This document shows positions 1 to 64,000 of a stretch of 64,000 bases of DNA, piece after piece. Below the pieces are notes generated by a model. The model saw only the letters and a program-made list of their open reading frames with translations. It had not been told where the DNA came from and did not search any database. This DNA comes from a virus. Within the stretch, counting starts at the first letter, position 1, and the number at the start of each line of letters is the position of its first letter. The stretch is from IMG/VR virus record IMGVR_UViG_3300021960_000018; one strand, written 5' to 3'. The position numbers and the translations under genes were made by a program.

Positions 1-11
1 GTATCTCCTTT

Positions 12-100
12 TTGATAATAGTAATATAATCATTCAGAGAAGCTTTGTTAACCCCCCTCCCCCCAACTTTTTTCACTTTTTTCTGATTTTTTTTCTTTTT
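12..100 (-). repeat. Early-promoter cassette copy, near-identical to 4708-4794
   Basis: Minus strand reads A-tract, GGGGGGTTAACA-N17-TATATTACTATTATCAA, then AAAGGAGATAC (SD). About 85 bp matches 4708-4794 with few mismatches. Confidence 0.8.
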
Positions 101-182
101 TTTCCTTAGCTTCCCGCTCTTCCCTGATCCTTCGAAGGATCCACTCGTGGTATCTTTCTTGATGTTCCATAGTACCTCCGCG

Positions 183-190
183 TATAAATA
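183..190 (+). promoter_or_regulatory. T4-type late promoter TATAAATA
   Basis: Exact T4 gp55 consensus upstream of the + strand genes at 262 and 590. Confidence 0.7.
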
Positions 191-261
191 CAGTTGGCAT
201 GACTTGGTCTCCTTAAATTATTCTTATACTATTACCTGAGTATAACAGAAAGGATATCAAC

Positions 262-603
262 ATGGCACCTCGCCAAAAAGAATCAAAATATGATCCTAAA
301 CATGCAGACCTCAATAATGACGGACTAGTCACTGAGGAAGAACTTCGCGTAAAAAAGATGATGCTCGAAATGGAAGACGAAGACGCTCAACGTGACGCGA
401 TTCGTAAGATGGCATGGTTTGCCTTGTTCGGATTGTTACTATACCCACTAGGGATTTTCGCAACGTCTTTCTTTGGTCTTGATACTGCAGCACAATTAAT
501 CGCAGATATTGCTCCAACTTACTTTGCATCGATTGCAGTTTTAGTTTCGGCATTCTTTGGAGCTGATGCTCTGAAAGGTAGAAGATCAAATGACGAAGAT
601 TAA
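262..603 (+). CDS. Small 2-TM membrane protein with EF-hand-like loop (possible holin-like protein)
   Basis: DLNNDGLVTEEE motif, two hydrophobic segments, SD AAGGA, late promoter upstream. Confidence 0.55.
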   Translation: MAPRQKESKYDPKHADLNNDGLVTEEELRVKKMMLEMEDEDAQRDAIRKMAWFALFGLLLYPLGIFATSFFGLDTAAQLIADIAPTYFASIAVLVSAFFGADALKGRRSNDED

Positions 604-1063
604 TACGAATGAGTACGATGTACATGTAGTCAAGATCGTCGATGGCGATACAGTAGATGTAGATATTGATCTAGGCTTTAGCATATGGCTAAAAGACGAA
701 CGAGTTCGTATTATGGGAATCGACACCCCCGAATCCCGTACAGCAGATCCAGTAGAAAAGCTATTCGGTCTTGCTGCTAAGAACCGTCTTTACCAATTAC
801 TTGAAAAAGATGCAAAGCTTATTACTACTGAAGATGCCAATGGCGAAGATATGAAAGGCAAATTTGGACGTATTCTTGGAGACTTCCGTGCAGCTGACGG
901 TCGTCTGGTAACTGAGATTATGATCGAAGAAGGACACTGTGTTCCTTATTTCGGTGGGGCAAAAGAAGACGTTCAAGCCCAACATATGGCAAACAGAGAA
1001 CGCCTACTAAACGAAGGCGTGGTATCTAGAGAAGAATACGAAGCGGCCAAAAATCAAGACTGA
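590..1063 (+). CDS. Thermonuclease (SNase-like) nuclease
   Basis: VDGDTVD, RVRIMGIDTPE and GKFGRILG motifs. Confidence 0.85.
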   Translation: MTKINTNEYDVHVVKIVDGDTVDVDIDLGFSIWLKDERVRIMGIDTPESRTADPVEKLFGLAAKNRLYQLLEKDAKLITTEDANGEDMKGKFGRILGDFRAADGRLVTEIMIEEGHCVPYFGGAKEDVQAQHMANRERLLNEGVVSREEYEAAKNQD

Positions 1064-1314
1064 TAGATCGATAGAAGGTGAGCTTCAAAAGCTTCTACCT
1101 TAGAAAGTCGATCGGGCCAAAGAATGTATTCTTTTTCAGGATTCTTCTTTAGATTCGTTAACAAACCTTGAATACTATTGTAGAGGCGGTCCAGCTTATC
1201 CTGGGTCGCCTCTGCTGTTGTTGATACTTCAGTTGCTGCAGCTTTTGCAGTTTGTACTGCAGTAAGTTCATCTTCATCTACTGCAGTAAAGCCAAAGTCG
1301 AAAATATCTGACAT
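1054..1314 (-). CDS. Conserved T4-like hypothetical protein
   Basis: ORF with SD AAGGA; FDFGFTAVDEDEL...NLKKNPEKEYILWP. Confidence 0.7.
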   Translation of the reverse strand: MSDIFDFGFTAVDEDELTAVQTAKAAATEVSTTAEATQDKLDRLYNSIQGLLTNLKKNPEKEYILWPDRLSKVEAFEAHLLSIYQS

Positions 1315-1333
1315 AGGTAATCCTTTTATAAGA

Positions 1334-1457
1334 GGTCAGTTTAATCACATGACCAGGTGATCGGGCCATACTCCGACCAGGGCGAGTTTTACATCTTCCC
1401 GAGATGACCCAGGTAGCGGCACCATCCGTTCAGTTGTTACGTGGGAACGGAACCACG
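1334..1457 (-). ncRNA. Putative structured RNA (two H-type pseudoknots and two hairpins) 3' of tRNA-CAT
   Basis: CGUGG/CCACG with CCGUUC/GAACGG; AUCAC/GUGAU with GGUCA/UGACC; hairpins CAUCU/AGAUG and GGUCGG/CCGAUC. Confidence 0.5.
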
Positions 1458-1460
1458 ATC

Positions 1461-1535
1461 TGGTACTCCCGATAGGACTCGAACCTATAACCTAGGCGTT
1501 ATGAGCGCCGAGCTCTACCGTTGAGCTACAAGAGT
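1461..1535 (-). tRNA. tRNA-CAT (Ile2 lysidine type or elongator Met)
   Basis: Cloverleaf, anticodon loop CTCATAA, GTTCGAGTC T-arm, encoded CCA. Confidence 0.9.
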
Positions 1536-1540
1536 ATATA

Positions 1541-1626
1541 TGGTGCGGGTGGAGGGACTTGAACCCCCACGCCTTTTGGGCGTCAGAACCTAAATCTGGT
1601 GCGTCTACCAATTTCGCCACACCCGC
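1541..1626 (-). tRNA. tRNA-Leu(TAG)
   Basis: Cloverleaf with long variable arm, loop TTTAGGT, CCA end. Confidence 0.93.
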
Positions 1627-1634
1627 ATATTTAA

Positions 1635-1925
1635 TTAGGTATCGCTATTACCAAAGAAGAAGTTGATAATAGTAGATACAGCAGTACCAAGCAAGAAGCC
1701 AAGAATAATATTGGCAAAGTTTTCACCTGACGCGGGGACTTCCATAAACGTGATAAGAAAAAAGTATACAACGCTGACAATCCCCCAAAACCAGGCAAAC
1801 CAGTAAGTAAAGTGTGAAGCGACTGGATCGCCTTTAGCCACAAGATTCGCATGAACATCCTGTGGATCTAGATCTTCGTTTTCCATTTTATTCCTTTCTA
1901 AATCAAACCAATCCAATGAGTACAA
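1635..1925 (-). CDS. 2-TM membrane protein, holin-like (start may be internal MENEDL)
   Basis: Two TM segments ending IINFFFGNS, a pattern seen in small phage holin-like proteins. Confidence 0.5.
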   Translation of the reverse strand: MYSLDWFDLERNKMENEDLDPQDVHANLVAKGDPVASHFTYWFAWFWGIVSVVYFFLITFMEVPASGENFANIILGFLLGTAVSTIINFFFGNSDT

Positions 1926-1988
1926 TCATCACAAGGATCATCCCAAAGAGACGGGATATTATCCTGCATTTATTTATGTATCCTTCTA

Positions 1989-2064
1989 TGGTGCCGGTTG
2001 AGAGACTCGAACTCCCGACCCACTGATTACAAATCAGTTGCTCTACCAGCTGAGCTAAACCGGC
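1989..2064 (-). tRNA. tRNA-Thr(TGT)
   Basis: Anticodon arm CTGAT-TTGTAA-TCAG, CCA end. Confidence 0.95.
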
Positions 2065-2070
2065 AAAAAT

Positions 2071-2147
2071 TGGTCTCGGTGGAGAGATTCGAACTCCCGA
2101 CCCATTGCTCCCAAAGCAATTGCGCTACCAGACTGCGCTACACCGAG
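2071..2147 (-). tRNA. tRNA-Pro(TGG)
   Basis: Anticodon arm TTGCT-TTGGGA-GCAA, CCA end. Confidence 0.95.
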
Positions 2148-2375
2148 TTATTTGGCATACATTTCAATCATATCGTCGATTAGATTACAAACAAATTCCA
2201 CATCGGTTTTGTTCATAGGATCTAATTCACCCTTATATATGCCATCAATAATAGCATCTTCAATATTCTCTCGGTTACACTTACCGTCCACAATTGGTCG
2301 ATGAAAATCGTTACGAAGAACATCGAAAGCCACAATACCTAGTTGAGAAGCAGTATTAAGTCCAATCATATTCAT
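2148..2375 (-). CDS. Hypothetical early protein (start MNMIGL)
   Basis: SD GGAGA directly downstream of the early promoter at 2391-2438. Confidence 0.6.
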   Translation of the reverse strand: MNMIGLNTASQLGIVAFDVLRNDFHRPIVDGKCNRENIEDAIIDGIYKGELDPMNKTDVEFVCNLIDDMIEMYAK

Positions 2376-2390
2376 AGCGGAATCTCCATT

Positions 2391-2438
2391 GTTGATAGTA
2401 GTAATATAATATATCAATCAACGTTTGTAAACCCCCCC
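2391..2438 (-). promoter_or_regulatory. Early promoter cassette
   Basis: GGGGGGGTTTACA-N17-TATATTACTACTATCAAC. Confidence 0.8.
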
Positions 2439-2457
2439 CTATGACATTTTCCTACTA

Positions 2458-2586
2458 TTATTTGGTAGAAGTGCTGGGAATTGAACGAAGTTCTTCTTGT
2501 CTTTGAAGAAGTTTTCTTTCTCTATCGTCTGTAATAGCGATATCCCATTGAATACGCCAGTATTCTTCTTTTTGTTCCTCAGACAT
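2458..2586 (-). CDS. 42-aa ORF (MSEEQKEEYW...IPSTSTK) whose 3' end is a tRNA 3'-end remnant
   Basis: SD GGAG; last codons GTTCAATTCCCAGCACTTCTACCA resemble a T-loop, acceptor strand and CCA. Confidence 0.5.
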   Translation of the reverse strand: MSEEQKEEYWRIQWDIAITDDRERKLLQRQEELRSIPSTSTK

Positions 2587-2607
2587 AAAAATCTCCGTTT
2601 TATTTAG

Positions 2608-2934
2608 TTATAGTCTATAATGGTTTGGTATTGCAAAATCTTTAAACTTTTCATCAATCAATGTCCAGGTCAAATTACTCAACTCTGGTCTGACGTATGT
2701 TTGAATGAATTCATCAACATCTCTAGTCAAGTTGATCGGAAGGTGTCGGTGATATCCATGCTCAATGTCGTAAAAGAATGTATGCATTACTGATGCACAC
2801 CCATGGCAGATCATTGCAAACACAGGATCAGAATCAACTCCTTCTAGATGTTTGTAGCAACGAGCACATTTTGGAAGATGTGCAACTGAAAAAACCTCAA
2901 CTGCTATATCTGGTATTCTTGGATCTCTATACAT
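2608..2934 (-). CDS. Zn-finger protein resembling the IleRS/FPG C-terminal finger
   Basis: KCARCY...ICHGC. Confidence 0.5.
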   Translation of the reverse strand: MYRDPRIPDIAVEVFSVAHLPKCARCYKHLEGVDSDPVFAMICHGCASVMHTFFYDIEHGYHRHLPINLTRDVDEFIQTYVRPELSNLTWTLIDEKFKDFAIPNHYRL

Positions 2935-2949
2935 ACAATTCCCCTTTTA

Positions 2950-3039
2950 TGGCGGATGGGGTGGGATTCGAACCCACGGTACGCTTCCACGCACGCTGCT
3001 TTTCAAGAGCAGAGCCTTAAACCACTCGGCCACCCATCC
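2950..3039 (-). tRNA. tRNA-Ser(TGA)
   Basis: Long variable arm, loop CTTGAAA, GCCA end. Confidence 0.93.
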
Positions 3040-3671
3040 TAAATTCTTCGAATCCCTAAAACTTTTCGAACCGGATATAGTTCGAAGGATATATTATTTC
3101 TTTGGTTGCCGCCCAGAATTTTATAATATTCTACACCACCCTGTTTTACAGTATTTATATAGAATCCTACATGGCCCTGCCAACCTTCATCCCCTCTTTC
3201 GAAGATAACAACATCGCCTATCCTCGGAGAATCTACTTCTGTTCCCCACTCTAAAAAGCTTTGAGCAAGTAAAGATCCTGTCCCTTCGATATTGTGCTGA
3301 TCTAGAATTATATTTACAAAAGCAGCACACCAAGCTACTCTTGTAGGATCTACCCCAAGAAGATCTGTTAACTCTCTTTTATCTGTTCTTTCATTTAATC
3401 CAATATATTGTATTGCAGTTAAAACCGGAGAATCTGTCACTTGTATTTCTATTACAGTTTCAGTCTCAATCACTGTTTCAGTTTTCAAAACCGTTTGAAT
3501 AATAACTTCAGGTTCTGGTACTGTTAATACTACACTCGGGGGATTGTAGATAGGTACAGTAAGTAATTCAAACCTATCGATAGGATTTTCCCGATTTATA
3601 TAACCTATAGAAAATCCTAAAGGAATTGTTAATAGCCCCACCAGGGGGAGATATTTAATGTCTACTTTCAT
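3039..3671 (-). CDS. TIGR02594-like NlpC/P60/CHAP-type cell-wall peptidase with N-terminal membrane anchor
   Basis: AWCAAFVN, GDVVIF, GHVGFY and ILGGNQ motifs. Start trimmed to MKVDIKY because the longer ORF overlaps tRNA-Leu. Confidence 0.8.
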   Translation of the reverse strand: MKVDIKYLPLVGLLTIPLGFSIGYINRENPIDRFELLTVPIYNPPSVVLTVPEPEVIIQTVLKTETVIETETVIEIQVTDSPVLTAIQYIGLNERTDKRELTDLLGVDPTRVAWCAAFVNIILDQHNIEGTGSLLAQSFLEWGTEVDSPRIGDVVIFERGDEGWQGHVGFYINTVKQGGVEYYKILGGNQRNNISFELYPVRKVLGIRRI

Positions 3672-3701
3672 AGTATTTTCCAATTTGTTTTTCATAACAA
3701 A

Positions 3702-3788
3702 TTGGTAGCCCCTGCCGGACTCGAACCGGCACGCCCGTACGGGCAAGAGATTTTAAGTCTCTAGTGTCTACCATTCCACCAAGGAGCC
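3702..3788 (-). tRNA. tRNA-Leu(TAA)
   Basis: Anticodon arm AGAGA-CTTAAAA-TCTCT, variable arm, CCA. Confidence 0.93.
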
Positions 3789-3791
3789 AAA

Positions 3792-3867
3792 TGGCGGTCC
3801 CGGAAGGATTCGAACCCTCGGCCAACCGCTTAGAAGGCGGTTGCTCTATCCACTGAGCTACGGAACC
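3792..3867 (-). tRNA. tRNA-Arg(TCT)
   Basis: Anticodon arm ACCGC-CTTCTAA-GCGGT, GCCA end. Confidence 0.95.
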
Positions 3868-3876
3868 AATCATTAT

Positions 3877-4293
3877 TTAGTAACGCATAAAAGTTAGCGT
3901 CATCGTACGGTCACCGCTTAAAAAGGTGATAGTACTGTAATCATAGATCAGATCTTGGACATTGTGATACTGTGTTACAGTTCTGCAATCCCGACGAGGG
4001 CCCTGATTCTTATCAGCAGCAATCATACCGCCAATAACGGCACCCGCCGCCGCGCCTTGATCTTGTCCAGTAGCACCTTTGCCAATCAGACCACCAATAA
4101 TGATCCCACCAAGAATATCTCCAGCAGATGCTCCGGTGCGATCCTGACATATAATCTGTTCGCTAGGAGTCCGAATGAGAGCTGTACGATAATAATCAGT
4201 AATAGTGGCTTCTACCTTAGTACGCTGAACTTCATCAGCAAGACCGGCCGAAGCTGACACTGCCATTGCTGCAGCAAGGATTAGCTTTTTCAT
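3877..4293 (-). CDS. Secreted glycine-zipper 2TM protein
   Basis: Signal peptide MKKLILAAAMAVSASAGLA; GGIIIGGLIG...GAAAGAVIGG; SD GGAGA. Confidence 0.75.
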   Translation of the reverse strand: MKKLILAAAMAVSASAGLADEVQRTKVEATITDYYRTALIRTPSEQIICQDRTGASAGDILGGIIIGGLIGKGATGQDQGAAAGAVIGGMIAADKNQGPRRDCRTVTQYHNVQDLIYDYSTITFLSGDRTMTLTFMRY

Positions 4294-4508
4294 TCGATAA
4301 TCTCCATTCCGTCTACGGGTTCTGACATGGTGCAACTATTTATGTAGTTGTCCCACCATTCTTCAATTGTCAGTCCAGATTCGAAAGCTAGGTTTGCGAT
4401 ATCTTGCTCGAATTCAGTCATCTTTACCGTATCCCATTACATTTTCAACGATGAAGGTCATAACTACCAATACTACGAAAAACACCGTACATCCAACTAC
4501 AGCACCCA

Positions 4509-4691
4509 TTATGCTGCCTCCTCTTCCATAAGTTTTTCGATCCGATCAGCGAGCTTCTCATAGTTCTCGGCCATGTAGCCGATCTCGGTCAGAATCCGGT
4601 CACGGTCATGAGCAAAGTTATGAGCCCGGCGCTGCATGCTGCGGAGGGTGTTAGCAACTTCGAGAGCAGATTGAATATCAAAGCCGTTCAT
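4509..4691 (-). CDS. Small hypothetical early protein (MNGFDIQ...)
   Basis: SD GAGGA after the early promoter. The longer ORF call runs through the promoter. Confidence 0.6.
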   Translation of the reverse strand: MNGFDIQSALEVANTLRSMQRRAHNFAHDRDRILTEIGYMAENYEKLADRIEKLMEEEAA

Positions 4692-4707
4692 GATGTATAT
4701 CCTCTTG

Positions 4708-4794
4708 TTGATAGTAGTAATATAATCATTCAAAGAAGCTTTGTAAATCCCCCTCCCCCAACTTTTTTTCATTTTTTTTGGATTTTTTTCTTTT
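4708..4794 (-). repeat. Early-promoter cassette copy, near-identical to 12-100
   Basis: GGGGATTTACA-N17-TATATTACTACTATCAAC with upstream A-tracts. Confidence 0.8.
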
Positions 4795-5136
4795 ATGCTT
4801 ATCTGCACCAGGTAAAGGCTTTCTTCCATCCCCGCCCTGATAGGTATGACGCAATTGGGCAAGTCCACCTTGAACCCGAGAAGGATATTGTCCTATAAAT
4901 GTTCCTGCCTCAAGCATATCTTCGTTGAGATAAGTTTTGTGAAAGTGTGTAAGTTTATCCCAATCCTTTAACATTCTTTTAGCCAGATGATCAAACATAT
5001 GATCTGTAAGGATTGGGCTATCTTCTACATAATATGCGTATGCTGCCATGAGATACCAAGGTATCATTAGATTTGGATTAGTATCACAGCAGTCTAGACA
5101 TTCATCGTCTAGTAGCTCTGATGTTAGAGACATCAT
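4726..5136 (-). CDS. Stand-alone NAD-dependent DNA ligase domain-Ia-like protein
   Basis: AYAYYVEDSPILTDHMFDHL resembles the LigA YY..D.P.+.D..YD motif. Confidence 0.6.
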   Translation of the reverse strand: MMSLTSELLDDECLDCCDTNPNLMIPWYLMAAYAYYVEDSPILTDHMFDHLAKRMLKDWDKLTHFHKTYLNEDMLEAGTFIGQYPSRVQGGLAQLRHTYQGGDGRKPLPGADKHKRKKSKKNEKKLGEGDLQSFFE

Positions 5137-5750
5137 TTTTTCTTTCCTTTGGGAACAACGACGACCTCACAGTTGCTAGGCAATTTGATCTTTGCATTGT
5201 CATGGAAGTGGTAAAGTACAAACTTAATATTTTTGAATTCATTCATCATATGAACCCAAATAGGTCGCCAGTTATTCGTTAACCTTGTATTGTTTTGGGC
5301 CGTACGGTCAGATCCAAGATAGAAGTCAGTTCCACTATATAGATCGAAGTCGAAAATAGAATCGAATCCGAACATGTGGATTTCTTCGGGTTTAAGCTTT
5401 TTACAGACGTAATAAGCGGCCATGTGTCCACAGTTAAAATCAGTATAATTTGCTACATAAGGAGGGAGATCGGTAAAAAATTCCTTGATCTGTGGCGCAT
5501 ACTTCATATAGAAAGCGGGGCGCATTTCACACCATTTCTTGGGTCTAAATCCGACGATCCATTCTCCCGGAATCTGCACGCTGCCTTCATTGATAGCATT
5601 CATCATTTTGAAGTCAACCATGAAAGTGGCTTTAGCTTCTGGGATATTGTATGACGGTAAGTTACAAGTGTAGGTAGTTCCTTTTCGATCAGATTGCTGG
5701 TATAAGACAGAGCTTTTACCATTACCAATAATATTTATCTTATTCGCCAT
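5133..5750 (-). CDS. Maf/DUF115/Cst-II-like protein (candidate CMP-ulosonate transferase)
   Basis: IIGNGKS, TCN and IHMFGFDS motifs. Confidence 0.5.
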   Translation of the reverse strand: MANKINIIGNGKSSVLYQQSDRKGTTYTCNLPSYNIPEAKATFMVDFKMMNAINEGSVQIPGEWIVGFRPKKWCEMRPAFYMKYAPQIKEFFTDLPPYVANYTDFNCGHMAAYYVCKKLKPEEIHMFGFDSIFDFDLYSGTDFYLGSDRTAQNNTRLTNNWRPIWVHMMNEFKNIKFVLYHFHDNAKIKLPSNCEVVVVPKGKKK

Positions 5751-6348
5751 TCTGAATCATCTCTTTAATTTGAATTTTACCTTTTGCTCCGGTCCAATGC
5801 ATAACCTTAATATTCTTAGGAGCAGTCTTATCTATAAGATCAATTCTAAGGGTATTATAAGATCTTGGTAAATCCGTAATATGAACCATACGTCTCATTC
5901 CATCCTTAACCATTTCATGTAATACCTCTTGATCACCTACCTGTGGATTACTAATACATGTCTGGGTCCATTCAGATAGAATAGTTGGTGCGCCTCCTTT
6001 AAAAGCTACTACTCCGCTATTGTGCCATTTCTCTCCTCGACGAGTTGACCAAGGTTTGTCTTCCACCATCGCTAATTTATTTGGCTCACAGTAGTTCCAA
6101 ATATCGCTAATGTCTGATCGAATTTCACAATCCGTATCTAACCAACAAACATTTTCAGCCATCTTTGCTGCTTCGAACATCGCGCCGGGTTTCTTAAACC
6201 ATCCTTTAGTCTGTTTAAGAAATACATCAAAGTCGAATACGTGCAGTTCAGCAGTTGGCATGCAATCATAGAATCTTTGCTTAAACCATTCTAGCTGCCA
6301 TCTGGTATTACTATCACAGCCAGTAATGAATAGATTAGATAATTTCAT
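5740..6348 (-). CDS. GT-A glycosyltransferase (GT8-like)
   Basis: WLDTD, NSGVV, GDQEVL, HWTG. Confidence 0.75.
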   Translation of the reverse strand: MKLSNLFITGCDSNTRWQLEWFKQRFYDCMPTAELHVFDFDVFLKQTKGWFKKPGAMFEAAKMAENVCWLDTDCEIRSDISDIWNYCEPNKLAMVEDKPWSTRRGEKWHNSGVVAFKGGAPTILSEWTQTCISNPQVGDQEVLHEMVKDGMRRMVHITDLPRSYNTLRIDLIDKTAPKNIKVMHWTGAKGKIQIKEMIQNGE

Positions 6349-6976
6349 AGGCAACCCCATAATTATGTTTAGCTAAGCATCCACGCTCATTCTGGATAGT
6401 CGTGAACGTATCTCTAGCTTCTACCGGCCACGGATAATATTCCTGAAGCCAGTTGAATCGATCCAGCCTTAAAAACACATCTGTGGGACCAGCTTCAGTT
6501 TTGGCCTTTTCGATTAACTGTGAAGCACCTGCAGGGGATACTTTATAAGCATGAGCGCCAGGAAAATACGGTTTACTAGTAAGAGGTCCAGCACCTAAGA
6601 AAGATGGGGTATTAAACTTACCATAAGAAGGTTTGCCATAAGAAATGCATCCGTTGAATGGAACTGACGGAATCTCAGATCGAATGACTGCATCGTGCTC
6701 AAAGATTAAAATATCCTCTGTGCTAATCAATGCCCTTTTCCACAGAAGATAATGGGAAAGGAATGCTGCCTTACAATTATCAGTTCTAGAATATACTTCT
6801 TCGAATCCATTCGGATTGATACCTTCATCCATCATCATCTGAATGATATTGGATTTAGGCGTAATGGCTGAGAACTTATGGATATCTAATCCAAAGTTCT
6901 TTCCAGAGCGAATGCAACGGTCAGCAACTTGTACTGACTTTTCGTTGTCCATAATTGTAATTACGAATGCTTTCAT
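6335..6976 (-). CDS. GT25-like glycosyltransferase
   Basis: AFLSHYLLW, IFEHDA, GAHAY; start MKAFVIT. Confidence 0.75.
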   Translation of the reverse strand: MKAFVITIMDNEKSVQVADRCIRSGKNFGLDIHKFSAITPKSNIIQMMMDEGINPNGFEEVYSRTDNCKAAFLSHYLLWKRALISTEDILIFEHDAVIRSEIPSVPFNGCISYGKPSYGKFNTPSFLGAGPLTSKPYFPGAHAYKVSPAGASQLIEKAKTEAGPTDVFLRLDRFNWLQEYYPWPVEARDTFTTIQNERGCLAKHNYGVAYEII

Positions 6977-7650
6977 TGGGTTGTAGTACTCCGTGTGCCT
7001 TGCACCTTCGTGTAATATGTTTTGGTTACACCGATATTTGGAATAAGCTGTCGACACATAATAGCATCATTAGGCCAGAGGCCACAGCCTTTTACAAGAG
7101 CCTTTAGATTCTTAGCTCCTTGTGGTTTAATTATATATGCAGAGTTACCTGCAAGACCTTGAGGAACTTTTTGGTCATCAATCCATGGTACTTGTAGGAA
7201 TCTACCACCAGACAATTGAATCTTATTATGGTAATCAGCAGATCGACGGGTGGCACCTCTAGGATCATTAATCCCGATTACATCATATGGTGCATCATTC
7301 GGATTGAAGTCGATATCTTTTAGAAATATGGCATCATGTTCTAGAATAACAATTGGCTCGTTAAGAGCCGAACACATTTGCCATAGAGTGTAATGGCTAA
7401 GAGCACAGGCAATGCGAGCTTTTCTATTCTTAGTAGGATAGGGGGATTTGTTTAATCCAGTAGCGATATCAAGGACTGGTTGATCCCATGGATAGTTCCA
7501 TTGGATCTCAAACATAGTAAGCAGACCGTCAACTTGATCCGGGGTGACCGCATCAAACCGCATAATGGTTTGGGTAGTACTCGACTGAAGCCTACGATAA
7601 GCGTCTTCAGATACAGTATTACCCTGTAGAACTATTGCGTAGTGTTTCAT
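6973..7650 (-). CDS. GT25-like glycosyltransferase
   Basis: ACALSHYTLW, ILEHDA, GNSAYII. Confidence 0.8.
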   Translation of the reverse strand: MKHYAIVLQGNTVSEDAYRRLQSSTTQTIMRFDAVTPDQVDGLLTMFEIQWNYPWDQPVLDIATGLNKSPYPTKNRKARIACALSHYTLWQMCSALNEPIVILEHDAIFLKDIDFNPNDAPYDVIGINDPRGATRRSADYHNKIQLSGGRFLQVPWIDDQKVPQGLAGNSAYIIKPQGAKNLKALVKGCGLWPNDAIMCRQLIPNIGVTKTYYTKVQGTRSTTTQ

Positions 7651-8581
7651 GATAATATTCCTTGTACCAATCTACAAAGTTTTTGACGCCAACACTAATC
7701 GGAGTAGTTGGCTTATATCCAAGTTTTTGTAGCTTAGTTGTATCACTCCAAGTTTCTTTTGCATCAGCTGGATGGGCAGGTTGAAAATCATATTCTGCTT
7801 TACCATTACCAAGATTCGATTCAATCTCATGAATGAAATCCATAAGATCTACTTGTTTTCCATAACCAATGTTATAAATGTCACGTTCTGTCATATTTTG
7901 TGATACCAAATAGATCCCCTGAACAATGTCATCAACATAGGTAAAATCTCGTTTCATATCGCCATTATTGTACACCGTAATTGGTTGGTTGTAAATCATC
8001 TTTTCGGTAAAAGTGAATAAAGCCATGTCCGGTCTACCCCAAGGTCCATAGACAGTAAAGAACCGAAGACCAACCGTATTTTTAATTTTAGAAACGTGGA
8101 ACTGTTGTTCGTTACAGGCTTTGGTGTAACCGTAAGGACTCAGGTGATTCTTAGCCATCATATCTTCAGTCCAAGGCACAGGACAACCTTGCATAACACA
8201 AGACGTAGATGCATAGATTACATTTTCAATTCCTGCTCGTTCACAGGCATTAATAAGATTCTGCGTACCTTTAATATTATTATCAATATAAGCGATAGGC
8301 TCTTCTAAGGATACCCTAACACCTGCTGATGCAGCAAGATGTATAACAAGGTCTGGCTTAAGCTTATGAAGATATTCGTGTACCTTACTACTATTTAAAT
8401 CGATAGTAGCTACTTCGATTCTAGCTTGGGCTCTTAGTTCACCCATACGATCGAACTTTAGATTGGGATCATAGTAAGGGTTATAATTATCGAATCCGTG
8501 AACCTGGTGACCCATTCTAGCAAAATGTAGTGCAGTATGATAACCAATAAATCCGGCGATGCCAGTGATTGCGATTTTCAT
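7619..8581 (-). CDS. NAD-dependent epimerase (UDP-glucuronate 4-epimerase-like)
   Basis: TGIAGFIG, HLAASAGVR, YGYTK, RFFTVYGPWGRPDMA. Confidence 0.92.
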   Translation of the reverse strand: MKIAITGIAGFIGYHTALHFARMGHQVHGFDNYNPYYDPNLKFDRMGELRAQARIEVATIDLNSSKVHEYLHKLKPDLVIHLAASAGVRVSLEEPIAYIDNNIKGTQNLINACERAGIENVIYASTSCVMQGCPVPWTEDMMAKNHLSPYGYTKACNEQQFHVSKIKNTVGLRFFTVYGPWGRPDMALFTFTEKMIYNQPITVYNNGDMKRDFTYVDDIVQGIYLVSQNMTERDIYNIGYGKQVDLMDFIHEIESNLGNGKAEYDFQPAHPADAKETWSDTTKLQKLGYKPTTPISVGVKNFVDWYKEYYHETLRNSSTG

Positions 8582-8582
8582 A

Positions 8583-9158
8583 TTAACCCCTTTTAATAAC
8601 GGTATAGCCTACGTTTTTAATGCAGTGCTCTACGATTTTCCATCCATTGGCTTCACCCCAGTCCCGAAGACACCTAAACAACTGATCATCTGGTCTACCG
8701 TTAACAATAGTCGTATCATGCGCAATAATATATTTCCTAACAGTTCCGCCGTGTAAATCGAGTTCTTTTATCATATGGGAAGCATGATGATAAGAATCGA
8801 TAACCAACATATCAGACCAACCGAGAGAAGCAATGGTTCTTCCATCGGTTTGTCTAGTTACCAATTCGATATTATTTTCTGCCGCATAAGATTCCGCCAG
8901 CGGTTTAAGAAACTTATTATAACGGGAAAAATCGATATCAACCAATTGGATACGTTTAAATTTTTCTAATAGAGCAACCGAGGCAGTCCCACCTTGGTGT
9001 ACACCGATTTCCATATAGTTGTGGACACCTCTAGAATATCTACGTATAGCATCGTGGATTAGACAGTAATCATCGCCATGCGCTTCCTCTTGCTGTCTAC
9101 GGATCTCTTTATTGAACTCCTCGACAGAAGTTACATGACCAAGTTCTGCATTAATCAT
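8583..9158 (-). CDS. Class I SAM methyltransferase-like protein
   Basis: YMEIGVHQGGT, LVIDSYH, IIAHDT. Confidence 0.65.
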   Translation of the reverse strand: MINAELGHVTSVEEFNKEIRRQQEEAHGDDYCLIHDAIRRYSRGVHNYMEIGVHQGGTASVALLEKFKRIQLVDIDFSRYNKFLKPLAESYAAENNIELVTRQTDGRTIASLGWSDMLVIDSYHHASHMIKELDLHGGTVRKYIIAHDTTIVNGRPDDQLFRCLRDWGEANGWKIVEHCIKNVGYTVIKRG

Positions 9159-9871
9159 TGTGAATATTCCTCAAATATCTCTACTATATCCTGTAAGTTT
9201 GGTAGATTTGCATCATTATATATCGGCTTCTCAACAGTAGAAATTACGTGCTCTATTTTCATGGCAGCATAGTGGTCGGCAAACTTAGATCCATCACCAT
9301 GTAGTTTCCTGGGACCACTGACATGAGCAGCAGGAATGCCATAAGCATGTGCAGCGATAATACCATGAAGGCTAGAAGATATAATTCTTTTGCAAGAGGT
9401 GATTTGTTTTGCGACCTCCAAAGGTTCGCTGTTAACCACATCGATAATATAATGGTCAGGATACTTAGACTTAAAATAGCTAAAGTGTTCATAATGTGGG
9501 ACTAATCCTATCTCATGTTGCTTTTTACTTTCGGGGCAGAACATAGGCAATAACAATGCCGGATCCCCGTACACGTCCGGGCACGCGCCCCCGTGCGCGA
9601 GTACGTTCGAGCGGGTGTGCGGCCCGCGAACGAATCTCCATGTTGCAGTTGGTTCTGCATGTTCTCCTTTACGAATCATACCAGATCCGAGCACAGTCGA
9701 ACCTGGTGTAGCCAATCTTGCGATTGAACCAATCACATACATTGTACCATATTCATGGACGTTTGTATGCTGAAATTTTATGTTAAAATGATCTAGTAGA
9801 TTACCCGTTAGTACATCACCAAAGTTATTTGGGATATCTCCCCAGTAGACCCGATTCACCGGTGTCTCCAT
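9155..9871 (-). CDS. Polysaccharide pyruvyl transferase (ExoV-like)
   Basis: NFGD, VRGPHT, GDPALL, SSSLHGIIAAHAYGIP. Confidence 0.85.
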   Translation of the reverse strand: METPVNRVYWGDIPNNFGDVLTGNLLDHFNIKFQHTNVHEYGTMYVIGSIARLATPGSTVLGSGMIRKGEHAEPTATWRFVRGPHTRSNVLAHGGACPDVYGDPALLLPMFCPESKKQHEIGLVPHYEHFSYFKSKYPDHYIIDVVNSEPLEVAKQITSCKRIISSSLHGIIAAHAYGIPAAHVSGPRKLHGDGSKFADHYAAMKIEHVISTVEKPIYNDANLPNLQDIVEIFEEYSQ

Positions 9872-10635
9872 TGATTAACTGGTTTGTTGACGATATCGTA
9901 GATCATATTATCATTTAAGATATCTCGGGGTCTAGTTTGTACGTGTACGAACACAGTATTATCTACTCGGTTATCAATTACATCTCTCGGCGTTTTATCT
10001 CCGGTATAGTGTACTTGGGAATTCCACTTGATATCCATTTCTGTAAATTCAGTTTTACCGGAATGAACCATAACACCAAGATAGTTTTGATCCAGGTGAT
10101 AGAATCGATTCATCCCCTGCATAGATCTAACATATTCGTCATACTCTGGCCATGATCTGGCTGCCTCTCTTGCTTCTTTGGTATAATAAACTACCCCAGA
10201 ATTAAATACAAGAGGTCTGCGATTTGAATCTAGTGGTACTGTAATATCGAAAGTGTGTTTAGCTCTAATAGCCCACATTTTATCTGCTGCAGTATTAATG
10301 GGCCCGTTCGATTCGAATCTTAATTGCGGTTGCAACGGTTCCCGCACCATTCCAATACCTTTTACATTCTCTTCAAAAATATTACAATCTGCTAAAACAG
10401 TTGGGAAAATATCCATATCGAGGAACAGAACATCATCATAATCTTCAAATGCAGGATCGAAGATCGGGCGGAGACAATCCATATAATTCGAATTTAATCC
10501 ATGTGAAAATGGTTTATTCAGATCGACCCTGTGTTCAACCCCTATATAATTTGCATAAGTTCCAATTTGCTTTGCACTACACATAGCATAATATGGAACT
10601 GTTCCATTCCAGAATTGATAAATTAAATTACGCAT
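9856..10635 (-). CDS. GT-A glycosyltransferase
   Basis: LFLDMD, FNSGV, DQNYL, FVH. Confidence 0.7.
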   Translation of the reverse strand: MRNLIYQFWNGTVPYYAMCSAKQIGTYANYIGVEHRVDLNKPFSHGLNSNYMDCLRPIFDPAFEDYDDVLFLDMDIFPTVLADCNIFEENVKGIGMVREPLQPQLRFESNGPINTAADKMWAIRAKHTFDITVPLDSNRRPLVFNSGVVYYTKEAREAARSWPEYDEYVRSMQGMNRFYHLDQNYLGVMVHSGKTEFTEMDIKWNSQVHYTGDKTPRDVIDNRVDNTVFVHVQTRPRDILNDNMIYDIVNKPVNQWRHR

Positions 10636-11297
10636 TGCTCCACCAATTTAGCAAGTACTTCTTTCTTAGTTGTCTTTGGCCCTTGAAGAGTCCATTTGGG
10701 TCTAATATGAATAATATAAGCCCGTGACATGTCATCGAAGCTATTCATATCCCATTCGTTACCCTTTCCAATACCATTAAAATATGTATCTTCAGTTTCG
10801 GGAAGACCGGATTTCCAAGCTAGATAATGCATAATGCTTTCATCTTTTAGCTGTCTGTCTAGCTGACCAAGTATTTGATCTGTAGGGATAGCAGATCTAA
10901 GTCTGATACGAGTTTCTCTATCAAATTTATATATTGCTCCACCCCAGTAAGGTGCGGTGTGATTTGCTAAAAGCCCATTCCTGGTAGCAATCTTTTCTCT
11001 TAATTCGGATTGAATTTTAGTATGTCTACCCATACCCTTTGCTTCAAAGATATTTGATTTATTCTCTCGATGGGTAAACATATCACAGTCTAGCATTACA
11101 ACATTATCGTATTCGTCATACTCTGGCATTAAAAAGCAAAGCTTTTGGGATTGGTCACTTAGCCATCCCTTCCAAGGTTTACCGGTAATAAGCTTATGTT
11201 CAACCCCAATGGATTTAGCATAGGCAGAAATATTATCAACGGAATCTTTTGCGACCCCTGCCAATTTTCCATTATAGTGTTGAAGAATAATATTCAT
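10623..11297 (-). CDS. GT-A glycosyltransferase, paralog of its neighbours
   Basis: YDNVVMLDCD, DE, IIH. Confidence 0.65.
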   Translation of the reverse strand: MNIILQHYNGKLAGVAKDSVDNISAYAKSIGVEHKLITGKPWKGWLSDQSQKLCFLMPEYDEYDNVVMLDCDMFTHRENKSNIFEAKGMGRHTKIQSELREKIATRNGLLANHTAPYWGGAIYKFDRETRIRLRSAIPTDQILGQLDRQLKDESIMHYLAWKSGLPETEDTYFNGIGKGNEWDMNSFDDMSRAYIIHIRPKWTLQGPKTTKKEVLAKLVEQCVI

Positions 11298-12007
11298 AGA
11301 TTTTTAATTACCCATTCTGCTATTACTTTATGTCCCTCGGCATTGGGATGATTGTCAACAGTTAATTCTTTCCAGTTCTTGATTAAAGTTTCTACACCAG
11401 TGCAACCATATAATCTAGGAAGAAAGGGAAATCCTATAATGAACTGAAGTTCCTCAAATAACTTATGACTAATTACCCTTTCAGTATAACCTGAATTTAA
11501 TGGTTCAGCAATCTGTACAACAATAAGTTTCTTATCCATACTATTACATATGGCTTTAAATTGTAGGATTTTAGAAATATTAGATTCAATAACATTTCTA
11601 AACTGTATATCTTTATAATCAAATTCTCGGAAATAGTTTATTTCTGGATCTTCTCCGGATTTCACCCTATGATTTTCACCAGGTATCCAAAGTCTGTGTT
11701 CAGGAGGATTAGCAAGATTTACATATAGATTTAAACCCGGGATCCAAGTTCTTTCCCATTGGGTTAAACCTAGGATTACTATATCGTAATCGTCACCATT
11801 AGAAACTAATTCTACGGTAAGTCTATCGATGATTAATTCATTTGATCCACCGGCTTCAGATAAGTTCTTTTTCAAATCCCAGCCAAAATGATTACAGACA
11901 AGTTCTGGCCAGATATCAATTCCATCGTAAGTTTCGCCGTTCTTTCCTTTATACTTTTCTCGATCGGAAAAACTACATCCCGCTATTAAGACATCCATTC
12001 TCGCCAA
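11294..12007 (-). CDS. SGNH/GDSL-like protein
   Basis: GCSFS, GGSNE, DNHPNAEGH; paralog of 36241-37017. Confidence 0.65.
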   Translation of the reverse strand: MARMDVLIAGCSFSDREKYKGKNGETYDGIDIWPELVCNHFGWDLKKNLSEAGGSNELIIDRLTVELVSNGDDYDIVILGLTQWERTWIPGLNLYVNLANPPEHRLWIPGENHRVKSGEDPEINYFREFDYKDIQFRNVIESNISKILQFKAICNSMDKKLIVVQIAEPLNSGYTERVISHKLFEELQFIIGFPFLPRLYGCTGVETLIKNWKELTVDNHPNAEGHKVIAEWVIKNL

Positions 12008-12666
12008 CCCATATCATAATCCAAATAATATAAATCCCTGATAATTTGTTTATTTCCTTCTGATAAATCTTCTTCTGAAAATGGACCATTCCATTTTACT
12101 CCAGATTTATTAAGCGATTCATACCCATCTAGATTTTTTTCTTTAAGAAATGAATTTAATTCACTAAGTTTATAAGCAAAAATATTTTTTCTTAAAGTAT
12201 ATTTGCAGCCAAAAAATAATGTCTGCGGCCAGAACACGTCCATTTCATATACCAAGTTATAATAGAGAACAAATTCTAACCAATCGTTAATTTTTGGCGG
12301 GGGTACCCAATCTGGCTGAATAGCCAAAGAACGATGGATCGTCATATTACTGGCCGAAATAAATCTTTTTATCGGATCTCTATAAAAAATATATATTGGA
12401 TTCTTCGATAAATCTAATGGCCATGTTTCTAAGTTACGATTAAAAGGTTTTGAAAATGATTCTTCCCATGATATATCTTTTATTTGCGGATTTATTTTTT
12501 TCAATTCTTCCCACTGTATATTTGCAATTGTAGTAGAGGCATTCTTGGGACAATTTTTTATAGAAAACCCATTGAAGGGAAGGATGTTGGATGCAAACCG
12601 ATCAATCTTAGTTTTATTAATTCCTAAAGATTTATATCTTATGTGTTCAGGCAATTCCGGTATCAT
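11986..12666 (-). CDS. Sulfotransferase family 2 protein
   Basis: PAPS-binding motifs PKNASTT and RDPIKRFIS; C-terminal Y..DY. Confidence 0.75.
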   Translation of the reverse strand: MIPELPEHIRYKSLGINKTKIDRFASNILPFNGFSIKNCPKNASTTIANIQWEELKKINPQIKDISWEESFSKPFNRNLETWPLDLSKNPIYIFYRDPIKRFISASNMTIHRSLAIQPDWVPPPKINDWLEFVLYYNLVYEMDVFWPQTLFFGCKYTLRKNIFAYKLSELNSFLKEKNLDGYESLNKSGVKWNGPFSEEDLSEGNKQIIRDLYYLDYDMGWREWMS

Positions 12667-13443
12667 TTATACCTCCCTCATTAGATCCTCTACGTTTTCT
12701 CCACGTTCAGGCAATTTGTCTTTAAGGAAGAAGTGTACAAAATGACAATGCTTTATCTTTGTATTTGCAGTATACAAGCCATTCCATTTCCAATGGAGAT
12801 GCTGGATATTCATCTTTTCTTTGCGGATCCACCAGTTTAATAGTGTTTGGTCCGTTGACCACTTCCATGCACCAACGCCATCAATAAACGGTTTAAACTC
12901 CGGGCGTTCTAAGAACTGCTTCGGAGTCTGGCCTTTTAGATATTTTGTAATGGATTTGTTCATGACCATTACGCCCATGTTCATGAACTCGTATCCAAGA
13001 TGATTTGGACGAAAGTCGACTTGAGGATGTAAGGTTCGATACTGCATCGATGAATAGTTTAAGATCTTATTCTTATACTGTTCGTTGATGGGCATTTCCC
13101 GTTCAACTACGGCAGCGAAGTCAGTATCGCCATTAAGATGGTCAAAAATATTAGGACTACCGGGACGAACCCAAATATCCGAATCAATGATAGCAATCTG
13201 GTCGTACCGATCAAAGAACTCGAATGCGTTTTCTTTTTCGTAGATCGGGAGCGGGAGCGGGCGGGCCTGACATTCAGCCGATCTGTTCGATGTAAACGGA
13301 TCAGGCCGAATCCAGAGTTTTGGGGTGATTTGTTTAACGTAGTCGATACCGTTTTCTTTGGCATATAACTCTACCGTATTAGTGCAATAATTATATAGTT
13401 TAGATTGCGGCCCTACAGCCACCTGGTAGATCAACCGTTTCAT
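12667..13443 (-). CDS. GT-A glycosyltransferase
   Basis: IIDSD, NMGVM, DQTLLN, FVHFF. Confidence 0.75.
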   Translation of the reverse strand: MKRLIYQVAVGPQSKLYNYCTNTVELYAKENGIDYVKQITPKLWIRPDPFTSNRSAECQARPLPLPIYEKENAFEFFDRYDQIAIIDSDIWVRPGSPNIFDHLNGDTDFAAVVEREMPINEQYKNKILNYSSMQYRTLHPQVDFRPNHLGYEFMNMGVMVMNKSITKYLKGQTPKQFLERPEFKPFIDGVGAWKWSTDQTLLNWWIRKEKMNIQHLHWKWNGLYTANTKIKHCHFVHFFLKDKLPERGENVEDLMREV

Positions 13444-13637
13444 TATACTGCCTTTAGAATTGTCTCAGCAATATCTATGGCTTCATTAAAGCCGGTTCTA
13501 AAACGATTTTTCTTATGGCCATTCTTTACAAACTCTTGAAGAGTATCAATGGTGCCATCTTTTTTAATACCAACGAATCCACGAGCAAGTTCTTCCCACT
13601 CAGTACGTAGGTTTAGAATCTCAAATACCGACAACAT
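13443..13637 (-). CDS. Hypothetical protein
   Basis: Translationally coupled small ORF. Confidence 0.55.
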   Translation of the reverse strand: MLSVFEILNLRTEWEELARGFVGIKKDGTIDTLQEFVKNGHKKNRFRTGFNEAIDIAETILKAV

Positions 13638-14208
13638 GTTCGTAAATCTCCTTCCAGTTTTTCATAGTTGGAAAACGCTTATCGTTCATATTGTGACCGT
13701 GTTCCATAACGATTGATTCGAGACCAAGAGACCAACCAAGTTCAGCATTTTCTATTTTATCTTCAATCCAGTAATATCCAGTATCCTTATAAGGAGCGAG
13801 GATATCATCTTTATCCGCACCACAATCAGCAAAGACAAACTTTTCAAAAGCAGTATCACCGAATAGTTTTTGGGTGTTCTGGATCCGAAGAGCTTGAGCA
13901 GCTGGATCCAGAGACAACGAAGTCAGCATATGGAAGACATAACCATGTTTCCGATGTAACAGATCTACATAGTACATGGCATCGCGAAGAGGAGGTAGAA
14001 AGCCAATAGCAGCAGACTCATTAAAAGTCTTAACCAATGACTTTTTCACATCACTTGGTAGCCCGTAACGAAGCCCCATATCATAGTGATTCTCACCGCC
14101 TTTAACCATTTTAAAGCCTTGACGTTGGATCCAAACGTTGAAAGCGTACTCCCAATTCATTAGGACCCCATCGCAGTCGGTGAGGATCACTTTATCAAAA
14201 TTATTCAT
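13621..14208 (-). CDS. HAD phosphatase, T4 30.2-like/5'(3')-nucleotidase
   Basis: DCDGVL and WIEDK motifs. Confidence 0.8.
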   Translation of the reverse strand: MNNFDKVILTDCDGVLMNWEYAFNVWIQRQGFKMVKGGENHYDMGLRYGLPSDVKKSLVKTFNESAAIGFLPPLRDAMYYVDLLHRKHGYVFHMLTSLSLDPAAQALRIQNTQKLFGDTAFEKFVFADCGADKDDILAPYKDTGYYWIEDKIENAELGWSLGLESIVMEHGHNMNDKRFPTMKNWKEIYEHVVGI

Positions 14209-14216
14209 AATATCTC

Positions 14217-14420
14217 CTATTCTTGATGGGTATAGTATACCGCATCCAGATCAGGTTGTAAATCCTCTTTTTCTTCTGAATCGAAAAAAGTTTCATCTAT
14301 TGCAAGTTTACGACGCCCACCTTTGTCTTCTTCCCGGATTCGTTTTTCTTTCCAGAGAGCAAACGATTTATGCCGTCCTTTCTTTTTGTTGCGGGGATCG
14401 TGCCGAGCATACTTAGCCAT
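14217..14420 (-). CDS. Small basic hypothetical protein
   Basis: MAKYARHDPRNKKK; coupled to the glutaredoxin gene. Confidence 0.55.
   Translation of the reverse strand: MAKYARHDPRNKKKGRHKSFALWKEKRIREEDKGGRRKLAIDETFFDSEEKEDLQPDLDAVYYTHQE
14222..14265 (-). promoter_or_regulatory. Early promoter variant
   Basis: GGATTTACA...TATACT upstream of 14208. Confidence 0.55.
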
Positions 14421-14674
14421 TAGAATTTACCTTGTCCATAATTACCAATGTTATGATTTTCGATTGCCATAGTTAAATCTGAGTAACCTCCGATATATTT
14501 GTGGTCCCAATAGATCTGCGGGACGGTTTTAAAATTTTCAATTTTAGTAGATAGCTCATTATAAATCTCGGGATCATCAACATCCTTCCATTCATATGCT
14601 AGGCCGTAGTCTTCACATAGAGCCTTTGCTTTACGACAGAATGAACACCATGATGCACCATAGATTGTTATCAT
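14420..14674 (-). CDS. Glutaredoxin (NrdC/NrdH-like)
   Basis: CSFC, TVPQIY, IGGYSDL. Confidence 0.9.
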   Translation of the reverse strand: MITIYGASWCSFCRKAKALCEDYGLAYEWKDVDDPEIYNELSTKIENFKTVPQIYWDHKYIGGYSDLTMAIENHNIGNYGQGKF

Positions 14675-14808
14675 GTAGCTTTCCTCTTTTTTCTAAGTTT
14701 ACGTAATCGGCTAAATAGCCGCTCTGTTTTTTCCTGAATGATGTTTTTGGTTTCTTTGCGACGTTTTCTTGCAGCTTCGCTACGCTGCATTCTTTCTGCT
14801 TTGTCCAT
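14671..14808 (-). CDS. 45-aa highly basic peptide (not in ORF track)
   Basis: MDKAERMQRSEAARKRRKE...KRKAT fills the gap between phoH and the glutaredoxin gene. Confidence 0.5.
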   Translation of the reverse strand: MDKAERMQRSEAARKRRKETKNIIQEKTERLFSRLRKLRKKRKAT

Positions 14809-14809
14809 A

Positions 14810-15496
14810 TTAGTACCCCATCATTTCTTTGGTCATAATATAGTCTCGGACGAACTCACTCCTGACAATGTCCGCCCACCCAAATTGAACCACTCGGAAC
14901 GCCCGCATGGTTTCAATAATAGAAAGGAACTTAATAATCCCTTCCTTCTCATCTTCATATTTGAAATCTGTTTGCTTATGATCCCCAGCAAAGATAATCC
15001 GGCAGTCCTCACCCACACGGGTAATTACCGAATCAAGCTCATGGAAGTTCATATTTTGCATCTCGTCTATTACTAGAATAGTTTGATCGAAGGTTGCGCC
15101 ACGAATGTAAGAAGTTGTTTCGAATTCAATTTTTCGAGTAGCAACTAACTTACCCCAAGCGCCTTCATATCCAAAAATCTCATCGCAAAGATTTTTATAT
15201 GGTAGTTTATAGGGTTCTTCTTTTTCATTCTTATTACCAGGAAGGAATCCAGCATCGCGAGTAGGAACCATTGATCGAATGATCATTACCTTACGATATA
15301 GGTCTGGATTCTCAGTCAATGCTTTTAGTGCAAAGTATAGTGCCATAAAGGTCTTACCTGTACCAGCACTACCAGCCATTACAAGATTGTGTCCATTCTC
15401 CCAGGCATCAAAAGCCTTTTGTTGATTTTCAGTATAGGGTTCAACTGGTTCAATTTCATCTGCCAGAATCAGATGTGTGGAATTAGTTCTTTTCAT
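14810..15496 (-). CDS. phoH: PhoH-like ATPase
   Basis: GSAGTGKT, GFLPG, IRGATF, DEMQN, GDHKQTD, DIVRS. Confidence 0.93.
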   Translation of the reverse strand: MKRTNSTHLILADEIEPVEPYTENQQKAFDAWENGHNLVMAGSAGTGKTFMALYFALKALTENPDLYRKVMIIRSMVPTRDAGFLPGNKNEKEEPYKLPYKNLCDEIFGYEGAWGKLVATRKIEFETTSYIRGATFDQTILVIDEMQNMNFHELDSVITRVGEDCRIIFAGDHKQTDFKYEDEKEGIIKFLSIIETMRAFRVVQFGWADIVRSEFVRDYIMTKEMMGY

Positions 15497-15497
15497 A

Positions 15498-15731
15498 TTA
15501 AGTCCGAATAGTGTTCCCTCGGCCAGCGCCTTTTTTAATTTTTTTCAATACGTCTTTCCATCCATCATCTGTTTTTGATAATACACCTCCCACACTACTT
15601 ACAGTTCTGGGTGCTGCTAGCTTCTGAGTTAGATCTGAGTCTTCTTTGAGGATTTCTTGGAGCTCTTCCCAGGTGCAGACAACGTCCCATTCTTCTTCTG
15701 TTGATTTTCTTTTGATTGTATACGAAGGCAT
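15498..15731 (-). CDS. Conserved T4-like hypothetical protein (FmdB-like, MPSY start)
   Basis: MPSYTI...DDGWKDVLKKIK; typical neighbour of phoH. Confidence 0.6.
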   Translation of the reverse strand: MPSYTIKRKSTEEEWDVVCTWEELQEILKEDSDLTQKLAAPRTVSSVGGVLSKTDDGWKDVLKKIKKGAGRGNTIRT

Positions 15732-15917
15732 AACTCTTTCCACGCTTTCCAATTTTCTTCTACATTATATCGATATGACGTGTTCCATCTCTGTGATAAA
15801 CCGGACCACAATTGTATATATGTAGACTTACCGCTTTCAGATTTTACCAATCTCATTTTAGTATCTCCGAGGGATAATTCGTCGATTACTATTAATTGTA
15901 ATTCTTGAAAGAGGGTT

Positions 15918-16223
15918 TTATTCGTCTTCAGCTGTTTGGGCATATTGATATGTAAAGAAGGGTTGAGAGGTAGAGAATGGATCATCAACACCTTCAATGG
16001 TTTCAATCTCGGGGATAAACGTTTTAAGAATATTCTCTACACCCATTTTAAGAGTTTGGGTCGATGCGGCACATCCTGAACATGCACCACCCATTTCAAG
16101 AATCACATGACCATTTTCATAATTTAAGAATTTAATCTGCCCGCCATGAAAATCGACAGCAGGTTGAACGTGGGATTCTAGATATTTTTCAATATCGGCG
16201 ATGATTTCTTCATCAGTACGCAT
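15918..16223 (-). CDS. NifU-C/NfuA-type Fe-S cluster carrier
   Basis: VQPAVDFHGG, GACSGC, TLKMGVE. Confidence 0.88.
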   Translation of the reverse strand: MRTDEEIIADIEKYLESHVQPAVDFHGGQIKFLNYENGHVILEMGGACSGCAASTQTLKMGVENILKTFIPEIETIEGVDDPFSTSQPFFTYQYAQTAEDE

Positions 16224-16788
16224 AGGTTGGTTCCTTTACTTTAAACCATTCTGGGATAGATCGTTTTGTCCAGGACATGTCAAAACGATCTTGCTTAGTT
16301 TGATAGAATGCACGATAAGACCCAACGGCATCCATATGATTGATACATTCCGGTGCAGCGCCCATAGCAAGTTTGAAACGAGTCTGGACAATATTAGGAA
16401 TGTTTTTAGGCGGGTTAGAAAGCAAGTCAGAAAGATCATTCCACGACTTGTGAACTTTACCGTAGCGGTAAGTGTATTCCTCTGACAAAGCTTTGAAGTG
16501 CTGGTAATGCCAGATATAGTTTGCTTTGGATTCCATAGTCCATACTGTGCAGGGGTGACCGACGTGTACTGCATTATACAGTTTAGTATCCATTTCAGGA
16601 TCTGCAAGTGTCCAGGCTTTAACCATAGTCTTACCGGACTTAGATGGGATGCGTGTAAGTTTACCATCGAGGATACGATGTACAGTGGATAGCATTTGCG
16701 CTGATTCTAGAACCATTTTGACTACGTGCTTGTCGCATTGTAGTTGTGCCGCTGTAACTGGATTTTCGTCAAGGATAAAAATATTCAT
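16213..16788 (-). CDS. Pyrimidine-dimer DNA glycosylase (DenV-superfamily)-like protein
   Basis: MNIFILD...DKHVVKMVLESAQML, HPCTVW, EYTYRYGKVH. Confidence 0.75.
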   Translation of the reverse strand: MNIFILDENPVTAAQLQCDKHVVKMVLESAQMLSTVHRILDGKLTRIPSKSGKTMVKAWTLADPEMDTKLYNAVHVGHPCTVWTMESKANYIWHYQHFKALSEEYTYRYGKVHKSWNDLSDLLSNPPKNIPNIVQTRFKLAMGAAPECINHMDAVGSYRAFYQTKQDRFDMSWTKRSIPEWFKVKEPTYAY

Positions 16789-16803
16789 GTGTGCTCCGTG
16801 TGT

Positions 16804-16830
16804 AAAAGGGTAGGAGTTGCCCCCTACCCA
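16804..16830 (-). terminator. GC hairpin plus short U-tract
   Basis: GGGTAGG...CCTACCC followed by TTTT; lies just downstream of a GGGGTTTACA promoter at ~16832-16868. Confidence 0.5.
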
Positions 16831-16866
16831 ATTATCCTACCGCATATGGTAAGAAGTGTAAACCCC

Positions 16867-17022
16867 CTAAGTTGAATAGGCCTCAATATATTGTTTTAGG
16901 TAATCCCTCTTCGACCAGACCTTTTTAGATAAATCTTCCCTCCCCTCTTCTCTTAGCTCCTGAACGAAAGCTTCGATTTTATGAAGATCTGACTTAAGAC
17001 GATCGAGTTGAGTTGCTACCAT
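16867..17022 (-). CDS. 51-aa helical protein (not in ORF track)
   Basis: MVATQLDRLKSDLHKIE...AYST with SD AGGAG. Confidence 0.6.
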   Translation of the reverse strand: MVATQLDRLKSDLHKIEAFVQELREEGREDLSKKVWSKRDYLKQYIEAYST

Positions 17023-17055
17023 GTGGCTTCTCCTGTTATAGTTACGGTTTCTCCA

Positions 17056-17478
17056 TTATGTAGAGCTCACTAGGTTTGGAAATGCCTCGTTAACAAGAGC
17101 CGGAGTAATACCTCCGCCAAATTTCTCTTTGTTAATCATAGACACTACCAATTCAGCATCCTTCGGATGAATTTCTTCCAGAAGGGAAATGAAAATAGAC
17201 TCTCTCTTGTAAGGAGAAAGTTGCTGAGACACAGTTCCATATACAAAGTATTTGAACTGAGTATGCTTTTTGAGAAGATTCGATGGAGCATTGTGTCCAT
17301 CGTTTGGGGTGTAAGGAGGTTTACCCCCTGGCAGGGACCATTTAATTTTAGGATCCAGAGTCCCCTTTAATACGTCTTTCAGTGCCCAAGATTCGTATTT
17401 TTTAAGGATCTCAATCTTTTCTTTTTTAGTCTTTGCCGCCTGGGCTTTTTCAATCACTTCATGAACATATAGTTTCAT
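17056..17478 (-). CDS. Conserved T4-like hypothetical protein
   Basis: WSLPGGKPPY...RESIFISLLEEIHPKDAE; follows rnh. Confidence 0.7.
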   Translation of the reverse strand: MKLYVHEVIEKAQAAKTKKEKIEILKKYESWALKDVLKGTLDPKIKWSLPGGKPPYTPNDGHNAPSNLLKKHTQFKYFVYGTVSQQLSPYKRESIFISLLEEIHPKDAELVVSMINKEKFGGGITPALVNEAFPNLVSST

Positions 17479-18347
17479 TAGTCAATAAACTCCTGCACAT
17501 TTTCTAGTAAGAGCCGGCAGTTCTTAGAAATCAGATAGGGGAATACCTTACCCTTATTCTTAGAAGGATCCTGACTCTCGTAACTATTTATAATAGCTTT
17601 ACGGGTTTCGATTGGGGTAGATGGATGAATAAGATCGATCATCTGCTTATTGCGTTGATAGTTGCGATACCAACTGGCTGCATAGAGTAGCTCGCCATCT
17701 TCAAGATCTGCAATGATCTGATCTTTCTTTTTCTTAGATAGAATATTCTGCCGCTTACCTTCTACTAGGAAGGTGTCATCGTCAGATAAAACATTGGGCA
17801 CACCGTCACCAGTATCCCCACTAAGGATATGATCCATAAGATAGCTACGAGGGTGTTCCTCCTTGACCAGCTTTTTAAGCATAGGGGAATACTGCGATAC
17901 GTTATCGAATACTTGTAGCTGGCGGAAGTCTTTGTCTGCAGACACAATCATAACATCTTCCCAGTTACCAAATTCCTGGGTATAGTGTACTAGTTCTGCA
18001 ATAGAATCGTCTGCCTCGCATCCCCACTGATGGATAACCTTATAGGGGAATTCGTCTTTGAGCTCTTGCAATACCATATTGATAATACGGAATGCCTCGT
18101 CCCAATCGATCTTAGACTCCTCACGGGTAGACTTACGCTTGCCCTTATACTCAGGATAAACGTCACGACGCCAGTTACCGCCAGCATCTGCTACGATAAC
18201 GACTTCGCCATACTTCTTCTTGAACTTCTGGCGATACATACGAATAGAATTAAGGATCATGTGACGGATAAGATTTTCGTCCCCATGATGTGCGTGACCC
18301 ATGGCCACGGGTGCGATACTGATACCGCTATAGTCGATTAAGATCAT
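17478..18347 (-). CDS. rnh: T4-type RNase H (5'-3' exonuclease)
   Basis: LIDYS, WRRDVYPEYKGKR, EADD, SADKDF, GDTGDGVPN. Confidence 0.93.
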   Translation of the reverse strand: MILIDYSGISIAPVAMGHAHHGDENLIRHMILNSIRMYRQKFKKKYGEVVIVADAGGNWRRDVYPEYKGKRKSTREESKIDWDEAFRIINMVLQELKDEFPYKVIHQWGCEADDSIAELVHYTQEFGNWEDVMIVSADKDFRQLQVFDNVSQYSPMLKKLVKEEHPRSYLMDHILSGDTGDGVPNVLSDDDTFLVEGKRQNILSKKKKDQIIADLEDGELLYAASWYRNYQRNKQMIDLIHPSTPIETRKAIINSYESQDPSKNKGKVFPYLISKNCRLLLENVQEFID

Positions 18348-18559
18348 CAGTTAATCCATGTTTTAGTTAGACCGTAGGTATGCTTACACTTACCGTGCAT
18401 ACGCATACCCCAGCAATCACAAGTGAATCCCTTTTCAGTAAACTTAACAGTATATACGTTATCTTTACTGCCAGGGATTTCCCATTCTGTGCCAATAGCC
18501 CAGTGGTTGGCAAAGTTGATAAGATCAGATTTGTAGTAACGAGGACCGTACTTACGCAT
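18347..18559 (-). CDS. SWIM zinc-finger protein
   Basis: GSKDNVYTV...CDC...CKH; start MRKYGP after the early promoter and SD. Confidence 0.7.
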   Translation of the reverse strand: MRKYGPRYYKSDLINFANHWAIGTEWEIPGSKDNVYTVKFTEKGFTCDCWGMRMHGKCKHTYGLTKTWIN

Positions 18560-18569
18560 TACAATCTCC

Positions 18570-18617
18570 TTGTTGATACTACTAATATAATGCATCAATC
18601 AAGGTTTGTAAACCCCC
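18570..18617 (-). promoter_or_regulatory. Early promoter cassette
   Basis: GGGGGTTTACA-N17-TATATTAGTAGTATCAACAAGGAG. Confidence 0.8.
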
Positions 18618-18639
18618 TAAATTCATTTTTTTAGAAATT

Positions 18640-18846
18640 TTATAGTTCCCAGTATCTGAAACCGGTATGCTTTTCTTTACCATACATTTGATCCATGGTG
18701 ATTCTACCTTCGAAAGCTTTGGGCTTTAACTCAGCAAATCTATCAGCGATCATACGCATTTCCTTTGCATCCAGATTACATGTGCCATACTGCTCTACAA
18801 TTCGAGCAATGTCATGTAGCCGGATTTCGATTTCTCCATCTGTCAT
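18640..18846 (-). CDS. Hypothetical protein
   Basis: ORF with SD AGGAG. Confidence 0.55.
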   Translation of the reverse strand: MTDGEIEIRLHDIARIVEQYGTCNLDAKEMRMIADRFAELKPKAFEGRITMDQMYGKEKHTGFRYWEL

Positions 18847-18847
18847 A

Positions 18848-19270
18848 TTAGTTCTCCTTCAAGCTTTGTACGTGTGATCTGTGCACACGACAGTTGATAA
18901 TACCATTATAATAGGATTCATCTAACAATACATTTCTATCGAATTGTTCTTTTGCCTCGAGATAACCCATCTCACCTTTCGATCTGCAGAGATATAGTAT
19001 CTCACGAGTGAAATTGGATTCCCCATGTTCGAGTAATAGTTGCTTGACCAAGTCACTGGAACCATAGTACTTTTGCCAATCTGATGGCACGACGCTTCTT
19101 CGTTTTTTGGTCTTACCTTTAAGAGGGGGGAGTGTTTTCTTTGACCAGAATGTCTTTTTTCCAACGTACTTTTTACCGTTGGATTTATCCGTGATAACAT
19201 AGACAAATCCTACCCATTGCTTTAGTTGTTCTTCATCTGGTTCATACGGTTTATTATTATATAGCCACAT
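18848..19270 (-). CDS. GIY-YIG family protein (conserved nrdA-adjacent type)
   Basis: GFVYVIT...KYVGKK, YYGSS, FTREIL, YYNGII. Confidence 0.8.
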   Translation of the reverse strand: MWLYNNKPYEPDEEQLKQWVGFVYVITDKSNGKKYVGKKTFWSKKTLPPLKGKTKKRRSVVPSDWQKYYGSSDLVKQLLLEHGESNFTREILYLCRSKGEMGYLEAKEQFDRNVLLDESYYNGIINCRVHRSHVQSLKEN

Positions 19271-19304
19271 AATCTATTCCTTATTCGGATATGATTATAT
19301 ATGG

Positions 19305-19451
19305 CTATTCTTCATCCCATTCATCTTCATAAGAATCTTCGTCATCTTCACCAATCTCTTGGCCACAGACGACACAGAAGATGATATCTTCGTCACATTC
19401 TACATAAAACTCTGCTTCACAATTAGGACACGTGATTTCTTCTTTATTCAA
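19305..19451 (-). CDS. 48-aa Zn-ribbon protein with acidic tail (not in ORF track)
   Basis: TTG start with SD AGGAG; CPNC...CVVC followed by EDDEDSYEDEWDEE. Confidence 0.65.
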   Translation of the reverse strand: MNKEEITCPNCEAEFYVECDEDIIFCVVCGQEIGEDDEDSYEDEWDEE

Positions 19452-19462
19452 TCTTTTACTCC

Positions 19463-21118
19463 TTAAGCTTCACATGACGCACAGGTTAGAATGTCTCGCA
19501 CAAGCTCTTGCGCGGGATTAGAACTACGTTGGTAATAGAATGTTTTGATCCCACTCTTCCATCCTTCAATAAGAAGCTTATTGATATCTTTTGCAGGGGC
19601 ATCAGGTGGAATCATTAGATTAAGAGAAATGGCTTGGTCAACATATCTCTGACGACCAGCGTTTTGCTGTACAATTGTCATTGGGCTGATCTCAGAGAAT
19701 GTACGAAATACTTCACGCTCGTGCTGTGTAAGGAATTCTAGATGCTGTACAGATCCTTTACGCATTAGAATATCCCGCCAAGTATCTTCGTCATTCTTAC
19801 CATGTGATTCTAGTACTTTTACTAGATAAGGGTTTTTATAAGTGAAAGAACCCTTAGCCAAGTCTTTGACGAAGTAATTAGAAGCAAGAGGCTCAATACT
19901 TGGAGATACTTGTCCCAGAATAAACGACGAAGAAGTTGTAGGCGCGATTGCAGTAACTGTAAGATTCCGTAGACCATAACCTTTCATACCCTCTGGTTCA
20001 CCATGGAACCTTGCTAGTTCTTGAGATGCCTGAATAGAATGATCCAGAATGAATTTACTAATTTGTGTTCCAAGCATTTGGGCTTCGAATGATTCGAATG
20101 CGATTGACTTGGATTGTAGATAGGAATGCCAACCAAGTTGACCGAGGCCAAGTGCACGCCAGTGCTTAGCAAAGTTGTGTGCCGTTTCCATGAACTTCAC
20201 ACCTTTGGTCTTCTTAATATATTCTTCCATGACAGCGTCCAGAAAGTAAATCATAGTCTCTACGGCATCCGTATCCTTCCACTCGTCATATGTTACAAGA
20301 TTCATAGAGGAAAGATTGCAAACAAAAGTCCACTCATCAGACGACGGCAATGCGATCTCTGAGCATAGGTTAGACGCATAGATTGGGATATTCTTATCTT
20401 TTAGAACTTGTGGTTTATTGTTATTCACGGTATCAGAGAAGAACAAATAGGGGTAACCGGTCTCTTTACGTTTACGTAGAACCTTGGCCCAAGTCTCCCG
20501 CTTATGTTGGTCTCCATCAATCATCTCCTGCATCCAGTCGTCAGGAATAGTAACACCAAGGGAGATATTTTGAATATGATTGCCTGGCTCTCTGATTTCT
20601 AGAAACTCATCGATATCCCGATTATCAATATTAATGTAAGCAGCAAAAGCTCCCCGACGGACGCTCCCCTGTGAAATAACGTCAGTAGCAGTATCATATA
20701 GACGAAGATAGTGAACAGGCCCATCGGCTTTACCCCCAGTTTTAATCTTAGATCCACGAGCTCGAATGTCCCCAAAATAACCAGACGTACCAGCACCAAG
20801 TTTAGTCTGTACACCTACCTCGGCTTGCTTCTGGAGGATCTGTTCAATACTATCACCGACATATACACCATTGCAAGAAATAGGAAGACCTCTATCAACC
20901 CCAAAGTTGGACCAAACTGGTGAAGATAGACTATAGAAACCACGACTCATATAGTCGTAGAACTTATCAGAGAATCCTGGAACATGTAGGATTTTCTCTG
21001 CAGCATCAGCAATCTCGCGTACGCGCTCTTCCGCGATCACGCCCTCGCGTAGGTACCCGCGCGAGAGGAATAGACGTGACTCTTCATTTAGCCATTCAAA
21101 ACTCATAGTATTCTCCAT
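19463..21118 (-). CDS. nrdA: Class I ribonucleotide reductase alpha subunit (short, no ATP cone)
   Basis: PISC, SNLCSEI, VCNLSS, APTTSSS, TFYYQR, C-terminal CASC. Confidence 0.95.
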   Translation of the reverse strand: MENTMSFEWLNEESRLFLSRGYLREGVIAEERVREIADAAEKILHVPGFSDKFYDYMSRGFYSLSSPVWSNFGVDRGLPISCNGVYVGDSIEQILQKQAEVGVQTKLGAGTSGYFGDIRARGSKIKTGGKADGPVHYLRLYDTATDVISQGSVRRGAFAAYINIDNRDIDEFLEIREPGNHIQNISLGVTIPDDWMQEMIDGDQHKRETWAKVLRKRKETGYPYLFFSDTVNNNKPQVLKDKNIPIYASNLCSEIALPSSDEWTFVCNLSSMNLVTYDEWKDTDAVETMIYFLDAVMEEYIKKTKGVKFMETAHNFAKHWRALGLGQLGWHSYLQSKSIAFESFEAQMLGTQISKFILDHSIQASQELARFHGEPEGMKGYGLRNLTVTAIAPTTSSSFILGQVSPSIEPLASNYFVKDLAKGSFTYKNPYLVKVLESHGKNDEDTWRDILMRKGSVQHLEFLTQHEREVFRTFSEISPMTIVQQNAGRQRYVDQAISLNLMIPPDAPAKDINKLLIEGWKSGIKTFYYQRSSNPAQELVRDILTCASCEA

Positions 21119-22086
21119 TAAAATAAATCGTCGGCAGAGATGCCTTTGCCGCGGGCATAGTCAACTGGACGTCCTTGGAAGAAGTCGACCATGTTTGTTC
21201 CATATAGACCTTCATCAAACCAAGTTGTTTCTTTTACTAGCGTATTATCATAGGTTACCCCATGATCGAAGCCAATGGCTTCTAGAGATTCGACCATACG
21301 CTTTTTAATAAATTCAATTAAAATCTCACTAGAAAGACCCTTCTGCTCGTATCCATCCATAATCCAACGAATAACATTTGATTCGTATGCAATAGCTGCC
21401 TGAATTTCTTCTGCGATACGTGATTGTAATTCTTCATCGAATAGCTCTGGATATTCTTCGCGCATCGTGTTAATGAGCTTAATACCACACTGTGCGTGCA
21501 ACATTTCCTCGTTACGAGTGTACTTTACTTGCTGTGCGGTATCTTTAAGAATAGCTTTGTTTTTATTCATGTGCAAAATAATATAGAATTGCGAGAAGAG
21601 TGAAACGTTCTCCACAAATAAAGTAAAGAGAGTGATAGCATAGATGTATTGCTTACGGTCGTCTTTATATACCTTTTTCAAATATTTACGAAGGTATTGG
21701 ACACGGCCAGCAATAATAGGATTCTCTAGATTCTTTTCGAAAACGTCTGTAATACCAAGAACGTCTAGCAGTTTCTCATATGCCATATTATGGATAACCT
21801 CGGAGTTGCCCATAGCATATCCGAGGTCCCTAATAGATGGATGGGGTAGGTTGTCACCAAGATTCGCCCAGAATGTTTTCACAGCAACTTCGATCTGGCC
21901 AATTGCAGACAAAGCCCGGACAAGAACTTCACGCTCTTGTGTTGTCATTTCTGTTTTGAATTGAGAATAATCTGAAGAGAAATTAAATTCTTCCGGGGTC
22001 CAGAATCCGCTCCAAATAGCATCGATGAAATCTTTTGTCCAAGGGTAGTGATCAGGCTTTCGGGCAACTTGTTCTTCGAATAGCAT
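21118..22086 (-). CDS. nrdB: Class I ribonucleotide reductase beta subunit
   Basis: FWTPEE, EVIHNMAY, ENVSLFSQF, EEMLH, DFFQGRPVDY. Confidence 0.95.
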   Translation of the reverse strand: MLFEEQVARKPDHYPWTKDFIDAIWSGFWTPEEFNFSSDYSQFKTEMTTQEREVLVRALSAIGQIEVAVKTFWANLGDNLPHPSIRDLGYAMGNSEVIHNMAYEKLLDVLGITDVFEKNLENPIIAGRVQYLRKYLKKVYKDDRKQYIYAITLFTLFVENVSLFSQFYIILHMNKNKAILKDTAQQVKYTRNEEMLHAQCGIKLINTMREEYPELFDEELQSRIAEEIQAAIAYESNVIRWIMDGYEQKGLSSEILIEFIKKRMVESLEAIGFDHGVTYDNTLVKETTWFDEGLYGTNMVDFFQGRPVDYARGKGISADDLF

Positions 22087-22129
22087 TTAGAGTATTCCTT
22101 TCTTAACACACAATTGTATTACGCACACA

Positions 22130-22229
22130 AAACTATATTTTGTGGTTCACGTGTTATATTGGTGGGATTTTTATTTGTACTGTTATTATATATAAAAACC
22201 AAAACCTCGTAAACCCACTATATGTGGTA
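22130..22229. promoter_or_regulatory. Two NrdR-box-like sites flanking the nrdBA promoter
   Basis: AAACTATATTTTGTG (22130-22144) and CCACTATATGTGGTA (22215-22229) versus consensus acaCwAtATaTwGtg; minus-strand promoter GGGTTTACG...TATAAT between them. Confidence 0.65.
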
Positions 22230-22264
22230 TTTACAAAAAATATTTTGGCATATTTGGTAAATTT

Positions 22265-22672
22265 TTAATTTGTATTTGTAACGTTATCCATAGCTTCTTC
22301 GGCTTCTTTATAGTAACGTTCATAGGCAAAAATGATTGCCTGTTGCTGTTGTACCAAAGCTCTGATATCACTAAAGTTTAATGCAAGGGCTTCATAACCA
22401 TCACCAGTAAGAACAAACATAGCTAATGGTGCACCCCCAGCGGTTAACTTGGAAAGTTGCGCATCCATATTCTCACGAGTAATAATTACCCATTCTACAT
22501 CCCGCATATTTAGTTCATCGACGGGAGGAAGAACTAGTTCTGGTCTTTTAATAGGAGCGCTAGTTACCACTATCTCCTGCGGCTGCTGGTTGGTCGCCAG
22601 ACACCCCGCTAGAAGAAATGCCAGGCCAAAGCCAAGGGCACTCTTTGTTAAAACTTTCACCGTCTGTTGCAT
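22265..22672 (-). CDS. o-spanin (Rz1-like lipoprotein)
   Basis: Lipobox LLAGC, Pro-rich linker, helical C-terminus; overlaps the i-spanin gene. Confidence 0.7.
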   Translation of the reverse strand: MQQTVKVLTKSALGFGLAFLLAGCLATNQQPQEIVVTSAPIKRPELVLPPVDELNMRDVEWVIITRENMDAQLSKLTAGGAPLAMFVLTGDGYEALALNFSDIRALVQQQQAIIFAYERYYKEAEEAMDNVTNTN

Positions 22673-23069
22673 TTTTCTCTTCCTCAGTTAATGGCGAACC
22701 GGATAAAATTTCAAAGCATCTTCCAGCATTAATAGTACCTCGATTAACCGCACGTTCAATGCTGTCAGGTCTTTCTGCAGCAATCAATCCTAAATCCATA
22801 TTAGCAAGTTTAGCTGATAGTCTATTGTTTTGTCTACGAATCTCTGCATACTGTTCGTTAATTCTAGCATTTTCGGCTTGAATAGCAGCATAGTCAGCTT
22901 GCATCGATGCAATAGCAGATTCCTGCGTTTGGACTGCATCTTTTAGTTTAACTTCGTTTTCTCTTAAAATCCGAATGGTTTCTTGCGTATTATTATAGTA
23001 TGTATAAGCCGTATAACCAATTCCGCCGAAGGTCGCAAGAATAAAGAGTAAAAGGTATAATCTAAGCAT
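22560..23069 (-). CDS. i-spanin (Rz-like)
   Basis: Single N-terminal TM, long coiled coil, C-terminal Cys pair. Confidence 0.7.
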   Translation of the reverse strand: MLRLYLLLFILATFGGIGYTAYTYYNNTQETIRILRENEVKLKDAVQTQESAIASMQADYAAIQAENARINEQYAEIRRQNNRLSAKLANMDLGLIAAERPDSIERAVNRGTINAGRCFEILSGSPLTEEEKNATDGESFNKECPWLWPGISSSGVSGDQPAAAGDSGN

Positions 23070-24012
23070 CAGTTCCTACAAACGTCCTAAACCTTTTTAG
23101 TAAGACAGGATGTTTGTCCTTTCTTCGTCTACGATCTGTTACATGAATCGTCTTATATTTTGGACCCATATCTTTCGTATCATGTGGGATCCCAGCATCA
23201 GCAGTAGTCATCATTTCTTCTTTTAAATTTTTCTGTGATTTCATCCAGGAACCCGCCGCCTTATTTTTAGGGACTGATCTAGTCCATGCAGAAATTTTCT
23301 TATAGATACGCATTACCTGTGATTCGTAATTAGAACCATCAGAATTATCAATGACCATCATATTATTACCGAAAAACCCTTGGAATTTACCAATATTATT
23401 CTGTACATCTTTCCACATTCTTGTCACAACATCATCTGGGAGAGAACGTGGGCGCTCTCCATTACGACGTAGGGCAGTATCTTTATCAGTGTTTACAAAA
23501 ATCATAGCAGTCTCATAACCAAGTTTACTTAGTGCGATGGCTTGCTTTATAATCTTTTCATAATCTTTACCAGTACCATCAATAATTAATCCAAGTCTAC
23601 CGTTTACATAATTTTGTTGTTTACTTTTAGTAAGCGACTTTGCTCTGTTCCTAATTTCTTGACCCCTTGGGGAATATATATTATCCGGGTTCATTTCTAA
23701 GCCAGCTTTTTTTAAACTAATTTCGAATATATCATCAGAGTTAACTACTTTCATTCCGAGTGAAGTTAATGCCGTTTTACCTACGATAAAAGATTTACCG
23801 GAACCCGGACCACCAGCTAGAAATACGGCTTTAAAGATAGCTGGGTCATTAATACCTTCGACTACATCCATCTTTTCTTGACCGGGGGTTTTATCCCTAG
23901 CTTTTTTAGTAGCTTCGGGGGTTCCCCACTCTGGCTGATCGGGATACCATTTATCAGTACCTTCTAATTCTTTTCTTTTTTTCTCGATCAACCGAGCCAT
24001 CCATTCACTCAT
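23062..24012 (-). CDS. P-loop kinase (AAA_33/zeta-toxin/PNK-like)
   Basis: FLAGGPGSGKS, NSDD, IIDGTG, ALRRNGERPR. Confidence 0.8.
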   Translation of the reverse strand: MSEWMARLIEKKRKELEGTDKWYPDQPEWGTPEATKKARDKTPGQEKMDVVEGINDPAIFKAVFLAGGPGSGKSFIVGKTALTSLGMKVVNSDDIFEISLKKAGLEMNPDNIYSPRGQEIRNRAKSLTKSKQQNYVNGRLGLIIDGTGKDYEKIIKQAIALSKLGYETAMIFVNTDKDTALRRNGERPRSLPDDVVTRMWKDVQNNIGKFQGFFGNNMMVIDNSDGSNYESQVMRIYKKISAWTRSVPKNKAAGSWMKSQKNLKEEMMTTADAGIPHDTKDMGPKYKTIHVTDRRRRKDKHPVLLKRFRTFVGTDA

Positions 24013-24572
24013 TTGAGAAGATCCTGTGCTGCTACGTAGATTTGTTGTTTAGTACGAACATGAGTTGCTTCGTAAATATCTATGCCTAAAACGGTACCAA
24101 TTGGATAACATTTTTCAGAAATTCGAATCTTATCCATTTTTCTGCATACTGGTTCAAATGTAGAATTCAGAATCTTAGATTCTTTAAGTCTATAAATCCC
24201 AGGAGAAATCCGTCTATCATCTAGCATATACCATTCATAGTTCTCGACAAGGTCATTCTCGATGCCAACTTTACGTAGCACCTTTTCAATATTCTTATCA
24301 CTAACGTTATATTTTTCTTTTAAAAGGTATAGAGCGGCGGCATAGCTAGCAAACCGATTACCAGGAATCAGTCGCTTAATATTAAACACCAATCTATGGA
24401 ATGGTGTGTATGCATCTTTGTTGCTATTTGTAATGCCGACCGTTTTAACTCTCTGTCCTTTTGCATCGATGATCCCTGCTTTATAAGCTGAAGTCTCTTC
24501 CCACGGTTGGGTCAAAAGTTTTAAGAATCGAAATGTATATACTAGGTCTGCACCAGCTGTGATAATGCTCAT
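24009..24572 (-). CDS. Conserved T4-like hypothetical protein
   Basis: RFLKLLTQPW...AYKAGIIDAKG...YTPFHRLVFNIKR. Confidence 0.7.
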   Translation of the reverse strand: MSIITAGADLVYTFRFLKLLTQPWEETSAYKAGIIDAKGQRVKTVGITNSNKDAYTPFHRLVFNIKRLIPGNRFASYAAALYLLKEKYNVSDKNIEKVLRKVGIENDLVENYEWYMLDDRRISPGIYRLKESKILNSTFEPVCRKMDKIRISEKCYPIGTVLGIDIYEATHVRTKQQIYVAAQDLLK

Positions 24573-24937
24573 TATATCTTTCCTAATAGATCTTGTACTT
24601 TGGGATCTGAATTTATTTCAGGATAATCAGATTCATTTATAAAATTTAAAAATACTAAAAATGGTTTTAGTATAGGCCACATTTCAGATTCAATTTTAAA
24701 CTCGAAAATCTTCAAAGTAGCCGGGATTGAGAATGAGTTACCAAATACAATAATATGGTTTAACAAAAGACGTTCAGATAGCTTACCGGCTTCTAGATAT
24801 CTGTTGATCAGTCTTTTTATATATTTAATCCGATGAAGGTCTTCATAAAAATCTTCTACTTCGCTGCAGCGCGGATTATAGTAATGCCCCGCAGCGAAGA
24901 GTAGATAGGTTTCATCATCTAGCTTTTCAATCTTCAT
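24572..24937 (-). CDS. Conserved T4-like hypothetical protein
   Basis: YYNPRC...FYEDL.RIKYIKRL...ERLLLNHII. Confidence 0.7.
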   Translation of the reverse strand: MKIEKLDDETYLLFAAGHYYNPRCSEVEDFYEDLHRIKYIKRLINRYLEAGKLSERLLLNHIIVFGNSFSIPATLKIFEFKIESEMWPILKPFLVFLNFINESDYPEINSDPKVQDLLGKI

Positions 24938-24948
24938 TTAAGTAGCAA

Positions 24949-25443
24949 TTACCGATCCATTAGGGCTTTCATAAGCTCCGGCAATGTTTTTGCTTCTTTT
25001 ACCTTAGTTGGAGATTGAATAACAGCTTTGTCACCCTGTGATTTGTCAGCAGGACGGCCTTTATGGTTCTCACCTGGCTCAGATGCCTTGATAGCAGCAG
25101 CAGTATCTGCAGCGGCTTTCATACCATCAACTTCAGCTGGCTTAGGATCAATACCACCATGACCGTCAGCCATTTTCTTATCAGAAGCTGTGAAACGATC
25201 AGCCATCATTTCTTTATCCTTAGCATTGGGATCACGAACTTCTTCAGCAACCTCAACTTCTTCTTTTTTCATAGCTTTTTTAATAGCCTTACGACGGTTA
25301 TGAAGATACTCGTCAGACTTATCGGTGTCGCCATCGTTATCGATGTCGTCATCTTCTTGACCGACAGGATCCATTTTCTTATGAGCTTTTTCTTGGACTT
25401 CTTGGTAGGCAGCCCAAACCTTTTTGATGTCTTCTCTATCCAT
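24949..25443 (-). CDS. Charged low-complexity protein with DxDxDG loop (probable internal virion protein)
   Basis: DPVGQEDDDIDNDGDTDKSDEYL; start MDREDIK. Confidence 0.6.
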   Translation of the reverse strand: MDREDIKKVWAAYQEVQEKAHKKMDPVGQEDDDIDNDGDTDKSDEYLHNRRKAIKKAMKKEEVEVAEEVRDPNAKDKEMMADRFTASDKKMADGHGGIDPKPAEVDGMKAAADTAAAIKASEPGENHKGRPADKSQGDKAVIQSPTKVKEAKTLPELMKALMDR

Positions 25444-25453
25444 TTTTTTATCC

Positions 25454-25726
25454 TTACATATAGATTTGGGATACTGTGGCGGCAATAGCAGCTGCAACTA
25501 CCAACCAGAACAATTTTATAATATTATTTACCGCTTGTGAATTTGCCACTACAGTTTTTTCAATATGGTCTAACTTCTCTGAAAACCGATTCATGCGATC
25601 ATATTGAGAAGCATATTTAGATTCCATAGCAATAAGCTTTTCCTCAGCTCTAGCAATGGAAACCATAGCTTCACTAAGTTTATCGAGCTTTTCCTCGATC
25701 CGATCAAGTCTAGTTTCTTCGGCCAT
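25454..25726 (-). CDS. Coiled-coil protein with C-terminal TM
   Basis: RLDRIEEKLDKLSEAMVSIAR; C-terminal hydrophobic helix. Confidence 0.6.
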   Translation of the reverse strand: MAEETRLDRIEEKLDKLSEAMVSIARAEEKLIAMESKYASQYDRMNRFSEKLDHIEKTVVANSQAVNNIIKLFWLVVAAAIAATVSQIYM

Positions 25727-26034
25727 TACCACTTTTCCTTGTCCGCCCAGTAAGCTGCACTCATCTTACCTTTAGCAATATTCTTAGCATGACGAGCTTT
25801 GAATGACTTACGTCTTGCTTTCTGACGATCGGATTCACCCTTTTTTGGTGCGCCAGCAGTAGTAACGCCTTGTTGACCGAAGCGAATAGTCTTAATCTTA
25901 TCTCCATCCTTAGCCACAACAATATGCGACTTAGTAGGATGGCCAGGGGTACGCTTAGGTTTATTAAACCCTTCGACTCCAGCAGCCTTAATACGAGGAT
26001 CTTTTTCCTCTAGGAATTCTTTAAACTTAATCAT
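25726..26034 (-). CDS. Basic protein with capsid-targeting-like N-terminus
   Basis: MIKFKEFLEE; IRFGQQG...RRKSFKARH...SAAYW. Confidence 0.7.
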   Translation of the reverse strand: MIKFKEFLEEKDPRIKAAGVEGFNKPKRTPGHPTKSHIVVAKDGDKIKTIRFGQQGVTTAGAPKKGESDRQKARRKSFKARHAKNIAKGKMSAAYWADKEKW

Positions 26035-26055
26035 TTTTAGCCATTTTTTGTTTAG

Positions 26056-26562
26056 TTACTGGTTATACTTAGAATTTGCCTTATCAGCAAGACGACCAGA
26101 AGCACCAGTAATACCGCGCATGCGGTTTTTAATATTGCGCTTTACATTTGGGCTTGCCTTCTTCATAGAAGATGAAGCTTGCGCTGCAGCAACAGCAGCA
26201 TTTCCTGCCATGTTACCAGCCGCCTTCTTGATGTAGCTGTGTAGAGTGTTTGGTGAAAGCTCATCGAGCTCAACAGATTCTTTCTGTGAACGTTTAAAGT
26301 CTGCATCAGTTGGTGCACCTTTAGAACCTGGCTTACGCATCTTCTTACCAGCACGACGTTTCGCCCAGATGTTATCCCAAAGACCTTTTTCTTCTAAATT
26401 CTCTTCGGCAACTTTCTTTGCGGTAGCAGTTGCAATAGCCATCTTTTTCGCCATTGGCATATCAGGATTATCCCGTTCAATTGCCTTAGCAATTTCTTCA
26501 CGCTTTTTCTTTTCTGCTGGTGTCAGAGTTTTTTCTTCTAAAAAAGATTTAAAATTACGCAT
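26056..26562 (-). CDS. Probable internal head protein
   Basis: MRNFKSFLEE; repeated (L/V)xE sites (VAEE, LEE, LDE). Confidence 0.6.
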   Translation of the reverse strand: MRNFKSFLEEKTLTPAEKKKREEIAKAIERDNPDMPMAKKMAIATATAKKVAEENLEEKGLWDNIWAKRRAGKKMRKPGSKGAPTDADFKRSQKESVELDELSPNTLHSYIKKAAGNMAGNAAVAAAQASSSMKKASPNVKRNIKNRMRGITGASGRLADKANSKYNQ

Positions 26563-27331
26563 TTTCTTCTTCCTCATATTCGTTACCTTCCATGAAAGCG
26601 TGTAGGTCTTTCATCGACTCGTAGGTGCCAGTAAGTTTATTTTGGAACCACTCTGGGAAGGCTGATCCCTTTTCGATGTATTCCATAATTTCATCTGATG
26701 CATAACTAATAAATTTTAATTGTGACATAGCCATTCCAGCTTCATCTGGTGATGCTGGTTCATCATCTTCTTTTGCTTCTGACACAGCCTTTTTAGTTTT
26801 AGCAAAGACCGATACGTCGCCAGTAACAACAGAAATAAGTTGTTGGAACATATTAACGACCATATTTTTTTCACGAATATTTAATTCTTTATCGTCATCA
26901 AGCTTCTTCATAATAATCATAAGACGCTGAACATCTTTTTTATCAACTAAACCAAGAGTGCCAAGTTGCTTAACTCTATTTGTATCTACTGCTTCCGTTA
27001 CAGACTCATTTGGATGATGTGGCAGTCTTTTATCAAGAGCTTTAAGACCCTTATTTCTTTTATTCAGGGTATTAACGTTTTTATTGAAATCTTTTTTATC
27101 ACCACGAGCAGTAGCGGCTAGGGCCGCTTGTCTAGATTGAATCGCAGAACTCTTAGCCTTCGCACCATAGCTACGAAGAGTATCGTTAGAAATTTCAGAT
27201 ACCGGGATCTTTCTATCAGCATCCTTATCTACTACTTTTTTATCAGTAGGAACCATACGGATTCTTTTCTTACCCGTATTTGGATCTGTCCAGATCTCTG
27301 GTTTTCTATCGGCAGATTTTACATCGCTCAT
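26555..27331 (-). CDS. Probable internal head protein
   Basis: Modules separated by VSE, VTE, VSE motifs. Confidence 0.55.
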   Translation of the reverse strand: MSDVKSADRKPEIWTDPNTGKKRIRMVPTDKKVVDKDADRKIPVSEISNDTLRSYGAKAKSSAIQSRQAALAATARGDKKDFNKNVNTLNKRNKGLKALDKRLPHHPNESVTEAVDTNRVKQLGTLGLVDKKDVQRLMIIMKKLDDDKELNIREKNMVVNMFQQLISVVTGDVSVFAKTKKAVSEAKEDDEPASPDEAGMAMSQLKFISYASDEIMEYIEKGSAFPEWFQNKLTGTYESMKDLHAFMEGNEYEEEENA

Positions 27332-28395
27332 TATTTTAACCTCTGTTTAAAAGATTCATATGCCACACCTTTTTTGGTATGTTTCTTTTCAATGTCTTGG
27401 CGTTTCTTTAACGCTTTATTTGTTTCGGGTGAACCAGCTACATCAGCAAAATCTTTAGCAGCTTTCATACGATCAGCTGCATCGACGTCACCATCAAAGT
27501 CACGGTCAACATATTGTTTCCCATGTTTGATTTGATGTTTAAGCGAAAGCTTAGTATCCAATCTGTGGTTGCTTTCTAATACTTCTACATCATTTAACCA
27601 TTTACGTAGTTTTTTACCTTCGGCAGTTTCAAGTACTAAATAGTTAGAACCAAGAGTCATAACTGTTGCTACTTCGTCTGTCGATTTAACAACTACTTGA
27701 TCACCTTCGTTAAAAAGAGTACCACGTACATATTCTTCACGAGTTTCAGACACCGGCATAAGTTCAATGTGTCGTTTAAAATTCTTTTCTTCCTTCAGTC
27801 CCATACCTTTGCGCACAGTATTAAAGAGTGCCTTTGCATCCGCATTAGACACTCTTTTTGGAAGACCTTGGGAGAAGGAAGCAAAATCATTATCAGATGC
27901 AAACCCGCGCATCTTAGAAGCTGACATACCCTCGACACCTTCAGCATCTGGATCACGTTCACCAGCAGAAATTACAGTGATCTTTTTAAAATTATAATGA
28001 CCGTGTCGACCATCAACACCGTTATACTTGTTAAGAAGGGTCTGAAACTCAGCGACACGATCTGACCCCACTACCATTGCGATATTTTTATAACCCTCAT
28101 TATAGAGAATCGTAGCAATATCCATAACATTCTTTACGTTACGATTTAGCATAACCGAACGAGCATGCTTCGGAAACATCTTACGTACAAATTTAATTTT
28201 AGAACCATAATCTAAAGGGTTCTTTTTGGGATCAGAAGATTGCGATAAAAAAGCTCTATAAGGATTAGATCCAGATTTAGAAGCCAAAACATCTAGCAAC
28301 TTTCCATGACCAATGGTAGGAGGGTTCATCCTACCAAACGTAAAAAATACCGTCTTTTCTTCTTCAACTAGAAAGTTACGGAATGAATTAATCAT
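27331..28395 (-). CDS. HIGH-motif cytidyltransferase-like nucleotidyltransferase
   Basis: FGRMNPPTIGHGKL, VVGSDR, SAGERDPD, MSASKMR; N-terminus SFRNFLVEE. Confidence 0.85.
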   Translation of the reverse strand: MINSFRNFLVEEEKTVFFTFGRMNPPTIGHGKLLDVLASKSGSNPYRAFLSQSSDPKKNPLDYGSKIKFVRKMFPKHARSVMLNRNVKNVMDIATILYNEGYKNIAMVVGSDRVAEFQTLLNKYNGVDGRHGHYNFKKITVISAGERDPDAEGVEGMSASKMRGFASDNDFASFSQGLPKRVSNADAKALFNTVRKGMGLKEEKNFKRHIELMPVSETREEYVRGTLFNEGDQVVVKSTDEVATVMTLGSNYLVLETAEGKKLRKWLNDVEVLESNHRLDTKLSLKHQIKHGKQYVDRDFDGDVDAADRMKAAKDFADVAGSPETNKALKKRQDIEKKHTKKGVAYESFKQRLK

Positions 28396-28853
28396 TACTT
28401 CTGGTCATCCTGTGGTTTCTTATTACGACGTTCCATTTCGGCTCTACGTAATTGCGGTAGCATTTTGCGAGCGATCTGATCGATCTTGCTCTTCATCTTA
28501 TCTACCCTTTTCTCAATAGCCTCTCTACGGGCGAAATCTAGTTCACCTTTAGGAACGCCCTTTGTAATTCTTTTAACCAGGAAGTTTCTCGCGGCCTTGC
28601 GCGCACGTTTCTTTAACCGGTCCATTGTGGCAACGCGCATTTTAGCACGTTCCTGGCCGATCTTGATTTTACCCTTCATTCTGCGGAATTGTACAGCTTT
28701 ACGACGTCTCTGCGTCATTGTTAAAGCTTCATTGACTATATGATAACCTTTGTTATCACAATGCTCGCAACCTTTACCCTTACACTTTGGGCATTCTACT
28801 TTTTTCTCGTATAGGTCTACGAATTGTTTAAAGGATACTTTATTATTGTCCAT
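28395..28853 (-). CDS. Basic protein with DnaJ-like Zn motif (probable internal protein)
   Basis: SFKQF..LYE; CPKCKGKGCEHC; EALTMTQRRRKA. Confidence 0.6.
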   Translation of the reverse strand: MDNNKVSFKQFVDLYEKKVECPKCKGKGCEHCDNKGYHIVNEALTMTQRRRKAVQFRRMKGKIKIGQERAKMRVATMDRLKKRARKAARNFLVKRITKGVPKGELDFARREAIEKRVDKMKSKIDQIARKMLPQLRRAEMERRNKKPQDDQK

Positions 28854-30080
28854 TTAGTTTCTTCCTGGTTTGTCCCATCCCTTAAGTACATCTTTGCTGA
28901 AGTTGTTGTACGAGAATTCTAATCTGTCAACAATCTTAACAGCGTCACCACCTAGTCTATCGATAGCAACAAAGCCTTCATGTCCTGTGACTCTGAAACC
29001 ATCTTTAGTCTTAACAAATGTATCAACATTGTTTAATCTATTTAAAGTATTTATAAGTTTTAATTTCGCTAGAACGATAACTTTTTGTAATTCGAATATA
29101 TTTTTTAGAGATTTTTTATTCGAAGTTGAGAAAAATTTCAAAATATCGTCTAGTTTTTTTTGCTGGGTGGCCTTTCCAGATGCCGTTTTACGTGCCAGGA
29201 TCTCACGTTGGAATTTATCATTGATCCATTTGATAAGATTGTTGACGTGTGTATCGGTGTTTGTGATAACTTCCCCCCGTCGGACGTAACTGTTGTTGAA
29301 CGTTTCGATCCACTGAGGTAGTTCGGGGTGTGATTCGAGTTGCCGGAGAGTCGTTCCAGCAATTTGGTTAAATAGTTTTCCAGCTTGTGCAAGATATTCA
29401 TTTACCTCCTCCGTATCTTTTTTGCTCATACTATATCGAGTAAGATCCCGAAGCATCGCATCTTGTGACCAAACATTTCTAGACTTTTTAAATTGACTCA
29501 CGTCTACGCCATATGAAGCTCTCATGGATTCAAAGGTAGTACCACTATAGGTTGTATGCCAAACGATTCCAATTCTGGAAGCTCTAACGGTTTTGGCCGC
29601 TGGACTATCAGCAGGAATAGCATAAACAATAGTATTAGGATGGAACGTAATATATTTTTCGCCATTGATTGTCTGCGCCTTTACATCTCCTGGACCAAAC
29701 AAGAAATCCCCTTGAACAACCCCTCTGATGCCGAGCTCGGGCAAATACTGTAGAGCAAGCTTAAGCTTGTTAGCAAGGTCGCCAGAAGTGTCAGCATCAA
29801 CATCAGCAGCGGTCTTATAAACTTTGGGGTTCTTATTGAAGATCCCTTTTTTCGCAACGAAGAATACGCCATCACTAGGATCGATACCAGCAAAAATAGC
29901 AGGGGCACCATCCCACTTAACAGAGACTTTACCATCATGACCTCCTAACATATCTCGGAGATTTCGCAAGGCAAAGATTGCCTGGCGTGTTCCATTTACC
30001 CCACCGTAAATGACACGATCTTCGATGTGTGTCATGTGGGTATTTTTCGATTCAGTGATATGTGCTTTAAAGTTTTCCAT
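28854..30080 (-). CDS. RNA-ligase/nucleotidyltransferase-fold protein (DUF6267-like)
   Basis: NTHMTHIED, motif I VKWDGAP, QGDFLF, HEGFVAI, VKIVDR. Confidence 0.65.
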   Translation of the reverse strand: MENFKAHITESKNTHMTHIEDRVIYGGVNGTRQAIFALRNLRDMLGGHDGKVSVKWDGAPAIFAGIDPSDGVFFVAKKGIFNKNPKVYKTAADVDADTSGDLANKLKLALQYLPELGIRGVVQGDFLFGPGDVKAQTINGEKYITFHPNTIVYAIPADSPAAKTVRASRIGIVWHTTYSGTTFESMRASYGVDVSQFKKSRNVWSQDAMLRDLTRYSMSKKDTEEVNEYLAQAGKLFNQIAGTTLRQLESHPELPQWIETFNNSYVRRGEVITNTDTHVNNLIKWINDKFQREILARKTASGKATQQKKLDDILKFFSTSNKKSLKNIFELQKVIVLAKLKLINTLNRLNNVDTFVKTKDGFRVTGHEGFVAIDRLGGDAVKIVDRLEFSYNNFSKDVLKGWDKPGRN

Positions 30081-30129
30081 AGTACCTATATAACTGTTTT
30101 AGAAGGATTTGTAAATCCCCTATATGAAA

Positions 30130-30345
30130 TTATTTTGCGTCCCAGTAAGATTTACTGAGTTCGCCTCTGCTAATATCACCGTCTCCAACCCTACGGACTC
30201 TAGTATAGACTTGGTGCGTTCCATCAGTTCTAACCCCTGATGTTTGCTTTTCCCACAGTCTATGCTGTGCACTAGATGCAGCAGGTTCAGGAGGATTATT
30301 ATCATACTGCCAATTGGCATTGTTTGGAATGTTTACCCAAGTCAT
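30130..30345 (-). CDS. Hypothetical protein
   Basis: SD AGGAG, 71 aa. Confidence 0.55.
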   Translation of the reverse strand: MTWVNIPNNANWQYDNNPPEPAASSAQHRLWEKQTSGVRTDGTHQVYTRVRRVGDGDISRGELSKSYWDAK

Positions 30346-30358
30346 AGTTTACTCCTTT

Positions 30359-30391
30359 GGGGGTTTACAAAACTAAAATTTATGGTATAAT
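30359..30391 (+). promoter_or_regulatory. Early-type promoter on the + strand, antisense to 30422-32505
   Basis: GGGGGTTTACA...TGGTATAAT. Confidence 0.6.
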
Positions 30392-30421
30392 ATAAAAGAC
30401 CTTTTAGGGCAGGATAGAATA

Positions 30422-31153
30422 CTAAGCGTCCCGAATTAGTATGATATCAAAGGCTGCTGTTACACGAGCATTATTGGATCTGACTGAGGTTCGAACATCG
30501 ATATCCGATTTTTCCGGAATGACAATAGGAACACTAAATTCATAATGATAAGGCATTCCAGTTCCAGCAACCTCACCGCTATGTCCGATTCTAAATGATG
30601 ATTGACCATAATATCTTACAAACATATCGATGGTAGCATCGCCGCCATATTGAATTGATGTAGAACCTTGAGTTAGATATCCAGTATAACCAGCTGGGAC
30701 CGTATATACTGCCATAAGTGTCTGCGCTTTACCTGCCGTAATACGTGCAACAGTAGTACCGTTTCTTTGAATATTAATATTACCTGTATTGGTTGTATTA
30801 TCGTAATAATAAGCACGATATACGCGGGAAAATGTTTTGGTTCCAGTTACTGTGCCTGAAGATGAAAGTGTAAATTCTTCCTCGATCATATCATAGTATT
30901 GATCTAATCCATACACAATAACTTTATCACCGTTATCACCGGCATTTACTGCTGGGATAGTAAGAACCCCGGGGGTTGCCCATGTAGACCATGGATATAC
31001 GGTATCGTTTACATCCCAGATTGTGCCAGTCGTATTGGTCGACATAGCTGGAACGGCACCAAACTTATGAATATGTGAGGTGTTTAGAACCTGGCCTCTA
31101 GCAATATTAATCCGCTCTGCTAAATCTGAGTTGTCTAAAAATCTTTTTGCCAT
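30422..31153 (-). CDS. Beta-rich hypothetical protein (possible virion protein)
   Basis: Thr/Gly-rich; HKFG...YTVPAGYTGY...EKSDIDVR. Confidence 0.6.
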   Translation of the reverse strand: MAKRFLDNSDLAERINIARGQVLNTSHIHKFGAVPAMSTNTTGTIWDVNDTVYPWSTWATPGVLTIPAVNAGDNGDKVIVYGLDQYYDMIEEEFTLSSSGTVTGTKTFSRVYRAYYYDNTTNTGNINIQRNGTTVARITAGKAQTLMAVYTVPAGYTGYLTQGSTSIQYGGDATIDMFVRYYGQSSFRIGHSGEVAGTGMPYHYEFSVPIVIPEKSDIDVRTSVRSNNARVTAAFDIILIRDA

Positions 31154-32505
31154 TATTGATAAACCTTTACATAGACTGAAGACTCTTCTAACTTCGATCC
31201 AGCATAATTCATAATATATGATACGAAATCATTAGCCTTATTTTGAGTAGCTTTTTTAAGACCGTATACGACGTAGGTTGATCCCAACTTACTATGTATA
31301 CGGTCAATATCCTGTGTTGTTAATTCTGCTCTGAACTCAGCATCTGTAACCTTTGCACAGTGTGTCGCCATTTCAGAAAACATTTTAATTGTATTTTCAT
31401 CCCCGTCTATAATTTTTTTAGCTTGCTGCTTAAGAGTATTATTGTCTGGTATAGTATATTGCATATATCTCTTAGCAGCGTCAATGATCTGTTCTAATCC
31501 TGCTCTTCCTCCTCGAGCGGTAGCGAGTTCGATCTCAGCATTCAATGGGCCAAGATAAGATGGCGTACGAAAGCCAATCTTAATATTAGTGTCGACGATC
31601 AACGTAGCGCCCTTAGAACGAAAGAATGTAGCAGTACTAATGTTATCTGCCATCAAGGATGCATCAGTTAGTTTATGTTTATCTAAAGGTCTTTTGCCGT
31701 CGTTTAAAACAGAAGCCTTAATCTGAGCAGCGTTTATAACCTTTTTAAGAGAAATTCCTACAATCTTACGATCGTCAAATGAAGTCTTAAGAACCGTATT
31801 TAAATTAGTTATGGTTGTGTCATCAAGTACATTATTTAAAACCACTGAGGTATCTATTGCCCAAATATCACCAGGATTCCATTTATCATCTGAAAGGACA
31901 GACATATTAGAATTTTGGAATGCATTCTTTTTCGCTTTATAGATTGCTTTCATTTTGGGATCATCGCGATGATAGGTATGAGAGCTTTTAGTATATCCTT
32001 TAGATCTTAGTAAAGAGGCCGTCCAGTAAGCTGATAGATGCCATGTCTCATCCAATTTAATCGCAGCATCTACCGTAGTACCACCAATATAAGTCTTACC
32101 GGCATGCTTTTTAAGAACGGAGGGGGTAAAGTATTCTACTGGTTTATTTAAGGGTTCACCCATCACCGCTGCACAATATAGACACTGAAGACTTTCGGCA
32201 AGAGCTGTCTGAAGTGTTCCGCCGCCTTTGCCTGCTCCCCCGCCACCAAAGATCGCAGTTTTACCAATTTTAGAAGAACTTATTTTAGTTCCGGCTTTTA
32301 GAGTAAGATCGAATGGTTTCCCGGTAATCTTAAACATTTCTACAGACTGCAGATTTTGTTTATCGTTCTTGATCACGACCTCTTTATTATCAACTGTAAC
32401 CAATTTCGTGCCATTCTTAATAGCCTCAACGAGAATGTCAATCCTAGGTTTCCCGGTTTGGGAATTAGGCTTCTTCCATTCCTGAGGAGTCATTGCTACT
32501 GGCAT
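31153..32505 (-). CDS. Putative PD-(D/E)xK-like nuclease
   Basis: E..Q helix, DKWNPGDIW, VGISLKK. Confidence 0.5.
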   Translation of the reverse strand: MPVAMTPQEWKKPNSQTGKPRIDILVEAIKNGTKLVTVDNKEVVIKNDKQNLQSVEMFKITGKPFDLTLKAGTKISSSKIGKTAIFGGGGAGKGGGTLQTALAESLQCLYCAAVMGEPLNKPVEYFTPSVLKKHAGKTYIGGTTVDAAIKLDETWHLSAYWTASLLRSKGYTKSSHTYHRDDPKMKAIYKAKKNAFQNSNMSVLSDDKWNPGDIWAIDTSVVLNNVLDDTTITNLNTVLKTSFDDRKIVGISLKKVINAAQIKASVLNDGKRPLDKHKLTDASLMADNISTATFFRSKGATLIVDTNIKIGFRTPSYLGPLNAEIELATARGGRAGLEQIIDAAKRYMQYTIPDNNTLKQQAKKIIDGDENTIKMFSEMATHCAKVTDAEFRAELTTQDIDRIHSKLGSTYVVYGLKKATQNKANDFVSYIMNYAGSKLEESSVYVKVYQ

Positions 32506-32556
32506 CTTTGTACTCTGTTATCATTGTTTAGTTATATTTATGATATTTTTAGAATA

Positions 32557-32590
32557 CAAAAAACCCGAGAGTTCGTAAACCCCCGGGTTA
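32557..32590 (-). terminator. Intrinsic terminator overlapping a promoter -35
   Basis: AACCCGGGGG-TTTACGAA-CTCTCGGGTT followed by TTTT. Confidence 0.6.
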
Positions 32591-32595
32591 AAATT

Positions 32596-32847
32596 TTATC
32601 GATTGTAGATGTAAACGTCTGCAGTTGTCGCGTATTTCAGCGGTAGAGATTGATTATAGCGCCGTACGCCTTGACGGTGACCACGACCTTGAAGTTTGAC
32701 ATACATCTGACGTTTACCGGATTCACGGAGCTTGGCATTTGCTTCCTTAACCAGTTTACGAGCAATAGCCACCATGTTCATGTCGGCAGCGTCCGAAAGG
32801 TCCACAGTGCCCATATAGGAATCAGTACGGTTTTCGTTGATGATCAT
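32596..32847 (-). CDS. Hypothetical early protein
   Basis: YVKLQGRG...ADVYIY; directly after an early cassette. Confidence 0.7.
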   Translation of the reverse strand: MIINENRTDSYMGTVDLSDAADMNMVAIARKLVKEANAKLRESGKRQMYVKLQGRGHRQGVRRYNQSLPLKYATTADVYIYNR

Positions 32848-32855
32848 ATCAGTAT

Positions 32856-32920
32856 CTCCTTGTTGATAGTACTAATATAAGGATTTACTTTTCATTTGTA
32901 AACCCCCTATTTACATTTTT
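32856..32920 (-). promoter_or_regulatory. Early promoter cassette with TGTAAA/TTTACA inverted repeat
   Basis: TGTAAATAGGGGGTTTACA-N17-TATATTAGTACTATCAACAAGGAG. Confidence 0.8.
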
Positions 32921-32931
32921 TTCGAAAAAAA

Positions 32932-33153
32932 TTAAAGACCCAAGATTCGAGCTGCTTCACGCTTGTTGTCATGGGGCAAAGGATTTCCTGCCATGATATG
33001 TTCTACGATCTGATGGAAGTAAAATGCAGCGTCTTCTTGACCTTCGGCATCGAGTACTTCTGCGCAGTCACGAAAGAACATCTTAAGTTTCATGTCCTGC
33101 ATGCCATCACCAAGAGCTGCCTTGTGGGTCTTACCGGCTCGTTGATTGCTCAT
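32932..33153 (-). CDS. Hypothetical protein (MSNQRAG...)
   Basis: SD AGGAGG. Confidence 0.6.
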   Translation of the reverse strand: MSNQRAGKTHKAALGDGMQDMKLKMFFRDCAEVLDAEGQEDAAFYFHQIVEHIMAGNPLPHDNKREAARILGL

Positions 33154-33325
33154 ACCATCCTCCTTTTTTGAGCATCTGTTTAAAGTTGACAAGGTCATTG
33201 GGACTAAGACGAATCTCAGACGCAGGAACACCGTCATCTTTACTATACTGCTTTAGCGTAGTTCCGTAAATCCCCTCGTTGAGGTAATATACGTGTCTAT
33301 GATTATCGTGTACGTACTTAGTCAT
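33131..33325 (-). CDS. Hypothetical protein
   Basis: Coupled small ORF. Confidence 0.5.
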   Translation of the reverse strand: MTKYVHDNHRHVYYLNEGIYGTTLKQYSKDDGVPASEIRLSPNDLVNFKQMLKKGGWYEQSTSR

Positions 33326-33512
33326 AATAGTCCGGATGAGTTAGGATCCAAAGACATTCTGACTGACCTTCATAGTCAGGATCAGGATACATCATTTCAC
33401 ACTTTTCATGTGGAAAGTTATATAGTCCGGATTTGGGAAAAAAATGATAATCGATTACAACGCCCCAGCCAGAGATGGCTAGGGCCCATGCAACTACAGT
33501 GGATCGTGACAT
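33318..33512 (-). CDS. Small membrane protein (MSRSTVV...)
   Basis: SD GAGGA, one TM. Confidence 0.5.
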   Translation of the reverse strand: MSRSTVVAWALAISGWGVVIDYHFFPKSGLYNFPHEKCEMMYPDPDYEGQSECLWILTHPDYYD

Positions 33513-33522
33513 TATATTCCTC

Positions 33523-34479
33523 TTAGGCGGCAGTGGCAAAAGCCACTGCCTGCTCTGCTGCAACAACCTTACGTGCTGCGTTCTGACCAAACCACTGAGA
33601 GTGGAGACGGTTATCTGCGTTACGACCTTGAATGTGATCAGTAACGAAAGTCACCGAGTTGAAAGCCTGCCACCAAGTACCGGCAGCATATTCTGCACCA
33701 GGCTGAACTTCCAGAGCATCGTAGCAAAGCTTAGCGTTGCGGGAAAGATCTTCGTAAACCGTAACCTCTTTCGGAGTTTCAGTGCGCGAAGTATTCGGGA
33801 ACACAGTGTTGTAGTACTGAATAAGCGATTCAGCGGTAACCTTACGCGAACCAAGGAACTGTGCCATTTCTTTGTACTTGGCAAATTTCTCATGAGCAAT
33901 ACCAAGTGTTTCTTTTACCATATCAGGATTGAACTCAGTGCGGTGAGAAAGACGAACACTGTTTTTAGACTCTTGATTCAGAGACATAGTAAGAGTGTTG
34001 TTGCAAACCACGCGAATGGGCGTGAAACGAACGTCGATGGATTTACCGTATTTGTGGGGGTTGCTAAAGAGAAGGTACGAATCGATCTTATCTTCACCGA
34101 AAACGTCAAACGATTCTTTTACTTTAGCAAGTGCCCAAACGTACTCGCCATCGCGAAGAGAACCAGCGGTGTGCATTTCCATGTCACCTGCGAGAACGAA
34201 CTCCGAGAAGAATTCGAAAGCGGTTTCGTTTTGAACCGGATTCCAGTTTTCACCGATATTGGTAAGGATGCGCCCGTCAGTGGAACGAACCAGCGATTTC
34301 TGACCGGTGGCCTTACGTTCACCGTTAAACTCGATGAAGGATTCAACAGCGTGAACTTCCCAATCGACGCCAGCTTTCTGCATCATCTGAGCGGGGGTAA
34401 GATCGTTGCTAACCTCTTCACCCAGTCCATGCCAGGGCAGCTCGCCAGCGTAAGCCATCGTTTCAACCATATGTGCCAT
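33523..34479 (-). CDS. DUF932/DUF945 (TIGR03299-like) protein
   Basis: MAH.VETMAY.GELPWHGLG, TAGSL, TPIRVVCNNTL, GTWWQAFNSVT. Confidence 0.88.
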   Translation of the reverse strand: MAHMVETMAYAGELPWHGLGEEVSNDLTPAQMMQKAGVDWEVHAVESFIEFNGERKATGQKSLVRSTDGRILTNIGENWNPVQNETAFEFFSEFVLAGDMEMHTAGSLRDGEYVWALAKVKESFDVFGEDKIDSYLLFSNPHKYGKSIDVRFTPIRVVCNNTLTMSLNQESKNSVRLSHRTEFNPDMVKETLGIAHEKFAKYKEMAQFLGSRKVTAESLIQYYNTVFPNTSRTETPKEVTVYEDLSRNAKLCYDALEVQPGAEYAAGTWWQAFNSVTFVTDHIQGRNADNRLHSQWFGQNAARKVVAAEQAVAFATAA

Positions 34480-34501
34480 AATATATCTCCAAGTGTGTGT
34501 G

Positions 34502-34547
34502 TTTGATAGTAGTAATATAAGGTATTACGAATCGTTTGTAAACCCCC
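34502..34547 (-). promoter_or_regulatory. Early promoter cassette
   Basis: GGGGGTTTACA-N17-TATATTACTACTATCAA. Confidence 0.8.
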
Positions 34548-34900
34548 TAATTCAAATAATTACGACATTTTTTCAGTTTTTTCGAAATAAATTCTGGATC
34601 ATTGATCTGTCGGTTTAGTGGGGAAGGGTGAGGAAGCACGAAATGTTCTACATTAAGCTGAGAAAGGAATTTAGAAACCAGTCCACCTAAGGCTATTACT
34701 TTCTCGTGCCCGCGTACGCACGAGAGCACGTACTCGCGGTCGATCGCGCGCTTGTCCCAGTAAGGGTCATGGGATAGATTAGTAAATGCTACAATACCCA
34801 CCCCGAGGTCATCGATCCAGTCTTGTAAACGATACCAAGCACATCCCTTTCGGTACTGTGCCTTGGTAGGATTTAATCCGACAATTAAGGTCATCCCCAA
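34547..34900 (-). CDS. Minimal uracil-DNA-glycosylase-fold protein
   Basis: IVGLNP, FTNL, VIALG, LPHPSPLN. Confidence 0.7.
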   Translation of the reverse strand: MGMTLIVGLNPTKAQYRKGCAWYRLQDWIDDLGVGIVAFTNLSHDPYWDKRAIDREYVLSCVRGHEKVIALGGLVSKFLSQLNVEHFVLPHPSPLNRQINDPEFISKKLKKCRNYLN

Positions 34901-35202
34901 TCCTTACGATCTTCCTCGTGGTTCCAACCGTATGCATATTGGAAGATTTCATCCGAAGTCATTTCATCCATTTCGATTCGACGGCCAAAGCCGGTGCCTT
35001 CGGGATACCAATGGGGGCTGAACTTTCGACCATAGTAACGATCCGCACTTCCACGATCTTGCGGGGATCCGTGAACTGGAAGTTTATTAGAATCTTTGGG
35101 AATGATCCCTCTACGAATATTTTCCGGATAAACGGTAATAAAACCGTCGTCTTCGATTTCACTGTCCATATTATGCAGCCTCCCATTCTTCAAACTTAAC
35201 AA
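34891..35202 (-). CDS. Hypothetical protein
   Basis: HGSPQDRGSADRYYGR...Y.YGW...DRKDWG. Confidence 0.6.
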   Translation of the reverse strand: MLSLKNGRLHNMDSEIEDDGFITVYPENIRRGIIPKDSNKLPVHGSPQDRGSADRYYGRKFSPHWYPEGTGFGRRIEMDEMTSDEIFQYAYGWNHEEDRKDWG

Positions 35203-35575
35203 TGCCCATCAACTCTTTGACGAGTTCTTTCCCATAGTCGGTGAACAGAATTCCTTGTTTCCAGACCCAATGCTCAACATCCTGCTGGTGATAGAACTTT
35301 TCACCTTCAGTCATCCAGCGGAGAACATCTTCACGCGCAGGACGGCCATCAGCATACTCGTAGCACTTTTCGATCCAAGCTTCAAAGTTGGCAATAGCTT
35401 CCGCTTTCGCTTTCTCCTCACGCACCATTTCCTGGAGGAAATCTTGCTCCATATTGTCCCAGATATCCTGCTTACGCTCAGGAGTGGCATCGTAGAATTC
35501 ATCATTTCCACCAGGACGGAATCCGTAGGTGTCCTTGTGGAAGTCCGAGAAGAGCTCTTCAGAGTAAGTAAACAT
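35171..35575 (-). CDS. Hypothetical early protein
   Basis: FSDFHKDTYGFRP motif; after an early cassette. Confidence 0.7.
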   Translation of the reverse strand: MFTYSEELFSDFHKDTYGFRPGGNDEFYDATPERKQDIWDNMEQDFLQEMVREEKAKAEAIANFEAWIEKCYEYADGRPAREDVLRWMTEGEKFYHQQDVEHWVWKQGILFTDYGKELVKELMGIVKFEEWEAA

Positions 35576-35583
35576 GAGGTATC

Positions 35584-35645
35584 TCCTTGTTGATACTACT
35601 AATATAAGCCTTTTCGAATCGTTTGTAAACCCCCTTTTTACATTT
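35584..35645 (-). promoter_or_regulatory. Early promoter cassette
   Basis: TGTAAAAAGGGGGTTTACA-N17-TATATTAGTAGTATCAACAAGGAG. Confidence 0.8.
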
Positions 35646-35648
35646 TTT

Positions 35649-36209
35649 TCACTTTTTTAGTTGTTCGAATCCCCAGTTTTTCTCTCTGCATTGCCAACAC
35701 TCCCCACACTCTTCACCAGATGTTTTTCTGATGCAACTTCTCGTCTGTGATAGATCTATAGATAGTTGGTTAGCAAGATCGATAATGTGGTACTTGTATA
35801 GGTGTAAGAACGGGGTCTGCAATCTGGGAGTAGCAATGTTCCAGGGTCGACCTGGCTTGTCAGATGTGGCAAACTCTGGGAAGTATTCAAGGGGAGGAGT
35901 ATGGTTGATACCATAATATAGATTATCAATATCATAGTTTTTAAGAATATAATCTATAGCCGTGGGCACTCTTGCCCAATGTTCAGTAGTAAGTTCTGCG
36001 ATTTCGATTACGGGTTTGTTGGTAATAGCCTTTACTCTAGCGCTACTATCAAACCCGTCAGCTCTTGCAATATTAAAGATTATGGGATTATCAAGTAAAT
36101 GATACATGACAAAACTATCAATCCCGCCAGACATAATAATACCGGGCTTTTTATCGGTTGGGATATTGACTACCCTTTGATCCCATTCAGGTCCGCATAT
36201 ATATTGCAT
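35649..36209 (-). CDS. QueC-like PP-loop ATPase
   Basis: MSGGIDS, PFLHLYK..I, TRSC, CGECWQCRE; start MQYICG with SD GGAGG. Confidence 0.7.
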   Translation of the reverse strand: MQYICGPEWDQRVVNIPTDKKPGIIMSGGIDSFVMYHLLDNPIIFNIARADGFDSSARVKAITNKPVIEIAELTTEHWARVPTAIDYILKNYDIDNLYYGINHTPPLEYFPEFATSDKPGRPWNIATPRLQTPFLHLYKYHIIDLANQLSIDLSQTRSCIRKTSGEECGECWQCREKNWGFEQLKK

Positions 36210-36240
36210 AACAATCCTCCAAATCATAAGGTATATATCT

Positions 36241-37017
36241 ATGTATGACACTGTTGTTTCAGGATGTAGTTTTACTGCAGCTAATTTCAAGAGTCACGCA
36301 GCGCCTGATGTTGATACTAGCTGGCCAAAATGGCCTGAGTTATTAGGCAATGAAATGGGTTGGAGTGTATTAAATGTTGCCAAAAGCGGATACTCAAACG
36401 AAAGGATATGCGAAGAGGCCATAGAGGCTATAAAGGAAAATAGTAATATAAAAAGATGTATCATTGCTGCATCTGGATGGACTAGGTTTTCTCTTTTCGG
36501 ATATAATTTTATGTGGGATTTTATAATGCAAAAGGAAACCGGACTAGAGGTAATGAAATTGTGGGGTGATGAAGATCCAGAAACGAATCCTATCTATTTA
36601 AAACAAACTCGAGATTTAAAAGAAATAGTACGATTGGTGGAAGTTAAAGAAGAAAAAGCATATCGCCACAGTCTTAAAAAACAACTATACGCATTGGATT
36701 ATTTAAGATTAGTTTGTAAGCAGCGCAATATAGAATTATATTTCTTCCAGATGTTACCAATAGTTAATCATCTTTTTATTGATAGATATAATATAAAACA
36801 GCAGGTCCTGAATAGTTATGAATATAAAACTATGAAAAGGGAATGTAAATTTATTAAACGATACGATTCATTATATGAAAATAATATTATATTAATGAGT
36901 TTTTCAGATAAGAAATTATCTGATAAAGATTTAAGAGTTTCTGAATACGATCAGCATCCTAATAAATTATGTCATGAACTCATTGCACTATGGTTAAAGG
37001 AAGAAATAAATGGTTAA
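36241..37017 (+). CDS. SGNH-like protein
   Basis: GCSFT, WPELLG, SGYSNE, DQHPN..CH. Confidence 0.65.
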   Translation: MYDTVVSGCSFTAANFKSHAAPDVDTSWPKWPELLGNEMGWSVLNVAKSGYSNERICEEAIEAIKENSNIKRCIIAASGWTRFSLFGYNFMWDFIMQKETGLEVMKLWGDEDPETNPIYLKQTRDLKEIVRLVEVKEEKAYRHSLKKQLYALDYLRLVCKQRNIELYFFQMLPIVNHLFIDRYNIKQQVLNSYEYKTMKRECKFIKRYDSLYENNIILMSFSDKKLSDKDLRVSEYDQHPNKLCHELIALWLKEEING

Positions 37018-37885
37018 TCATGAGATAGTTGTTATATCATATTTTGGTGAGTTAGAACTGTGTAAACTTCAATTGAAATCATTTGAGGCACATGTAGAAT
37101 CCACAACAATTAATATTATTGTAAACGAACCAGATGTGCAAAGATTTATCAATGGCGTTAAACCGGTTGTTGATAGAATGGTCAATCACAAGGTAGTTTT
37201 CTGGCCAGCAACAGATATAGCAACCTTTCCTCCAATTGAGCAGACAAGATATCTTCCTCGTAATGATCCATTTATGTCATGGGATAGTGCTGTAGAATGC
37301 ATAGACACACTTCATGCTGGATATGGCTGGGTCTTACAACAAGCTTTGAAATTACTGTTTGCGCTCAAGCACAATAAAGATTACGTTGTTTGTGATACTA
37401 AAGACATTTTTATGTATCCTTGTAGTGCTTATGAACTTGACACAAAACAATATGATGATTTTGGAACAGGGTGGGAAAAGAAAAGTTTATGGACTCATCC
37501 TTTTCAAAAAGACTATTATGAAGATGTTGCCAAAAGGTTTGGCGGAGATGTAGATAGAGATACAATCAACGATTATTTAACACCACAAGTCATTCGACAC
37601 GAAGCTGTTTATAAAATTATTGAGCACTTTGGATCAAAAGAAAAATTTATTGAATGGTTTATGTCGTACAAATTTATGTCAGAATTTATTATTCATGACT
37701 ATTGTGTAAAGATATTAGGTCTTCCTGAGAAGCGTAGACAGCCAAGCAATTTTATCACTTATGATCCTAAGGTTCCGTCTGATCATAAAGTTATCAAGTT
37801 TCATAGATCAATATATGAAAGACCGGGAACCAGACACCACTGGGATAATATAGAAAACTATATCAACGGATGTTTAAAATGGTAG
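37010..37885 (+). CDS. Glycosyltransferase-like (DUF6492-like) protein
   Basis: GWVLQQALKL, YVVCDTKDIF, SEFIIH. Confidence 0.55.
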   Translation: MVNHEIVVISYFGELELCKLQLKSFEAHVESTTINIIVNEPDVQRFINGVKPVVDRMVNHKVVFWPATDIATFPPIEQTRYLPRNDPFMSWDSAVECIDTLHAGYGWVLQQALKLLFALKHNKDYVVCDTKDIFMYPCSAYELDTKQYDDFGTGWEKKSLWTHPFQKDYYEDVAKRFGGDVDRDTINDYLTPQVIRHEAVYKIIEHFGSKEKFIEWFMSYKFMSEFIIHDYCVKILGLPEKRRQPSNFITYDPKVPSDHKVIKFHRSIYERPGTRHHWDNIENYINGCLKW

Positions 37886-38508
37886 AGTATACTACTGATC
37901 AAGAGATAGACCAAAGTTATAGATTTCTTGATGTAGCTTATCCTAAGGAAGATCTATTAAAAGATCTCAATTGGCATTTGACTAATAGTTACGCAGGAAC
38001 CTACACGCTATGTCCTGCACAAAGTTTTGTGCCGTGGAAAGAAAATGTTAAGTCAGAATTCTTCTTTGATTTGTATAGAAAGATAGAGAGTGTTTGGCCA
38101 CATGTAGATGAGCGATCAACTGGATACTATTATTACAAAGATGAGGGGATAGGTTTACAGCCGCACACTGATAAGCACGGAGATCATCCTGGTAAATATT
38201 ATACTTTACTGTTCCCCTTAGAAGGTCTTGGTATTCTTAGATTCTATAAAGAGAAAGAACACCTATTAAAGACTTCATATGTCGATCCGTTTTATAACAT
38301 ATATGATGATAATCCAGTTCAAGAGATAGGGTCTGTATTAATTGATAAACCCATGATATTTAATCCTACTGAAATTGTTCATGCGTTAGACATTGTTGAA
38401 CGAGAACGAAAGATCTTAATGATTAGATATCATAGTGCTCCTGATATAGATCAGTTTAAGATAATTTTTGAAGAGAGATGGAATGAAACTTTTAACGGTA
38501 ACGTGTGA
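37870..38508 (+). CDS. Fe(II)/2OG oxygenase-fold protein
   Basis: PHTD...VH...R..LMIR. Confidence 0.6.
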   Translation: MFKMVEYTTDQEIDQSYRFLDVAYPKEDLLKDLNWHLTNSYAGTYTLCPAQSFVPWKENVKSEFFFDLYRKIESVWPHVDERSTGYYYYKDEGIGLQPHTDKHGDHPGKYYTLLFPLEGLGILRFYKEKEHLLKTSYVDPFYNIYDDNPVQEIGSVLIDKPMIFNPTEIVHALDIVERERKILMIRYHSAPDIDQFKIIFEERWNETFNGNV

Positions 38509-39289
38509 AAGGGACTTAACTTGGTTTCTTATACAATGTGAAAGTATTCAAAAATATCTAGAACCATGCACACACTATGTTATCATAAATGAAAAACAAT
38601 ATGATTTGAATTTATGGAAACAAAGAATAGAAAAATATTATACAAACCACACTTTAGTTTTTCTTAATTATGATATTAGTAATTTAGAGATTGGTTGGAA
38701 ACATCCAGAATACAATCATCAATTTTTAGATTATGAAGGGTGGGTAACGCAAATGGCTTTAAAGTATTTGGCCTTTAAAGACATTCAAGATGATTATCTT
38801 ATTTTAGATTCTAAAAATTTTTTTATTAATCATACGTCATTAAACCATTTTAAAGATCAAATCGGATCTGGTCGGACCTGTACTCTTTTACCTTGGTGGG
38901 ATGAAACAGTAAAATGTTATTCAGATTATTTTGGAAAGACTCCTAAAAAGATTCATCTATCAATAGATACTCCGTTTGTATTTCATAAAGCAATTCTTGA
39001 TCGAATATCCGATTATGATAAATTTATTGAATGGTTTATTTCTCAATCGGTTATGCCTAGCGAATTTATATTATATAATTATCTAACATCCTTTTCGGAA
39101 GAAGATATATCAAGATACAAAACCTTTTGGGATCATGATCAATTGGAACAGTATAATTTATCCGATTTGAATAATTATCTTGTGGTAGGATTTCACAGAC
39201 AGGTTATTGGTAGAATAAGTAAATACAAGATTGATGAAATCAATCAATTCTTAAAATTAAAAGGTATACATGACACCGTTTTCGTATAG
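38468..39289 (+). CDS. Glycosyltransferase-like (DUF6492-like) protein, paralog of 37010-37885
   Basis: GWVTQMALK, YLILDSKNFF, TPF, SEFILY. Confidence 0.6.
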   Translation: MKRDGMKLLTVTCERDLTWFLIQCESIQKYLEPCTHYVIINEKQYDLNLWKQRIEKYYTNHTLVFLNYDISNLEIGWKHPEYNHQFLDYEGWVTQMALKYLAFKDIQDDYLILDSKNFFINHTSLNHFKDQIGSGRTCTLLPWWDETVKCYSDYFGKTPKKIHLSIDTPFVFHKAILDRISDYDKFIEWFISQSVMPSEFILYNYLTSFSEEDISRYKTFWDHDQLEQYNLSDLNNYLVVGFHRQVIGRISKYKIDEINQFLKLKGIHDTVFV

Positions 39290-39818
39290 GATACATAAGA
39301 ATCCATATGATGTAAATAAAATGTATGATGAAGCCATGGAAAGAAGGCTTAATCCAACTTACAACTTGAAGTTGGTAAAAGAGAGTTTATGGAATCATAA
39401 TTTTTGGTATGTAGAAGATAGAGAGAAATGGGAAACATTTAATAAGATTGCTCCGCTTACGAAGGCCATTGGATGGGATGGTCACGAATGGGATTATCAT
39501 GTTTGCTATTGGGAGTGGAACCCCGCAGATACGTTAGAGACTCATATTGATGATCCGGCTATAGGCAGAGGCAATCTTTTAGTTCCCATCATAGGTGAAA
39601 CCACCACTTACTTCTACGATATAGTTGATGAAAAAGATGTGGCAAAGCCTGGGGAATCAAGACCGTATAAAGAAATTGAAACCGATCCACGACAAAGTAC
39701 TTTTTCAATTACATATGGTCCAGGGGAAGTCCTAGAAATTGAAAACAGCATGTGGTATCACAGTGTACACCCTAAACAAGAATATAGATTACATATGCAA
39801 TTGAGGTTAGCATGGTAG
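39270..39818 (+). CDS. Fe(II)/2OG oxygenase-fold protein
   Basis: THID...YHSV...RLHMQL. Confidence 0.65.
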   Translation: MTPFSYRIHKNPYDVNKMYDEAMERRLNPTYNLKLVKESLWNHNFWYVEDREKWETFNKIAPLTKAIGWDGHEWDYHVCYWEWNPADTLETHIDDPAIGRGNLLVPIIGETTTYFYDIVDEKDVAKPGESRPYKEIETDPRQSTFSITYGPGEVLEIENSMWYHSVHPKQEYRLHMQLRLAW

Positions 39819-40246
39819 ATATTGAGAGAATCTTAGAAGAGCTAATAATTGTTCCTTCCGGTCTTCAGGTATGCCTGCAGGGGGTAGAAGGAATTGATGA
39901 TCCATTCTATGGCACTGGTAAACTTCAAAACGTAAATCATACAGAAGATATGTTTACAGTTCCATTGTTCGATATACCCTATACCAACTCAATTATTAAA
40001 CAGTTAGGTATGACTAGAACCCGAGTAATGAGAATGGCGCCGATCAGTTGTTATTCTTATCATCAAGATCCAACTCCTAGAATGCACATTCCATTAGTCA
40101 CTAATGATAATTGCTTTATGGTATTAGACGATAAAGTAGAACGATATCCAGCAGATGGAAACTACTATTTGGTAGACACTACTAAAAAACACACTTTTGT
40201 AAATGCATCATGGGAAGAGAGAATCCATCTTGTTGGATGTGTTTGA
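39812..40246 (+). CDS. Aspartyl/asparaginyl beta-hydroxylase-family oxygenase
   Basis: YHQD, RMHIPLVTN, HTFVN, RIHLV. Confidence 0.8.
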   Translation: MVDIERILEELIIVPSGLQVCLQGVEGIDDPFYGTGKLQNVNHTEDMFTVPLFDIPYTNSIIKQLGMTRTRVMRMAPISCYSYHQDPTPRMHIPLVTNDNCFMVLDDKVERYPADGNYYLVDTTKKHTFVNASWEERIHLVGCV

Positions 40247-40792
40247 ATATCTTACCTCATCAATGTAACTAATATCACCAGTGTAAAATATGTTCTGATA
40301 ACTATCTTTGTAGATCAATTCTACAGGATCTTTATACAATTCCCAGTCTGCAAATATATCTGGTCTGCCACGTTTTAATCTTTCAAAGAATTTACCAGAA
40401 CGATCTCTGCTCCATATAATTAGTGGATATTCTTTTCTTAGTATTTCCAAACTATATTTCAATTCTTTGAAGTCGTCTACCTTCTCTAAAGGTTTAGTAC
40501 CATCTGTTCGATAGTTAGGATAAGAATAATAACGACTAAACACTCTAACAACATTGTCAGATAATTTTTCACTACCACTGGCTAATATTGGCTGTTCACC
40601 GTCAAAGCATATATTGTATAGATGCATGCGATGCAGGTTCAATCTTTCTCTCGAGTAATTGACACCCAGCCTATCGTTTGCAGCAAATGTGGTTAAATCA
40701 TCAATAGCATTTTCACATCTAAACAAATCGTGATTTGTTAGATCGGGATTGATCTGTCCTTTATAGAAAAAAGTTAATAGCTCTATGTTCAT
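40208..40792 (-). CDS. Hypothetical protein, possibly GNAT-fold
   Basis: ILASG...VRVFSRYYSYPNYR pattern. Confidence 0.4.
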   Translation of the reverse strand: MNIELLTFFYKGQINPDLTNHDLFRCENAIDDLTTFAANDRLGVNYSRERLNLHRMHLYNICFDGEQPILASGSEKLSDNVVRVFSRYYSYPNYRTDGTKPLEKVDDFKELKYSLEILRKEYPLIIWSRDRSGKFFERLKRGRPDIFADWELYKDPVELIYKDSYQNIFYTGDISYIDEVRYSNTSNKMDSLFP

Positions 40793-41358
40793 TTGTAAAT
40801 GGCCTTAGACTGTATCTTTTGAAAAAATGCTTGGCCGTGTTCTATTTGAAACAATTTACACAATTGAGAACATGATGCAAAACTGTTGATGCCAAGCATC
40901 GGCCATTTTTTGGAATCATCATCTAACTCGAAAAAATAATCGTCAACGACTAGAATGCCATCTATCTTCAATAGCCTTTCCAATAAAAACAAAGCTCCTG
41001 CATTATCTGCAGCTGACTTTGCTGCATCCAAATATATGAAGTCGTATTGCTCTTCGTGGGGTAATTTGCCAATGGTTTCTAAAGCATCTCCTTTATAGTA
41101 TGTAATCTTATCTTCCCACTGCTTTACGTTGTGGTATAAGTTGTCTACATAGCTATGATGCAATTCATCAACAATGTCTAGTTTACCTTGATCGCCGACA
41201 AGATTCTCCAGAATCCATATAGTAGATCTGCCTTCATAACATCCAACTTCTAAACAATTTAAGTTAGTAGGAAGCTGAAGAGAAGACCAAACCTTTCCTC
41301 TATCATTGAAAAAATCATGAGTGAATTTGTACATCCAGAATTTCTCTCTTACCAGCAA
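40789..41358 (-). CDS. Class I SAM methyltransferase (Methyltransf_24-like)
   Basis: LEVGCYEGRS, YDFIYLD, GILVVDDY. Confidence 0.8.
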   Translation of the reverse strand: MLVREKFWMYKFTHDFFNDRGKVWSSLQLPTNLNCLEVGCYEGRSTIWILENLVGDQGKLDIVDELHHSYVDNLYHNVKQWEDKITYYKGDALETIGKLPHEEQYDFIYLDAAKSAADNAGALFLLERLLKIDGILVVDDYFFELDDDSKKWPMLGINSFASCSQLCKLFQIEHGQAFFQKIQSKAIYK

Positions 41359-41956
41359 ATATTTCTAAATCTAAAAAGATAGATCGTACATCATATGCTT
41401 TTTTATAAACATCAAACTCTTGCTGGATTGTATTCATTACTAGTCTTTTATCCCAGTGTCTTTGTTCTACACAGGGTTCTTGAATAAGAGCATTGGGGGA
41501 TTTATAGTATTCTGTAACAACCTTTGTAAAAAATTCAAAGTGATCATTAGGTCTATACAAGAGTACAGCACTGAACAATACCATGTCCACTGGAAAGTCA
41601 ACGATAAAAGATGCCTTATCATTCCAGCTTTCGTTTCTGAATTCGATGTTATTATAATCTTTCCATTTGTCTATAGCTAACGCAATTGGTTCAATAGAGG
41701 TGTCAAAGCCCATATATTGAAATTCAGTATATCCTCTTTCATAAAGAACATCTAAGACATTGCCTAATCTACAACCCACATCGACAATACCTTTACATTG
41801 TCTTTCGATAATAATATCGGCTTGTGCCTCAAATATGGGTCTGGCTTGCGGTGTATCCAAATAAGCCATAGAAGCAACATAGTAGTTTTCTTTTAGAGGA
41901 ACTTGGTGTCCATCTTGTATGTTTTCTAAATTGGGAAAAGGTACTACCAAAACCAA
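41315..41956 (-). CDS. Class I SAM methyltransferase
   Basis: IVDVGCRLG, YMGFD, FSAVLLY. Confidence 0.7.
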   Translation of the reverse strand: MVLVVPFPNLENIQDGHQVPLKENYYVASMAYLDTPQARPIFEAQADIIIERQCKGIVDVGCRLGNVLDVLYERGYTEFQYMGFDTSIEPIALAIDKWKDYNNIEFRNESWNDKASFIVDFPVDMVLFSAVLLYRPNDHFEFFTKVVTEYYKSPNALIQEPCVEQRHWDKRLVMNTIQQEFDVYKKAYDVRSIFLDLEIFAGKREILDVQIHS

Positions 41957-42474
41957 ACTCCCATGCTATATCTAACGCCATCTGATACTGGAGTTACCTT
42001 GTGTGGATATAAAAACATTGATGGGAAAATTATAGTATCTCCAATTTCCATATCGATTTTTTGTTCAAGAATATAAAATTCTCCGCCTTCAAAGTCTTTA
42101 TTTAATAACGTAACAGCACTTAAAACTGGTCTACAAATGTGATTTTTACAAAACGGAATGAATATATGATCTGCATGATTTTCAATTCCATGCCCTACGA
42201 CATATTTAACGAATATTGGTTTAGTGTTGCCAGAAATATTCGGGGAAATAACTGATAATGATTCAATGTATCGAGTATATTTCTCTTTTAATCCTTCCCA
42301 TTTTGTTTGAAGTTCTGTTATAAGATCTTTATCTTCTGTATGTCCATTAAGGGGATATATTGAACCATTATCTCTCAAGATCCCTTCAGATTCTATTTTT
42401 TTAATAATATTATTACATTCGTCTACGGTAAAATAGTTTTTAACCACATAAGAATAATCAATTAAGTTTTGCAT
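41944..42474 (-). CDS. 2OG-Fe(II) oxygenase (prolyl-hydroxylase-like)
   Basis: HAD, LNKDFEGGEF, FPSMFLYPHKV.PV..G.RYS. Confidence 0.88.
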   Translation of the reverse strand: MQNLIDYSYVVKNYFTVDECNNIIKKIESEGILRDNGSIYPLNGHTEDKDLITELQTKWEGLKEKYTRYIESLSVISPNISGNTKPIFVKYVVGHGIENHADHIFIPFCKNHICRPVLSAVTLLNKDFEGGEFYILEQKIDMEIGDTIIFPSMFLYPHKVTPVSDGVRYSMGVWFW

Positions 42475-43265
42475 ATCACACCGTAATCACTTGCAATTCG
42501 CCATTGAAGTCTTGGACCCATTACAGGTGTGCGTCTATGCAAAGTCATAAATTGATCCATTAAAAAAAGATCACCCTCAGCAAATACGTGATGCACTTGG
42601 TATTTGCTTTTGAAAATTTTAGGTTTTAATTTTGAGATCATTTCTTCATGATCAATTTTCTTTTTACCTTCCCATGCCCCAATAATAAAGTGATAAGGGA
42701 AATAAAAATAATCAACACCCGTATGAGGATGCTGACCAACTAATGGTCTAATACTACCTTTGTTCTTACTCATAAACTCAAGCTCTGGATCATCTTCATC
42801 TAGATGATACATTGTATCGTTTTGAAATTTTAATCTGATAGTAATTGATTTCCAATACTCTTGTTCGTCAGCACTCATATCGTAAAACGGCCGACTGGTA
42901 TTGCAAATGCTCAGCGTTGTATTAACATCCCCTTTGATACAATACAATCCAATAAGGATCTTATCAATGAGATGCCTACTGTTACCGTTGCTGTGCCATC
43001 CAAGCTCTCCATCACCAAACATACCAATCTTTTTGCCTTCTGAGTCTCTTTCTCCGGTGACAAAAAAGATTTCTGGGTAGTCTTTGTGATTCATGAATAA
43101 GCCAGGTGCTTCACATTCCCCAATACGTTTAAAGGTTGAAACATACTGCTGTTCATTTAATTCTTGGTCGTATAGTAATGCACAACCCTCGGTCATAACA
43201 TTATTAATTAATTCTTTTAATTCTTGATCATTGTAATTGTAAATCTGTGAGGTCATCGGTTCCAT
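42462..43265 (-). CDS. TauD/TfdA-family dioxygenase-like protein
   Basis: GWHSNG, PLVGQHPHTG, GDLFLMDQ..TLHRR, RLQWR. Confidence 0.75.
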   Translation of the reverse strand: MEPMTSQIYNYNDQELKELINNVMTEGCALLYDQELNEQQYVSTFKRIGECEAPGLFMNHKDYPEIFFVTGERDSEGKKIGMFGDGELGWHSNGNSRHLIDKILIGLYCIKGDVNTTLSICNTSRPFYDMSADEQEYWKSITIRLKFQNDTMYHLDEDDPELEFMSKNKGSIRPLVGQHPHTGVDYFYFPYHFIIGAWEGKKKIDHEEMISKLKPKIFKSKYQVHHVFAEGDLFLMDQFMTLHRRTPVMGPRLQWRIASDYGVICKT

Positions 43266-43848
43266 CCAAACTAAACATTAATGCAATTCTTGGTTTATCA
43301 CTCATATTCACTACAGCATGTGGATAACCAATATTTAAAAAGTAAGCGTTTCCGTCTTCTAAATTATATGCCTCTAATTTTCCATCACGTTTAAATAAGT
43401 TAACAACATTATTACCACCGTAGATTGGACAAATACATCTAACGGCATAATCGACATCATAGTCAACATGAAATGGAATTGTTTTGCCCGGAGCAAGTTT
43501 GGTAATACGAATTCTGCTAGCTTTAGCTTTCAATTGTGTGACAATCTTTTCAAAATAACTACCAGTATATTCTGGTGTAGGAACATTGTATAGATGTTCC
43601 TCTCTACGTCTAAGTCGTTCTTTAATACTGGCAGTGTAAGGCATTAGCTCACTGGGTTCAGTGAGATTAATCTGTTCAAAGTTATCATAAACGTTTTTTA
43701 CTAATTCCATGTGATTATCACACAGCATTGGGTTGGCAGATCTTACATCAGTATACTTGGATGCAAGTTGATCTGCAGCCTCTCTTAACAATTCTAGATC
43801 AATCTCTAGACCTAAGTTAGCATAAGTCGGTAAGTTATGTTTTTTCAT
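43228..43848 (-). CDS. Aspartyl/asparaginyl beta-hydroxylase-family oxygenase
   Basis: RITKLAPG..IPFHVD, PHAVVN, RIALM. Confidence 0.78.
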   Translation of the reverse strand: MKKHNLPTYANLGLEIDLELLREAADQLASKYTDVRSANPMLCDNHMELVKNVYDNFEQINLTEPSELMPYTASIKERLRRREEHLYNVPTPEYTGSYFEKIVTQLKAKASRIRITKLAPGKTIPFHVDYDVDYAVRCICPIYGGNNVVNLFKRDGKLEAYNLEDGNAYFLNIGYPHAVVNMSDKPRIALMFSLDGTDDLTDLQLQ

Positions 43849-44666
43849 TACTCAATTCCTGTTATACACAATCTTGCAATATCTCGATACCTACGACGTG
43901 TTTGATAATAATCATCAGTACTGGTACCTATAAAATAAGTATCGCTAGGATTTAAATCATATTTCCAACAAACTTGTTTTTGGGTTTCTTTATATCTATG
44001 ATACATTTCATCAACTGTGAATTTGTTCATTATAGCTTTCATAATAATAGCAGCAGAATAATTAAAACACTCAACCTTTTTTAGTGGATGTAAAGTAGGA
44101 TGAGGTTTTTTGGTATACACTAGTCCACATCTTTGACCGATCAATCCAAACCCCTTACTAAAGCTAAACATTACTTGTTCAGTATTCACAGGTGCAACTA
44201 TTCTTTTAATAGGGGTTGAAGAAATATAAGCGCAATCTAAAATGATAGGCACATCGATGTTATCAAATTCAAATATGTTTCCATCGTAGCATCTTGGATT
44301 ACTAATGTACAACACGTGATCTGGTAAAAGTTCTTCTACTTGCACGCCATTGCCAGATATCATTTGTGGCCACTGATACTCGCCTTCAAAATACTGCCAT
44401 GGTCTTCTATCACTCATTCTCCAATGATTAATAGCTTCTGTAGCTCCAGATGTAACATAGGCATAAGAAAAATCTGAAAGATCTATAATACTACTTACCC
44501 ATTTTCTGTGTAGATTAATAGTATCTTCTAGATCATAACTAGCAGCCCCAGTTCCTCTTTGATAATAGCTATCCGATATTCTTATGGAATTTAGAAGATC
44601 ATATACATCGGGCCAAATTGGAGATTGAACCCATTGACTATTTTTTAACAAAGAGCTTTTCTGCAA
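43848..44666 (-). CDS. PLP-dependent enzyme (aminotransferase class I/II fold)
   Basis: SGATEAI, ISNP, ILDCAY, SFSKGFGLIGQRCG. Confidence 0.8.
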   Translation of the reverse strand: MQKSSLLKNSQWVQSPIWPDVYDLLNSIRISDSYYQRGTGAASYDLEDTINLHRKWVSSIIDLSDFSYAYVTSGATEAINHWRMSDRRPWQYFEGEYQWPQMISGNGVQVEELLPDHVLYISNPRCYDGNIFEFDNIDVPIILDCAYISSTPIKRIVAPVNTEQVMFSFSKGFGLIGQRCGLVYTKKPHPTLHPLKKVECFNYSAAIIMKAIMNKFTVDEMYHRYKETQKQVCWKYDLNPSDTYFIGTSTDDYYQTRRRYRDIARLCITGIE

Positions 44667-45273
44667 GCCACCCTCCGGTATCCCATTTATGAAGTCTTAC
44701 ACGTCTCCAGTTGTCGTGATGATTTCTGTGAAAGCCTTCACCTGCTACAAAGAAGTTTAACCACCATTTATTAGATCCACCTTCATCGGAATGTCCATAA
44801 GTATTTAAAAGGCCAAAGCCCACCTTTGCAAATACAAATGGAATGGCCGCATACGCTAACCAAAAATATGGGCTGATCAAAAAACTAATAACATTGTGAG
44901 CCAGTAATAATTTTTTATGGTGGTTATGAAAGAAAACTAAACGTGGATTGCTATACAGATCCCTTGCATATTTCATGGGTATCTTGGGAACGTCCCAGGT
45001 TGTAGTCAATACCTTCCATCTACCAATGTATTGCCAAGCGTGGGGATCTTTTTCTGTATCACTATGCTGATGATGCATTCTGTGACTGGCTATCCACCCA
45101 ATAGGGGATCTAATATAAGCGACAGATAACATGAATAGGCCCATAACCTCAAACCACACAGGCACTTTAAACTGTCGGTGACAGTAATGACGATGTAATA
45201 AAATTGACGCTCCAAAATGAGATATAATCTGACTCCAGATTAATCCAATAATAATGATAAAAACTAATGTCAT
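44638..45273 (-). CDS. Membrane fatty-acid desaturase (delta-9/DesC-like)
   Basis: His boxes HRHYCH, HRMHH, GEGFHRNHH; SDTEKDPH. Confidence 0.9.
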   Translation of the reverse strand: MTLVFIIIIGLIWSQIISHFGASILLHRHYCHRQFKVPVWFEVMGLFMLSVAYIRSPIGWIASHRMHHQHSDTEKDPHAWQYIGRWKVLTTTWDVPKIPMKYARDLYSNPRLVFFHNHHKKLLLAHNVISFLISPYFWLAYAAIPFVFAKVGFGLLNTYGHSDEGGSNKWWLNFFVAGEGFHRNHHDNWRRVRLHKWDTGGWLAEKLFVKK

Positions 45274-45926
45274 CTGCCTGCTAGTGGGTTATCCAATGCC
45301 TCTTGTAATCTCATTTCAAGATCAGTTCTAAGGGTTCTCATATTAGTATCTATACGCTCCTCTGTATCCCGCATTGTATCACGTACGTCCTTTTCTGATT
45401 CGCGGATAGTCCCTTCGACTTCCCGAATAGAAGCAGTTACATCTTTTTCCTGCTGGTTCATGTCCGCGCGCACGCCCTCGAGAGTCGCTTCAATTGAGAC
45501 CTGTGTTGCTTTAATCCTTGCCTCTGCATCTTCTAAAGATTGACCTACGCGGATTTCTAGTTCTCGCATATCTCTTTCAACTCTATCGGTCGTCTGTTCA
45601 ATGCGTAGAATATCGTCTCTTAGGCCGTTTTTAATATCGCGCGTGTACGCGATCGCTTCTTCTAGTTTAATCTCTATTTCATTATTACGAGCTTCAATAG
45701 CATCAGTATCAATATTGGCAATGATTTCTTTCATCCCCATATAGTCATTATAGACTTGGAATGCACCATAAAGTCCGCCAATAATAGAACTGATAATAGC
45801 AAAGGCTGCACCAATTGTAGTCGGCGTTACAGTAATACCAAATACTTTCATTTTGGTATTTTTAAGATTTTCTATTTCTTCTTCGAACGCTTCTGTTAGT
45901 TCGCCTAAGTCTTTATCTTCTGCCAT
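45270..45926 (-). CDS. Membrane-anchored coiled-coil/apolipoprotein-like repeat protein
   Basis: One TM, then 11-residue amphipathic repeats; ends ALDNPLA. Confidence 0.7.
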   Translation of the reverse strand: MAEDKDLGELTEAFEEEIENLKNTKMKVFGITVTPTTIGAAFAIISSIIGGLYGAFQVYNDYMGMKEIIANIDTDAIEARNNEIEIKLEEAIAYTRDIKNGLRDDILRIEQTTDRVERDMRELEIRVGQSLEDAEARIKATQVSIEATLEGVRADMNQQEKDVTASIREVEGTIRESEKDVRDTMRDTEERIDTNMRTLRTDLEMRLQEALDNPLAGR

Positions 45927-45928
45927 TC

Positions 45929-46378
45929 TTACTCCTCGAACTGTAAAGCCCTGAGTGCTGAGATTTCTTCTTGCAGTTTTAAAATCTCCATTTGTCTTGC
46001 TTGTAGTTCTAATTCGAATAGTCTATTACAATCGATTCTTTCTTTAGGTTTAGCACCAAGCGGAATAACGATACGAGCAAATACACCAATATCAGCGAAA
46101 GGATCTAGATATTGATCATTGTAATACCAATCACCGTTATTAATAACGCCCATTACTCCGAACTCTAGATTAGTAGCCGAACCAATAGCATTAGCACATT
46201 CTAAGTCACCGGCTCTAATCCTATCTTGCATATTATTAGTAGAGGCTTGCGGCATGCTTAAGTTAATCGCACCGCTTTGATTCGGTAATAGATTTTGTGC
46301 TATAGCCGGATCAGGGAGATTACCTGATACGCAACCTGCAATAAACATTGGTAGGATTAAACCCAAATATTTCATCAC
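45929..46378 (-). CDS. Lipoprotein with Cys-bracketed beta hairpin and coiled-coil tail
   Basis: Lipobox IAGC; DLEC...FARIVIPLG...DCNRLFELEL. Confidence 0.65.
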   Translation of the reverse strand: MMKYLGLILPMFIAGCVSGNLPDPAIAQNLLPNQSGAINLSMPQASTNNMQDRIRAGDLECANAIGSATNLEFGVMGVINNGDWYYNDQYLDPFADIGVFARIVIPLGAKPKERIDCNRLFELELQARQMEILKLQEEISALRALQFEE

Positions 46379-46746
46379 TTTTCTCCATCAATCTTAGAAC
46401 AAATAAGAGAAGCTACATTAGTAATATTATCTGCCATAGATCTGGAACAAATATATGTAATTCGATTAATGTCAGATTTTCTAAAATATAGTTTTGCTTC
46501 TATCCCTTGCCCATATTCAAGCTTTACATATCGATCAAACGATGCAAATTCAATTGGTACCCAATCTTCAGTATAAACTTCGAATTGATATCTATCAGCA
46601 TCTTCCCTACGATTAAATAGTTCTACTGTACTCATATAAATGTTATTATATGGGGTAGGAATAATCTTAAAATAGGTAGGTGTCATTTCATGAGCTGCAG
46701 CACCAGTAGAAAACATTAGTGCTGCAGCTAATAATAATTTTTTCAT
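46375..46746 (-). CDS. Secreted PapD-like (pilus chaperone N-domain-like) protein
   Basis: Signal peptide; HEMTPTY...VELFNRRE..RYQFEV; C-terminal Cys pair. Confidence 0.5.
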   Translation of the reverse strand: MKKLLLAAALMFSTGAAAHEMTPTYFKIIPTPYNNIYMSTVELFNRREDADRYQFEVYTEDWVPIEFASFDRYVKLEYGQGIEAKLYFRKSDINRITYICSRSMADNITNVASLICSKIDGEK

Positions 46747-46759
46747 CTTATAAGTTCCC

Positions 46760-47263
46760 TTACTGGGCGATGCACTCCGCCGTTACAATGGCCACATAGT
46801 TACCAGCAGGAAATGCTTTATCATAACCATAATTGGCTGTTGATGTTACTTTAAACCAAACCGTTCCAGCTTCAGTTAGATCGAATTCAGTCGTATTATT
46901 ATATTCAATTTTATTTGTATCGTAAGCCGACATAGCAGCATCTGTTACTTCGGCAACCTCGACTTCGCCAGTCCAAGTTACTGTATCAGATAGAGATGGC
47001 GAGCTTTGGAATTCATTTGGCCAAGAAATTTTGGCGACATATGAATCTGCCAAAGCAACATCATATCTGATCTTTGGCATTACACCACCATCTGTAGTAA
47101 CAGTAGTTAGTTCGTCTGGTGTTGGCTGTGCGTAAACACCATTGATATCTGTATGGATTGTACATTTAGATTGTACAGTTCCATAAATTGGGCTGTTATT
47201 AGCTGAAGCGGTGAGTGTTGACCCAGCCAAAACAGCAGTAACAGCAAAAACTTTTTTGAACAT
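46760..47263 (-). CDS. Secreted fimbrial-subunit-like protein
   Basis: Signal peptide; IYGTVQSKCTI near the N-terminus; FPAGNYVAIVTAEC at the C-terminus. Confidence 0.55.
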   Translation of the reverse strand: MFKKVFAVTAVLAGSTLTASANNSPIYGTVQSKCTIHTDINGVYAQPTPDELTTVTTDGGVMPKIRYDVALADSYVAKISWPNEFQSSPSLSDTVTWTGEVEVAEVTDAAMSAYDTNKIEYNNTTEFDLTEAGTVWFKVTSTANYGYDKAFPAGNYVAIVTAECIAQ

Positions 47264-48153
47264 TAGTTCTCTCCGTTATTGTTTTCGTATTGTGAACGTA
47301 CCATCGCCCGGTGGTTAGCATCATTCGCTAGGCTTCTAAGTACACTCCCATTATCTGGCAATTGTGAATCCACTAATACTAAAACATCCTGATAAGTACC
47401 ACCAGGAATACTCGTAGCATAATACTGTTCAAAAGCTGGGACTGAGCCCATTTGTAATATTACTTCGGCCTGATTAATAGTTCCAGCTAATTCAGCAATA
47501 CTAGTTTTTGCATCTAGTTGCTGTTCTAACTCGGACTCTTCATCGGCATTTTCTTCCATAACAACTTGTTCTTCTTCAACATCGACTTCTTGTTCTAATT
47601 GTCTTTGAACCCATTCATTGTAATATGGATCATTGAAATCAGGATTATTTAAAAGTCCATTCTCAAGTAAGTAATCATATAAAGCCTGTTCAAATCCTGG
47701 GCATCTTGGATCATCAAGAGGTACCATACAGGTGTCATATCTGTATCTATATCTTACTGTGGCGTCAGTTACTTCACCTTCGCCTTCAGTGACTATTTCG
47801 CCATCTCCAAATCTAGTTCCTAATATACCGCCTAGCGGATCATAACCAACTATTGTATTACCAGGCAACCCACTCCAATCATCAGTGTGGGTGTAGATAT
47901 ATCCTACTGCATCATTATCCTTGTTTCTAATTGTTACCAGTAAGTCAGCATCCGGATCTTTTACTGTGGTATAACGAAATAATACACCGTCAATAACTAA
48001 CCCCGATTGTGGGGGTAGAAGATCTGGCATATACCAATAATATCCATTGACCGCGGCATTCCCAGTAACGCCAGGGATTATTTCAGAGCGCAAGGAGGAG
48101 GAGTAACAAACCACCAACAGTGGCAAGACCACCCGCAGTAGATTTAGTCTCAT
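47263..48153 (-). CDS. Secreted protein: beta domain plus acidic helical region
   Basis: Signal peptide; C..PLDDPRCPG; acidic linker; H..MVRSQY. Confidence 0.65.
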   Translation of the reverse strand: MRLNLLRVVLPLLVVCYSSSLRSEIIPGVTGNAAVNGYYWYMPDLLPPQSGLVIDGVLFRYTTVKDPDADLLVTIRNKDNDAVGYIYTHTDDWSGLPGNTIVGYDPLGGILGTRFGDGEIVTEGEGEVTDATVRYRYRYDTCMVPLDDPRCPGFEQALYDYLLENGLLNNPDFNDPYYNEWVQRQLEQEVDVEEEQVVMEENADEESELEQQLDAKTSIAELAGTINQAEVILQMGSVPAFEQYYATSIPGGTYQDVLVLVDSQLPDNGSVLRSLANDANHRAMVRSQYENNNGEN

Positions 48154-48661
48154 CGCTCATTCCTTTTAATACGCCTTCTCCCTCAGCCGGTTGATCACCA
48201 CTATTTGCCGCCCAAGCTGCTTTCGCTTCATCGCCAATTAATCCATCAAATGGACAAGGAGTTCCAGCATTCATCATAGCAGAAAATACATCTGGATCTT
48301 GACACATTACAGATACTGCAGCAACCTTCATGCCCATATCATATAGTACTTTAGCATTTTTCAATCTTAAACAGTTTTCTTCGGTAAACACCGTACCAGC
48401 GGAAATACCCAAGATCTGCGTTTGAACTGCTCCTGCCACCCCAATAGTACATAAATCCGAATTAGCAGAATTTATGGATGGGGATATAGCCGAAGGAGGT
48501 GGTGAAATAACCGTTGTAGTAGAAGTAGAGTCTACTGTGCTAGTACCGTCTGTACGAGTACAAATATAACCTTCCGGACAAGTTACCTCTTGTGCAAGAG
48601 ATGCAGATGCATACACTATACCAAATAATAGCAACGTAATCCTTAAAACATATTTAACCAT
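48083..48661 (-). CDS. Secreted Cys-rich protein with C-terminal membrane anchor
   Basis: Signal peptide; SPPPSAISP, DLCTIG...ENCLRLK...MCQD...GTPCP; C-terminal GGLLLLLLAL. Confidence 0.7.
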   Translation of the reverse strand: MVKYVLRITLLLFGIVYASASLAQEVTCPEGYICTRTDGTSTVDSTSTTTVISPPPSAISPSINSANSDLCTIGVAGAVQTQILGISAGTVFTEENCLRLKNAKVLYDMGMKVAAVSVMCQDPDVFSAMMNAGTPCPFDGLIGDEAKAAWAANSGDQPAEGEGVLKGMSDETKSTAGGLATVGGLLLLLLAL

Positions 48662-48696
48662 TTTATTTTCCTAGAGGATTATTATTCATTCATGGC

Positions 48697-48704
48697 TATT
48701 TATA
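48697..48704 (-). promoter_or_regulatory. T4-type late promoter TATAAATA
   Basis: Exact consensus 36 nt upstream of the 48661 start. Confidence 0.75.
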
Positions 48705-48723
48705 TAAAAAAAATTCTATTCAT

Positions 48724-48756
48724 AAAAAAAAGGGGCAGCTTTCGCCACCCCTTTTT
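48724..48756 (-). terminator. Intrinsic terminator
   Basis: GGGGTGGC-GAAA-GCTGCCCC followed by a T run. Confidence 0.85.
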
Positions 48757-48775
48757 ATTTCTAATATCTTATATA

Positions 48776-49150
48776 TTAGAACGAGAAAGCAACACCGAGT
48801 GTAATTTCGCCCATATCCATGGCATCAAGATCCCATGAAGATTTAACGTAGGCAGTGGCCATATCATTTAGACCATAGGAGGCTGAAAGATCAATGACTG
48901 GAAGCGAACCAAAAGCGTCCATAAGAACGAGTTCGTTGTCATAGACTACAACATCAGTTGAAGCAGCGAAAATAAAGCCCCAGTTGGTGTAACCAATTTC
49001 AGGGGTTACGACAACGGACATGTCACCAGCGTTGACAGTGTATTCAGCAACAGCATTAGTATTTAGCAATAGACCGGTATTACCGATTTCAGCAGCCGAA
49101 GCAGCAGAAGCGGCAAGAAGAGCAGCAGTGGTAAAAGCAGCTAGTTTCAT
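48776..49150 (-). CDS. Small outer-membrane beta-barrel-like protein
   Basis: Signal peptide, alternating beta strands, C-terminal LGVAFSF (BAM-type terminal Phe). Confidence 0.7.
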   Translation of the reverse strand: MKLAAFTTAALLAASAASAAEIGNTGLLLNTNAVAEYTVNAGDMSVVVTPEIGYTNWGFIFAASTDVVVYDNELVLMDAFGSLPVIDLSASYGLNDMATAYVKSSWDLDAMDMGEITLGVAFSF

Positions 49151-49170
49151 TTTAGATTTCCTTAATTTAC

Positions 49171-49392
49171 TTATTTACGAGACCAGATTTCATATAGAAC
49201 CCAAACAGCGATCAGACCAACAAGGCCTTGAGAACCGAGAGCAGCAACAATAGCAGAAACGTTGCCAATGACGCTGACACCAGCGATAGATGGCATCCCA
49301 AGAACTTCCAGAACGATACCAAGAGCCAAGAGACTGACACCTAGCTCAGCAACTTGACCAATAACAGATTTAACTTTGTTTAGAACTTCCAT
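49171..49392 (-). CDS. Small inner-membrane protein
   Basis: Hydrophobic; LGSQGLVGLIAVWVLY. Confidence 0.7.
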   Translation of the reverse strand: MEVLNKVKSVIGQVAELGVSLLALGIVLEVLGMPSIAGVSVIGNVSAIVAALGSQGLVGLIAVWVLYEIWSRK

Positions 49393-49420
49393 ATTAGACT
49401 TCCTTTATGTTTGAGAAATT

Positions 49421-49740
49421 GGGCCCGTTCTGTTTCTAGGTGGAACCCATACCCACTTAGCAAAAAGCAGTTCTTAGGCTGCTAAAGCCAGAGGAGCAAA
49501 GTTATCGTTTGCATTTAGTTTAATTGATCTATACGCGATCATCCGGTAAACTCCACTCAATCTTCACACCTGTCGATCCTATTTCGACCCCATCATAAGC
49601 ACACCGGCAGTTAAACATGCATTCTTTTAACTAATCCGCCCTAAACTAATAATTGATTAGTACCGATGTGCTTATGGTGGAGTCGCTGGGTACCGCCCCC
49701 AGGTCCAGAATGTGTCCACGTTGCTTCAACGTTTACAAAC
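49421..49740 (-). ncRNA. ssrA: Two-piece (circularly permuted) tmRNA, alphaproteobacterial type; tag ANDNFAPLALAA
   Basis: Acceptor piece ends GACTCCACCA (CCA at 49675-49677); hairpin intervening segment; coding piece starts GGGGTCGAAATAGGATCGAC at 49591; tag ORF 49512-49474. Confidence 0.92.
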
Positions 49741-49749
49741 ATACTTATA

Positions 49750-50328
49750 TCATATGTTGTCTAGGTTGATGATCCCCATTGGTGCAAATTCTTGATGATG
49801 TGACATTTCGGTAACCTTAGGTGCATTCTTACCTAATAGATTATCGAACAACTGTTTAACACCAAGAGTAAGATCATCTACTGAACCGTTATTATCGATA
49901 ATAAAATCAGCCATCCACGGTTCAATACTGTTGCTTTCTTTGCTTTCTTCTTTAACATGCTCTGAGCGATCGACCCAGATAGCAATGTCGAATACACCAG
50001 CATTCTTCATAAAGGTGAATTCACGCTTGTTACGAAGACCACAGTAAATATCAGACTCTTTAAAGATTTCGCGGCCAAGTCGCGTTGGGTCTTCGGCACA
50101 ATAATTTGCTATGAGAGTATACCATCTTTTACGGTGCTTATGTCTATCTTTAAAGCATTCTTCTACAGTCTTATAACCAAATTCATGCTTAAGGACCGGG
50201 AAGACGACATGTTCAGCACAGAATTCACTGGACGAACGGAAAGACATACCGTAGAACATAGCTAAAAGCTCTGCTACGGTGTCTTTACCGTGACGACCAT
50301 GACCAACCAATACAATTTTAGGATTCAT
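49750..50328 (-). CDS. Deoxynucleoside monophosphate kinase-like protein
   Basis: GHGRHGKDTVA, R...E, DFIIDNNGS. Confidence 0.7.
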   Translation of the reverse strand: MNPKIVLVGHGRHGKDTVAELLAMFYGMSFRSSSEFCAEHVVFPVLKHEFGYKTVEECFKDRHKHRKRWYTLIANYCAEDPTRLGREIFKESDIYCGLRNKREFTFMKNAGVFDIAIWVDRSEHVKEESKESNSIEPWMADFIIDNNGSVDDLTLGVKQLFDNLLGKNAPKVTEMSHHQEFAPMGIINLDNI

Positions 50329-50366
50329 ACTAATATTATACCTTATTATTCAGAGGGTGTAAACCT

Positions 50367-50843
50367 TTAATTCCAACTTCCATCCCAGACATAAAAGATG
50401 TGATTGCCAATCCTACGAGAAGGCTCCATATGCGAAGCCCATTGCGGCTTTCGGATATAGTCAGCGTGGTAGAATTCAGCCCCATTTGTAATGTCGGGGT
50501 ATTTTTGATAGTATACTAGAGATGCAATTGCCTGAGCCATTTCCCAAGCTTCTGCATTGCGTGGAACATCAGATTTACCATCATGAGTCCAACTAAACTG
50601 ATTATCTTGCCAAACTACATCGCATATTGTATCTGGAAAATAAGCATTCTTAACACGATTCATAGTTACATGGGCTACTGCAATTTGACCTACTAGATTC
50701 TGGTCTCTTGCTTCGAAATAGACATTCAATGCAAGACATTCTTTATCTTGTTGAGTTTGCGCTGCCATAGCAGAAGATACGGCTGCGAATGCCATGGATG
50801 CCACAATGGAAGCATTCAGGGCAAAGGAGATTACGTTCTTCAT
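50367..50843 (-). CDS. SleB-like cell wall hydrolase (Hydrolase_2)
   Basis: CLALNVYFEAR, VAHVTMNRV, FPDTICDVVWQ..QFSW, IGNHIFY. Confidence 0.9.
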   Translation of the reverse strand: MKNVISFALNASIVASMAFAAVSSAMAAQTQQDKECLALNVYFEARDQNLVGQIAVAHVTMNRVKNAYFPDTICDVVWQDNQFSWTHDGKSDVPRNAEAWEMAQAIASLVYYQKYPDITNGAEFYHADYIRKPQWASHMEPSRRIGNHIFYVWDGSWN

Positions 50844-50869
50844 GTTTCCTGCCTCGGATTTTTATGTAA

Positions 50870-50915
50870 TATTTATATATCACAACCGATTTAGGATGTA
50901 AACCCCCTATTTACA
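50870..50915 (-). promoter_or_regulatory. Early cassette (GGGGGTTTACA) with overlapping late TATAAATA
   Basis: TGTAAATAGGGGGTTTACA...TATATAAATA (50870-50877). Confidence 0.65.
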
Positions 50916-50917
50916 AA

Positions 50918-51127
50918 TTATGCTAATTTTTTTATGCCCAGACACCAATTTTCAGCAGCATCTTCTACATATCGCATAGACTTACCGGGGAACTCCTCAG
51001 TGAAGAACCTACGTCCCTCATTGTCAAAATATTTGATATAAAACATTTCTTCTTTATAATTTACATGGATCTCACAATGTCCTAGAGATGTGTTGTTATT
51101 ATAGAAAGTCGAAATCTTTTTACCCAT
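50918..51127 (-). CDS. Conserved hypothetical protein
   Basis: KSMRYVEDAAENW motif. Confidence 0.65.
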   Translation of the reverse strand: MGKKISTFYNNNTSLGHCEIHVNYKEEMFYIKYFDNEGRRFFTEEFPGKSMRYVEDAAENWCLGIKKLA

Positions 51128-51782
51128 TTTGAATAAACTCCTCTATCATTGGGAAGCATCGCGCGATCGCGTACGCGCACTCTCTCGCGAGCTCGATGTG
51201 CTCTTTTTGTGTACCATTTCCAGACCTAAGTTCAATGTAATGTACCCAAGAGCGAAGGGTACCATTAACATAGAGACGGCTAACTGTGTTCCCCTCTGGT
51301 AGCACAGCGCGCGCCTGTTCCTTGGCAATCCCGGCCTGAATTGCCCATTTGTATGCCATTCGTGCTTCATGAATTATCTGTTCCTGTTTAATAATCCAAG
51401 CTTTTTTGATTTGTTCATCATCAGTTTCTATAGAATTCTGACGATTCTTTTCATCTTGCAGTCGTGCTTCTCTGACAACAAATTGTAGATCTTCGGTGGG
51501 GTCTGCATATCGCTGTGAGAATTCTTGGAAAGAAAAAGACCTATGCCGCAAAAACTGTCTAGCAATATCACGAGTGGTTTCAACCTCAAGTGTGGCAGAA
51601 GCCATTTCTAGTGGTGACCAATGTTTATGTTTGATCAGATAACGAATAAGCTTTTCGCCAGTTTCTGTATTTAGCTGATTCGAGGGATTTGATACACGAG
51701 CACAATAGGCAATAAGATCTTTTGCATTATCAATGCCGATCATATTAACCGGTTGGGTATAACCAATTAGTCTAGCCTTCAC
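51120..51782 (-). CDS. thyX: Flavin-dependent thymidylate synthase
   Basis: HWSPLE, RQFLRHRSFSFQEFSQRY, EQARAVLP. Confidence 0.96.
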   Translation of the reverse strand: MKARLIGYTQPVNMIGIDNAKDLIAYCARVSNPSNQLNTETGEKLIRYLIKHKHWSPLEMASATLEVETTRDIARQFLRHRSFSFQEFSQRYADPTEDLQFVVREARLQDEKNRQNSIETDDEQIKKAWIIKQEQIIHEARMAYKWAIQAGIAKEQARAVLPEGNTVSRLYVNGTLRSWVHYIELRSGNGTQKEHIELARECAYAIARCFPMIEEFIQNG

Positions 51783-52075
51783 TCTTCATTCTCCCAAGCG
51801 AATCGAGACTTCTTTTCTTTCTTTTGCGGTAGTTCTTTCGGTTTAAACCAATACTTACCTTCTACCCGAATAAAACGTTTATTGGTTTCCTCTTTATTCG
51901 GATTTTCGATAGTAACCATAGTACGCTTACCCTTATCAAAGGCTTTGCGTTGGTTAATAACTCTATCAGCAGAAGCCATATAGTCAGCCCTCACAGCACG
52001 ACGTGTAGCCGTCGATACGTTGCTGTGAATTCCCTGACTGATAAATCCTTTACTTTTACCGCCTTTTTTACCCAT
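51779..52075 (-). CDS. Basic hypothetical protein
   Basis: TIENPNKEETNKRFIRV. Confidence 0.65.
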   Translation of the reverse strand: MGKKGGKSKGFISQGIHSNVSTATRRAVRADYMASADRVINQRKAFDKGKRTMVTIENPNKEETNKRFIRVEGKYWFKPKELPQKKEKKSRFAWENEE

Positions 52076-52086
52076 TCTATATTCTC

Positions 52087-53463
52087 CTAATTCAGTTTAA
52101 AATCTTTGAAGCGATCGTTCATTTCGCTTTTATCAAATGCAGGTGTATCTTCTACCAATGTTTGTTCATCAGGATTTACATCAAATAGCCTCATCTTACT
52201 CCTATCTATGCCTAATACGAATCGTTTATATGTAGTTGGATCATTATAACGATTCTTCAATTGCTTTACGGCAATTTGTCCTTGTTTTTCGAGCTCTTCG
52301 GTTGAGACGATTGCGAACATGAGGTCTGCTGTTGCGGGTAGTCCAAAAGACTCGGAGGTGTCTTCAAGCCCAACATCTGAGTTACCATAACCTGAGCGAG
52401 TCGTTTGCGTTGCAGATACGAGCGGTACGTTGAACTCGACCGCAAGTCCACGGAGCTCTTCGGCAATAGCCTTGATATATGTGTAAGAATTGATAGATCC
52501 TCCCATAGCTTTCATCCGTGACGATGCACAGATATTTAAATAATCTACAAATATAATGTCTGGCTTAAAAGTCTTTTTAAGCTTTAGTTCATTCAATAGT
52601 GCACGGAAGTGTGAGCTATTGGCTTGACCAGTAGGATATTCTTTTACAATTAGTTTACCAGTAGTTTGCTTAGCAATACGAGCAACCTTCTGTGAGAACA
52701 TATCCTTAGGTACATTATCTAGCTGATCGATTGGTACATCCATAAGATTGGCGTCGATACGTTCAGCAATGCGTTCTTCCGCCATCTCCATAGTAATATA
52801 GAGAACATTATAACCATCGGCAAGCGCGGCTGCAGCAAAGTGACACATAGCCAATGATTTACCAACACCAGTACCAGCAAGGATAATATTGAGGGTTTTA
52901 TTTGGAAGACCGCCTTTGGTAATCTTGTTTAGCATTTCAAGATCAAAGGGGATCCGTTCTTCTTTGGTATGATAAAAGTCAAACCGTTGCTGCCAGTTCT
53001 CAATATAGTCGTGACCGACATTCGCATCAAAGGATACGCCCAATGCCTTTGTAAGAATATCAGGCAATGCATTTTTAGTAAGCGACTGGTGCTTGCCATC
53101 AATAATCGTAATGGATTCCATGATAGCATTATAGACTGCACGGTCTTGACACCACTTTTCAGTGGTGTTTACTAACCATTCGTCGTCAACCTTTTCTGTA
53201 CCAAATAGATTAGGCAAGACCTCTACAGCGTGACGATACTGTTCGTCACCCATGCTTGCCTCATCAATTTGGATCTTAAACGATTCGAGGGTTGGAAGTT
53301 TATTATACTTAGCTACAAACTTACCAACCTCTTGGAATAATGTTCGATAAGTTCCTTCAAAGTACTCCGGTCTAATGTAAGGAAGAACCTTACGTGTATA
53401 TTTCTCGTTTACTAGCAGATTGCGGAGAATAGTCTGCTCGAGATTAATATTCATCAAATTCAT
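52087..53463 (-). CDS. 41: T4 gp41-like replicative DNA helicase
   Basis: AGTGVGKS, EMAEERIAERIDAN, VDYLNI, IAEELRGLA, SESFGLPATAD. Confidence 0.96.
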   Translation of the reverse strand: MNLMNINLEQTILRNLLVNEKYTRKVLPYIRPEYFEGTYRTLFQEVGKFVAKYNKLPTLESFKIQIDEASMGDEQYRHAVEVLPNLFGTEKVDDEWLVNTTEKWCQDRAVYNAIMESITIIDGKHQSLTKNALPDILTKALGVSFDANVGHDYIENWQQRFDFYHTKEERIPFDLEMLNKITKGGLPNKTLNIILAGTGVGKSLAMCHFAAAALADGYNVLYITMEMAEERIAERIDANLMDVPIDQLDNVPKDMFSQKVARIAKQTTGKLIVKEYPTGQANSSHFRALLNELKLKKTFKPDIIFVDYLNICASSRMKAMGGSINSYTYIKAIAEELRGLAVEFNVPLVSATQTTRSGYGNSDVGLEDTSESFGLPATADLMFAIVSTEELEKQGQIAVKQLKNRYNDPTTYKRFVLGIDRSKMRLFDVNPDEQTLVEDTPAFDKSEMNDRFKDFKLN

Positions 53464-53647
53464 TTACCTCGGAATTAAATTTATCAACGATACTATGACA
53501 ATGATCACACAGGTATATTATACCGATTGAGACTATACCAGGCTCATCAGAGTCTTCTCGTCTATACCTAAACTCTTTATATTCGTCGAACCCACGAAAA
53601 AGTTCATCTTTGCACAAAGCACAGTATTTCTGGCTTTCTGCATTCAT
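53444..53647 (-). CDS. Small Zn-binding hypothetical protein
   Basis: CALC...CDHC. Confidence 0.5.
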   Translation of the reverse strand: MNAESQKYCALCKDELFRGFDEYKEFRYRREDSDEPGIVSIGIIYLCDHCHSIVDKFNSEVNEFDEY

Positions 53648-53910
53648 GCTGAAGCATCTTCTAATAGTGAGAATAGTATATCTTTTGCCACGGACTGTAA
53701 ATCCCCATTTTCTTTATCCAGATCGGCAACCGGGGAACTTATAAGATCAAAATTAAATTTAAGATGATCATCAACTACCTTAAGGGTTGTATATTGGATA
53801 ACAGTCTCTACAAAGTCACCTGACAAAATGCGAATCTGCCAGAACTCATTCTCAGTTGGGACTAGTTCATAGTCAACGTTTTCATGCATCTTCATCATCA
53901 ATGATATCAT
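53644..53910 (-). CDS. gp40-like protein between uvsX and 41
   Basis: Syntenic position as in T4; W.IRIL.G.F.ETVIQY. Confidence 0.55.
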   Translation of the reverse strand: MISLMMKMHENVDYELVPTENEFWQIRILSGDFVETVIQYTTLKVVDDHLKFNFDLISSPVADLDKENGDLQSVAKDILFSLLEDASA

Positions 53911-54934
53911 CCATATTTACTGGTGCTGCATAACCAATCTTATATTGTTTTTCGATAAAAGATTTAAAGTCGGTATTAGCAAAGATAGGATCCCAGAACT
54001 CTTTTTCTAGAGTTTGATCGAGCCGTACTTTGCCGCCAACTTCACCAGTTTCCATATCAACCGTTGCATACCATCCATTCGAAGGTTTAGTAGCGTACCC
54101 ACCTGCAAGAGCCACGTCAAGAAGGCCAGAATAACGCTGAACACCACCGTCCCAGGAAACAGTAATAGGAATCTTAGACTTTTCCTTAACAAATCGAGAC
54201 TTTTCAACATTAATGACGAAGTTATACCCAACAATCTCTGTACCTTTCTTTTCCTGCTGACGACCGATGATCCAGATGTTATCGGCTGAATAATAAATGC
54301 CTGTACCACCAGACACAATCGCTTTCGGGAATAATCCCATCTCTTGATATGTATGGTTGACTGCAATCATAGGAATGTTCTTCATTGTCAGATAAGGTGT
54401 TGCCATGCGGAACAGGCCCTTAAGTGCTTTTGCTCTAGACATATCAGCAACTGATTTCTCGTTAATTGCATCCTCGAGTTCTTTCTTAGATGCAAGGTTA
54501 CCAATCGAGTCAATAACAATTACTACTTTATCACCACGCTCAATTCCTTCTAGTTGGTTAACTAGGTCAAACTTGAGTTGTTCTACGTCTGTGATAGGCG
54601 TATGCAATACCCGATCGGTATCGATACCAAACTGTTCGAAATAAGACTGTGGAGAACCGAACTCCGAATCATAGAAAAGAATAACCGAATCTTTATGCTG
54701 TTTCAGATATGCAGCCGCCATAAGCAGTGCGAACGACGTCTTGAAGTGTTTAGACGGACCAGCAAGAACTGTAAGACCCGAACTTAAACCGCCATCTACA
54801 GATCCAGACAGCGCAACGTTAATCATTGGAACATCGGTAGTAACCATATCCCTTTCATTAAAAAATTTAGATTCAGATAGAATAGATGTTGATTTAATCT
54901 TACTATTTTTCTGAAGTTTATCCATAATACTCAT
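53882..54934 (-). CDS. uvsX: UvsX RecA-like recombinase
   Basis: AGPSKHFKT, YDSEFG, DSIGNLAS, GGTGIYYSAD. Confidence 0.96.
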   Translation of the reverse strand: MSIMDKLQKNSKIKSTSILSESKFFNERDMVTTDVPMINVALSGSVDGGLSSGLTVLAGPSKHFKTSFALLMAAAYLKQHKDSVILFYDSEFGSPQSYFEQFGIDTDRVLHTPITDVEQLKFDLVNQLEGIERGDKVVIVIDSIGNLASKKELEDAINEKSVADMSRAKALKGLFRMATPYLTMKNIPMIAVNHTYQEMGLFPKAIVSGGTGIYYSADNIWIIGRQQEKKGTEIVGYNFVINVEKSRFVKEKSKIPITVSWDGGVQRYSGLLDVALAGGYATKPSNGWYATVDMETGEVGGKVRLDQTLEKEFWDPIFANTDFKSFIEKQYKIGYAAPVNMDDIIDDEDA

Positions 54935-55096
54935 CTAGTATCATTCTCCTTGTTATAAATTTCTTCGGCAAGAGTTTCAATACTTTTACCTTCCACATAA
55001 TTATATTTTACCAAATATTTGGCTTTTCGTAAATAATCATTTTGTTTTTCTTGGGGTAAATCTTCAAATTTTTTCATATCCAAAACCCTTTTTTAT

Positions 55097-55165
55097 TATA
55101 AATAGAAGTGTAGATCGCGGTGCGGGAACACCCATCTACTCTAGAAACACAAGGAGATCTCCAGC
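55097..55165 (+). promoter_or_regulatory. Late promoter plus structured 5' leader of the homing endonuclease gene
   Basis: TATAAATA (55097-55104); stems GTAGAT/ATCTAC and GGTG/CACC; SD inside the palindrome GGAGATCTCC. Confidence 0.6.
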
Positions 55166-55624
55166 ATGTACTATCTATATCTTAAGACCCATAATGTAAC
55201 CGGATTAAAGTATCTCGGTAAAACCAATTCAAATCCTTTTAAATATAAAGGTTCGGGTATTGTTTGGTCTCGACATTTACAAAAACATGGTAATGATGTT
55301 ACTACTACTGTTTTAAAAGAATGTCAAACCAATGAAGAAATACGTAGATGGGGCATTTATTATTCTGATAAATGGAATATCGTAGAATCTTCTGAATATG
55401 CAAATCTATGTCGGGAAGAAGGCCAGGGTGGTCATACTTATGATAAAAGAGGAAAATCCCGACCAAATGGATGTAAATTCCACAGAAGAGGTAGAAAACC
55501 TATTATAATAGACGATAAAGAATATATTAGTTCCCATTATGCCAGTAGCATATTAGACATACCCCAGTCAACCATCTCTTACAGAGTTAAGTCTGACTAT
55601 TGGCCAAATTACTCATTTGCGTAA
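55166..55624 (+). mobile_element. Free-standing GIY-YIG homing endonuclease (Seg-like)
   Basis: YYLYLKTHNVTGLKYLGKT, YKGSG, YANL..E.G.GG, C-terminal HTH-like domain; opposite strand to its neighbours. Confidence 0.8.
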
Positions 55625-56454
55625 GTGACATTTTGTTGTCTTTCCCTTTCATCTAAATCATATTGGGCTCTATACTCATTATTAATTCTAACACATTCTT
55701 CGACTAATGTAAACCTATCACTGTAATTAATTAGCGCATTTGTATCCTTTGGAAAACATGCTCCGCCATATCCTTGCTTACCGTCGAAGCCGGGAACTTT
55801 AGTATGTGAAGAACCAATACGAGGATCTGATGCAATGGCTTTCATAATGGTAGAATAATTGGCTCCAATATCTTGTGCAGCATCATATAGTTGATTAAAA
55901 AATGTAATCTTAGTAGCAAGGAATGCGTTAATCCCATATTTAACTAAAGAAGCTTCTGCCATACTCATAAAATGAAATGGTGCTGGATCGCATAGACTAT
56001 AATTTTCATATAGATCTTTTAATGCCCAGCATTCATCTACATCACCACCAATAATATGGAATTTAGGACGAACGAAATCTGCCTTGGCAAATCCCTCTGT
56101 AAGAAACTCAGGATTATATACAACCCCGCCAACGTCCCAATGTCGGATAATATCAGGAGTTACAGTTGATTTGATTACAATAATAGTGTTTATCAGCATA
56201 CTCTTAGTAAGGCGTTTCATTACCTTATTAAAGATAGTTGCGTCGATAGTGCCATCTTCCCCAAATGGTGTTGGTACACATACAAAAATAAAATGGCAGC
56301 TGCCGAGGATGCCAAGATTATTTTCTACTGTAGTATTATAGATTGGATCGATGATAACCTTTTCAACACGGTCATTGGTAAAGCCATAGTCAACAGCTTT
56401 ACCGACAAATCCGTGCCCAATAATAGCAATTCTTTTCAATTGATAAACTCCCAA
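55609..56454 (-). CDS. UDP-glucose/GDP-mannose 6-dehydrogenase family
   Basis: GHGFVG, VCVPTP, IKSTV, YNPEFL, GYGGACFPKD. Confidence 0.9.
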   Translation of the reverse strand: MGVYQLKRIAIIGHGFVGKAVDYGFTNDRVEKVIIDPIYNTTVENNLGILGSCHFIFVCVPTPFGEDGTIDATIFNKVMKRLTKSMLINTIIVIKSTVTPDIIRHWDVGGVVYNPEFLTEGFAKADFVRPKFHIIGGDVDECWALKDLYENYSLCDPAPFHFMSMAEASLVKYGINAFLATKITFFNQLYDAAQDIGANYSTIMKAIASDPRIGSSHTKVPGFDGKQGYGGACFPKDTNALINYSDRFTLVEECVRINNEYRAQYDLDERERQQNVTYANE

Positions 56455-56873
56455 TCAATCTGGGCTTCTTTGAACATTTCTAGAGTCTGTTCGACAGATT
56501 CCCGCCAACGTTCGTTGAAAGGATCCCCGTGCATAACAACACGATCAATACCTACTTGGATAATAGCCTTAGCGCATTCGCTGCAGCAGGGTAAGCCGTA
56601 GACGTACATGGTAGAACCTTTTAGGGATACACCATTGTAAGTAGCATTATAGATGCAGTTTGCTTCAGCGTGAACGATATATTTATACTTAATCTGACGA
56701 TCTGCATAACGTTCATTCATATCCAAAATGTGTCGTGGGAAGCCGTTATATCCTGTAGATAGTACTTCACCCTTCCCGCCTACCGCAATTGCACCGATTT
56801 TGCTGGAAGGATCTTTCGACCAAGTAGAAACTTCCTTGGCCAGGTTAATATAGCGGACGTCCCATTTATCCAT
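56436..56873 (-). CDS. cd: dCMP deaminase
   Basis: SKDPS, TGYNG, HAEAN, PCCSEC; start MDKWD. Confidence 0.9.
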   Translation of the reverse strand: MDKWDVRYINLAKEVSTWSKDPSSKIGAIAVGGKGEVLSTGYNGFPRHILDMNERYADRQIKYKYIVHAEANCIYNATYNGVSLKGSTMYVYGLPCCSECAKAIIQVGIDRVVMHGDPFNERWRESVEQTLEMFKEAQIDWEFIN

Positions 56874-58161
56874 AAAGTTCACTCCAGATTTTTTCATTGG
56901 TTTGGCGTTGTTGCATAGGATCTGTGCGGATTGCATCAGTCTTAAGAGGATGTTTGTCCCGCGAAAGAATCTTTTGTGGGACAAGATCTTTGAAAGCTTC
57001 TTTAAGAACTTTCTTTTCGCCATTACGTTGCTCGTACGGCGTGCGTAGCGCGTGCGTGACGACCTTAGGCGACAGGAATGGAGCACGAAGTTCAATAGTG
57101 CTATGCATCATCGTACGGTCCAATTTAGGTAGATGATAATAAGGCAATTCACACCAAATATCCGAAGCTTGGCTATCATACTCTTTTGCACGACGATATC
57201 CACCGAATAGTTCGTCAGCACCATCCCCGGTTAGGACTGCATGGAAACCGAGGTCATGTAGTTTTCCTGCCATAGCAATTTGTGGTTTGGTAGAACCAAG
57301 ATCAACTGGAGACTGATGTATAGCAACGCTATCCATGTCACTAACGCCGTGAAGTTGTACTTCGACCATATCTTTTGCAACCAATTTAGCATAGTCTTCT
57401 TCTCCATTATCGACGTGAATGGCTGTAACATCACGACCGAGGATATCAGTAATAATCTTATAAATGATGGTAGAATCTAGGCCGCCAGATAGTAGAATAG
57501 ACAGTTCACGCTGACCGCCAAGGCGTCGTTCGACTGATTCGATTAGGTCAGTGCGCAGGTCAGTGCACGAGGTCATTTTCCAATTCCAGTACTTGTGCAC
57601 TTGCCCTTTATGAATAAGGCATCCTGGAGGAAGTTGTTTAATTTCATTCCAGGGAGTACCACCAGTTGGATCATAGCCCCATTTCATAGTATTTGAATGG
57701 AACAGTTCGTTACGGGTGACAGGACCAAATTCTTTTAGTACATCTGGTTCAGAAGCCATAGCATCTACGTCAGTACGGTAATACAAAGGCTTAATACTAA
57801 GATGATCGGTAACACCAAACAGTGCGCCGTCCATAACAGTTACGTATGTCCAGAAGCCATCGAATCGATTAAACTCACGAATACCTTTGATCCAAAAGGT
57901 TTGCCATGCACAATCGATATCATTATCGAAGCCAAAATCTTCGTAGTTAAAGATTTCACCGACAAATAGTGAGTTACTACCAGGACGAGGCTGAATAGCG
58001 ACTTCAGGATCTAGATTAACAAATGGTAGACTTACGTGGCCGAGCTGAATAGGACCATTACGTTCATAGCCTTTATAACCCGGTAGTCCTCGATAAGCAA
58101 TTTTATCCAGTAATGATTCTACATCAACATCTGTATTGATTGCTGCAATGAAACCACACAT
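56866..58161 (-). CDS. Asparagine-synthetase-B-like amidotransferase
   Basis: N-terminal MCG, GEIFN, KPLYY, LSGGLDS, TGDGADELFGGY, ELRAPFL. Confidence 0.9.
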   Translation of the reverse strand: MCGFIAAINTDVDVESLLDKIAYRGLPGYKGYERNGPIQLGHVSLPFVNLDPEVAIQPRPGSNSLFVGEIFNYEDFGFDNDIDCAWQTFWIKGIREFNRFDGFWTYVTVMDGALFGVTDHLSIKPLYYRTDVDAMASEPDVLKEFGPVTRNELFHSNTMKWGYDPTGGTPWNEIKQLPPGCLIHKGQVHKYWNWKMTSCTDLRTDLIESVERRLGGQRELSILLSGGLDSTIIYKIITDILGRDVTAIHVDNGEEDYAKLVAKDMVEVQLHGVSDMDSVAIHQSPVDLGSTKPQIAMAGKLHDLGFHAVLTGDGADELFGGYRRAKEYDSQASDIWCELPYYHLPKLDRTMMHSTIELRAPFLSPKVVTHALRTPYEQRNGEKKVLKEAFKDLVPQKILSRDKHPLKTDAIRTDPMQQRQTNEKIWSELYG

Positions 58162-58940
58162 TACACTGCTGCTCCTTCGAAGTTATCCCAATTGTATTCT
58201 TGAATGCCGGCAAGCTGTCTTAGTGCATATCGATCATTCTCGAAACAATGTAAACTAGTTGAGCTAAAATGTAAATACCCTGGTTTGGCATTTATACCAC
58301 TTTTTTCAATCATCCACATAGTTAGACGATTAGCAAAGTATAGGTCGTTGTGTAGGTGACGCACCACGTCGCAAGAGCGCATGTGATATGAACAGTGTAG
58401 TTCACCGCCGCGTTCCATAAAGTGCCAACCGAATGAACAGGGTACACGCTCACCCTGATTAGCAGCTACGATATCCTCGGGAAACCACATAGGAACATAA
58501 CACTGACGGGTAGTACTGTCCTTTTTAAGCAATTCAACGGCATCGCCAAGGTTGCCAGTCTTGAAGCGAATACCGTCCATGCTTGGTGCCCACATACGTT
58601 CGGGATACGAATGAGAGAACGCTTGTTGGCCCTCAGACATATATTTGTCTGTATCCTTGAGCCACATAGTGTGGGATGGGGGAGGATTAAGTGGTACACC
58701 GCCGGTACGTTCGTCAAAGTGTACGTCGGCCCAGGGTTGTGTAGCGCTTAGACCGTCTGATGCTTCTTTGGCATCAGTATACATTGGTGCTACTAGGTCA
58801 GCGTGAAGAATCTCCAGGAAGGTAGGCGGAGAGGTCGTACCCTGCCAGCTTCCCGTCTGAATCGTATACCCCTGTTTGTACAACAAAGTCCTTAAGTTTT
58901 TCAAGCCCTCGCTCAGATTTCTCCCGCTTACTCTGTTCAC
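58161..58940 (-). CDS. Thymidylate-synthase homolog with dCMP-type specificity residue (gp42-like)
   Basis: TRQ, catalytic PC, MRSCDVVRHLHND (Asp at the E. coli Asn177 position), SLH. Confidence 0.8.
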   Translation of the reverse strand: MNRVSGRNLSEGLKNLRTLLYKQGYTIQTGSWQGTTSPPTFLEILHADLVAPMYTDAKEASDGLSATQPWADVHFDERTGGVPLNPPPSHTMWLKDTDKYMSEGQQAFSHSYPERMWAPSMDGIRFKTGNLGDAVELLKKDSTTRQCYVPMWFPEDIVAANQGERVPCSFGWHFMERGGELHCSYHMRSCDVVRHLHNDLYFANRLTMWMIEKSGINAKPGYLHFSSTSLHCFENDRYALRQLAGIQEYNWDNFEGAAV

Positions 58941-59361
58941 TTTCGTATACCCTTTCTCTCAGGTTTGAAGAAGAGAACCTGTGGTCTCTCTTGTTATAAT
59001 AAATGTCAATACCAAGTGCGCGGCATTCTTCTTTACCGGTAAAGTCACGGGATCGATATTCATCACCAATAATACGGATATCAATAGGATACATCTCTAA
59101 GATATCCATAACGTCAGACTCTGTCTGATATGGGATAATTTCATCTACGTAACTAACAGCGGCAAGTTGGGAATGCCGCTCCACTAGGGTTTGTACTGGT
59201 GGATTCTTGTACATTCTATCATAACTTGGGTCCACTTGTAAACCACAAATTAGATGGTCGCACACACTTTTTGCTTCACGGAGCATGGCTATATGCCCCG
59301 CGTGAAGTAAATCAAAAGTGCTAAAGGTAATACCTACGATAGGCTTTTTAGGATGCTCCAT
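58798..59361 (-). CDS. Glycerol-3-phosphate cytidylyltransferase-like (TagD/RfaE-type)
   Basis: TFDLLHAGH, YVDEIIPY, RDHRFSSS. Confidence 0.88.
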   Translation of the reverse strand: MEHPKKPIVGITFSTFDLLHAGHIAMLREAKSVCDHLICGLQVDPSYDRMYKNPPVQTLVERHSQLAAVSYVDEIIPYQTESDVMDILEMYPIDIRIIGDEYRSRDFTGKEECRALGIDIYYNKRDHRFSSSNLRERVYESEQSKREKSERGLEKLKDFVVQTGVYDSDGKLAGYDLSAYLPGDSSR

Positions 59362-60065
59362 GTTTCTTCCCAACTCTTTACATGATGTGCATGGCTGCCA
59401 GAATTTGCAACTTCTAGCATGAGCGTATAATCATTTCCCCCTGGCTCCATTTTGTCTCCAAAGAAATGAATGTTATCATATGGGGAAAATTTATGAATGA
59501 TTTGGGATTTATCATATCCCTTTTCGACAATATCTATACCGGTTTCTCCTGCGACTTGGCAATCATAGGCAGGAAAATACGTATTCAAATAATCAGCAAT
59601 TGCTTGTCTTTCGTAATGAACGGCATCCCATTCTTTATATTCTTCCCGTTCATCGATAGTACATCCACGACCGATAATAGAAAAATTAACTAGGCCCGGT
59701 CTTACATCTACATGATTCCCGGTTTTAACTGGGAACTGACTTATCTGGAGGAAGTCGTCAAATGCGTCAAACATTTCCATAGGAAGTTCCATTTTACGAA
59801 CTTCAAGTCTTCTGTCTTTGTGCCAAATATCATTACCTGCGCACTGGAAACAGATCTGCATTGAATTATATAATCCGGAGCCGATTTGTTCTAAGGTTTT
59901 CGGACGGTCAGATCCTGTTACAATACAACAAAAATGATTGTTAGCAAAATCAATCATCCAGTCTCTAAACTTAGGATCAATTGTATGTCTACTATATGTG
60001 AGAGTTCCGTCTACGTCGAAAACGAACTTATTAAGGTCTGGTTTTGATTTTACATCAAGCTGCAT
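59334..60065 (-). CDS. HAD-type phosphomannomutase (eukaryotic PMM-like)
   Basis: FDVDGTLT, VTGSD, NFSIIGR, FFGDKMEPGGNDY. Confidence 0.85.
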   Translation of the reverse strand: MQLDVKSKPDLNKFVFDVDGTLTYSRHTIDPKFRDWMIDFANNHFCCIVTGSDRPKTLEQIGSGLYNSMQICFQCAGNDIWHKDRRLEVRKMELPMEMFDAFDDFLQISQFPVKTGNHVDVRPGLVNFSIIGRGCTIDEREEYKEWDAVHYERQAIADYLNTYFPAYDCQVAGETGIDIVEKGYDKSQIIHKFSPYDNIHFFGDKMEPGGNDYTLMLEVANSGSHAHHVKSWEETWSILKSLS

Positions 60066-60414
60066 TCTCTGCTACTTTATCCATATCAAAATTAACACTC
60101 ACGCCGCAGCCACAAGAAGATTGCGCATTCGGATTTGAAATCTCAAATGTTGATCCAATAATGGATTTTGTATAATCAATAGTGGAACCAAGTAGAAACA
60201 TTAAACTTGTTGATCCTACTACAAAATTACCATTTTCACAGGGGATCAGAATATCGTTCTTTTCTATTTCAGATTCGGTCATTGTACCCCATTCATATTC
60301 GAACCCGGCACATCCTCCGCCCTTGATATTCAAACTAATCGCATGACAGTTATTTTCTTGACAAAGCTTGCCGATTTGGCTATTAGCGGATGGGGTTAAA
60401 AATACTAGAGACAT
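60055..60414 (-). CDS. HesB/IscA A-type Fe-S carrier
   Basis: GGGCAGFEY, NPNAQSSCGCGVS. Confidence 0.92.
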   Translation of the reverse strand: MSLVFLTPSANSQIGKLCQENNCHAISLNIKGGGCAGFEYEWGTMTESEIEKNDILIPCENGNFVVGSTSLMFLLGSTIDYTKSIIGSTFEISNPNAQSSCGCGVSVNFDMDKVAENAA

Positions 60415-60590
60415 TTAAGTTCCTTTATAGTCTTCTACGTCTTGAACGCAGACCATACCTTCCCAGGTTTTATTGATTGCAATTTCAGCCTCGTGCATAT
60501 CGTATAAACATTCTTCAAATGTTTCATATTCACCTAAATCTGTTACGATAACAGTCCCTTGAATTAACTGAATCCAAAGCAACATCCACA

Positions 60591-60932
60591 TTATTTATGT
60601 CCTACAGTTTCTCTTTTAATATCGTTATGGTTAAACTCGGCCCAATAAAGTTCAAATGCTACACCATCTTCAATACACTCAAACTGGTGATAGACACCAG
60701 GCTTGACTTTTGTATAGTCACCAGGGCCTAGTACAGTCTCATCCACCAGATCATAATCTTTTTGCCATACACGAATAAGCATACGACCTGATTCTACATA
60801 GAAGCCATTCCACTTATACTCATGAAGGTGTTTAGAACACACACCACCAGCTTCCATCTCAATTCGATGAAACTCGAGCACACCATTAGCTTCAATTAGT
60901 TCAGTCGTACCCCACACTTTTCCTGCGATCAT
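60591..60932 (-). CDS. Cupin (sugar isomerase-like)
   Basis: KVWG, CSKHLH, PGVYHQF. Confidence 0.7.
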   Translation of the reverse strand: MIAGKVWGTTELIEANGVLEFHRIEMEAGGVCSKHLHEYKWNGFYVESGRMLIRVWQKDYDLVDETVLGPGDYTKVKPGVYHQFECIEDGVAFELYWAEFNHNDIKRETVGHK

Positions 60933-61264
60933 TTCCCATCACCTTTCAAACATTTGCGAACATGCTCGATCTTATAATCACGATCCCAACCCTTTAAATA
61001 GTCGTTGTCACGATCAAAGAATGTCAGCATTTCATCTTCAGTGCATTCGTAGTGATCTACGATCTGTTCACCAAGCCATTCCTGTGAAAACTCTTCACAC
61101 TCTTGCATAGTTACTGTATCTAGTGCCCAATCAACTAGATCTTTTTCGGTTGGGGTAACATCTGTATTCAACTTACTCAAATCATCTTTGTGCATTACAT
61201 AACGCATACGATGTGTTGAAATAGTTGTTACTACAATATAATCATTGTTCGCCATAGATATCAA
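60929..61264 (-). CDS. Hypothetical protein
   Basis: EFSQEWLGEQI motif; coupled ORF. Confidence 0.6.
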   Translation of the reverse strand: MISMANNDYIVVTTISTHRMRYVMHKDDLSKLNTDVTPTEKDLVDWALDTVTMQECEEFSQEWLGEQIVDHYECTEDEMLTFFDRDNDYLKGWDRDYKIEHVRKCLKGDGK

Positions 61265-61481
61265 TCACCCTGTTCAATGCATGAATATCTTGGACCAGGC
61301 ATTCCCAGTCTTCTTCTTCGTGTAGCAAAAGCTCACGATTAGCTTTAATATTATCAAGTCGTTCACGTTCCATTGTATACATGTCGCGAGACTCTTTCAA
61401 ACGGTGTACAACCATAGCATCCATAAGATCCCAAACCGCTTCGTGCTCAAGTGCTTTTGCCAATAAATCAATTACTTTCAT
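61242..61481 (-). CDS. Hypothetical protein
   Basis: Coupled ORF. Confidence 0.55.
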   Translation of the reverse strand: MKVIDLLAKALEHEAVWDLMDAMVVHRLKESRDMYTMERERLDNIKANRELLLHEEEDWECLVQDIHALNRVIDIYGEQ

Positions 61482-61638
61482 TCATCCATATCCACTATAT
61501 CAAGAACTTTGTTATATTCAATCATATATCCACAAGCACGAAGGAAGTTCTGAAACTGTTCAAGCACTTCATCAAGTGTGCTATCATCATGGACTTCTAC
61601 CTCAATCTTAATCCCGTGTTCATTCCATCTACTAAATC

Positions 61639-61821
61639 TCATTCATCTACCTCCCAATAACGACAGTAGAAGTGTTTAGGCATTTTATCAATCTCGAATT
61701 GTGGATAGCCTTCGCTCAACAGCCAAGGGATAATACTTTCCCCCTCTGGATAATCTGCAGGCAACGGTTTAGGAAATCCATACTTCCATCCACTAGGTGG
61801 ATCTACCATTGTTCTTTTCAT
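61639..61821 (-). CDS. Hypothetical protein (DPPSGWKYGFPK)
   Basis: Start MKRTMVD; SD GAGG. Confidence 0.6.
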   Translation of the reverse strand: MKRTMVDPPSGWKYGFPKPLPADYPEGESIIPWLLSEGYPQFEIDKMPKHFYCRYWEVDE

Positions 61822-62485
61822 TCCACTTCCTCGCATCCTCTGGTGTATTAATCTCAATACCATTAAAGGTTACTGGTAAGACACCAATATCATGTCCATT
61901 TTTTAGCCAACGTAGTTGTTCTAATTTTTCGACGCGTTCTTCTTTTGTACCAGTCATGTACGGATACAATTGTAACACATCTTTGTGGTATCCGTAAACC
62001 CCCAAATGCCAATCTCCGTATCCAGTCATTCCTCTGCCGAACCACAAACATTTATCCCCAGCTCTAACCAGTTTAACCGAATTAGGATTATTTTGTTCTT
62101 CTTCCGGCATCAATGCACAAACCGTAGAGACTTTATAATAATTTAACATCTTTTCGGTTTTTTGGATCATCTCTAAAGTAACATCCGGCATATCACCTTG
62201 TACGTTAATAAATCGATCATAATGAGATAATAATGCAGATTTATTAACAGCGCCGGCACACCGCTCAGTCCCATTTTCATATGGATCTGTATCTACAATT
62301 AATTTATTATCTGGGAATAAATCTATAATTAAAGGATGGTCAGTCAACACATAGGTATCAAGACCGGCCTCTTTACATGCATTATATACTCTGACGATCA
62401 TATGGTGATCACCAAGCATAGTTAGAGGTTTACCTGGAAATCGAGTTGATCCGTATCTAGCCGGAATGAGGATAGCGGTCGCCAT
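61793..62485 (-). CDS. kdsB: CMP-Kdo synthetase
   Basis: IPARYGSTRFPGKPL, GTER, NVQGD, HLGVY, EKLEQLRWL. Confidence 0.92.
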   Translation of the reverse strand: MATAILIPARYGSTRFPGKPLTMLGDHHMIVRVYNACKEAGLDTYVLTDHPLIIDLFPDNKLIVDTDPYENGTERCAGAVNKSALLSHYDRFINVQGDMPDVTLEMIQKTEKMLNYYKVSTVCALMPEEEQNNPNSVKLVRAGDKCLWFGRGMTGYGDWHLGVYGYHKDVLQLYPYMTGTKEERVEKLEQLRWLKNGHDIGVLPVTFNGIEINTPEDARKWNEKNNGRST

Positions 62486-63301
62486 TTACCAATTCCTATA
62501 ATTTCTATCAATAGGTGCTGTTTCTTTTGGTGTATAATGGCATCTATCGATACCATCAATCACCTTTTGAAAATCCATAAGTTTAACCATATTAGGTCCG
62601 TCGGATGGAGCATTTTCAGGATCAGGATGTACTTCTAAAAAGAAGTTTTTAATACCCAAAGCAGAGCCTGCACGACATAGCCCAGGAACATAATCTCGAT
62701 TGCCGCCACTAGAACTGCCTTGCCCACCTGGTTTTTGAACGGAGTGCGTGGCGTCCAAAACAATAGGACAATCAAAGTTATTAAGCATATAGTCAAGGCC
62801 GGTGAAATCAACCACCAAATTATTATATCCAAAACTAGTACCCCTTTCAGTAATCCAAATTTCTTTTGCGCCTTCAGTTTTTGACAAAATGCCTGCAACA
62901 TCCCATGGTGCTAGGAACTGTCCCTTTTTAATATTAACGATCTTATTGCTTTCTACAGCTGCACGAATTAAATCAGTTTGCCGGCATAGAAAGGCTGGGA
63001 TCTGAATAACATCAACACTATCTCTAAAATGATTTCGAATGAACATAACATCTTCGACACTATGCACATCTGTAAGAATCTTAAGATCCGGAATGTTCTT
63101 TTTCATCTCCCTGAAATCAAACATTGTTTGGGGTAAACCTTTACCCCGTTTTCCATTCATAGAGGTGCGATTAGCTTTGTCATAGCTGGCTTTAAAAACA
63201 TATTCAAATCCAAACTGTTCGCAATCCCATTTGCAAGCTTTTGCGATCTCTAAAGATTGTTCTAATGATTCGTGCTGACAGGGACCGGCAATAATACGCA
63301 T
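62486..63301 (-). CDS. kdsA: Kdo-8-phosphate synthase (metal-dependent type)
   Basis: IAGPC, KASYDKANRTS, PAFLCRQTD, KKGQFLAP, DATHSVQ.PGG, SDG. Confidence 0.95.
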   Translation of the reverse strand: MRIIAGPCQHESLEQSLEIAKACKWDCEQFGFEYVFKASYDKANRTSMNGKRGKGLPQTMFDFREMKKNIPDLKILTDVHSVEDVMFIRNHFRDSVDVIQIPAFLCRQTDLIRAAVESNKIVNIKKGQFLAPWDVAGILSKTEGAKEIWITERGTSFGYNNLVVDFTGLDYMLNNFDCPIVLDATHSVQKPGGQGSSSGGNRDYVPGLCRAGSALGIKNFFLEVHPDPENAPSDGPNMVKLMDFQKVIDGIDRCHYTPKETAPIDRNYRNW

Positions 63302-63537
63302 TAATAATGTTTCACCACTCTATAATCAAAGGGTTTATGAGTTCTAAATTCTACTTTTGCACCTTCAAGCGTAACACCCTTGAAATAGGTTGAAGTAATT
63401 TTTTTTAATTCCTTTAACTCGTAGGACATAACACCAGTCGTACCGTCATCCTCTTGTGTATAGAGAGTAACGGTATAATGATCACTAAAAATTCTTTTTA
63501 ATAGTCCAGGTTTATTTTTAGACGACTTCATCCTCAT
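63301..63537 (-). CDS. Hypothetical protein
   Basis: Coupled ORF. Confidence 0.55.
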   Translation of the reverse strand: MRMKSSKNKPGLLKRIFSDHYTVTLYTQEDDGTTGVMSYELKELKKITSTYFKGVTLEGAKVEFRTHKPFDYRVVKHY

Positions 63538-63685
63538 CCGCCTTTCTTACTGTCCAAGCACCATCGTCTTGTTCTTCCCAGACTAATACAGTGCCAATTT
63601 CCCAACCCATAGAGGTCATCAGTTCATCAGGAAATTCAATAAGCAATTCCCCATTGCCATCATCTTTTAGTTCAAGTGTGTACAT
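63518..63685 (-). CDS. AbrB/MazE-like small protein (not in ORF track)
   Basis: GELLIEFPDELMTSMGWEIGTVLVW; SD AGGAG. Confidence 0.6.
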   Translation of the reverse strand: MYTLELKDDGNGELLIEFPDELMTSMGWEIGTVLVWEEQDDGAWTVRKADEDEVV

Positions 63686-63696
63686 ATTATATACTC

Positions 63697-64000
63697 CTAT
63701 ACGTTTTTGTAAGCATATTCAAGTGCGCGATCCGCCTCAACCTCTAGCGGACGATTTTCATACCAATTACCATTCTCACGATCAAACTCTTGGCATAGAT
63801 TCGCGATCTGAGATGCAGTAATTGGGTATTCCTTAGTAATTGCTTTAGCAGCCGTAGCTACCATAATCTGGTACATCTTATGATACCAACCAGTTTCAGT
63901 AATTGCTCTGTATTCGTCTGCAAGTTTACGTGGCCAGAATGGACAGTCATTATAACCAGACCAAACATAGTTGGTGTTTTCCATTTTCGATCTACGATGT
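63697..64000 (-). CDS. C-terminal part of a primase-associated (PriCT-like) protein, truncated by the window edge
   Basis: GWYHKMYQIMV...YPITASQIANLC...EADRALEY. Confidence 0.5.
   Translation of the reverse strand, partial: HRRSKMENTNYVWSGYNDCPFWPRKLADEYRAITETGWYHKMYQIMVATAAKAITKEYPITASQIANLCQEFDRENGNWYENRPLEVEADRALEYAYKNV

Follow-up and report, generated by a model that had tools for sequence, protein, structure and literature searches.

The window, that is, the whole stretch of 64,000 nucleotides analyzed here (IMG/VR virus record IMGVR_UViG_3300021960_000018), belongs to an AT-rich marine T4-like phage. Within ordinary genes, it harbors stretches of 20 to 85 bp in which CG pairs are close to their maximal number while the protein is left unaltered; we designate them islands. 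They are listed below, together with two genes that bear on their interpretation.

9554..9640 (- strand): largest island, polysaccharide pyruvyl-transferase-like gene 9155-9871, codons 78-106; 16 of 19 possible CpG
21014..21070 (- strand): nrdA island, codons 17-35 of ORF 19463-21118; 12 CpG, 100% of the coding maximum
21126..21158 (- strand): second-tier island, last 12 codons of nrdB; across the nrdB/nrdA junction from the nrdA island
28588..28607 (- strand): short island, unknown gene 28395-28853, peptide RARKAAR; 5 of 7 possible CpG
34703..34774 (- strand): island in the UDG-like gene 34547-34900, codons 43-66; 12 CpG, 100% of the maximum (codons 49-66)
45450..45493 (- strand): island in unknown gene 45270-45926, codons 147-159; gene end about 180 nt away
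45637..45656 (- strand): second short island of gene 45270-45926, codons 91-96 (AIAYTR); 5 of 5 possible CpG
51147..51203 (- strand): thyX island, codons 194-212 of 220; 10 of 12 possible CpG, stop 30-80 nt downstream
57026..57078 (- strand): island in the asparagine-synthase-like (AsnB) gene 56866-58161, codons 362-377; 9 of 10 possible CpG
58343..58385 (- strand): second-tier island, thymidylate-synthase-like (TS-like) gene 58161-58940; spans HMRSCDVVRHLHND, homologue of T4 td QRSVDVFLGLPFN
13236..13269 (- strand): weaker island (QARPLPLPIY), unknown gene 12667-13443; passes the scan, not retained in contig L082
4024..4067 (- strand): weaker island, Gly/Ala-rich stretch of gene 3877-4335; passes the scan
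18848..19270 (- strand): SegE-type GIY-YIG endonuclease-like gene, 140 aa (PF19835, 4.7e-38)
55166..55624 (+ strand): gene with an I-TevI-type DNA-binding domain (PF20987, 5.7e-5, under the curated cut-off)

CpG saturation of the islands

The islands are real, saturated in CpG, native in their peptides and maintained at the DNA level. All eight stretches of the original prediction were recovered, with GC contents of 0.66 to 0.80 and 5 to 16 CpG: 0.76 and 16 (9559-9632), 0.71 and 12 (21014-21068), 0.80 and 5 (28588-28607), 0.70 and 12 (34703-34752), 0.78 and 6 (45462-45488), 0.70 and 6 (45637-45656), 0.66 and 10 (51151-51203), 0.67 and 9 (57030-57075). Codons in them are overwhelmingly G/C-ending (26 of 29 in the pyruvyl-transferase-like gene), with normal peptides. 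The eight islands together realize 75 of the 84 CpG that their peptides permit (89%), for a genome mean of 24% and a 99.9th percentile of 90%, and genome-wide CpG is slightly depleted (observed/expected 0.90).

An unbiased scan of the window (30 nt, ≥21 G+C, ≥5 CpG) returned 11 segments, one being a tRNA gene. The within-gene count of 11 is to be compared with 3.06 ± 1.65 (maximum 8) in 500 within-gene synonymous shuffles. When GC3 was the only criterion, 14 islands were found against 9.4 ± 2.8 in shuffled genes, which is not significant; the signal is therefore one of CpG plus GC3 specifically. Among the weaker islands proposed initially, those at 4038-4056 and 13247-13268 passed the scan, and those at 14871-14908 and 62741-62756 failed it. 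The island at 4024..4067 owes much of its G+C to Gly and Ala codons as such. No island lies in the AT-rich block at 35.6-45.2 kb, as anticipated, and some 80 further T4-like contigs with a similar GC content had almost none.

Codon choice inside the islands favors NCG over NCC (GCG 18, GCC 4; CCG 7, CCC 0). Serine is written TCG four times and never TCC or AGC, leucine is CTC seven times versus CTG once, and isoleucine is ATC, not ATA, its rarest codon. The codons favored (GCG, TCG, ACG, CGC and CTC) are the rarest in the genome.

Spacing, motifs and structure

A recurrence every ~6-11 kb, several intervals being about 5.7-6 kb, and a set of recurrent words had also been claimed, and neither withstood analysis. 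A Rayleigh test over periods of 3 to 12 kb gave P = 0.35, and the coefficient of variation (CV) of the intervals P = 0.08 (0.025 when restricted post hoc to six islands). Palindromic 6-mers and 8-mers were not more frequent than in dinucleotide-shuffled islands (P = 0.40 and 0.14), no motif shared across islands was found, and there was no HIP1-type iterated palindrome (GCGATCGC occurs twice, GCGTACGC three times). Periodic sites for packaging, ejection or nucleoid proteins have no basis, since the spacing is aperiodic, and no common motif that a binding protein might recognize emerged.

Purine/pyrimidine alternation is raised in the islands (313 of 516 steps versus 268 ± 7) because they are rich in CpG; strict alternation extends to about 14 nt at most (45638-45651), and CG repeats proper to 6 nt. 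Folding z-scores of ten islands ranged from -1.6 to +2.5 relative to dinucleotide shuffles, about 0 overall, and an Rfam search returned tRNAs and one tmRNA, nothing else.

Islands in related phages

Relatives sharing an island retain its silent sites, and its presence depends on the lineage: in the comparison of orthologues suggested at the outset, islands are kept in some relatives and absent from others. The pyruvyl-transferase-like gene island is retained in contig L081 (97% identical). The UDG-like island is conserved in 12 metagenome relatives, and in nine distinct sequences of 75-83% nucleotide identity it forms the peak of third-position identity (0.88, gene mean 0.64). The AsnB island shows no silent difference from L087 and L186, for an overall identity of 85%, and is missing from L088 and remoter relatives. 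The thyX island is found in L085 and L086 and missing in L087 and L088; about 75 of 79 thyX sequences lack it, and a few others have islands at different positions. The nrdA island is common to L081, L082, L092, L093, L173 and L172, missing in L083, L090 and L091, and absent from 88 of 92 distinct low-GC3 nrdA sequences.

G/C-ending codons are better retained within islands than outside (P = 0.02-0.03). Among polarized sites, which number only 19, ancestrally A/T silent sites changed to G/C in 54% of cases in islands versus 24% outside (P = 0.02), and ancestrally G/C sites changed to A/T in 0 of 6 cases in islands versus 24% outside; within this small set, the islands thus show the excess of A/T-to-G/C over G/C-to-A/T change that characterizes GC-biased conversion. 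Exact nucleotides are conserved, beyond codon class. Islands form local peaks of identity, and inside the UDG-like and nrdA ones silent sites are more conserved than some amino-acid positions. Differences in amino acids from relatives are not concentrated in islands; G/C-raising ones do occur there at tolerant positions (TAC/CAC, TCG/GCG, TGC/GGC, GAG to CGC). Together, these observations support a force that acts on the DNA itself, not on the protein.

An unbiased change-point scan placed one of nine mosaic breakpoints within 50 nt of an island, which is no enrichment (P = 0.27-0.58). Individual mosaic cases at the nrdA, AsnB and thyX islands are anecdotal. By a post hoc count, four of the six strongest islands lie at most 220 nt from a junction of varying gene content among relatives. 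Homology with L085 ends at the end of gene 45270-45926.

Islands at endonuclease-associated sites

The distribution of the nrdA island, and of this island only, is discordant with the gene tree. Indeed, L172 (73% identical in nrdA) bears it and lies outside a clade, supported at 95%, that includes the island-less L083 and L090 lineages. Of 531 sliding windows between L172 and L082, the island ranks first (0.91, mean 0.73), and the L082-like similarity of L172 stops at its downstream edge.

The island starts 37 and ends 93 nt past the working ATG of nrdA. In relatives L103 and L105, GIY-YIG/NUMOD3 homing-endonuclease genes sit exactly at the nrdB/nrdA junction; the nrdA island lies 40-95 nt downstream of their insertion point, and the second-tier nrdB island on the opposite flank. 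No endonuclease gene occupies this junction in the window itself, whose SegE-like gene, 1.7 kb downstream of the nrdA island, is present in all relatives sampled, with and without the island. The arrangement in L103 and L105 resembles that of T-even phages, where mobE of T4 is situated between nrdA and nrdB and nicks within the first 189 nt of the gene that follows, nrdB of T2 (PMC2790892); the patch found here falls within 100 nt of the start of the downstream reductase gene. Free-standing endonucleases are known to cleave hundreds to thousands of bp away from their own gene (PMC2988022).

The second-tier island of the TS-like gene (5 CpG, GC 0.60) covers 14 codons homologous to the I-TevI site of T4 td, HMRSCDVVRHLHND versus QRSVDVFLGLPFN. 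The identity of that site is presumed here, with support from mapping to td genes. A random 40-nt site would overlap an island by chance with P = 0.027. The TS-like gene has diverged, perhaps does not encode a genuine thymidylate synthase, and contained no intron in any sampled relative. The distance from the I-TevI-like gene at 55166..55624, which has an 80% homologue in L085 and L086, is 1.4 kb to the AsnB island and 2.7 kb to the TS-like one. Only a mild rise in G/C was seen at two further endonuclease-associated sites, namely the split point of UvsX and the 3' end of PhoH.

Overall, an endonuclease gene within co-conversion distance (at most about 2 kb) or at the homologous junction was found for nrdA and, more loosely, for the AsnB and TS-like genes (1.4-2.7 kb). 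The thyX, UDG-like, pyruvyl-transferase, 45270 and 28395 islands had no adjacent endonuclease gene in the window or in sampled relatives; the insert beside thyX is an oxygenase-like ORF, and that beside the UDG-like gene a Cas4-like exonuclease.

Origin of the islands

In the islands, native coding sequence has been recoded in place, with silent sites and a small number of tolerant amino-acid sites driven to the rarest G/C-ending codons that form CpG. Two islands are located at endonuclease-associated sites. We tentatively regard them as scars of a conflict with site-specific DNA endonucleases and of the gene conversion these trigger. Homing endonucleases of this phage or of co-infecting relatives would act in conjunction with double-strand-break repair. 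A nuclease would recognize a conserved gene segment in its usual A/T-ending spelling, and an allele written in codons that the population scarcely uses would escape cutting. Such an allele would be retained, as reversion would restore sensitivity, and would be copied to relatives in the course of repair. The product expected would be patches of recognition-site length, lineage-specific, conserved at silent sites and at times discordant with the gene tree. We only infer that some nuclease cuts the unrecoded spelling and that a single cause underlies every island.

What leads us to this reading is the in-place recoding, the A/T-to-G/C direction of change and the maintained silent sites, together with the discordant sharing of the nrdA island, the endonuclease genes at the nrdB/nrdA junction, the second-tier island on the homologue of a td-type I-TevI site with an I-TevI-like gene nearby, and the preference for the rarest codons of the genome. 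Island size also points this way: the recognition site of I-TevI is about 37 bp long, and island lengths of 20-60 bp are comparable. Against it, however, most islands have no link to a nuclease, the SegE-like gene accompanies island-bearing and island-less relatives alike, the UvsX and PhoH sites are only slightly raised in G/C, and islands are not enriched in breakpoints. Simple escape would require neither maximal CpG nor the choice of ATC over ATA, and the 85-bp pyruvyl-transferase island, which sits in a variable glycan-gene cluster, exceeds a typical recognition site.

The islands could instead be cis-acting DNA elements kept by purifying selection and defined by CpG density and not by a motif, acting for example through extreme duplex stability, Z-DNA potential, or exclusion or binding of proteins; we consider this possible, yet doubtful. 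It amounts to the original prediction without the periodicity; action at the DNA level is supported by the silent sites fixed in relatives, the CpG near the coding maximum and the lineage-specific presence of islands. It has no need of a shared motif, and is in line with a purine/pyrimidine alternation above that of an all-G/C-ending control, with silent sites that outdo amino-acid positions in conservation and with the slight over-dispersion of islands on the window. Nevertheless, close relatives carry the same genes without the islands (thyX in L087, AsnB in L088, nrdA in L083, L090 and L091), which makes an essential element unlikely; T4-like contigs of similar GC are nearly island-free, periodicity is absent and strict alternation is short. 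We know of no phage function requiring such CpG-dense elements. Alternatively, without any selected function or role in immunity, islands might record a localized GC- or CpG-biased repair of heteroduplexes, a phage form of biased gene conversion turning T:G mismatches into C:G where diverged co-infecting genomes pair most. The one-way change in islands, the G/C-raising amino-acid changes, the local identity maxima, the proximity of strong islands to variable junctions (post hoc) and the UDG-superfamily protein encoded by the phage all fit. Yet we hold it rather unlikely: T4-type phages recombine everywhere and CpG is slightly depleted genome-wide, so that very sharp hot spots would be needed, the unbiased scan gave no enrichment of breakpoints at islands, and changes of GCT or GCC to GCG are transversions, outside T:G repair. 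A literature search returned no account of biased gene conversion in phages.

An effect on translation, in which clusters of special codons, slow because rare or else preferred by the host, would serve folding or accuracy, is very unlikely. Island codons are the rarest of the phage, and some islands fall on conserved motifs (FLSRGYL, RGP.T...GDP); the seven phage tRNAs all read A-ending or ATG codons, suggesting a G+C-richer host in which G/C-ending codons may be favored. However, the same peptides are written in ordinary codons in close relatives, the choice follows CpG, also across codon boundaries, and not rarity or typical high-GC usage, and conservation extends to exact nucleotides. In addition, no rare-codon cluster kept its position regardless of lineage in the nrdA and thyX sequences. 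Import of patches from high-GC orthologues, of the host or of GC-rich phages, is the least probable of all and hardly credible. High-GC T4-like relatives do exist (L115 and L116, nrdA GC3 0.92-0.94), and they spell the FLSRGYL motif similarly. Outside this invariant motif, though, island peptides fit their own clade and not the GC-rich relatives, and amino-acid changes are not enriched; patches with matching amino-acid changes, which had been named as the refuting case, were looked for and none was found. The nrdA island peptide, in particular, is within the variation of its clade, so high-GC donors are not its source. The use of CTC over CTG and of GCG far above GCC is also unlike that of typical high-GC bacteria.

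CpG-saturated synonymous patches might conceivably form a distinct class of selected DNA elements in marine T4-like phages, although we would not count on it. If so, short hardened segments would act broadly on nucleases or strand exchange, blocking or steering them through maximal duplex stability, a guanine-filled minor groove and Z-DNA potential, and their CpG density would be upheld independently of any one homing endonuclease.

Relation to known systems

In intronless homing of T-even phages, as here, clustered nucleotide polymorphisms set donor and recipient alleles apart, and conversion tracts spread to the flanks, in agreement with the discordant sharing seen for the nrdA island. Unlike in those cases, most islands lack a nearby nuclease; we found no description in the literature of T-even homing cases as CpG-saturated or rarest-codon recodings. 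The I-TevI site of T4 td (Edgell, Stanger and Belfort 2004, cited in PMC2790892) has its homologous 14 codons raised in G/C and CpG here; the patch is however second-tier, the gene divergent and intronless in sampled relatives.

GC-biased conversion tracts of eukaryotes and bacteria (PMC12290510, PMC11879095) similarly display clustered A/T-to-G/C substitutions with some amino-acid changes, and are lineage-specific, turning over and independent of motifs. Islands differ in being far shorter and sharper, specific for CpG and not merely G+C-rich, and without a link to recombination in the change-point scan. Yeast mitochondrial mobile GC clusters and the in-frame palindromic elements of Rickettsia (RPE) are G+C-rich insertions in A+T-rich genomes, sometimes within genes. 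Such elements add sequence, whereas the islands align with relatives codon for codon, without indels, which discards an inserted GC-cluster mobile element.

Short CpG-rich islands within phage genes

Our main finding is that the short CpG-rich islands of this phage are real, CpG-saturated, synonymous recodings made in place, preserved at the level of DNA and in some cases passed from one lineage to another; we regard this as established. The window comes from a marine T4-like myophage whose genome measures about 157 kb (proteins identical to those of the window were seen on contigs of 157,294 and 157,297 bp), and all statistics refer to 64 kb of this genome. Its G+C content is 39% and its GC3 is 0.33, and nearly all of its genes lie on the minus strand. 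The original observation of G+C-rich patches within unrelated genes was confirmed for all eight main islands at the coordinates given for them; they have G+C contents of 0.66 to 0.80 and 5 to 16 CpG apiece.

Main and second-tier islands of the window
9554-9640, pyruvyl-transferase gene
21014-21070, nrdA
28588-28607, gene 28395
34703-34774, UDG-like gene
45450-45493, gene 45270
45637-45656, gene 45270
51147-51203, thyX
57026-57078, AsnB gene
21126-21158, end of nrdB (second tier)
58343-58385, thymidylate-synthase-like gene (second tier)

A blind scan of the window for 30-nt segments with at least 21 G+C and at least 5 CpG returned 11 segments, one being a tRNA gene. Islands exceed the codon-shuffled expectation, with 11 found within genes against 3.06 +/- 1.65 (maximum 8 in 500 shuffles), under a conservative null in which synonymous codons are permuted inside each gene. 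Read in frame, they consist of consecutive G/C-ending codons (TAC, AAC, GAC, CAC, ATC and GAG among them) and encode ordinary peptides.

CpG saturation

Inside the islands, GCG outnumbers GCC by 18 to 4, CCG outnumbers CCC by 7 to 0, TCG outnumbers TCC and AGC by 4 to 0, and ACG outnumbers ACC by 4 to 1, whereas outside the islands NCC codons equal or exceed NCG codons in frequency. The eight islands hold 75 of the 84 CpG that synonymous choice permits (89%, as computed by dynamic programming), a figure that carries some ascertainment bias as CpG was partly used in choosing them; the nrdA, UDG-like and 45637 islands reach 100% of their coding maximum. Genome-wide, 17-codon windows have a mean of 24% of the CpG maximum and a 99.9th percentile of 90%. 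Random respelling with all codons G/C-ending yields fewer CpG than the real islands (P = 0.003 for nrdA, P = 0.007 for the UDG-like gene), and an absolute maximum across 18 to 19 codons is no threshold effect. When islands are defined by GC3 only, their number is not significant (14 against 9.4 +/- 2.8), and the signal is CpG, beyond GC3 alone. No published description of such islands or of CpG saturation was found in the searchable literature. With three islands at the literal coding maximum, saturation is a sharper signature, and one more open to testing, than overall G+C enrichment.

The regular spacing that had been proposed for the islands was not recovered: they are not periodic (Rayleigh P = 0.35, interval CV P = 0.08), and a P of 0.025 holds only for a post hoc set of six. 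Nor do the recurrent words stand out, since those of the CGCGTACGCG type are as dinucleotide content predicts (palindromic 6-mers, P = 0.40; 8-mers, P = 0.14), and a shared motif or palindrome was rejected on this ground; one 10-mer, CGAGGGCGTG, is common to the nrdA and 45450 islands. RNA structure was rejected as well, as ten islands folded no better than shuffles (z from -1.6 to +2.5), and Rfam gave no match at the islands. A G-then-C strand pattern, sought by eye, was inconsistent: two islands ran C-then-G, thyX ran the opposite way and the UDG-like island showed neither.

Recoding in place

The islands could be patches imported from high-GC orthologues, with matching amino-acid changes. 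This is not what we found, because the peptides are native, amino-acid differences show no enrichment in the islands, silent changes run from A/T to G/C, and the choice of CTC is atypical of such donors. The nrdA island peptide (FLSRGYLREGV.AEERVRE) falls within the variation of its clade (FLSRGYL[EQKR][ED]G[VM]SAE[ED]R[IV].E), and shares only the invariant motif with its counterparts in the high-GC relatives L115 and L116. Judged against two outgroups, 54% of ancestrally A/T silent sites became G/C in islands versus 24% elsewhere (P = 0.02), and none of six ancestral G/C sites reverted in islands, versus 24% elsewhere. The leucine codon of the islands is CTC and not CTG, the codon that high-GC bacteria typically use. 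On peptide nativity and codon choice, a high-GC donor was rejected, and we consider import highly improbable.

Distribution among related phages

Island density is about 2 per 10 kb in the window and in the related contigs L081 and L082; it is 0 to 0.6 per 10 kb in eighty thyX-anchored T4-like contigs of similar G+C. Each island differs in the depth of its sharing among relatives.

Sharing of three islands among related contigs
thyX island: present in L085 and L086 (94% amino-acid identity), absent from L087 (86%)
AsnB island: present in L087 and L186 (88%), all silent sites identical; absent from L088 (84%)
UDG-like island: present in all 12 metagenome relatives (76-88%)

The thyX island is also missing from about 75 other thyX genes of 65 to 78% identity. 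Third-position identity in the UDG-like gene is highest in the island (0.88 versus a gene mean of 0.64), and several first positions there are variable (TAC/CAC, TCG/GCG, TGC/GGC). In relatives that share an island, G/C-ending codons are more conserved inside it than outside (P = 0.02 to 0.03). Relatives also bear islands of their own elsewhere in the same core genes, as does L091 in nrdB, nrdA and PhoH.

Mosaicism around the nrdA island

The nrdA gene of contig L172 has 73% nucleotide identity to the window, and is as distant as those of the island-less L083 and L091, yet its island is almost the same. In a quick tree, with the first 45 residues masked, L172 NrdA lies outside a 95%-supported clade that joins the window group to the island-less L083 and L090 lineages. 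Compared with L082, the island is the top of 531 sliding windows of L172 (0.91 versus 0.73 +/- 0.07); the same window ranks 479th against L083 and 506th against L091. Similarity between L172 and L082 is 83 to 98% over nrdB and up to about +100 of nrdA, and 65 to 73% beyond; the island therefore arrived as part of a mosaic block, whose end coincides with the island's downstream edge. NrdA of L082 shares 94% identity with that of the window, but its neighbours NrdB (86%) and SegE (78%) match no better than those of more distant phages do, so that the nrdA allele moved as a block between lineages.

Breakpoints looked suggestive for nrdA (L172 versus L082), AsnB (L087) and thyX (L085). An unbiased change-point scan against the window, which is blind to breakpoints between two relatives and places most of its breakpoints at gene boundaries, gave a negative result, with nine divergence breakpoints and only one of them within 50 nt of an island (P = 0.27 to 0.58). 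Post hoc, four of the six strongest islands lie at most 220 nt from a junction of differing gene content among relatives: nrdB/nrdA, and the 3' ends of thyX, the UDG-like gene and gene 45270 (where homology to L085 breaks off at 45277).

Endonuclease genes and candidate explanations

In the related contigs L103 and L105, the nrdB/nrdA junction is exactly where a GIY-YIG/NUMOD3 gene is located; in the window, the nrdA island starts 37 nt into nrdA and a second-tier island forms the last 12 codons of nrdB. This junction resembles that of T4, where the spacer between nrdA and nrdB holds mobE, which nicks the first 189 nt of the gene that follows, a region in which nucleotide polymorphisms separate T2 from T4 (PMC2790892). 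Free-standing endonucleases have cleavage sites hundreds to thousands of bp away from the genes that encode them (PMC2988022); co-conversion extends up to 2 kb (PMC2790892).

Endonuclease-like genes of the window
18848-19270, minus strand, SegE-type GIY-YIG gene, 1.7 kb from the nrdA island
55166-55624, plus strand, I-TevI-like gene, 1.4 kb from the AsnB island

The SegE-type domain makes up the whole 138- to 149-aa protein, which all sampled relatives (L081-L083, L090, L091, L172 and L173), island-bearing and island-less alike, have downstream of nrdA at 66 to 99% identity. Its fixed position and the lack of a DNA-binding tail suggest that the gene is domesticated rather than mobile. Linkage between SegE allele and island is weak, the nearest to that of L172 being that of L082 (0.79 versus 0.66 to 0.74 for the others).

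Recoding at the I-TevI site homologue of the thymidylate-synthase-like gene had been predicted beforehand, and the overlap was seen: the second-tier island at 58343-58385 spans precisely HMRSCDVVRHLHND, the aligned counterpart of T4 td QRSVDVFLGLPFN, which we take to be the I-TevI site. This T4 site maps to the td genes of 371 phage records, and a random 40-nt site would overlap such an island by chance with P = 0.027. Two other endonuclease-associated places, the UvsX split point and the PhoH 3' end, are only mildly raised in G/C. In L088 (5435-8134) and L089 (1201-3656), a NUMOD3 endonuclease gene (243 aa) and small ORFs interrupt uvsX behind residue 210, and L090 has an endonuclease gene beside the PhoH 3' end. 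No homing-type nuclease turned up near the islands of thyX, the UDG-like gene, the pyruvyl-transferase gene and genes 45270 and 28395 when about 80 window ORFs and the relatives' inserts were scanned with Pfam and PHROG. An endonuclease beside thyX or the UDG-like gene in relatives was rejected, the inserts being a 2OG-oxygenase, an unknown ORF of 225 aa (in whose alignment we read an oxygenase-like HxN...H pattern) and a Cas4-like exonuclease.

The best explanation, which we hold tentatively, is that the islands are the outcome of conflict with site-specific endonucleases and of the conversion that these bring about. In this view the population's least used spelling would be favoured, and CpG saturation may arise because the CpG-bearing codons GCG, TCG, ACG and CGC are the rarest here. 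A selected CpG-density element, to be weighed with the saturation and with the rejection of a shared motif, is a less probable reading. Localised GC- or CpG-biased heteroduplex repair, to be read beside both the A/T to G/C polarity and the result of the change-point scan, is rather unlikely, and a translational effect is improbable.

If the patches do mark nuclease action, they would provide a map, from sequence only, of homing-endonuclease targets and of sites of gene-conversion conflict, usable in uncultured phages where crosses are impossible. Phage silent sites can bear a strong, very local, non-translational constraint, which bears on host prediction from codon usage, on dating based on dS, and on recombination analyses of viral metagenomes.

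Other features of the window

Among the proteins encoded by the window are NrdA/NrdB, ThyX, a thymidylate-synthase-like protein, UvsX, a DnaB-type helicase, RNase H, PhoH, glutaredoxin and many glycan-modifying enzymes.

Additional features
1461-3867, minus strand, cluster of seven tRNAs (Met-CAT, Leu-TAG, Thr-TGT, Pro-TGG, Ser-TGA, Leu-TAA, Arg-TCT)
49418-49790, minus strand, permuted (two-piece) tmRNA of alphaproteobacterial type (Rfam RF01849, 125 bits; RF04321, 116 bits; tag ANDNFAPLALAA)
56436-58940 and 51120-51782, minus strand, closely grouped genes for ThyX, a divergent thymidylate-synthase-like protein, an asparagine-synthase-like amidotransferase and a dCMP-deaminase homologue

All elongator tRNAs among the seven read A-ending codons, the seven together reading A-ending codons or ATG, and this set suggests a host richer in G+C than the phage; the tmRNA type points to an alphaproteobacterial host. 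The four grouped genes are compatible with a hypermodification of pyrimidines in the phage DNA.

The match of a 213-aa ORF (35649-36290, minus strand) to QueC (7-cyano-7-deazaguanine synthase) is confined to the C-terminal 55 residues of the latter; the ORF adjoins the UDG-like gene, at the edge of an AT-rich block (35.6-45.2 kb, G+C 0.32 to 0.36). This block holds six plus-strand ORFs without Pfam match, together with methyltransferase, TauD, Asp/Asn-hydroxylase-like and fatty-acid-desaturase-like genes, and is a variable cassette region, because homology to L085 stops at 45277.

The 10-mer GTAAACCCCC (GGGGGTTTAC on the gene strand) has 10 copies versus 0.08 expected (2427, 16858, 18608, 30359 on the minus strand, 32575, 32898, 34538, 35625, 50898 and 61994), most of them in intergenic spacers directly before minus-strand genes, and the sequence around them is conserved (TTTGTAAACCCCCTA). 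In L082, the SegE gene too is flanked by copies, and the 10-mer is probably a promoter-type or cassette-boundary motif. The palindrome GCTGCAGC has 8 copies versus 0.8 expected (1235, 4268, 24863, 26183, 46694, 46721, 52829 and 56580), and is probably a by-product of codon usage, because most copies encode Ala-Ala(-Ala) in GCT/GCA codons.

What the first reader, a model, noticed from the sequence alone, without database searches (positions are those of the whole stretch)
45270..48704. Late-expressed six-gene exported module resembling an usher-less chaperone/pilin assembly system
Seen: six tightly coupled genes follow a TATAAATA late promoter and are insulated upstream by a strong terminator. 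All encode exported or membrane proteins. 46760-47263 has a signal peptide, G.V...C at the N-terminus and G.Y.A.V.A.C at the C-terminus, like chaperone-usher pilins. 46375-46746 resembles a PapD N-domain. 48083-48661 and lipoprotein 45929-46378 share an architecture DL(E)C-amphipathic beta hairpin-C.RL. 45270-45926 is a membrane-anchored coiled coil. No usher-sized gene is present. Inference: a phage-built surface fibre or trans-envelope complex, in which the two hairpin proteins oligomerise into an outer-membrane channel in place of an usher. Possible roles include receptor masking/superinfection exclusion, cell aggregation, or lysis timing.
Basis: partly seen in the sequence, partly recalled or inferred. 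Interest (0 to 1): 0.8.

Follow-up and report, generated by a model that had tools for sequence, protein, structure and literature searches.

The report
Phage late operon of exported envelope proteins
An uncultured marine T4-like phage carries a very common, virus-only block of six exported proteins, switched on late, one of which folds like half of a bacterial pilus chaperone; no outer-membrane pore gene is present, and what the block does in the dying cell's envelope is unknown.

Summary
Six tightly packed minus-strand genes (48661 to 45270) follow a strong terminator and a TATAAATA box, and all six products carry a signal peptide or a membrane anchor. The gene order is the same in all 98 IMG/VR loci fetched.

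- P4 (46375-46746) folds like the N-domain of PapD/FimC/SafB chaperones (Z 8.8-10.7), and about equally like MSP and other Ig domains.
- P3 (46760-47263) is a confident beta-sandwich. It matches chaperone-usher pilins only weakly and MSCRAMM/CBM sandwiches better.
- P1 and P5 are not homologous. Nothing supports an outer-membrane channel.
- No usher is found in complete relatives.

New here: the block is a composite of two sub-modules.
- P1/P2/P6 occurs alone in cultured pelagiphages and roseophages, often beside a holin or endolysin.
- P3/P4/P5 occurs alone in cultured Vibrio and Klebsiella phages.

Best reading (0.4): a periplasmic, inner-membrane-anchored assembly that acts at or near lysis, not an extracellular pilus.

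Earlier follow-ups of this scan found the same cassette in many other phage genomes and gave it the same "usher-less pilin-chaperone" label. No paper describing it was found.

The parts
48724..48756 (-). Intrinsic terminator ending the upstream unit (after the 124-aa exported protein gene)
   Evidence: 13-bp stem with GAAA loop, then a U run; -20 kcal/mol, z -4.0 against shuffles.
48697..48704 (-). TATAAATA, a T4-type late-promoter box 36 nt before the P1 start
   Evidence: An exact copy lies 35-68 nt before P1 in 8 of 14 distinct upstream regions of relatives, from about five lineages. That it acts as a late promoter is inferred from what is known of T4-like phages.
48083..48661 (-). P1: signal peptide, Thr/Ser/Pro-rich stalk, very conserved 4-Cys domain (about aa 69-150), C-terminal hydrophobic tail (GG..LLLLL)
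   Evidence: Alignment A4 and hydropathy. phrog_20531, function unknown. The family has 1644 representative clusters, all viral in the Atlas. The domain occurs in cultured pelagiphages, roseophages and Ralstonia phage RSP15.
47263..48153 (-). P2: signal peptide, beta-rich N-domain, disulfide loop C142..C151-P-G-(F/Y), acidic linker, C-terminal domain ending (M/I)V.SQY
   Evidence: Alignment A3. 433 unnamed metagenome relatives with no Pfam domain. Its C-terminal part matches weakly the large protein that follows P1-like genes in L044 (domain E 2e-4) and in HTVC115P gp53 (1.5e-3).
46760..47263 (-). P3: signal peptide, conserved free N-terminal peptide (P-I-x-G-x-V-x-x-K-C), beta-sandwich whose first and last strands carry the only two Cys (C34, C164)
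   Evidence: A1. AlphaFold2 pLDDT 88. Fold searches. phrog_25895. 405 unnamed relatives.
46375..46746 (-). P4: signal peptide, single Ig domain of the PapD/MSP type; mature N-terminus His; C100-C116 pair
   Evidence: A2. AlphaFold2 pLDDT 87. Foldseek lists FimC, SafB, DraB, PapD, CsuC and Caf1M at E 5e-4 to 5e-3. VIA gives Z 8.8-10.7 to chaperone N-domains over 98-104 residues.
45929..46378 (-). P5: signal peptide (lipoprotein in this phage), two-Cys beta region, C-terminal amphipathic coiled-coil helix
   Evidence: A5. phrog_37374. Lipobox in only 3 of 56 relatives. At least 590 matching stretches in IMG/VR. Homologs in Vibrio phage 1.081.O, Klebsiella jumbo phages and Vibrio phage K249.
45270..45926 (-). 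P6: short cytoplasmic N-terminus, one Gly/Ala/Ser/Thr-rich membrane helix, periplasmic coiled coil whose length varies between lineages, invariant C-terminal LDNPL tip
   Evidence: A6 and hydropathy. Homologs: HTVC115P gp49 (E 1.5e-35), CRP-810 gp51, CRP-207 gp73 and an ORF of MW202481.

Best explanation
This is a real, virus-only late operon. Near the end of infection it sends six proteins through Sec into the envelope of the infected Gram-negative cell. The phage-borne alpha-type tmRNA suggests an alphaproteobacterial host.

The operon is a composite of two sub-modules.

Sub-module A (P1, P2, P6) is the membrane-anchored part:
- P6 sits in the inner membrane and projects a coiled coil of lineage-specific length, ending in an invariant LDNPL tip.
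- P1 is held by a C-terminal hydrophobic tail and carries a disulfide-bonded head on a Thr/Ser-rich stalk.
- P2 is a soluble two-domain partner.

Sub-module B (P3, P4, P5) is the periplasmic part:
- P4, a single PapD/MSP-type Ig domain, would hold or present P3.
- P3 is a disulfide-stapled beta-sandwich with a conserved free N-terminal peptide, possibly bound by strand complementation.
- P5, a Cys-bracketed beta region plus a coiled-coil helix, works near the inner face of the outer membrane.

Together they would build a periplasmic, envelope-spanning assembly. It would not be an extracellular pilus, since no usher exists. Its job would belong to the last step of infection: breaching or timing the breach of the wall and outer membrane, or handling the envelope at release.

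Shown: anatomy, export signals, conservation, the folds of P3 and P4, the split into two sub-modules, and the genomic neighbours. Inferred: every contact between the proteins, the location of P5, and the role.
For: Conservation and abundance:
- Order P1 to P6 is the same in 18 loci found through P3 and in 80 loci found independently through P5. Of those 80, 59 are complete and the rest are cut by the flank or contig end.
- Flanking genes vary.
- Family sizes: 405, 433 and 1644 hits, none named.
- Only mis-binned MAG contigs match among 185,579 species genomes, and none of 400 genomes of one class match.

Folds:
- P4 is PapD/MSP-like.
- P3 is a confident beta-sandwich, and chaperone-usher pilins head the Foldseek list.
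- The N-terminal peptide of P3 is conserved although it is unstructured in the model.

No usher: PF00577 is absent from a complete 146.5-kb relative and three others, while the E. coli control matches.

Two sub-modules:
- P1-like and P6-like genes, with a large exported protein between them, occur in HTVC115P, CRP-810, CRP-207, MW202481 and Mosig. No P3 or P5 was found anywhere in those genomes.
- P3-, P4- and P5-like genes occur in Vibrio phage K249, Klebsiella phage FBKp24 and Vibrio phage 1.081.O. No P1 or P6 was found in those genomes.

Link to lysis:
- In Mosig a GTA_holin_3TM gene lies directly upstream.
- In MW202481 a GH24 endolysin lies two genes after the P6-like gene.
- In L040 a weak T4-spanin hit and a Phage_lysozyme gene lie a few genes downstream.
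- A Hydrolase_2 endolysin with a signal peptide lies upstream in this window and in L001-L006, and downstream in L010.
- In K249 an endolysin lies 2.2 kb downstream.
- Complete relatives have no T4 holin T and no GTA holin, so lysis functions there are still unassigned.

P5 location: where a lipobox occurs, the +2 residue is not Asp (window; L077, L122). By the E. coli sorting rule this fits an outer-membrane-proximal place.
Against: - No interaction was tested.
- P4 matches MSP domains, a chitosanase Ig domain and FixG-type domains as well as it matches chaperones. It has one domain, not two, and gives no Pfam PapD_N hit.
- The best Z-scores of P3 go to MSCRAMM, CBM and Gram-positive pilin sandwiches at a level the tool calls common. 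The model shows a closed sandwich, not an obviously incomplete one.
- The lysis link rests on neighbourhood only. In most T4-like loci no lysis gene lies within 6 kb, and in L045/L046 the P1-like gene sits beside DNA-metabolism genes.
- Two 'lysozyme' neighbours in roseophages turned out to be P6 homologs, not lysozymes.
- L040 may have its own spanin, so the module need not replace one.
Confidence: 0.4

Rival explanations
1. Receptor masking or superinfection exclusion. The exported proteins coat or block a host outer-membrane receptor late in infection, so that progeny are not lost on debris and later phages are kept out, as T5 Llp and the Cor lipoproteins do.
For: - In Vibrio phage K249 the P3/P4/P5 trio lies directly after two large genes. 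One of them has a weak tail-fibre PHROG hit (E 7e-4), and its start looks like that of a tail fibre.
- P3 resembles adhesin and carbohydrate-binding sandwiches.
- Flanks are variable and the gene content looks moron-like.
Against: - Known exclusion proteins are single small proteins. A fixed six-gene order across hundreds of phages suggests a machine.
- Inner-membrane anchors with a long coiled coil (P6) are not needed to mask a receptor.
- No host target is known.
Confidence: 0.2
2. Spanin substitute. P6 acts as an i-spanin-like inner-membrane coiled coil and P5 as its outer-membrane partner. After the wall is cut, the two fuse or tear the membranes; the other four proteins are accessories.
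For: - P6 has i-spanin topology: an N-terminal membrane helix, a periplasmic coiled coil and a conserved C-terminal tip.
- P5 is adjacent, has a C-terminal coiled-coil helix, and is a lipoprotein in this phage.
- Lysis genes are neighbours in several lineages.
- No holin T was found in complete relatives.
Against: - The P5 lipobox is present in only 3 of 56 relatives.
- P5 lies upstream of P6, not embedded in it or downstream of it.
- No embedded lipoprotein frame occurs in P6 in the window or in seven of eight relatives checked.
- P6-like genes occur without P5 in small phages.
- L040 has a separate weak T4-spanin hit.
Confidence: 0.15
3. One reading: a true surface fibre. P4 chaperones P3 subunits, which polymerise by donor-strand exchange and leave the cell through a channel made of P1 and P5, or through a host usher.
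For: - P4 has the PapD-like fold.
- Chaperone-usher pilins head the Foldseek list for P3.
- P3 has pilin-like terminal motifs and a conserved N-terminal peptide.
- Earlier follow-ups on other genomes report predicted docking and head-to-tail chaining (not reproduced here).
Against: - There is no usher.
- P1 and P5 are unrelated. P1 is built as a tail-anchored periplasmic protein, and no barrel-forming pattern was shown for either.
- The first and last strands of P3 carry its only two Cys, and the model is a closed sandwich.
- A fibre made minutes before lysis has no obvious use.
Confidence: 0.1
4. The six genes are independent periplasmic accessory proteins that merely travel together. For example, P4 could be a metal-binding Ig domain with an N-terminal His, like CopC, PCuAC or YcnI.
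For: - The mature N-terminus of P4 is His in nearly all T4-like relatives and in Vibrio phage 1.081.O.
- A copper-only SOD and a Cu(I) chaperone appear among the weaker fold matches.
Against: - The His is missing in the K249 and FBKp24 homologs.
- Invariant order and overlapping reading frames in 98 loci argue for one unit.
Confidence: 0.05

Closest known systems
Chaperone-usher pilus pathway (PapD/FimC/SafB/Caf1M/CsuC chaperones with their pilins)
   Same: P4 superposes on chaperone domain 1 (Z 8.8-10.7, about 100 residues, rmsd about 3 A). P3 is a Sec-exported Ig-like sandwich of pilin size, with a G.V...C start and a G.Y...V end. The two genes are adjacent.
   Different: P4 has a single domain of about 104 residues rather than a two-domain chaperone. 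There is no usher. No Pfam hit was obtained for chaperone or pilin. The Cys pair of P3 joins its first and last strands. By Z-score, P3 matches other sandwich families better.
Two-component spanins (lambda Rz/Rz1, T4 PseT.3/PseT.2)
   Same: P6 has i-spanin topology and a coiled coil. The module is expressed late and in several phages lies beside a holin or endolysin.
   Different: The partner P5 is usually not a lipoprotein and lies upstream. No sequence match to spanin families was found. Four further conserved exported proteins are present.
Receptor-blocking lipoproteins Llp (T5) and Cor (phi80/T1/N15)
   Same: These are phage-encoded exported proteins that act on the host outer membrane. 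In K249 the trio lies next to probable tail-fibre genes.
   Different: Those are single small lipoproteins. Here six genes keep a fixed order and include two inner-membrane anchors.
Uncharacterised PHROG families phrog_20531, phrog_25895, phrog_37374 and phrog_25455
   Same: P1, P3 and P5 match the first three. K249 gp0052 and gp0053 match phrog_25895 and phrog_25455 strongly.
   Different: All four are annotated 'unknown function', and none has been studied.

Membership tests
PapD-like periplasmic chaperone (chaperone-usher pathway) | Ig fold of domain 1 (PapD_N type) | tested here: met
   Foldseek lists FimC, SafB, DraB and PapD at E 5e-4 to 2e-3, TM by query 0.56-0.63. VIA gives Z 10.7 (SafB), 10.2 (FimC), 10.1 (YadV), 8.9 (PapD) and 8.8 (CsuC). 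MSP and other Ig domains score the same.
PapD-like periplasmic chaperone (chaperone-usher pathway) | Two-domain boomerang of about 200-220 residues with a subunit-binding cleft | tested here: not met
   Mature P4 has about 104 residues and one domain.
PapD-like periplasmic chaperone (chaperone-usher pathway) | Sequence match to Pfam PapD_N / PapD_C | tested here: not met
   No Pfam family at E up to 0.1. No match to PDB sequences with the profile.
PapD-like periplasmic chaperone (chaperone-usher pathway) | Binds its subunit by donor-strand complementation | not testable with these tools
Earlier follow-ups report docking in other genomes; this was not reproduced here.
Chaperone-usher pilin | Incomplete Ig fold lacking the last strand, with a groove for a donor strand | tested here: inconclusive
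   The model is a confident sandwich of 11 strands. CfaB, FimF, FimG and Caf1 head the Foldseek list, but at E 4e-3 to 4e-2 and TM 0.38-0.46. By Z-score the best matches are MSCRAMM and CBM folds at 7.8 or less.
Chaperone-usher pilin | N-terminal extension with alternating hydrophobic residues | tested here: met
   The peptide P-I-x-G-x-V-x-x-K-C is conserved (G28 invariant; I26 and V30 in 90% or more) and lies before the first modelled strand. The pattern alone does not show strand exchange.
Chaperone-usher pilin | Sequence match to Fimbrial / SCPU / related Pfam families | tested here: not met
   None of 28 family members hits such a family even at E up to 10.
Chaperone-usher system as a whole | Outer-membrane usher (PF00577) | tested here: not met
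   No hit in four relative genomes, one of them complete with terminal repeats; the E. coli control rings. The largest ORF in the window is 551 aa, a ribonucleotide reductase.
Two-component spanin | i-spanin: N-terminal membrane helix plus periplasmic coiled coil | tested here: met
   P6 hydropathy and alignment. This is topology only; no family match was found.
Two-component spanin | o-spanin: outer-membrane lipoprotein encoded inside or just after the i-spanin gene | tested here: not met
   There is no embedded lipobox frame in the window. P5 lies upstream and has a lipobox in only 3 of 56 relatives.
GlyGly-CTERM / other C-terminal sorting signals (for the P1 tail) | Match to the NCBIfam sorting-signal models and a basic cluster after the hydrophobic stretch | tested here: not met
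   No NCBIfam hit. The tail ends in Leu residues with no basic residues.
T4 holin T / GTA holin | Pfam PF11031 or PF11351 | tested here: not met
   P6 has no such hit. Neither family is found in the relatives' genomes.

The most novel reading that the evidence does not exclude
Phages of Gram-negative bacteria possess an undescribed, usher-independent assembly device. A one-domain PapD-type protein loads beta-sandwich subunits onto an inner-membrane-anchored coiled-coil scaffold, building a periplasmic structure that breaks or controls the outer membrane at release. That would be a further class of phage egress machinery beside spanins and disruptins. It would be modular: trio A and trio B each work alone in smaller phages.
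Probability: 0.2. Interest if true: 0.85.

Novelty: new variant of a known kind. Interest (0 to 1): 0.7.

Why it matters
The block is among the commoner unknown gene sets of aquatic T4-like phages, with hundreds of IMG/VR contigs and more than 400 protein clusters per gene. None of its six proteins has a name, a Pfam family or a paper.

It shows phages using a pilus-chaperone-type fold outside any pilus system. In phages of SAR11 and Roseobacter, part of it sits beside lysis genes, and how those phages breach the outer membrane is poorly known.

The finding that it splits into two trios, both present in cultured phages (Vibrio phage K249, Vibrio phage 1.081.O, Klebsiella phage FBKp24; Pelagibacter phages HTVC115P and Mosig; roseophages CRP-810 and CRP-207), makes its function testable by ordinary phage genetics.

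Tried and rejected
Sequence searches that found nothing:
- Pfam, NCBIfam and PDB sequence searches of all six proteins and their profiles gave nothing significant.
- A P3 tblastn search of 50,697 phage records found nothing at E 1e-3. Only at E 5 did K249 appear; it was then confirmed by profile and PHROG.

Structure searches that added nothing:
- The BFVD fold search of P3 gave nothing below E 1e-3.
- The ESM Atlas model of P2 is too poor to use (pLDDT 0.36).
- P1 has no Atlas model.
- The atlas fold library was not installed.

Ideas tested and rejected:
- P1-P5 homology.
- P2 homology to the 611-aa Mosig protein.
- Significant P6 similarity to Mosig_00200; only the NPLAG end is shared.
- The 'lysozyme' neighbours in CRP-810 and CRP-207 as evidence for a lysis link. 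They are P6 homologs, so the annotation is doubtful.
- The closest GenBank phage by UvsX (Phage C48C1, 77%) as a cultured model. It lacks the module in the syntenic region searched, after its endolysin gene.
- A conserved seventh gene after P6. There is none; the next gene varies.
- Cellular homologs. Only phage-like MAG contigs matched, and none of 400 genomes of one class matched.

Literature:
- Searches found no description of the module.

Full report
**Context.** The window comes from a T4-like phage. It encodes UvsX, a gp41-type helicase, ribonucleotide reductase and other replication genes. No whole genome is held for it. The nearest GenBank record by UvsX is Phage C48C1 (Kyanoviridae, 77% identity). 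An alpha-type two-piece tmRNA lies at 49418-49790 (125 bits), which suggests an alphaproteobacterial host.

**Observation.** Six minus-strand ORFs lie at the stated coordinates. I call them P1 (48083-48661), P2 (47263-48153), P3 (46760-47263), P4 (46375-46746), P5 (45929-46378) and P6 (45270-45926).
- They are packed with overlaps or gaps of at most 13 nt.
- Upstream lies a hairpin of -20 kcal/mol with a U run (z -4.0), then TATAAATA 36 nt before the P1 start.
- The octamer is not enriched in the window overall. However, it recurs 35-68 nt before P1 in 8 of 14 distinct upstream regions, from about five lineages, which chance would not give.
- P1 to P5 start with signal peptides. P1 also ends in a hydrophobic tail. 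P6 has one membrane helix and then coiled coil.
One correction: the P5 lipobox is peculiar to this phage and a few others (3 of 56).

**Conservation.**
- A search with P3 fetched 18 IMG/VR loci with all six genes in the same order and with varying flanks.
- An independent search with the P5 profile found at least 590 stretches. Of the 80 loci kept, 59 show P1-P2-P3-P4-P5-P6 in full; the other 21 show the same order cut by the flank or contig end.
- P3, P2 and P1 have 405, 433 and 1644 relatives or representative clusters. All are unnamed and have no Pfam domain.
- Among one genome for each of 185,579 species, only seven short MAG contigs of incoherent taxonomy match P3. One MAG carries five different copies, as expected for binned phage contigs.
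- None of 400 genomes of that MAG's class matches. The module therefore looks virus-only.

**Folds.**
- *P4.* The model is good (pLDDT 87). Foldseek returns chaperone-usher chaperones (FimC, SafB, DraB, PapD, FaeE, CsuC, Caf1M), MSP domains and ASH/PapD-like domains at E 5e-4 to 5e-3. The exhaustive aligner gives Z 10.7 for SafB, 10.2 for FimC, 10.1 for YadV, 8.9 for PapD and 8.8 for CsuC, always to residues 1 to about 120 of the chaperone. It also gives 10.9 for a chitosanase Ig domain and 9-10 for MSP domains. P4 therefore has the PapD/MSP-type Ig fold, but as one domain only and without any sequence-family match.
- *P3.* The model is good (pLDDT 88; residues 34-167 mostly above 90). Foldseek puts CfaB, FimF, FimG, the PapG pilin domain, Caf1 and CsuA/B near the top, but at E 4e-3 or worse and TM 0.38-0.46. 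By Z-score the best matches are MSCRAMM N3 domains, CBM3 and Gram-positive pilins at 7.8 or less, which the tool flags as a common level. BFVD adds nothing.
- *P3 sequence features.* The two Cys sit in the first and last strands. A conserved peptide, P-I-x-G-x-V-x-x-K-C, precedes the first strand. This is compatible with a pilin-like subunit but does not show one.

**The other four proteins.**
- P1 has a Thr/Ser/Pro-rich stalk, an almost invariant 80-residue four-Cys domain, and a terminal GG..LLLL tail.
- P2 has a beta-rich N-domain, a C..C-P-G-(F/Y) loop, an acidic linker and a conserved C-terminal domain.
- P5 has two Cys bracketing a beta region, followed by a coiled-coil helix.
- P6 has conserved ends and a coiled coil that varies from about 90 to 190 residues, ending in an invariant LDNPL tip.
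Profile comparison gives probability 0.7%, so the 'two hairpin proteins' idea falls. Nothing tested speaks for a channel.

**No usher.** PF00577 is absent from four relative genomes, including a complete 146.5-kb one with terminal repeats; the control matches in E. coli. No ORF in the window exceeds 551 aa.

**The block is a composite.**
- *Trio A (P1, P2, P6).* The P1 domain occurs in cultured pelagiphages, roseophages and Ralstonia phage RSP15. It is always followed, usually with an overlap, by a large exported protein of 430-745 aa. In two cases that protein's C-terminal part matches the P2 profile weakly.
- *P6 homologs.* The P6 profile finds HTVC115P gp49 (E 1.5e-35), CRP-810 gp51, CRP-207 gp73 and an ORF of MW202481. 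All consist of a membrane helix, a coiled coil and an NPL end. Those five genomes have no detectable P3 or P5.
- *Trio B (P3, P4, P5).* Vibrio phage K249 has P3-, P4- and P5-like genes in that order (profile E 6e-5, 1.5e-3 and 1e-8; the same PHROG as P3). Klebsiella jumbo phage FBKp24 and the KVP40-like Vibrio phage 1.081.O have P4-like, P5-like and P3-like genes side by side. Their P4-like matches are weak (profile E 8e-3 in FBKp24 and 0.36 in 1.081.O), and their P3-like genes are recognised only by architecture. No P1 or P6 was found anywhere in these three genomes.
- The T4-like six-gene block thus joins two units that each work alone elsewhere.

**Neighbours.**
- Trio A lies next to lysis genes more often than chance suggests. 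In Mosig a GTA_holin_3TM gene lies directly upstream. In MW202481 a GH24 endolysin with an N-terminal membrane segment lies two genes after the P6-like gene. In L040 a weak T4-spanin hit and a Phage_lysozyme gene lie a few genes downstream.
- In this window a Hydrolase_2 endolysin with a signal peptide lies 1.7 kb upstream. The same holds in L001-L006, and in L010 one lies downstream.
- Between the endolysin and P1 lie a small membrane protein and a 124-aa exported protein. A counterpart of the latter in L014 is a Pfam Phage_OMP barrel.
- In K249, trio B lies between two large probable tail-fibre genes and an endolysin 2.2 kb further on.
- Against this: most T4-like loci show no lysis gene within 6 kb, and two roseophage 'lysozymes' proved to be P6 homologs.
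- Complete relatives lack T4 holin T and GTA holin, so their lysis genes beyond the endolysin are unassigned.

**Reading.**
- The best-supported picture is a late, periplasmic, inner-membrane-anchored assembly. It contains a chaperone-like and subunit-like pair and acts around lysis or release. It is not an extracellular pilus (confidence 0.4).
- The spanin idea is weakened because P5 is rarely a lipoprotein, lies upstream of P6, and no embedded lipoprotein frame exists.
- All protein-protein contacts are inferred.

**Relation to earlier notes of this scan.**
- The same cassette was noted in dozens of other phage genomes. Several follow-ups labelled it an usher-less pilin-chaperone envelope cassette and reported predicted P3-P4 docking.
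- I reproduced the fold results and the absence of an usher, but not the docking.
- This report adds the split into two trios, their presence in cultured phages, the lysis-gene neighbours of trio A, the rarity of the P5 lipobox, and the lack of homology between P1 and P5.
- No paper describing the module was found.

Noticed in passing
window 49418-49790 (-): Phage-encoded two-piece (permuted) tmRNA of the alphaproteobacterial type (RF01849, 125 bits; RF04321, 116 bits). It hints at an alphaproteobacterial host.
   Followed up: partly
window 50367-50843 (-): Hydrolase_2 (SleB-type) endolysin with a clear N-terminal signal peptide, so it is exported by Sec rather than released by a holin. Homologs lie near the module in L001-L006 and L010.
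   Followed up: partly
window 48776-49150 (-) and 49171-49392 (-): A 124-aa exported protein ending in F, whose counterpart in L014 hits Pfam Phage_OMP (cyanophage outer-membrane beta-barrel). Beside it is a 73-aa protein with 2-3 membrane helices (a holin candidate), whose homolog in L059 lies just after P6 instead of before P1.
   Followed up: partly
L021 5156-5578 (Roseobacter phage CRP-810 gp51) and L032 3292-3873 (CRP-207 gp73): Both are annotated 'lysozyme' in GenBank, but they are membrane-anchored coiled-coil proteins homologous to P6 (E 2.6e-10 and 2.4e-6). The annotation looks wrong.
   Followed up: yes
window 45270-45273 and 40208-45273 (-): P6 overlaps by ATGA a fatty-acid-desaturase-like gene that heads a run of oxygenase, methyltransferase and PLP enzyme genes. 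A desaturase also follows P6 in L004-L006, but in most relatives the next gene is different, so the enzymes are not a fixed part of the module.
   Followed up: partly
G001 (MAG behind L023), contigs C174, C64, C105, C76, C121: One Rhodobacteraceae MAG holds five different P3 homologs on five contigs. Most likely several T4-like phage contigs were binned with the bacterium.
   Followed up: no
L019 568-1026 and 4318-4746 (Pelagibacter phage Mosig): Mosig_00203 is a GTA_holin_3TM holin (26 bits, just above the 24.8-bit cut-off) directly upstream of its P1-like gene. Mosig_00199 is a tail-anchored coiled-coil DUF7201 protein that closes the cluster.
   Followed up: partly
L007 7808-8206, L012 8052-8453, L119 3484-3876: A roughly 130-aa lipoprotein family (lipobox, then S..(W/Y)DDNE) lies directly after P6 in some lineages and further away in others. 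It could be a lineage-specific outer-membrane partner.
   Followed up: no

Follow-up and report, generated by a model that had tools for sequence, protein, structure and literature searches.

The stretch of viral DNA analysed here (IMG/VR record IMGVR_UViG_3300021960_000018), called the window hereafter, is 64,000 nucleotides long and comes from a T4-like phage that is marine and uncultured. Upstream of uvsX it carries a block of minus-strand genes, coupled through overlaps, that encode a thymidylate synthase (TS)-fold enzyme, an AsnB-like glutamine amidotransferase, a dCMP deaminase and neighbouring enzymes (Table 1). The genes that a preliminary description had assigned to this region are all found on the minus strand, at or near the positions proposed for them. 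More specifically, (i) the stop codon of the TS gene and the start codon of the AsnB-like gene have a single base in common (GTGTAATGTGT); (ii) the dCMP deaminase gene starts at an ATG at 56873 and overlaps the stop of the AsnB-like gene by 8 nt; (iii) the last part of the nucleotidyltransferase ORF has 143 nt in common with the TS gene. The TS/AsnB block occupies the position of gene 42 in T4, where the gene order is 43-imm-42-bgt-segA-uvsX-40-41, and a GIY-YIG endonuclease gene beside uvsX takes the place of segA. Since the phage encodes ThyX, the TS-fold gene is unnecessary for dTMP synthesis. Thus, alignments, T4 gene order and the ThyX motif confirm that a dCMP-type TS homologue lies at the gene 42 locus of a ThyX-bearing phage; its coupling to an intact AsnB-like amidotransferase is likewise borne out by the 1-nt stop/start overlap and by the presence of Cys2 and SGGLDS. 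As for the dNMP kinase announced at 49750, a match to PHROG 139 agrees with this assignment, whereas the Pfam match is below threshold. Co-occurrence of this kinase-like gene with TS/AsnB is weak: it is found in the complete related genome G001 and not in another one, C48C1.

Table 1. Features of the TS/AsnB locus and its surroundings in the window
Feature	Proposed role	Coordinates	Strand	Evidence or remark
dNMP kinase-like protein	tentative accessory	49750..50328	-	sub-threshold Pfam match; PHROG 139
ThyX	context	51120..51782	-	motif RHRSFSFQEFS
uvsX	positional anchor	53882..54934	-	
GIY-YIG / I-TevI-like homing endonuclease	beside uvsX	55166..55624	+	
Short Ugd-like NAD dehydrogenase	neighbour, not core	55609..56454	-	Rossmann motif; GGACFPKD catalytic Cys
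dCMP deaminase, ComEB-like		56436..56873	-	short, 145 aa
AsnB-family glutamine amidotransferase / PP-loop ATP-amidoligase	core	56866..58161	-	virus-only clade
TS-fold enzyme, dCMP type	core	58161..58940	-	Pfam and PHROG matches, alignments, AF2 model and fold search
HldC/TagD-like nucleotidyltransferase	neighbour, not core	58798..59373	-	
PMM-type HAD-IIB phosphomutase/phosphatase	neighbour, not core	59334..60065	-	
KdsB	neighbour	61793-62485	-	
KdsA	neighbour	62486-63301	-	

The TS-fold protein scores 31.9 bits against the Pfam family Thymidylat_synt (cut-off 24.3) and 19–30 bits against NCBIfam equivalogs with cut-offs of 174.55–405. Alignments with ThyA structures, with T4 gp42 and with E. 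coli ThyA all place Asp199, the Asp of RSCDVVRHLHND, at the position of ThyA Asn177 and gp42 Asp179, in agreement with the Asp noted there beforehand. Asp199 is invariant across 24 relatives, and so are, in the relatives, Arg165 and Asp191, the equivalents of ThyA L143 and D169. Cys168 aligns with the catalytic Cys of ThyA (Cys146), W80 is kept, and the C-terminus resembles that of gp42 in its shortness, being truncated compared to those of PaMx74 and ThyA. The top fold matches of the AF2 model are AfhB structures, with a TM score of about 0.6 that is no better than those of ordinary ThyA or MilA.

These residues were compared with the rules that define the characterized TS-fold classes. A ThyA-type dUMP methylase would have, where Asp199 stands, the Asn that reads the uracil O4/N3. 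The gp42-type dCMP hydroxymethylases combine Asp at N177 with an acidic residue at the position of ThyA L143 (PMC13326640); the base-reading Asp, the catalytic Cys and the short C-terminus are common to gp42 and the present enzyme, but the L143 position is held by the invariant Arg165 instead of Asp or Glu, and the similarity to gp42 is marginal (pairwise E = 0.001). The flavin-dependent 5-hydroxy-dCMP synthases (RB69 gp48, DLP3 gp80 and HY126 AfhB; PMC13326640) resemble it in their TS fold, their action on dCMP, presumed here, and their location at the gene 42 locus with sugar-nucleotide genes nearby, but their diagnostic D169N substitution is missing, Asp191 being invariant. Finally, dCMP methylases of the Xp12/PaMx74 type also have Asp177, together with a hydrophobic L143 position like that of ThyA, but those of the PaMx74 type come with a long ThyA C-terminus and a DHFR neighbour; the subfamily studied here has neither, DHFR not being found in the complete genome of G001. 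Judged by its residues, a TS with an invariant Arg at L143 matches none of the published methyl, hydroxymethyl or hydroxy rules. The conservation of D169 and W80 suggests ordinary methylene-folate chemistry, which would lead to a methyl or hydroxymethyl group and not to a carboxyl group.

The AsnB-like protein starts with MCG and is predicted to adopt the two-domain fold of AsnB (pLDDT 96; match to 1ct9, TM 0.77), despite an identity of only ~20% with E. coli AsnB and a length of 431 versus 554 aa. The N-terminal Cys nucleophile (Cys2), the PP-loop SGGLDS (S225–S230) and the equivalents of K429 and K449, all found in E. coli AsnB, are invariant in 56 diverse members of the family. By contrast, the substrate site differs from that of E. 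coli AsnB: E348 is replaced by D, D384 by H, and the T322–R325 segment is shortened and lacks the Arg. We take T322/T323/R325, D384 and E348 to be aspartate-site residues of AsnB. The glutaminase domain has lost R49 and N74 of AsnB (R49 to S, N74 to V), and a KWGYDP insert is specific to the AsnB-like family. The Cys nucleophile and the PP-loop are those of a standard asparagine synthetase B; the altered aspartate site and a TIGR01536 score of 155.7, below the cut-off of 267.1, are not. Cellular homologues reach at most 22–30% identity, and the protein belongs to a virus-only clade. This clade has about 180 representatives in a 50%-identity cluster library (E ≤ 1e-30) and hundreds of 90%-identity clusters in marine metagenomes; its genes sit on contigs of 130–150 kb that resemble whole T4-like phage genomes.

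The adjacency called for in the preliminary description was indeed found across related phages and in unrelated lineages. Besides unrelated phage lineages, the sample comprised viral contigs anchored either on TS (about 55) or on AsnB (23), a TS locus being considered informative when followed by >2 kb of sequence (n = 55). In 54 of the 55 TS-anchored contigs, the AsnB-like gene comes next after the TS gene and is followed by the dCMP deaminase gene, with a spacing between TS and AsnB mostly from -43 to +23 nt; conversely, TS is present in every AsnB-anchored contig with upstream sequence. The near-perfect adjacency, with overlapping stop and start codons, holds across T4-like phages that are 47–91% divergent, and T4-like contigs of pelagic origin from TARA carry the pair as well. 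The pair also recurs in unrelated PolA phages (33–37% AsnB identity), inside nucleotide-metabolism operons with the order small ORF-AsnB-dUTPase_2-(MTase)-TS-(ThyX)-dCMP deaminase-PolA, where the small ORF (169–190 aa) shows a faint match to thymidylate kinase in one locus only. We found no paper describing such a pairing.

Other genes are associated with the pair. In G001, PRA-PH, TS, AsnB, dCMP deaminase and dNMP kinase-like genes are all present, and in C48C1 these genes and MazG are all absent, a co-variation of the whole module that rests on these two complete genomes. PRA-PH, which is also present in TARA relatives, was not found inside the window, its syntenic place lying beyond the window end. 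Wherever T4-like relatives have AsnB, the dCMP deaminase gene comes after it, but dCMP deaminase and PRA-PH also occur without TS/AsnB. Likewise, actinophages and one marine contig of lambda-like type have members of this TS subfamily and no AsnB, so that the TS product can be an end point by itself.

Three known systems help in interpreting this arrangement. In T4, gp56, gp42, gp1 and cd provide 5-hydroxymethyl-dC, which is then glucosylated by a-gt and b-gt. The TS-fold gene has the same position between the DNA polymerase gene and uvsX, and the companions of the T4 pathway are matched by an NTP pyrophosphatase (in relatives), dCMP deaminase, the dNMP kinase-like gene and GIY-YIG beside uvsX; however, dTMP would come from ThyX here, and tailoring would rely on an AsnB-family amidotransferase in place of a glycosyltransferase. 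Secondly, TS(Asp177), dCMP deaminase and PRA-PH mark cytosine-modified marine viromes (PMC8670742; bioRxiv 10.1101/2024.12.05.627091). These MetaGPA modules, known from viromes of coastal and marine waters, have at most 3 kb between a TS with Asp177 and a dCMP deaminase, and PRA-PH is close by; in the window, TS and dCMP deaminase are 1.3 kb apart; the portions of the two papers available to us make no mention of an AsnB-like partner. The closest precedent is the CmoA/CmoX/CmoY system of Synechococcus phage S-B43, which produces 5-carboxymethylcytosine and its glycine amide and where CmoY, an AsnB homologue, amidates the C5 carboxyl handle in phage DNA (PMC12783734). In both cases, an asparagine-synthetase homologue would tailor the C5 substituent of cytosine by ATP-dependent amide formation. 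Nevertheless, SpCmoY lacks a glutaminase domain and is a remote relative of the AsnB-like protein (hhalign 89.6%, 20% identity), and the Cmo carboxyl comes from Cx-SAM via a C5-methyltransferase homologue acting on DNA, whereas the partner here is a TS-fold enzyme among nucleotide-pool genes. CmoA (TIGR00740) and CmoX/C5-MTase (PF00145) are absent from the complete G001 genome, both being detected in S-B43 as a positive control. An uncharacterized ligase cluster with a glutamine-hydrolysing domain is mentioned in the same study (PMC12783734).

Altogether, we lean towards the view that the TS-fold and AsnB-like enzymes form one cytosine C5-modification unit, which probably supplies the phage DNA with a nitrogen-bearing cytosine not described before. 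The module would modify cytosine before replication, as in T4; what is new is the obligate pairing of a dCMP-acting TS with a glutamine- and ATP-dependent amidoligase of the AsnB family. The loss of the R49 and N74 equivalents from the glutaminase domain, the same TS subfamily without AsnB, and dCMP deaminase and PRA-PH without TS/AsnB speak against a single unit. In the proposed scheme, a MazG/PRA-PH pyrophosphatase, encoded in relatives and here presumably beyond the window edge, would convert dCTP to dCMP; the TS-fold enzyme would activate C5 of dCMP via Cys168 and install a substituent derived from a one-carbon unit; the AsnB-like enzyme, acting on nucleotides or on DNA, would adenylate the oxygen function of this substituent, to be displaced by ammonia tunnelled from the Cys1 glutaminase domain; the dNMP kinase-like protein would pass the product on to the polymerase, and dCMP deaminase and ThyX would provide dTMP.

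The product that we tentatively favour, at less than even confidence, is a C5 primary amide, namely dC of the 5-carbamoyl or 5-carbamoylmethyl type. Against it, there is no evident carboxylate source, CmoA and CmoX being absent from G001, no oxidase co-varies with the pair, and the retained D169 and W80 point to methylene-folate chemistry. A more far-reaching version, which we consider doubtful, is that an undescribed amide-bearing base takes the place of C in many T4-like phages of marine origin and also in several unrelated lineages: the TS Arg would hold an electrophile that bears a carboxyl group, either CO2 or a one-carbon unit in carboxylated form, at C5 of dCMP, and ATP-dependent amidation by the AsnB-like enzyme would pull this unfavourable step towards 5-carbamoyl- or 5-carbamoylmethyl-dC.

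The runner-up to a primary amide made from a carboxylate is 5-aminomethyl-dC, an unlikely product in our view. The TS would then be a gp42-like hydroxymethylase and the AsnB-like enzyme would O-adenylate the 5-hydroxymethyl group for displacement by glutamine-derived ammonia, or ammonia would trap the exocyclic methylene directly. This route requires no carboxylate source, the short gp42-like C-terminus and the polar residue at L143 speak against a methylase (PMC13326640), DHFR is missing from G001, and activated 5-hydroxymethylpyrimidines are a known amination handle in thymidine hypermodification (PMC8989533). The invariant PP-loop, however, speaks against pure ammonia delivery. Moreover, all characterized AsnB-family enzymes that we know of adenylate a carboxylate and none an alcohol.

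It is improbable that the AsnB-like enzyme instead re-aminates C4, i.e. that it converts dTMP, dUMP or 5hm-dUMP to the matching dCMP derivative by adenylating and then aminating their C4 carbonyl, reversing the deaminase and balancing the pools of a phage with fully replaced C. PP-loop enzymes such as GMP synthetase, TilS and ThiI do adenylate base carbonyls, the AsnB-like gene always lies beside that of dCMP deaminase (in PolA phages also beside dUTPase_2), and its aspartate-site residues are replaced. Yet a futile cycle with the deaminase would ensue, no AsnB-family member is known to have this activity, and the obligate link to TS and not to the deaminase, which often occurs without AsnB, would be left unexplained. 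We give an equally low probability to an ordinary 5mC or 5hmC replacement as in MetaGPA modules, with the AsnB-like gene riding in the early operon as an auxiliary metabolic gene for asparagine or another amide. Published TS(Asp)–dCMP deaminase–PRA-PH modules without AsnB and the TS subfamily found alone fit this idea; the near-perfect adjacency with codon overlaps over such divergent T4-like phages, its recurrence in unrelated lineages, the virus-only clade, and the altered substrate site with a score under the family cut-off do not.

The preliminary description had also included the adjacent sugar genes, with a uronate made by Ugd, fed by a PMM and a cytidylyltransferase, and amidated by AsnB. 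The dehydrogenase is indeed Ugd-like, but of a short form (about 276–281 aa, more likely starting at the TTG at 56439): the N-terminal and central domains of the three expected for a full UDP-glucose 6-dehydrogenase are matched, the C-terminal UDP-binding domain (PF03720) is missing, and the TIGR03026 score is 151.3 for a cut-off of 189.8. It is natively short, because the C48C1 homologue stops at the same place. The presumed cytidylyltransferase is a nucleotidyltransferase, HldC/TagD-like and not clearly a cytidylyltransferase. The Ugd, PMM, nucleotidyltransferase and cupin genes occur in many close relatives without TS/AsnB and are missing from many TS/AsnB carriers; C48C1 encodes Ugd together with an epimerase and lacks TS. 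The sugar genes of the window adjoin KdsA/KdsB, which shows them to be a glycan-precursor set. Because of this independent variation and location, the uronamide proposal is unsupported: Ugd tracks the glycan island, AsnB does not, and Ugd, PMM, nucleotidyltransferase and Kds genes form a separate sugar set, leaving a functional unit smaller than first proposed, the TS–AsnB-like pair. An hmC glycosylated with a Ugd-made uronic acid and then amidated is therefore very improbable, even though sugar-nucleotide genes beside a TS homologue serve DNA glycosylation in RB69, DLP3 and HY126 (PMC13326640), SP-15, whose DNA carries glucuronolactone, has Ugd-like genes (PMC5977210), and roughly one in two TS/AsnB loci of T4-like type has a Ugd-like gene after dCMP deaminase, for the sugar genes are also absent from the TARA and PolA lineages and the surroundings of the block revealed no DNA glycosyltransferase.

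If the TS–AsnB pair does make a new base, then this base would be abundant, given the size of the AsnB-like clade in marine metagenomes, and it would affect the cutting, sequencing and base-calling of marine viromes. Glutamine-dependent amidation or amination would be a third chemistry for tailoring TS-derived cytosines, beside the known glycosylation and carbamoylation, and the labelling of nucleic acids may gain new enzymes from it. The choice between methyl and hydroxymethyl is made at the position of the invariant Arg, which provides a concrete and testable handle on the diversification of the TS fold.

The window derives from an uncultured marine or estuarine T4-like phage; the UvsX of this phage shares 77% identity with its counterpart in C48C1 (Kyanoviridae), a complete relative. 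When compared with the T4 order, 43–imm–42–bgt–segA–uvsX–40–41, the thymidylate-synthase-fold (TS) gene of the window occupies the place of gene 42, and the gene calls bear out the gene content and location proposed in the preliminary description. The TS/AsnB-like junction reads TAATG, the AsnB-like and dCMP deaminase genes overlap by 8 nt, and the deaminase and UDP-sugar 6-dehydrogenase-like (Ugd-like) genes overlap through TTGA, with GGAG upstream at each of these three junctions. The homing endonuclease gene, located on the opposite strand between the Ugd-like gene and uvsX, at the position of segA in T4, overlaps the Ugd stop; truncation of Ugd by this element was tested and ruled out. The nucleotidyltransferase ORF shares 143 nt with the TS gene, read in a different frame (58798–58940). 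Several relatives have a homologue that stops at about residue 142, shortly before TS begins, and the 48-residue tail may therefore be a read-through extension. Elsewhere in the window, a 213-residue protein (35649–36290, minus strand) matches QueC (PP-loop) over its C-terminal part only (E = 6e-10); next come a DUF932 protein and an ORF that weakly resembles UDG, and no QueD, QueE or FolE lies near it.

Features of the window in minus-strand order, read 5' to 3', followed by the plus-strand endonuclease gene and by a protein conserved in other phages
Feature	Position	Strand
KdsA	62486–63301	-
KdsB	61793–62485	-
Cupin (small)	60591–60932	-
IscA-like (IscA/HesB-like Fe-S protein)	60055–60414	-
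PMM-type HAD	59334–60065	-
HldC/TagD-like nucleotidyltransferase	58798–59373	-
TS-fold gene	58161–58940	-
AsnB-like gene	56866–58161	-
dCMP deaminase	56436–56873	-
Short Ugd-like dehydrogenase	55609–56454	-
uvsX	53882–54934	-
gp41 helicase	between uvsX and ThyX	-
ThyX	51120–51782	-
Cell-wall hydrolase	between ThyX and dNMP kinase-like gene	-
dNMP kinase-like gene	49750–50328	-
GIY-YIG/I-TevI-like homing endonuclease gene	55166–55624	+
Conserved protein upstream of TS, no Pfam family (other phages)	L037 2030–2923; L032 2904–3965; L031 4213–5001; L030 4208–5041	

Adjacency of the TS and AsnB-like genes across related phages, a test suggested in the preliminary description, was examined from three anchors, with a positive outcome. 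Of 60 TS-anchored loci, 55 extend for over 2 kb downstream; in 54 of these the AsnB-like gene comes next after TS, usually with a gap of −43 to +23 nt, and a few loci carry inserts. The sole exception, the lambda-portal phage L150, has the order PRA-PH–x–TS–deaminase. Conversely, a search of IMG/VR anchored on AsnB (23 loci) found TS in every locus with upstream sequence, and the order was AsnB-like then deaminase, not the reverse, in all of them. Among 80 close relatives retrieved through UvsX, TS and AsnB occur only together, and the deaminase with PRA-PH is also found without them. The pairing extends to TARA pelagic T4-like contigs (PRA-PH … TS–AsnB–small MazG–deaminase–AhpC–S21–uvsX, with no Ugd) and to unrelated PolA phages, whose AsnB-like proteins are 33–37% identical and whose order is small ORF (169–190 residues)–AsnB-like–dUTPase_2–(methyltransferase)–TS–(ThyX)–deaminase–PolA. 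Finally, the complete relative G001 (146.5 kb) possesses PRA-PH, TS, AsnB-like, deaminase and dNMP kinase-like genes; all five are absent from C48C1, where a Ugd-like gene and an epimerase are found instead at the same locus. Taken together, these searches and contexts argue strongly, at the level of gene content, for TS and AsnB-like forming a robust unit within a set of pyrimidine-pool genes.

Several features of individual loci may be recorded here. The insert of one TS-anchored locus (L133, 321–6128) comprises an SAH hydrolase and an N6/N4 DNA methyltransferase, in the order PRA-PH–DUF1599 (Nmad1)–TS–SAH hydrolase–methyltransferase–AsnB-like–deaminase; DUF1599 is the "nucleotide modification associated domain 1", and the presence of an SAH hydrolase is a hint that this phage consumes much SAM. 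In the four TARA contigs (L025–L028), ribosomal protein S21 and the AhpC peroxiredoxin lie between the deaminase gene and uvsX, and TS is not called whole in two of them, possibly through a frameshift or an assembly error. The PolA-phage small ORFs, of which one gives a faint thymidylate-kinase match, are not homologous to the dNMP kinase-like protein of the window. In G001 (IMGVR_UViG_3300007511_000004; L004 9562–12249), uvsX is split: residues 1–211 and 213–345 are separated by about 1.65 kb, pointing to insertion of an intron, an intein or an endonuclease.

The sugar genes behave differently from this unit: Ugd, nucleotidyltransferase, PMM and cupin are common without TS/AsnB among the 80 UvsX-anchored relatives, and the sugar genes form a separate, more widespread set grouped with KdsA/KdsB. 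The uronamide that the preliminary description gave as an example, with Ugd making the uronate and AsnB amidating it, is thus not supported, and the cupin is rejected as a module member because it is common without TS/AsnB. Oxidation of a 5-hydroxymethyl to a 5-carboxyl group by the Ugd-like dehydrogenase, feeding AsnB, is likewise rejected as a mechanism of general reach: about half of the TS/AsnB loci lack Ugd, and relatives without TS/AsnB carry it. Upstream of the block (60055–63301) are KdsA, KdsB, the cupin and the Fe-S protein; taken with PMM, the HldC-like transferase and Ugd, these genes have the appearance of a KDO/heptose/uronate precursor set. The dehydrogenase itself is natively short (about 280–320 residues, as in L001 8082–9041, another locus compared); the Rossmann motif and the catalytic Cys of GGACFPKD are both present, the UDP-binding domain is missing, and the substrate may be something other than a UDP-sugar. 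Homologues (26–46% identity) are carried by phages whose DNA or glycans are known, or suspected, to be modified, among them Bacillus SP-15, Campylobacter CP220/CPt10, Listeria LIS04, cyanophages and Microbacterium phages, where they adjoin a glycosyltransferase.

In the TS-fold enzyme, three independent alignments place Cys168 at the catalytic position and Asp199 at the position of ThyA Asn177 and gp42 Asp179, where Asp is tied to dCMP use (PMC8670742). According to Lee et al. 2026, Leu143 correlates with a methyl product and Asp/Glu143 with a hydroxymethyl product, D169N being the mark of flavin-dependent 5-hydroxy-dCMP synthases (PMC13326640). Here, D169 is kept as an invariant Asp191 and position 143 is Arg in 24/24 aligned relatives, some only 22% identical. 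Other substitutions relative to ThyA are His147 to Ser and Ala142 to Glu, with His at the Gly173 position in the majority of members. As in gp42, the C-terminus is short, without the long ThyA/PaMx74 tail; DHFR was not found in G001; and the AF2 model (pLDDT 80) resembles HY126 AfhB, ThyA and MilA to about the same degree. These features make the enzyme a dCMP-type TS-fold protein with no clean fit to the four described product classes. Its nearest cultured relatives (30–42% identity) are annotated "thymidylate synthases" of actinophages (Muddy, Zuko, Gordonia phages), Pseudomonas phage Almagne and Yersinia phage P744, in Tmk–dUTPase/MazG–unknown–TS–deaminase–PolA modules. In these phages, a conserved protein without Pfam family lies directly upstream of TS, overlapping it, and may be a tailoring partner there.

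The AsnB-like protein starts with MCG, has the PP-loop SGGLDS and is predicted to adopt the two-domain AsnB architecture (pLDDT 96; TM 0.77 to 1ct9). Across 56 members, the most distant 29% identical, there is no variation in Cys2, in the PP-loop or at the positions equivalent to K429 and K449, so that glutamine hydrolysis and adenylation are probably both retained. The score is 155.7 bits for a cut-off of 267.1, E348 is replaced by Asp and D384 by His, the T322–R325 segment is shorter and has lost its Arg, the glutamine-site residues R49 and N74 become Ser and Val, and a KWGYDP insert is family-specific; on these grounds the protein is, strictly speaking, not an asparagine synthetase. The clade is large: a 50%-identity library contains about 180 representatives (E≤1e-30), and there are hundreds of 90% clusters, on contigs as long as 150 kb. 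It is apparently restricted to viruses, since a set of one genome per prokaryotic species offers at best canonical AsnB-like proteins of 22–30% identity. Among cultured phages, megablast with the block gave no match and tblastn matches to the AsnB-like protein did not exceed 27% identity, which leaves no cultured carrier to work with. Fused long forms of the protein were also sought and none was found, although this is weak evidence.

TS(Asp177), dCMP deaminase and the PRA-PH pyrophosphatase are the mark of C5-cytosine-modified phages (PMC8670742; bioRxiv 10.1101/2024.12.05.627091); the available portions of these texts do not mention the AsnB-like partner, and literature searches on the TS–AsnB pairing gave nothing specific. 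The only AsnB homologue described in phage DNA modification is CmoY, which joins glycine to the 5-carboxymethylcytosine made by CmoA/CmoX; the same paper mentions a cluster of ligases, still uncharacterised, that carry a glutaminase domain (PMC12783734). In a profile search positive for Synechococcus phage S-B43, which carries CmoA, CmoX and CmoY, CmoA and any C5-methyltransferase were absent from G001, and SpCmoY is a remote, single-domain relative of the AsnB-like protein. Judged from G001, the module is therefore not a Cmo system, although its mode of action may be similar.

All AsnB-family enzymes known to us adenylate a carboxylate, so that, among the possible products, a C5 substituent bearing a primary amide ranks first, if tentatively: the carboxyl source is not evident and TS keeps its folate-site residues. 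The invariant Arg of the TS pocket could bind a carboxylate, by analogy with the CmoX Arg. Amination of an activated hydroxymethyl group, giving 5-aminomethyl-dC, seems less likely, and re-amination of C4 or an unrelated metabolic role for the AsnB-like protein improbable.
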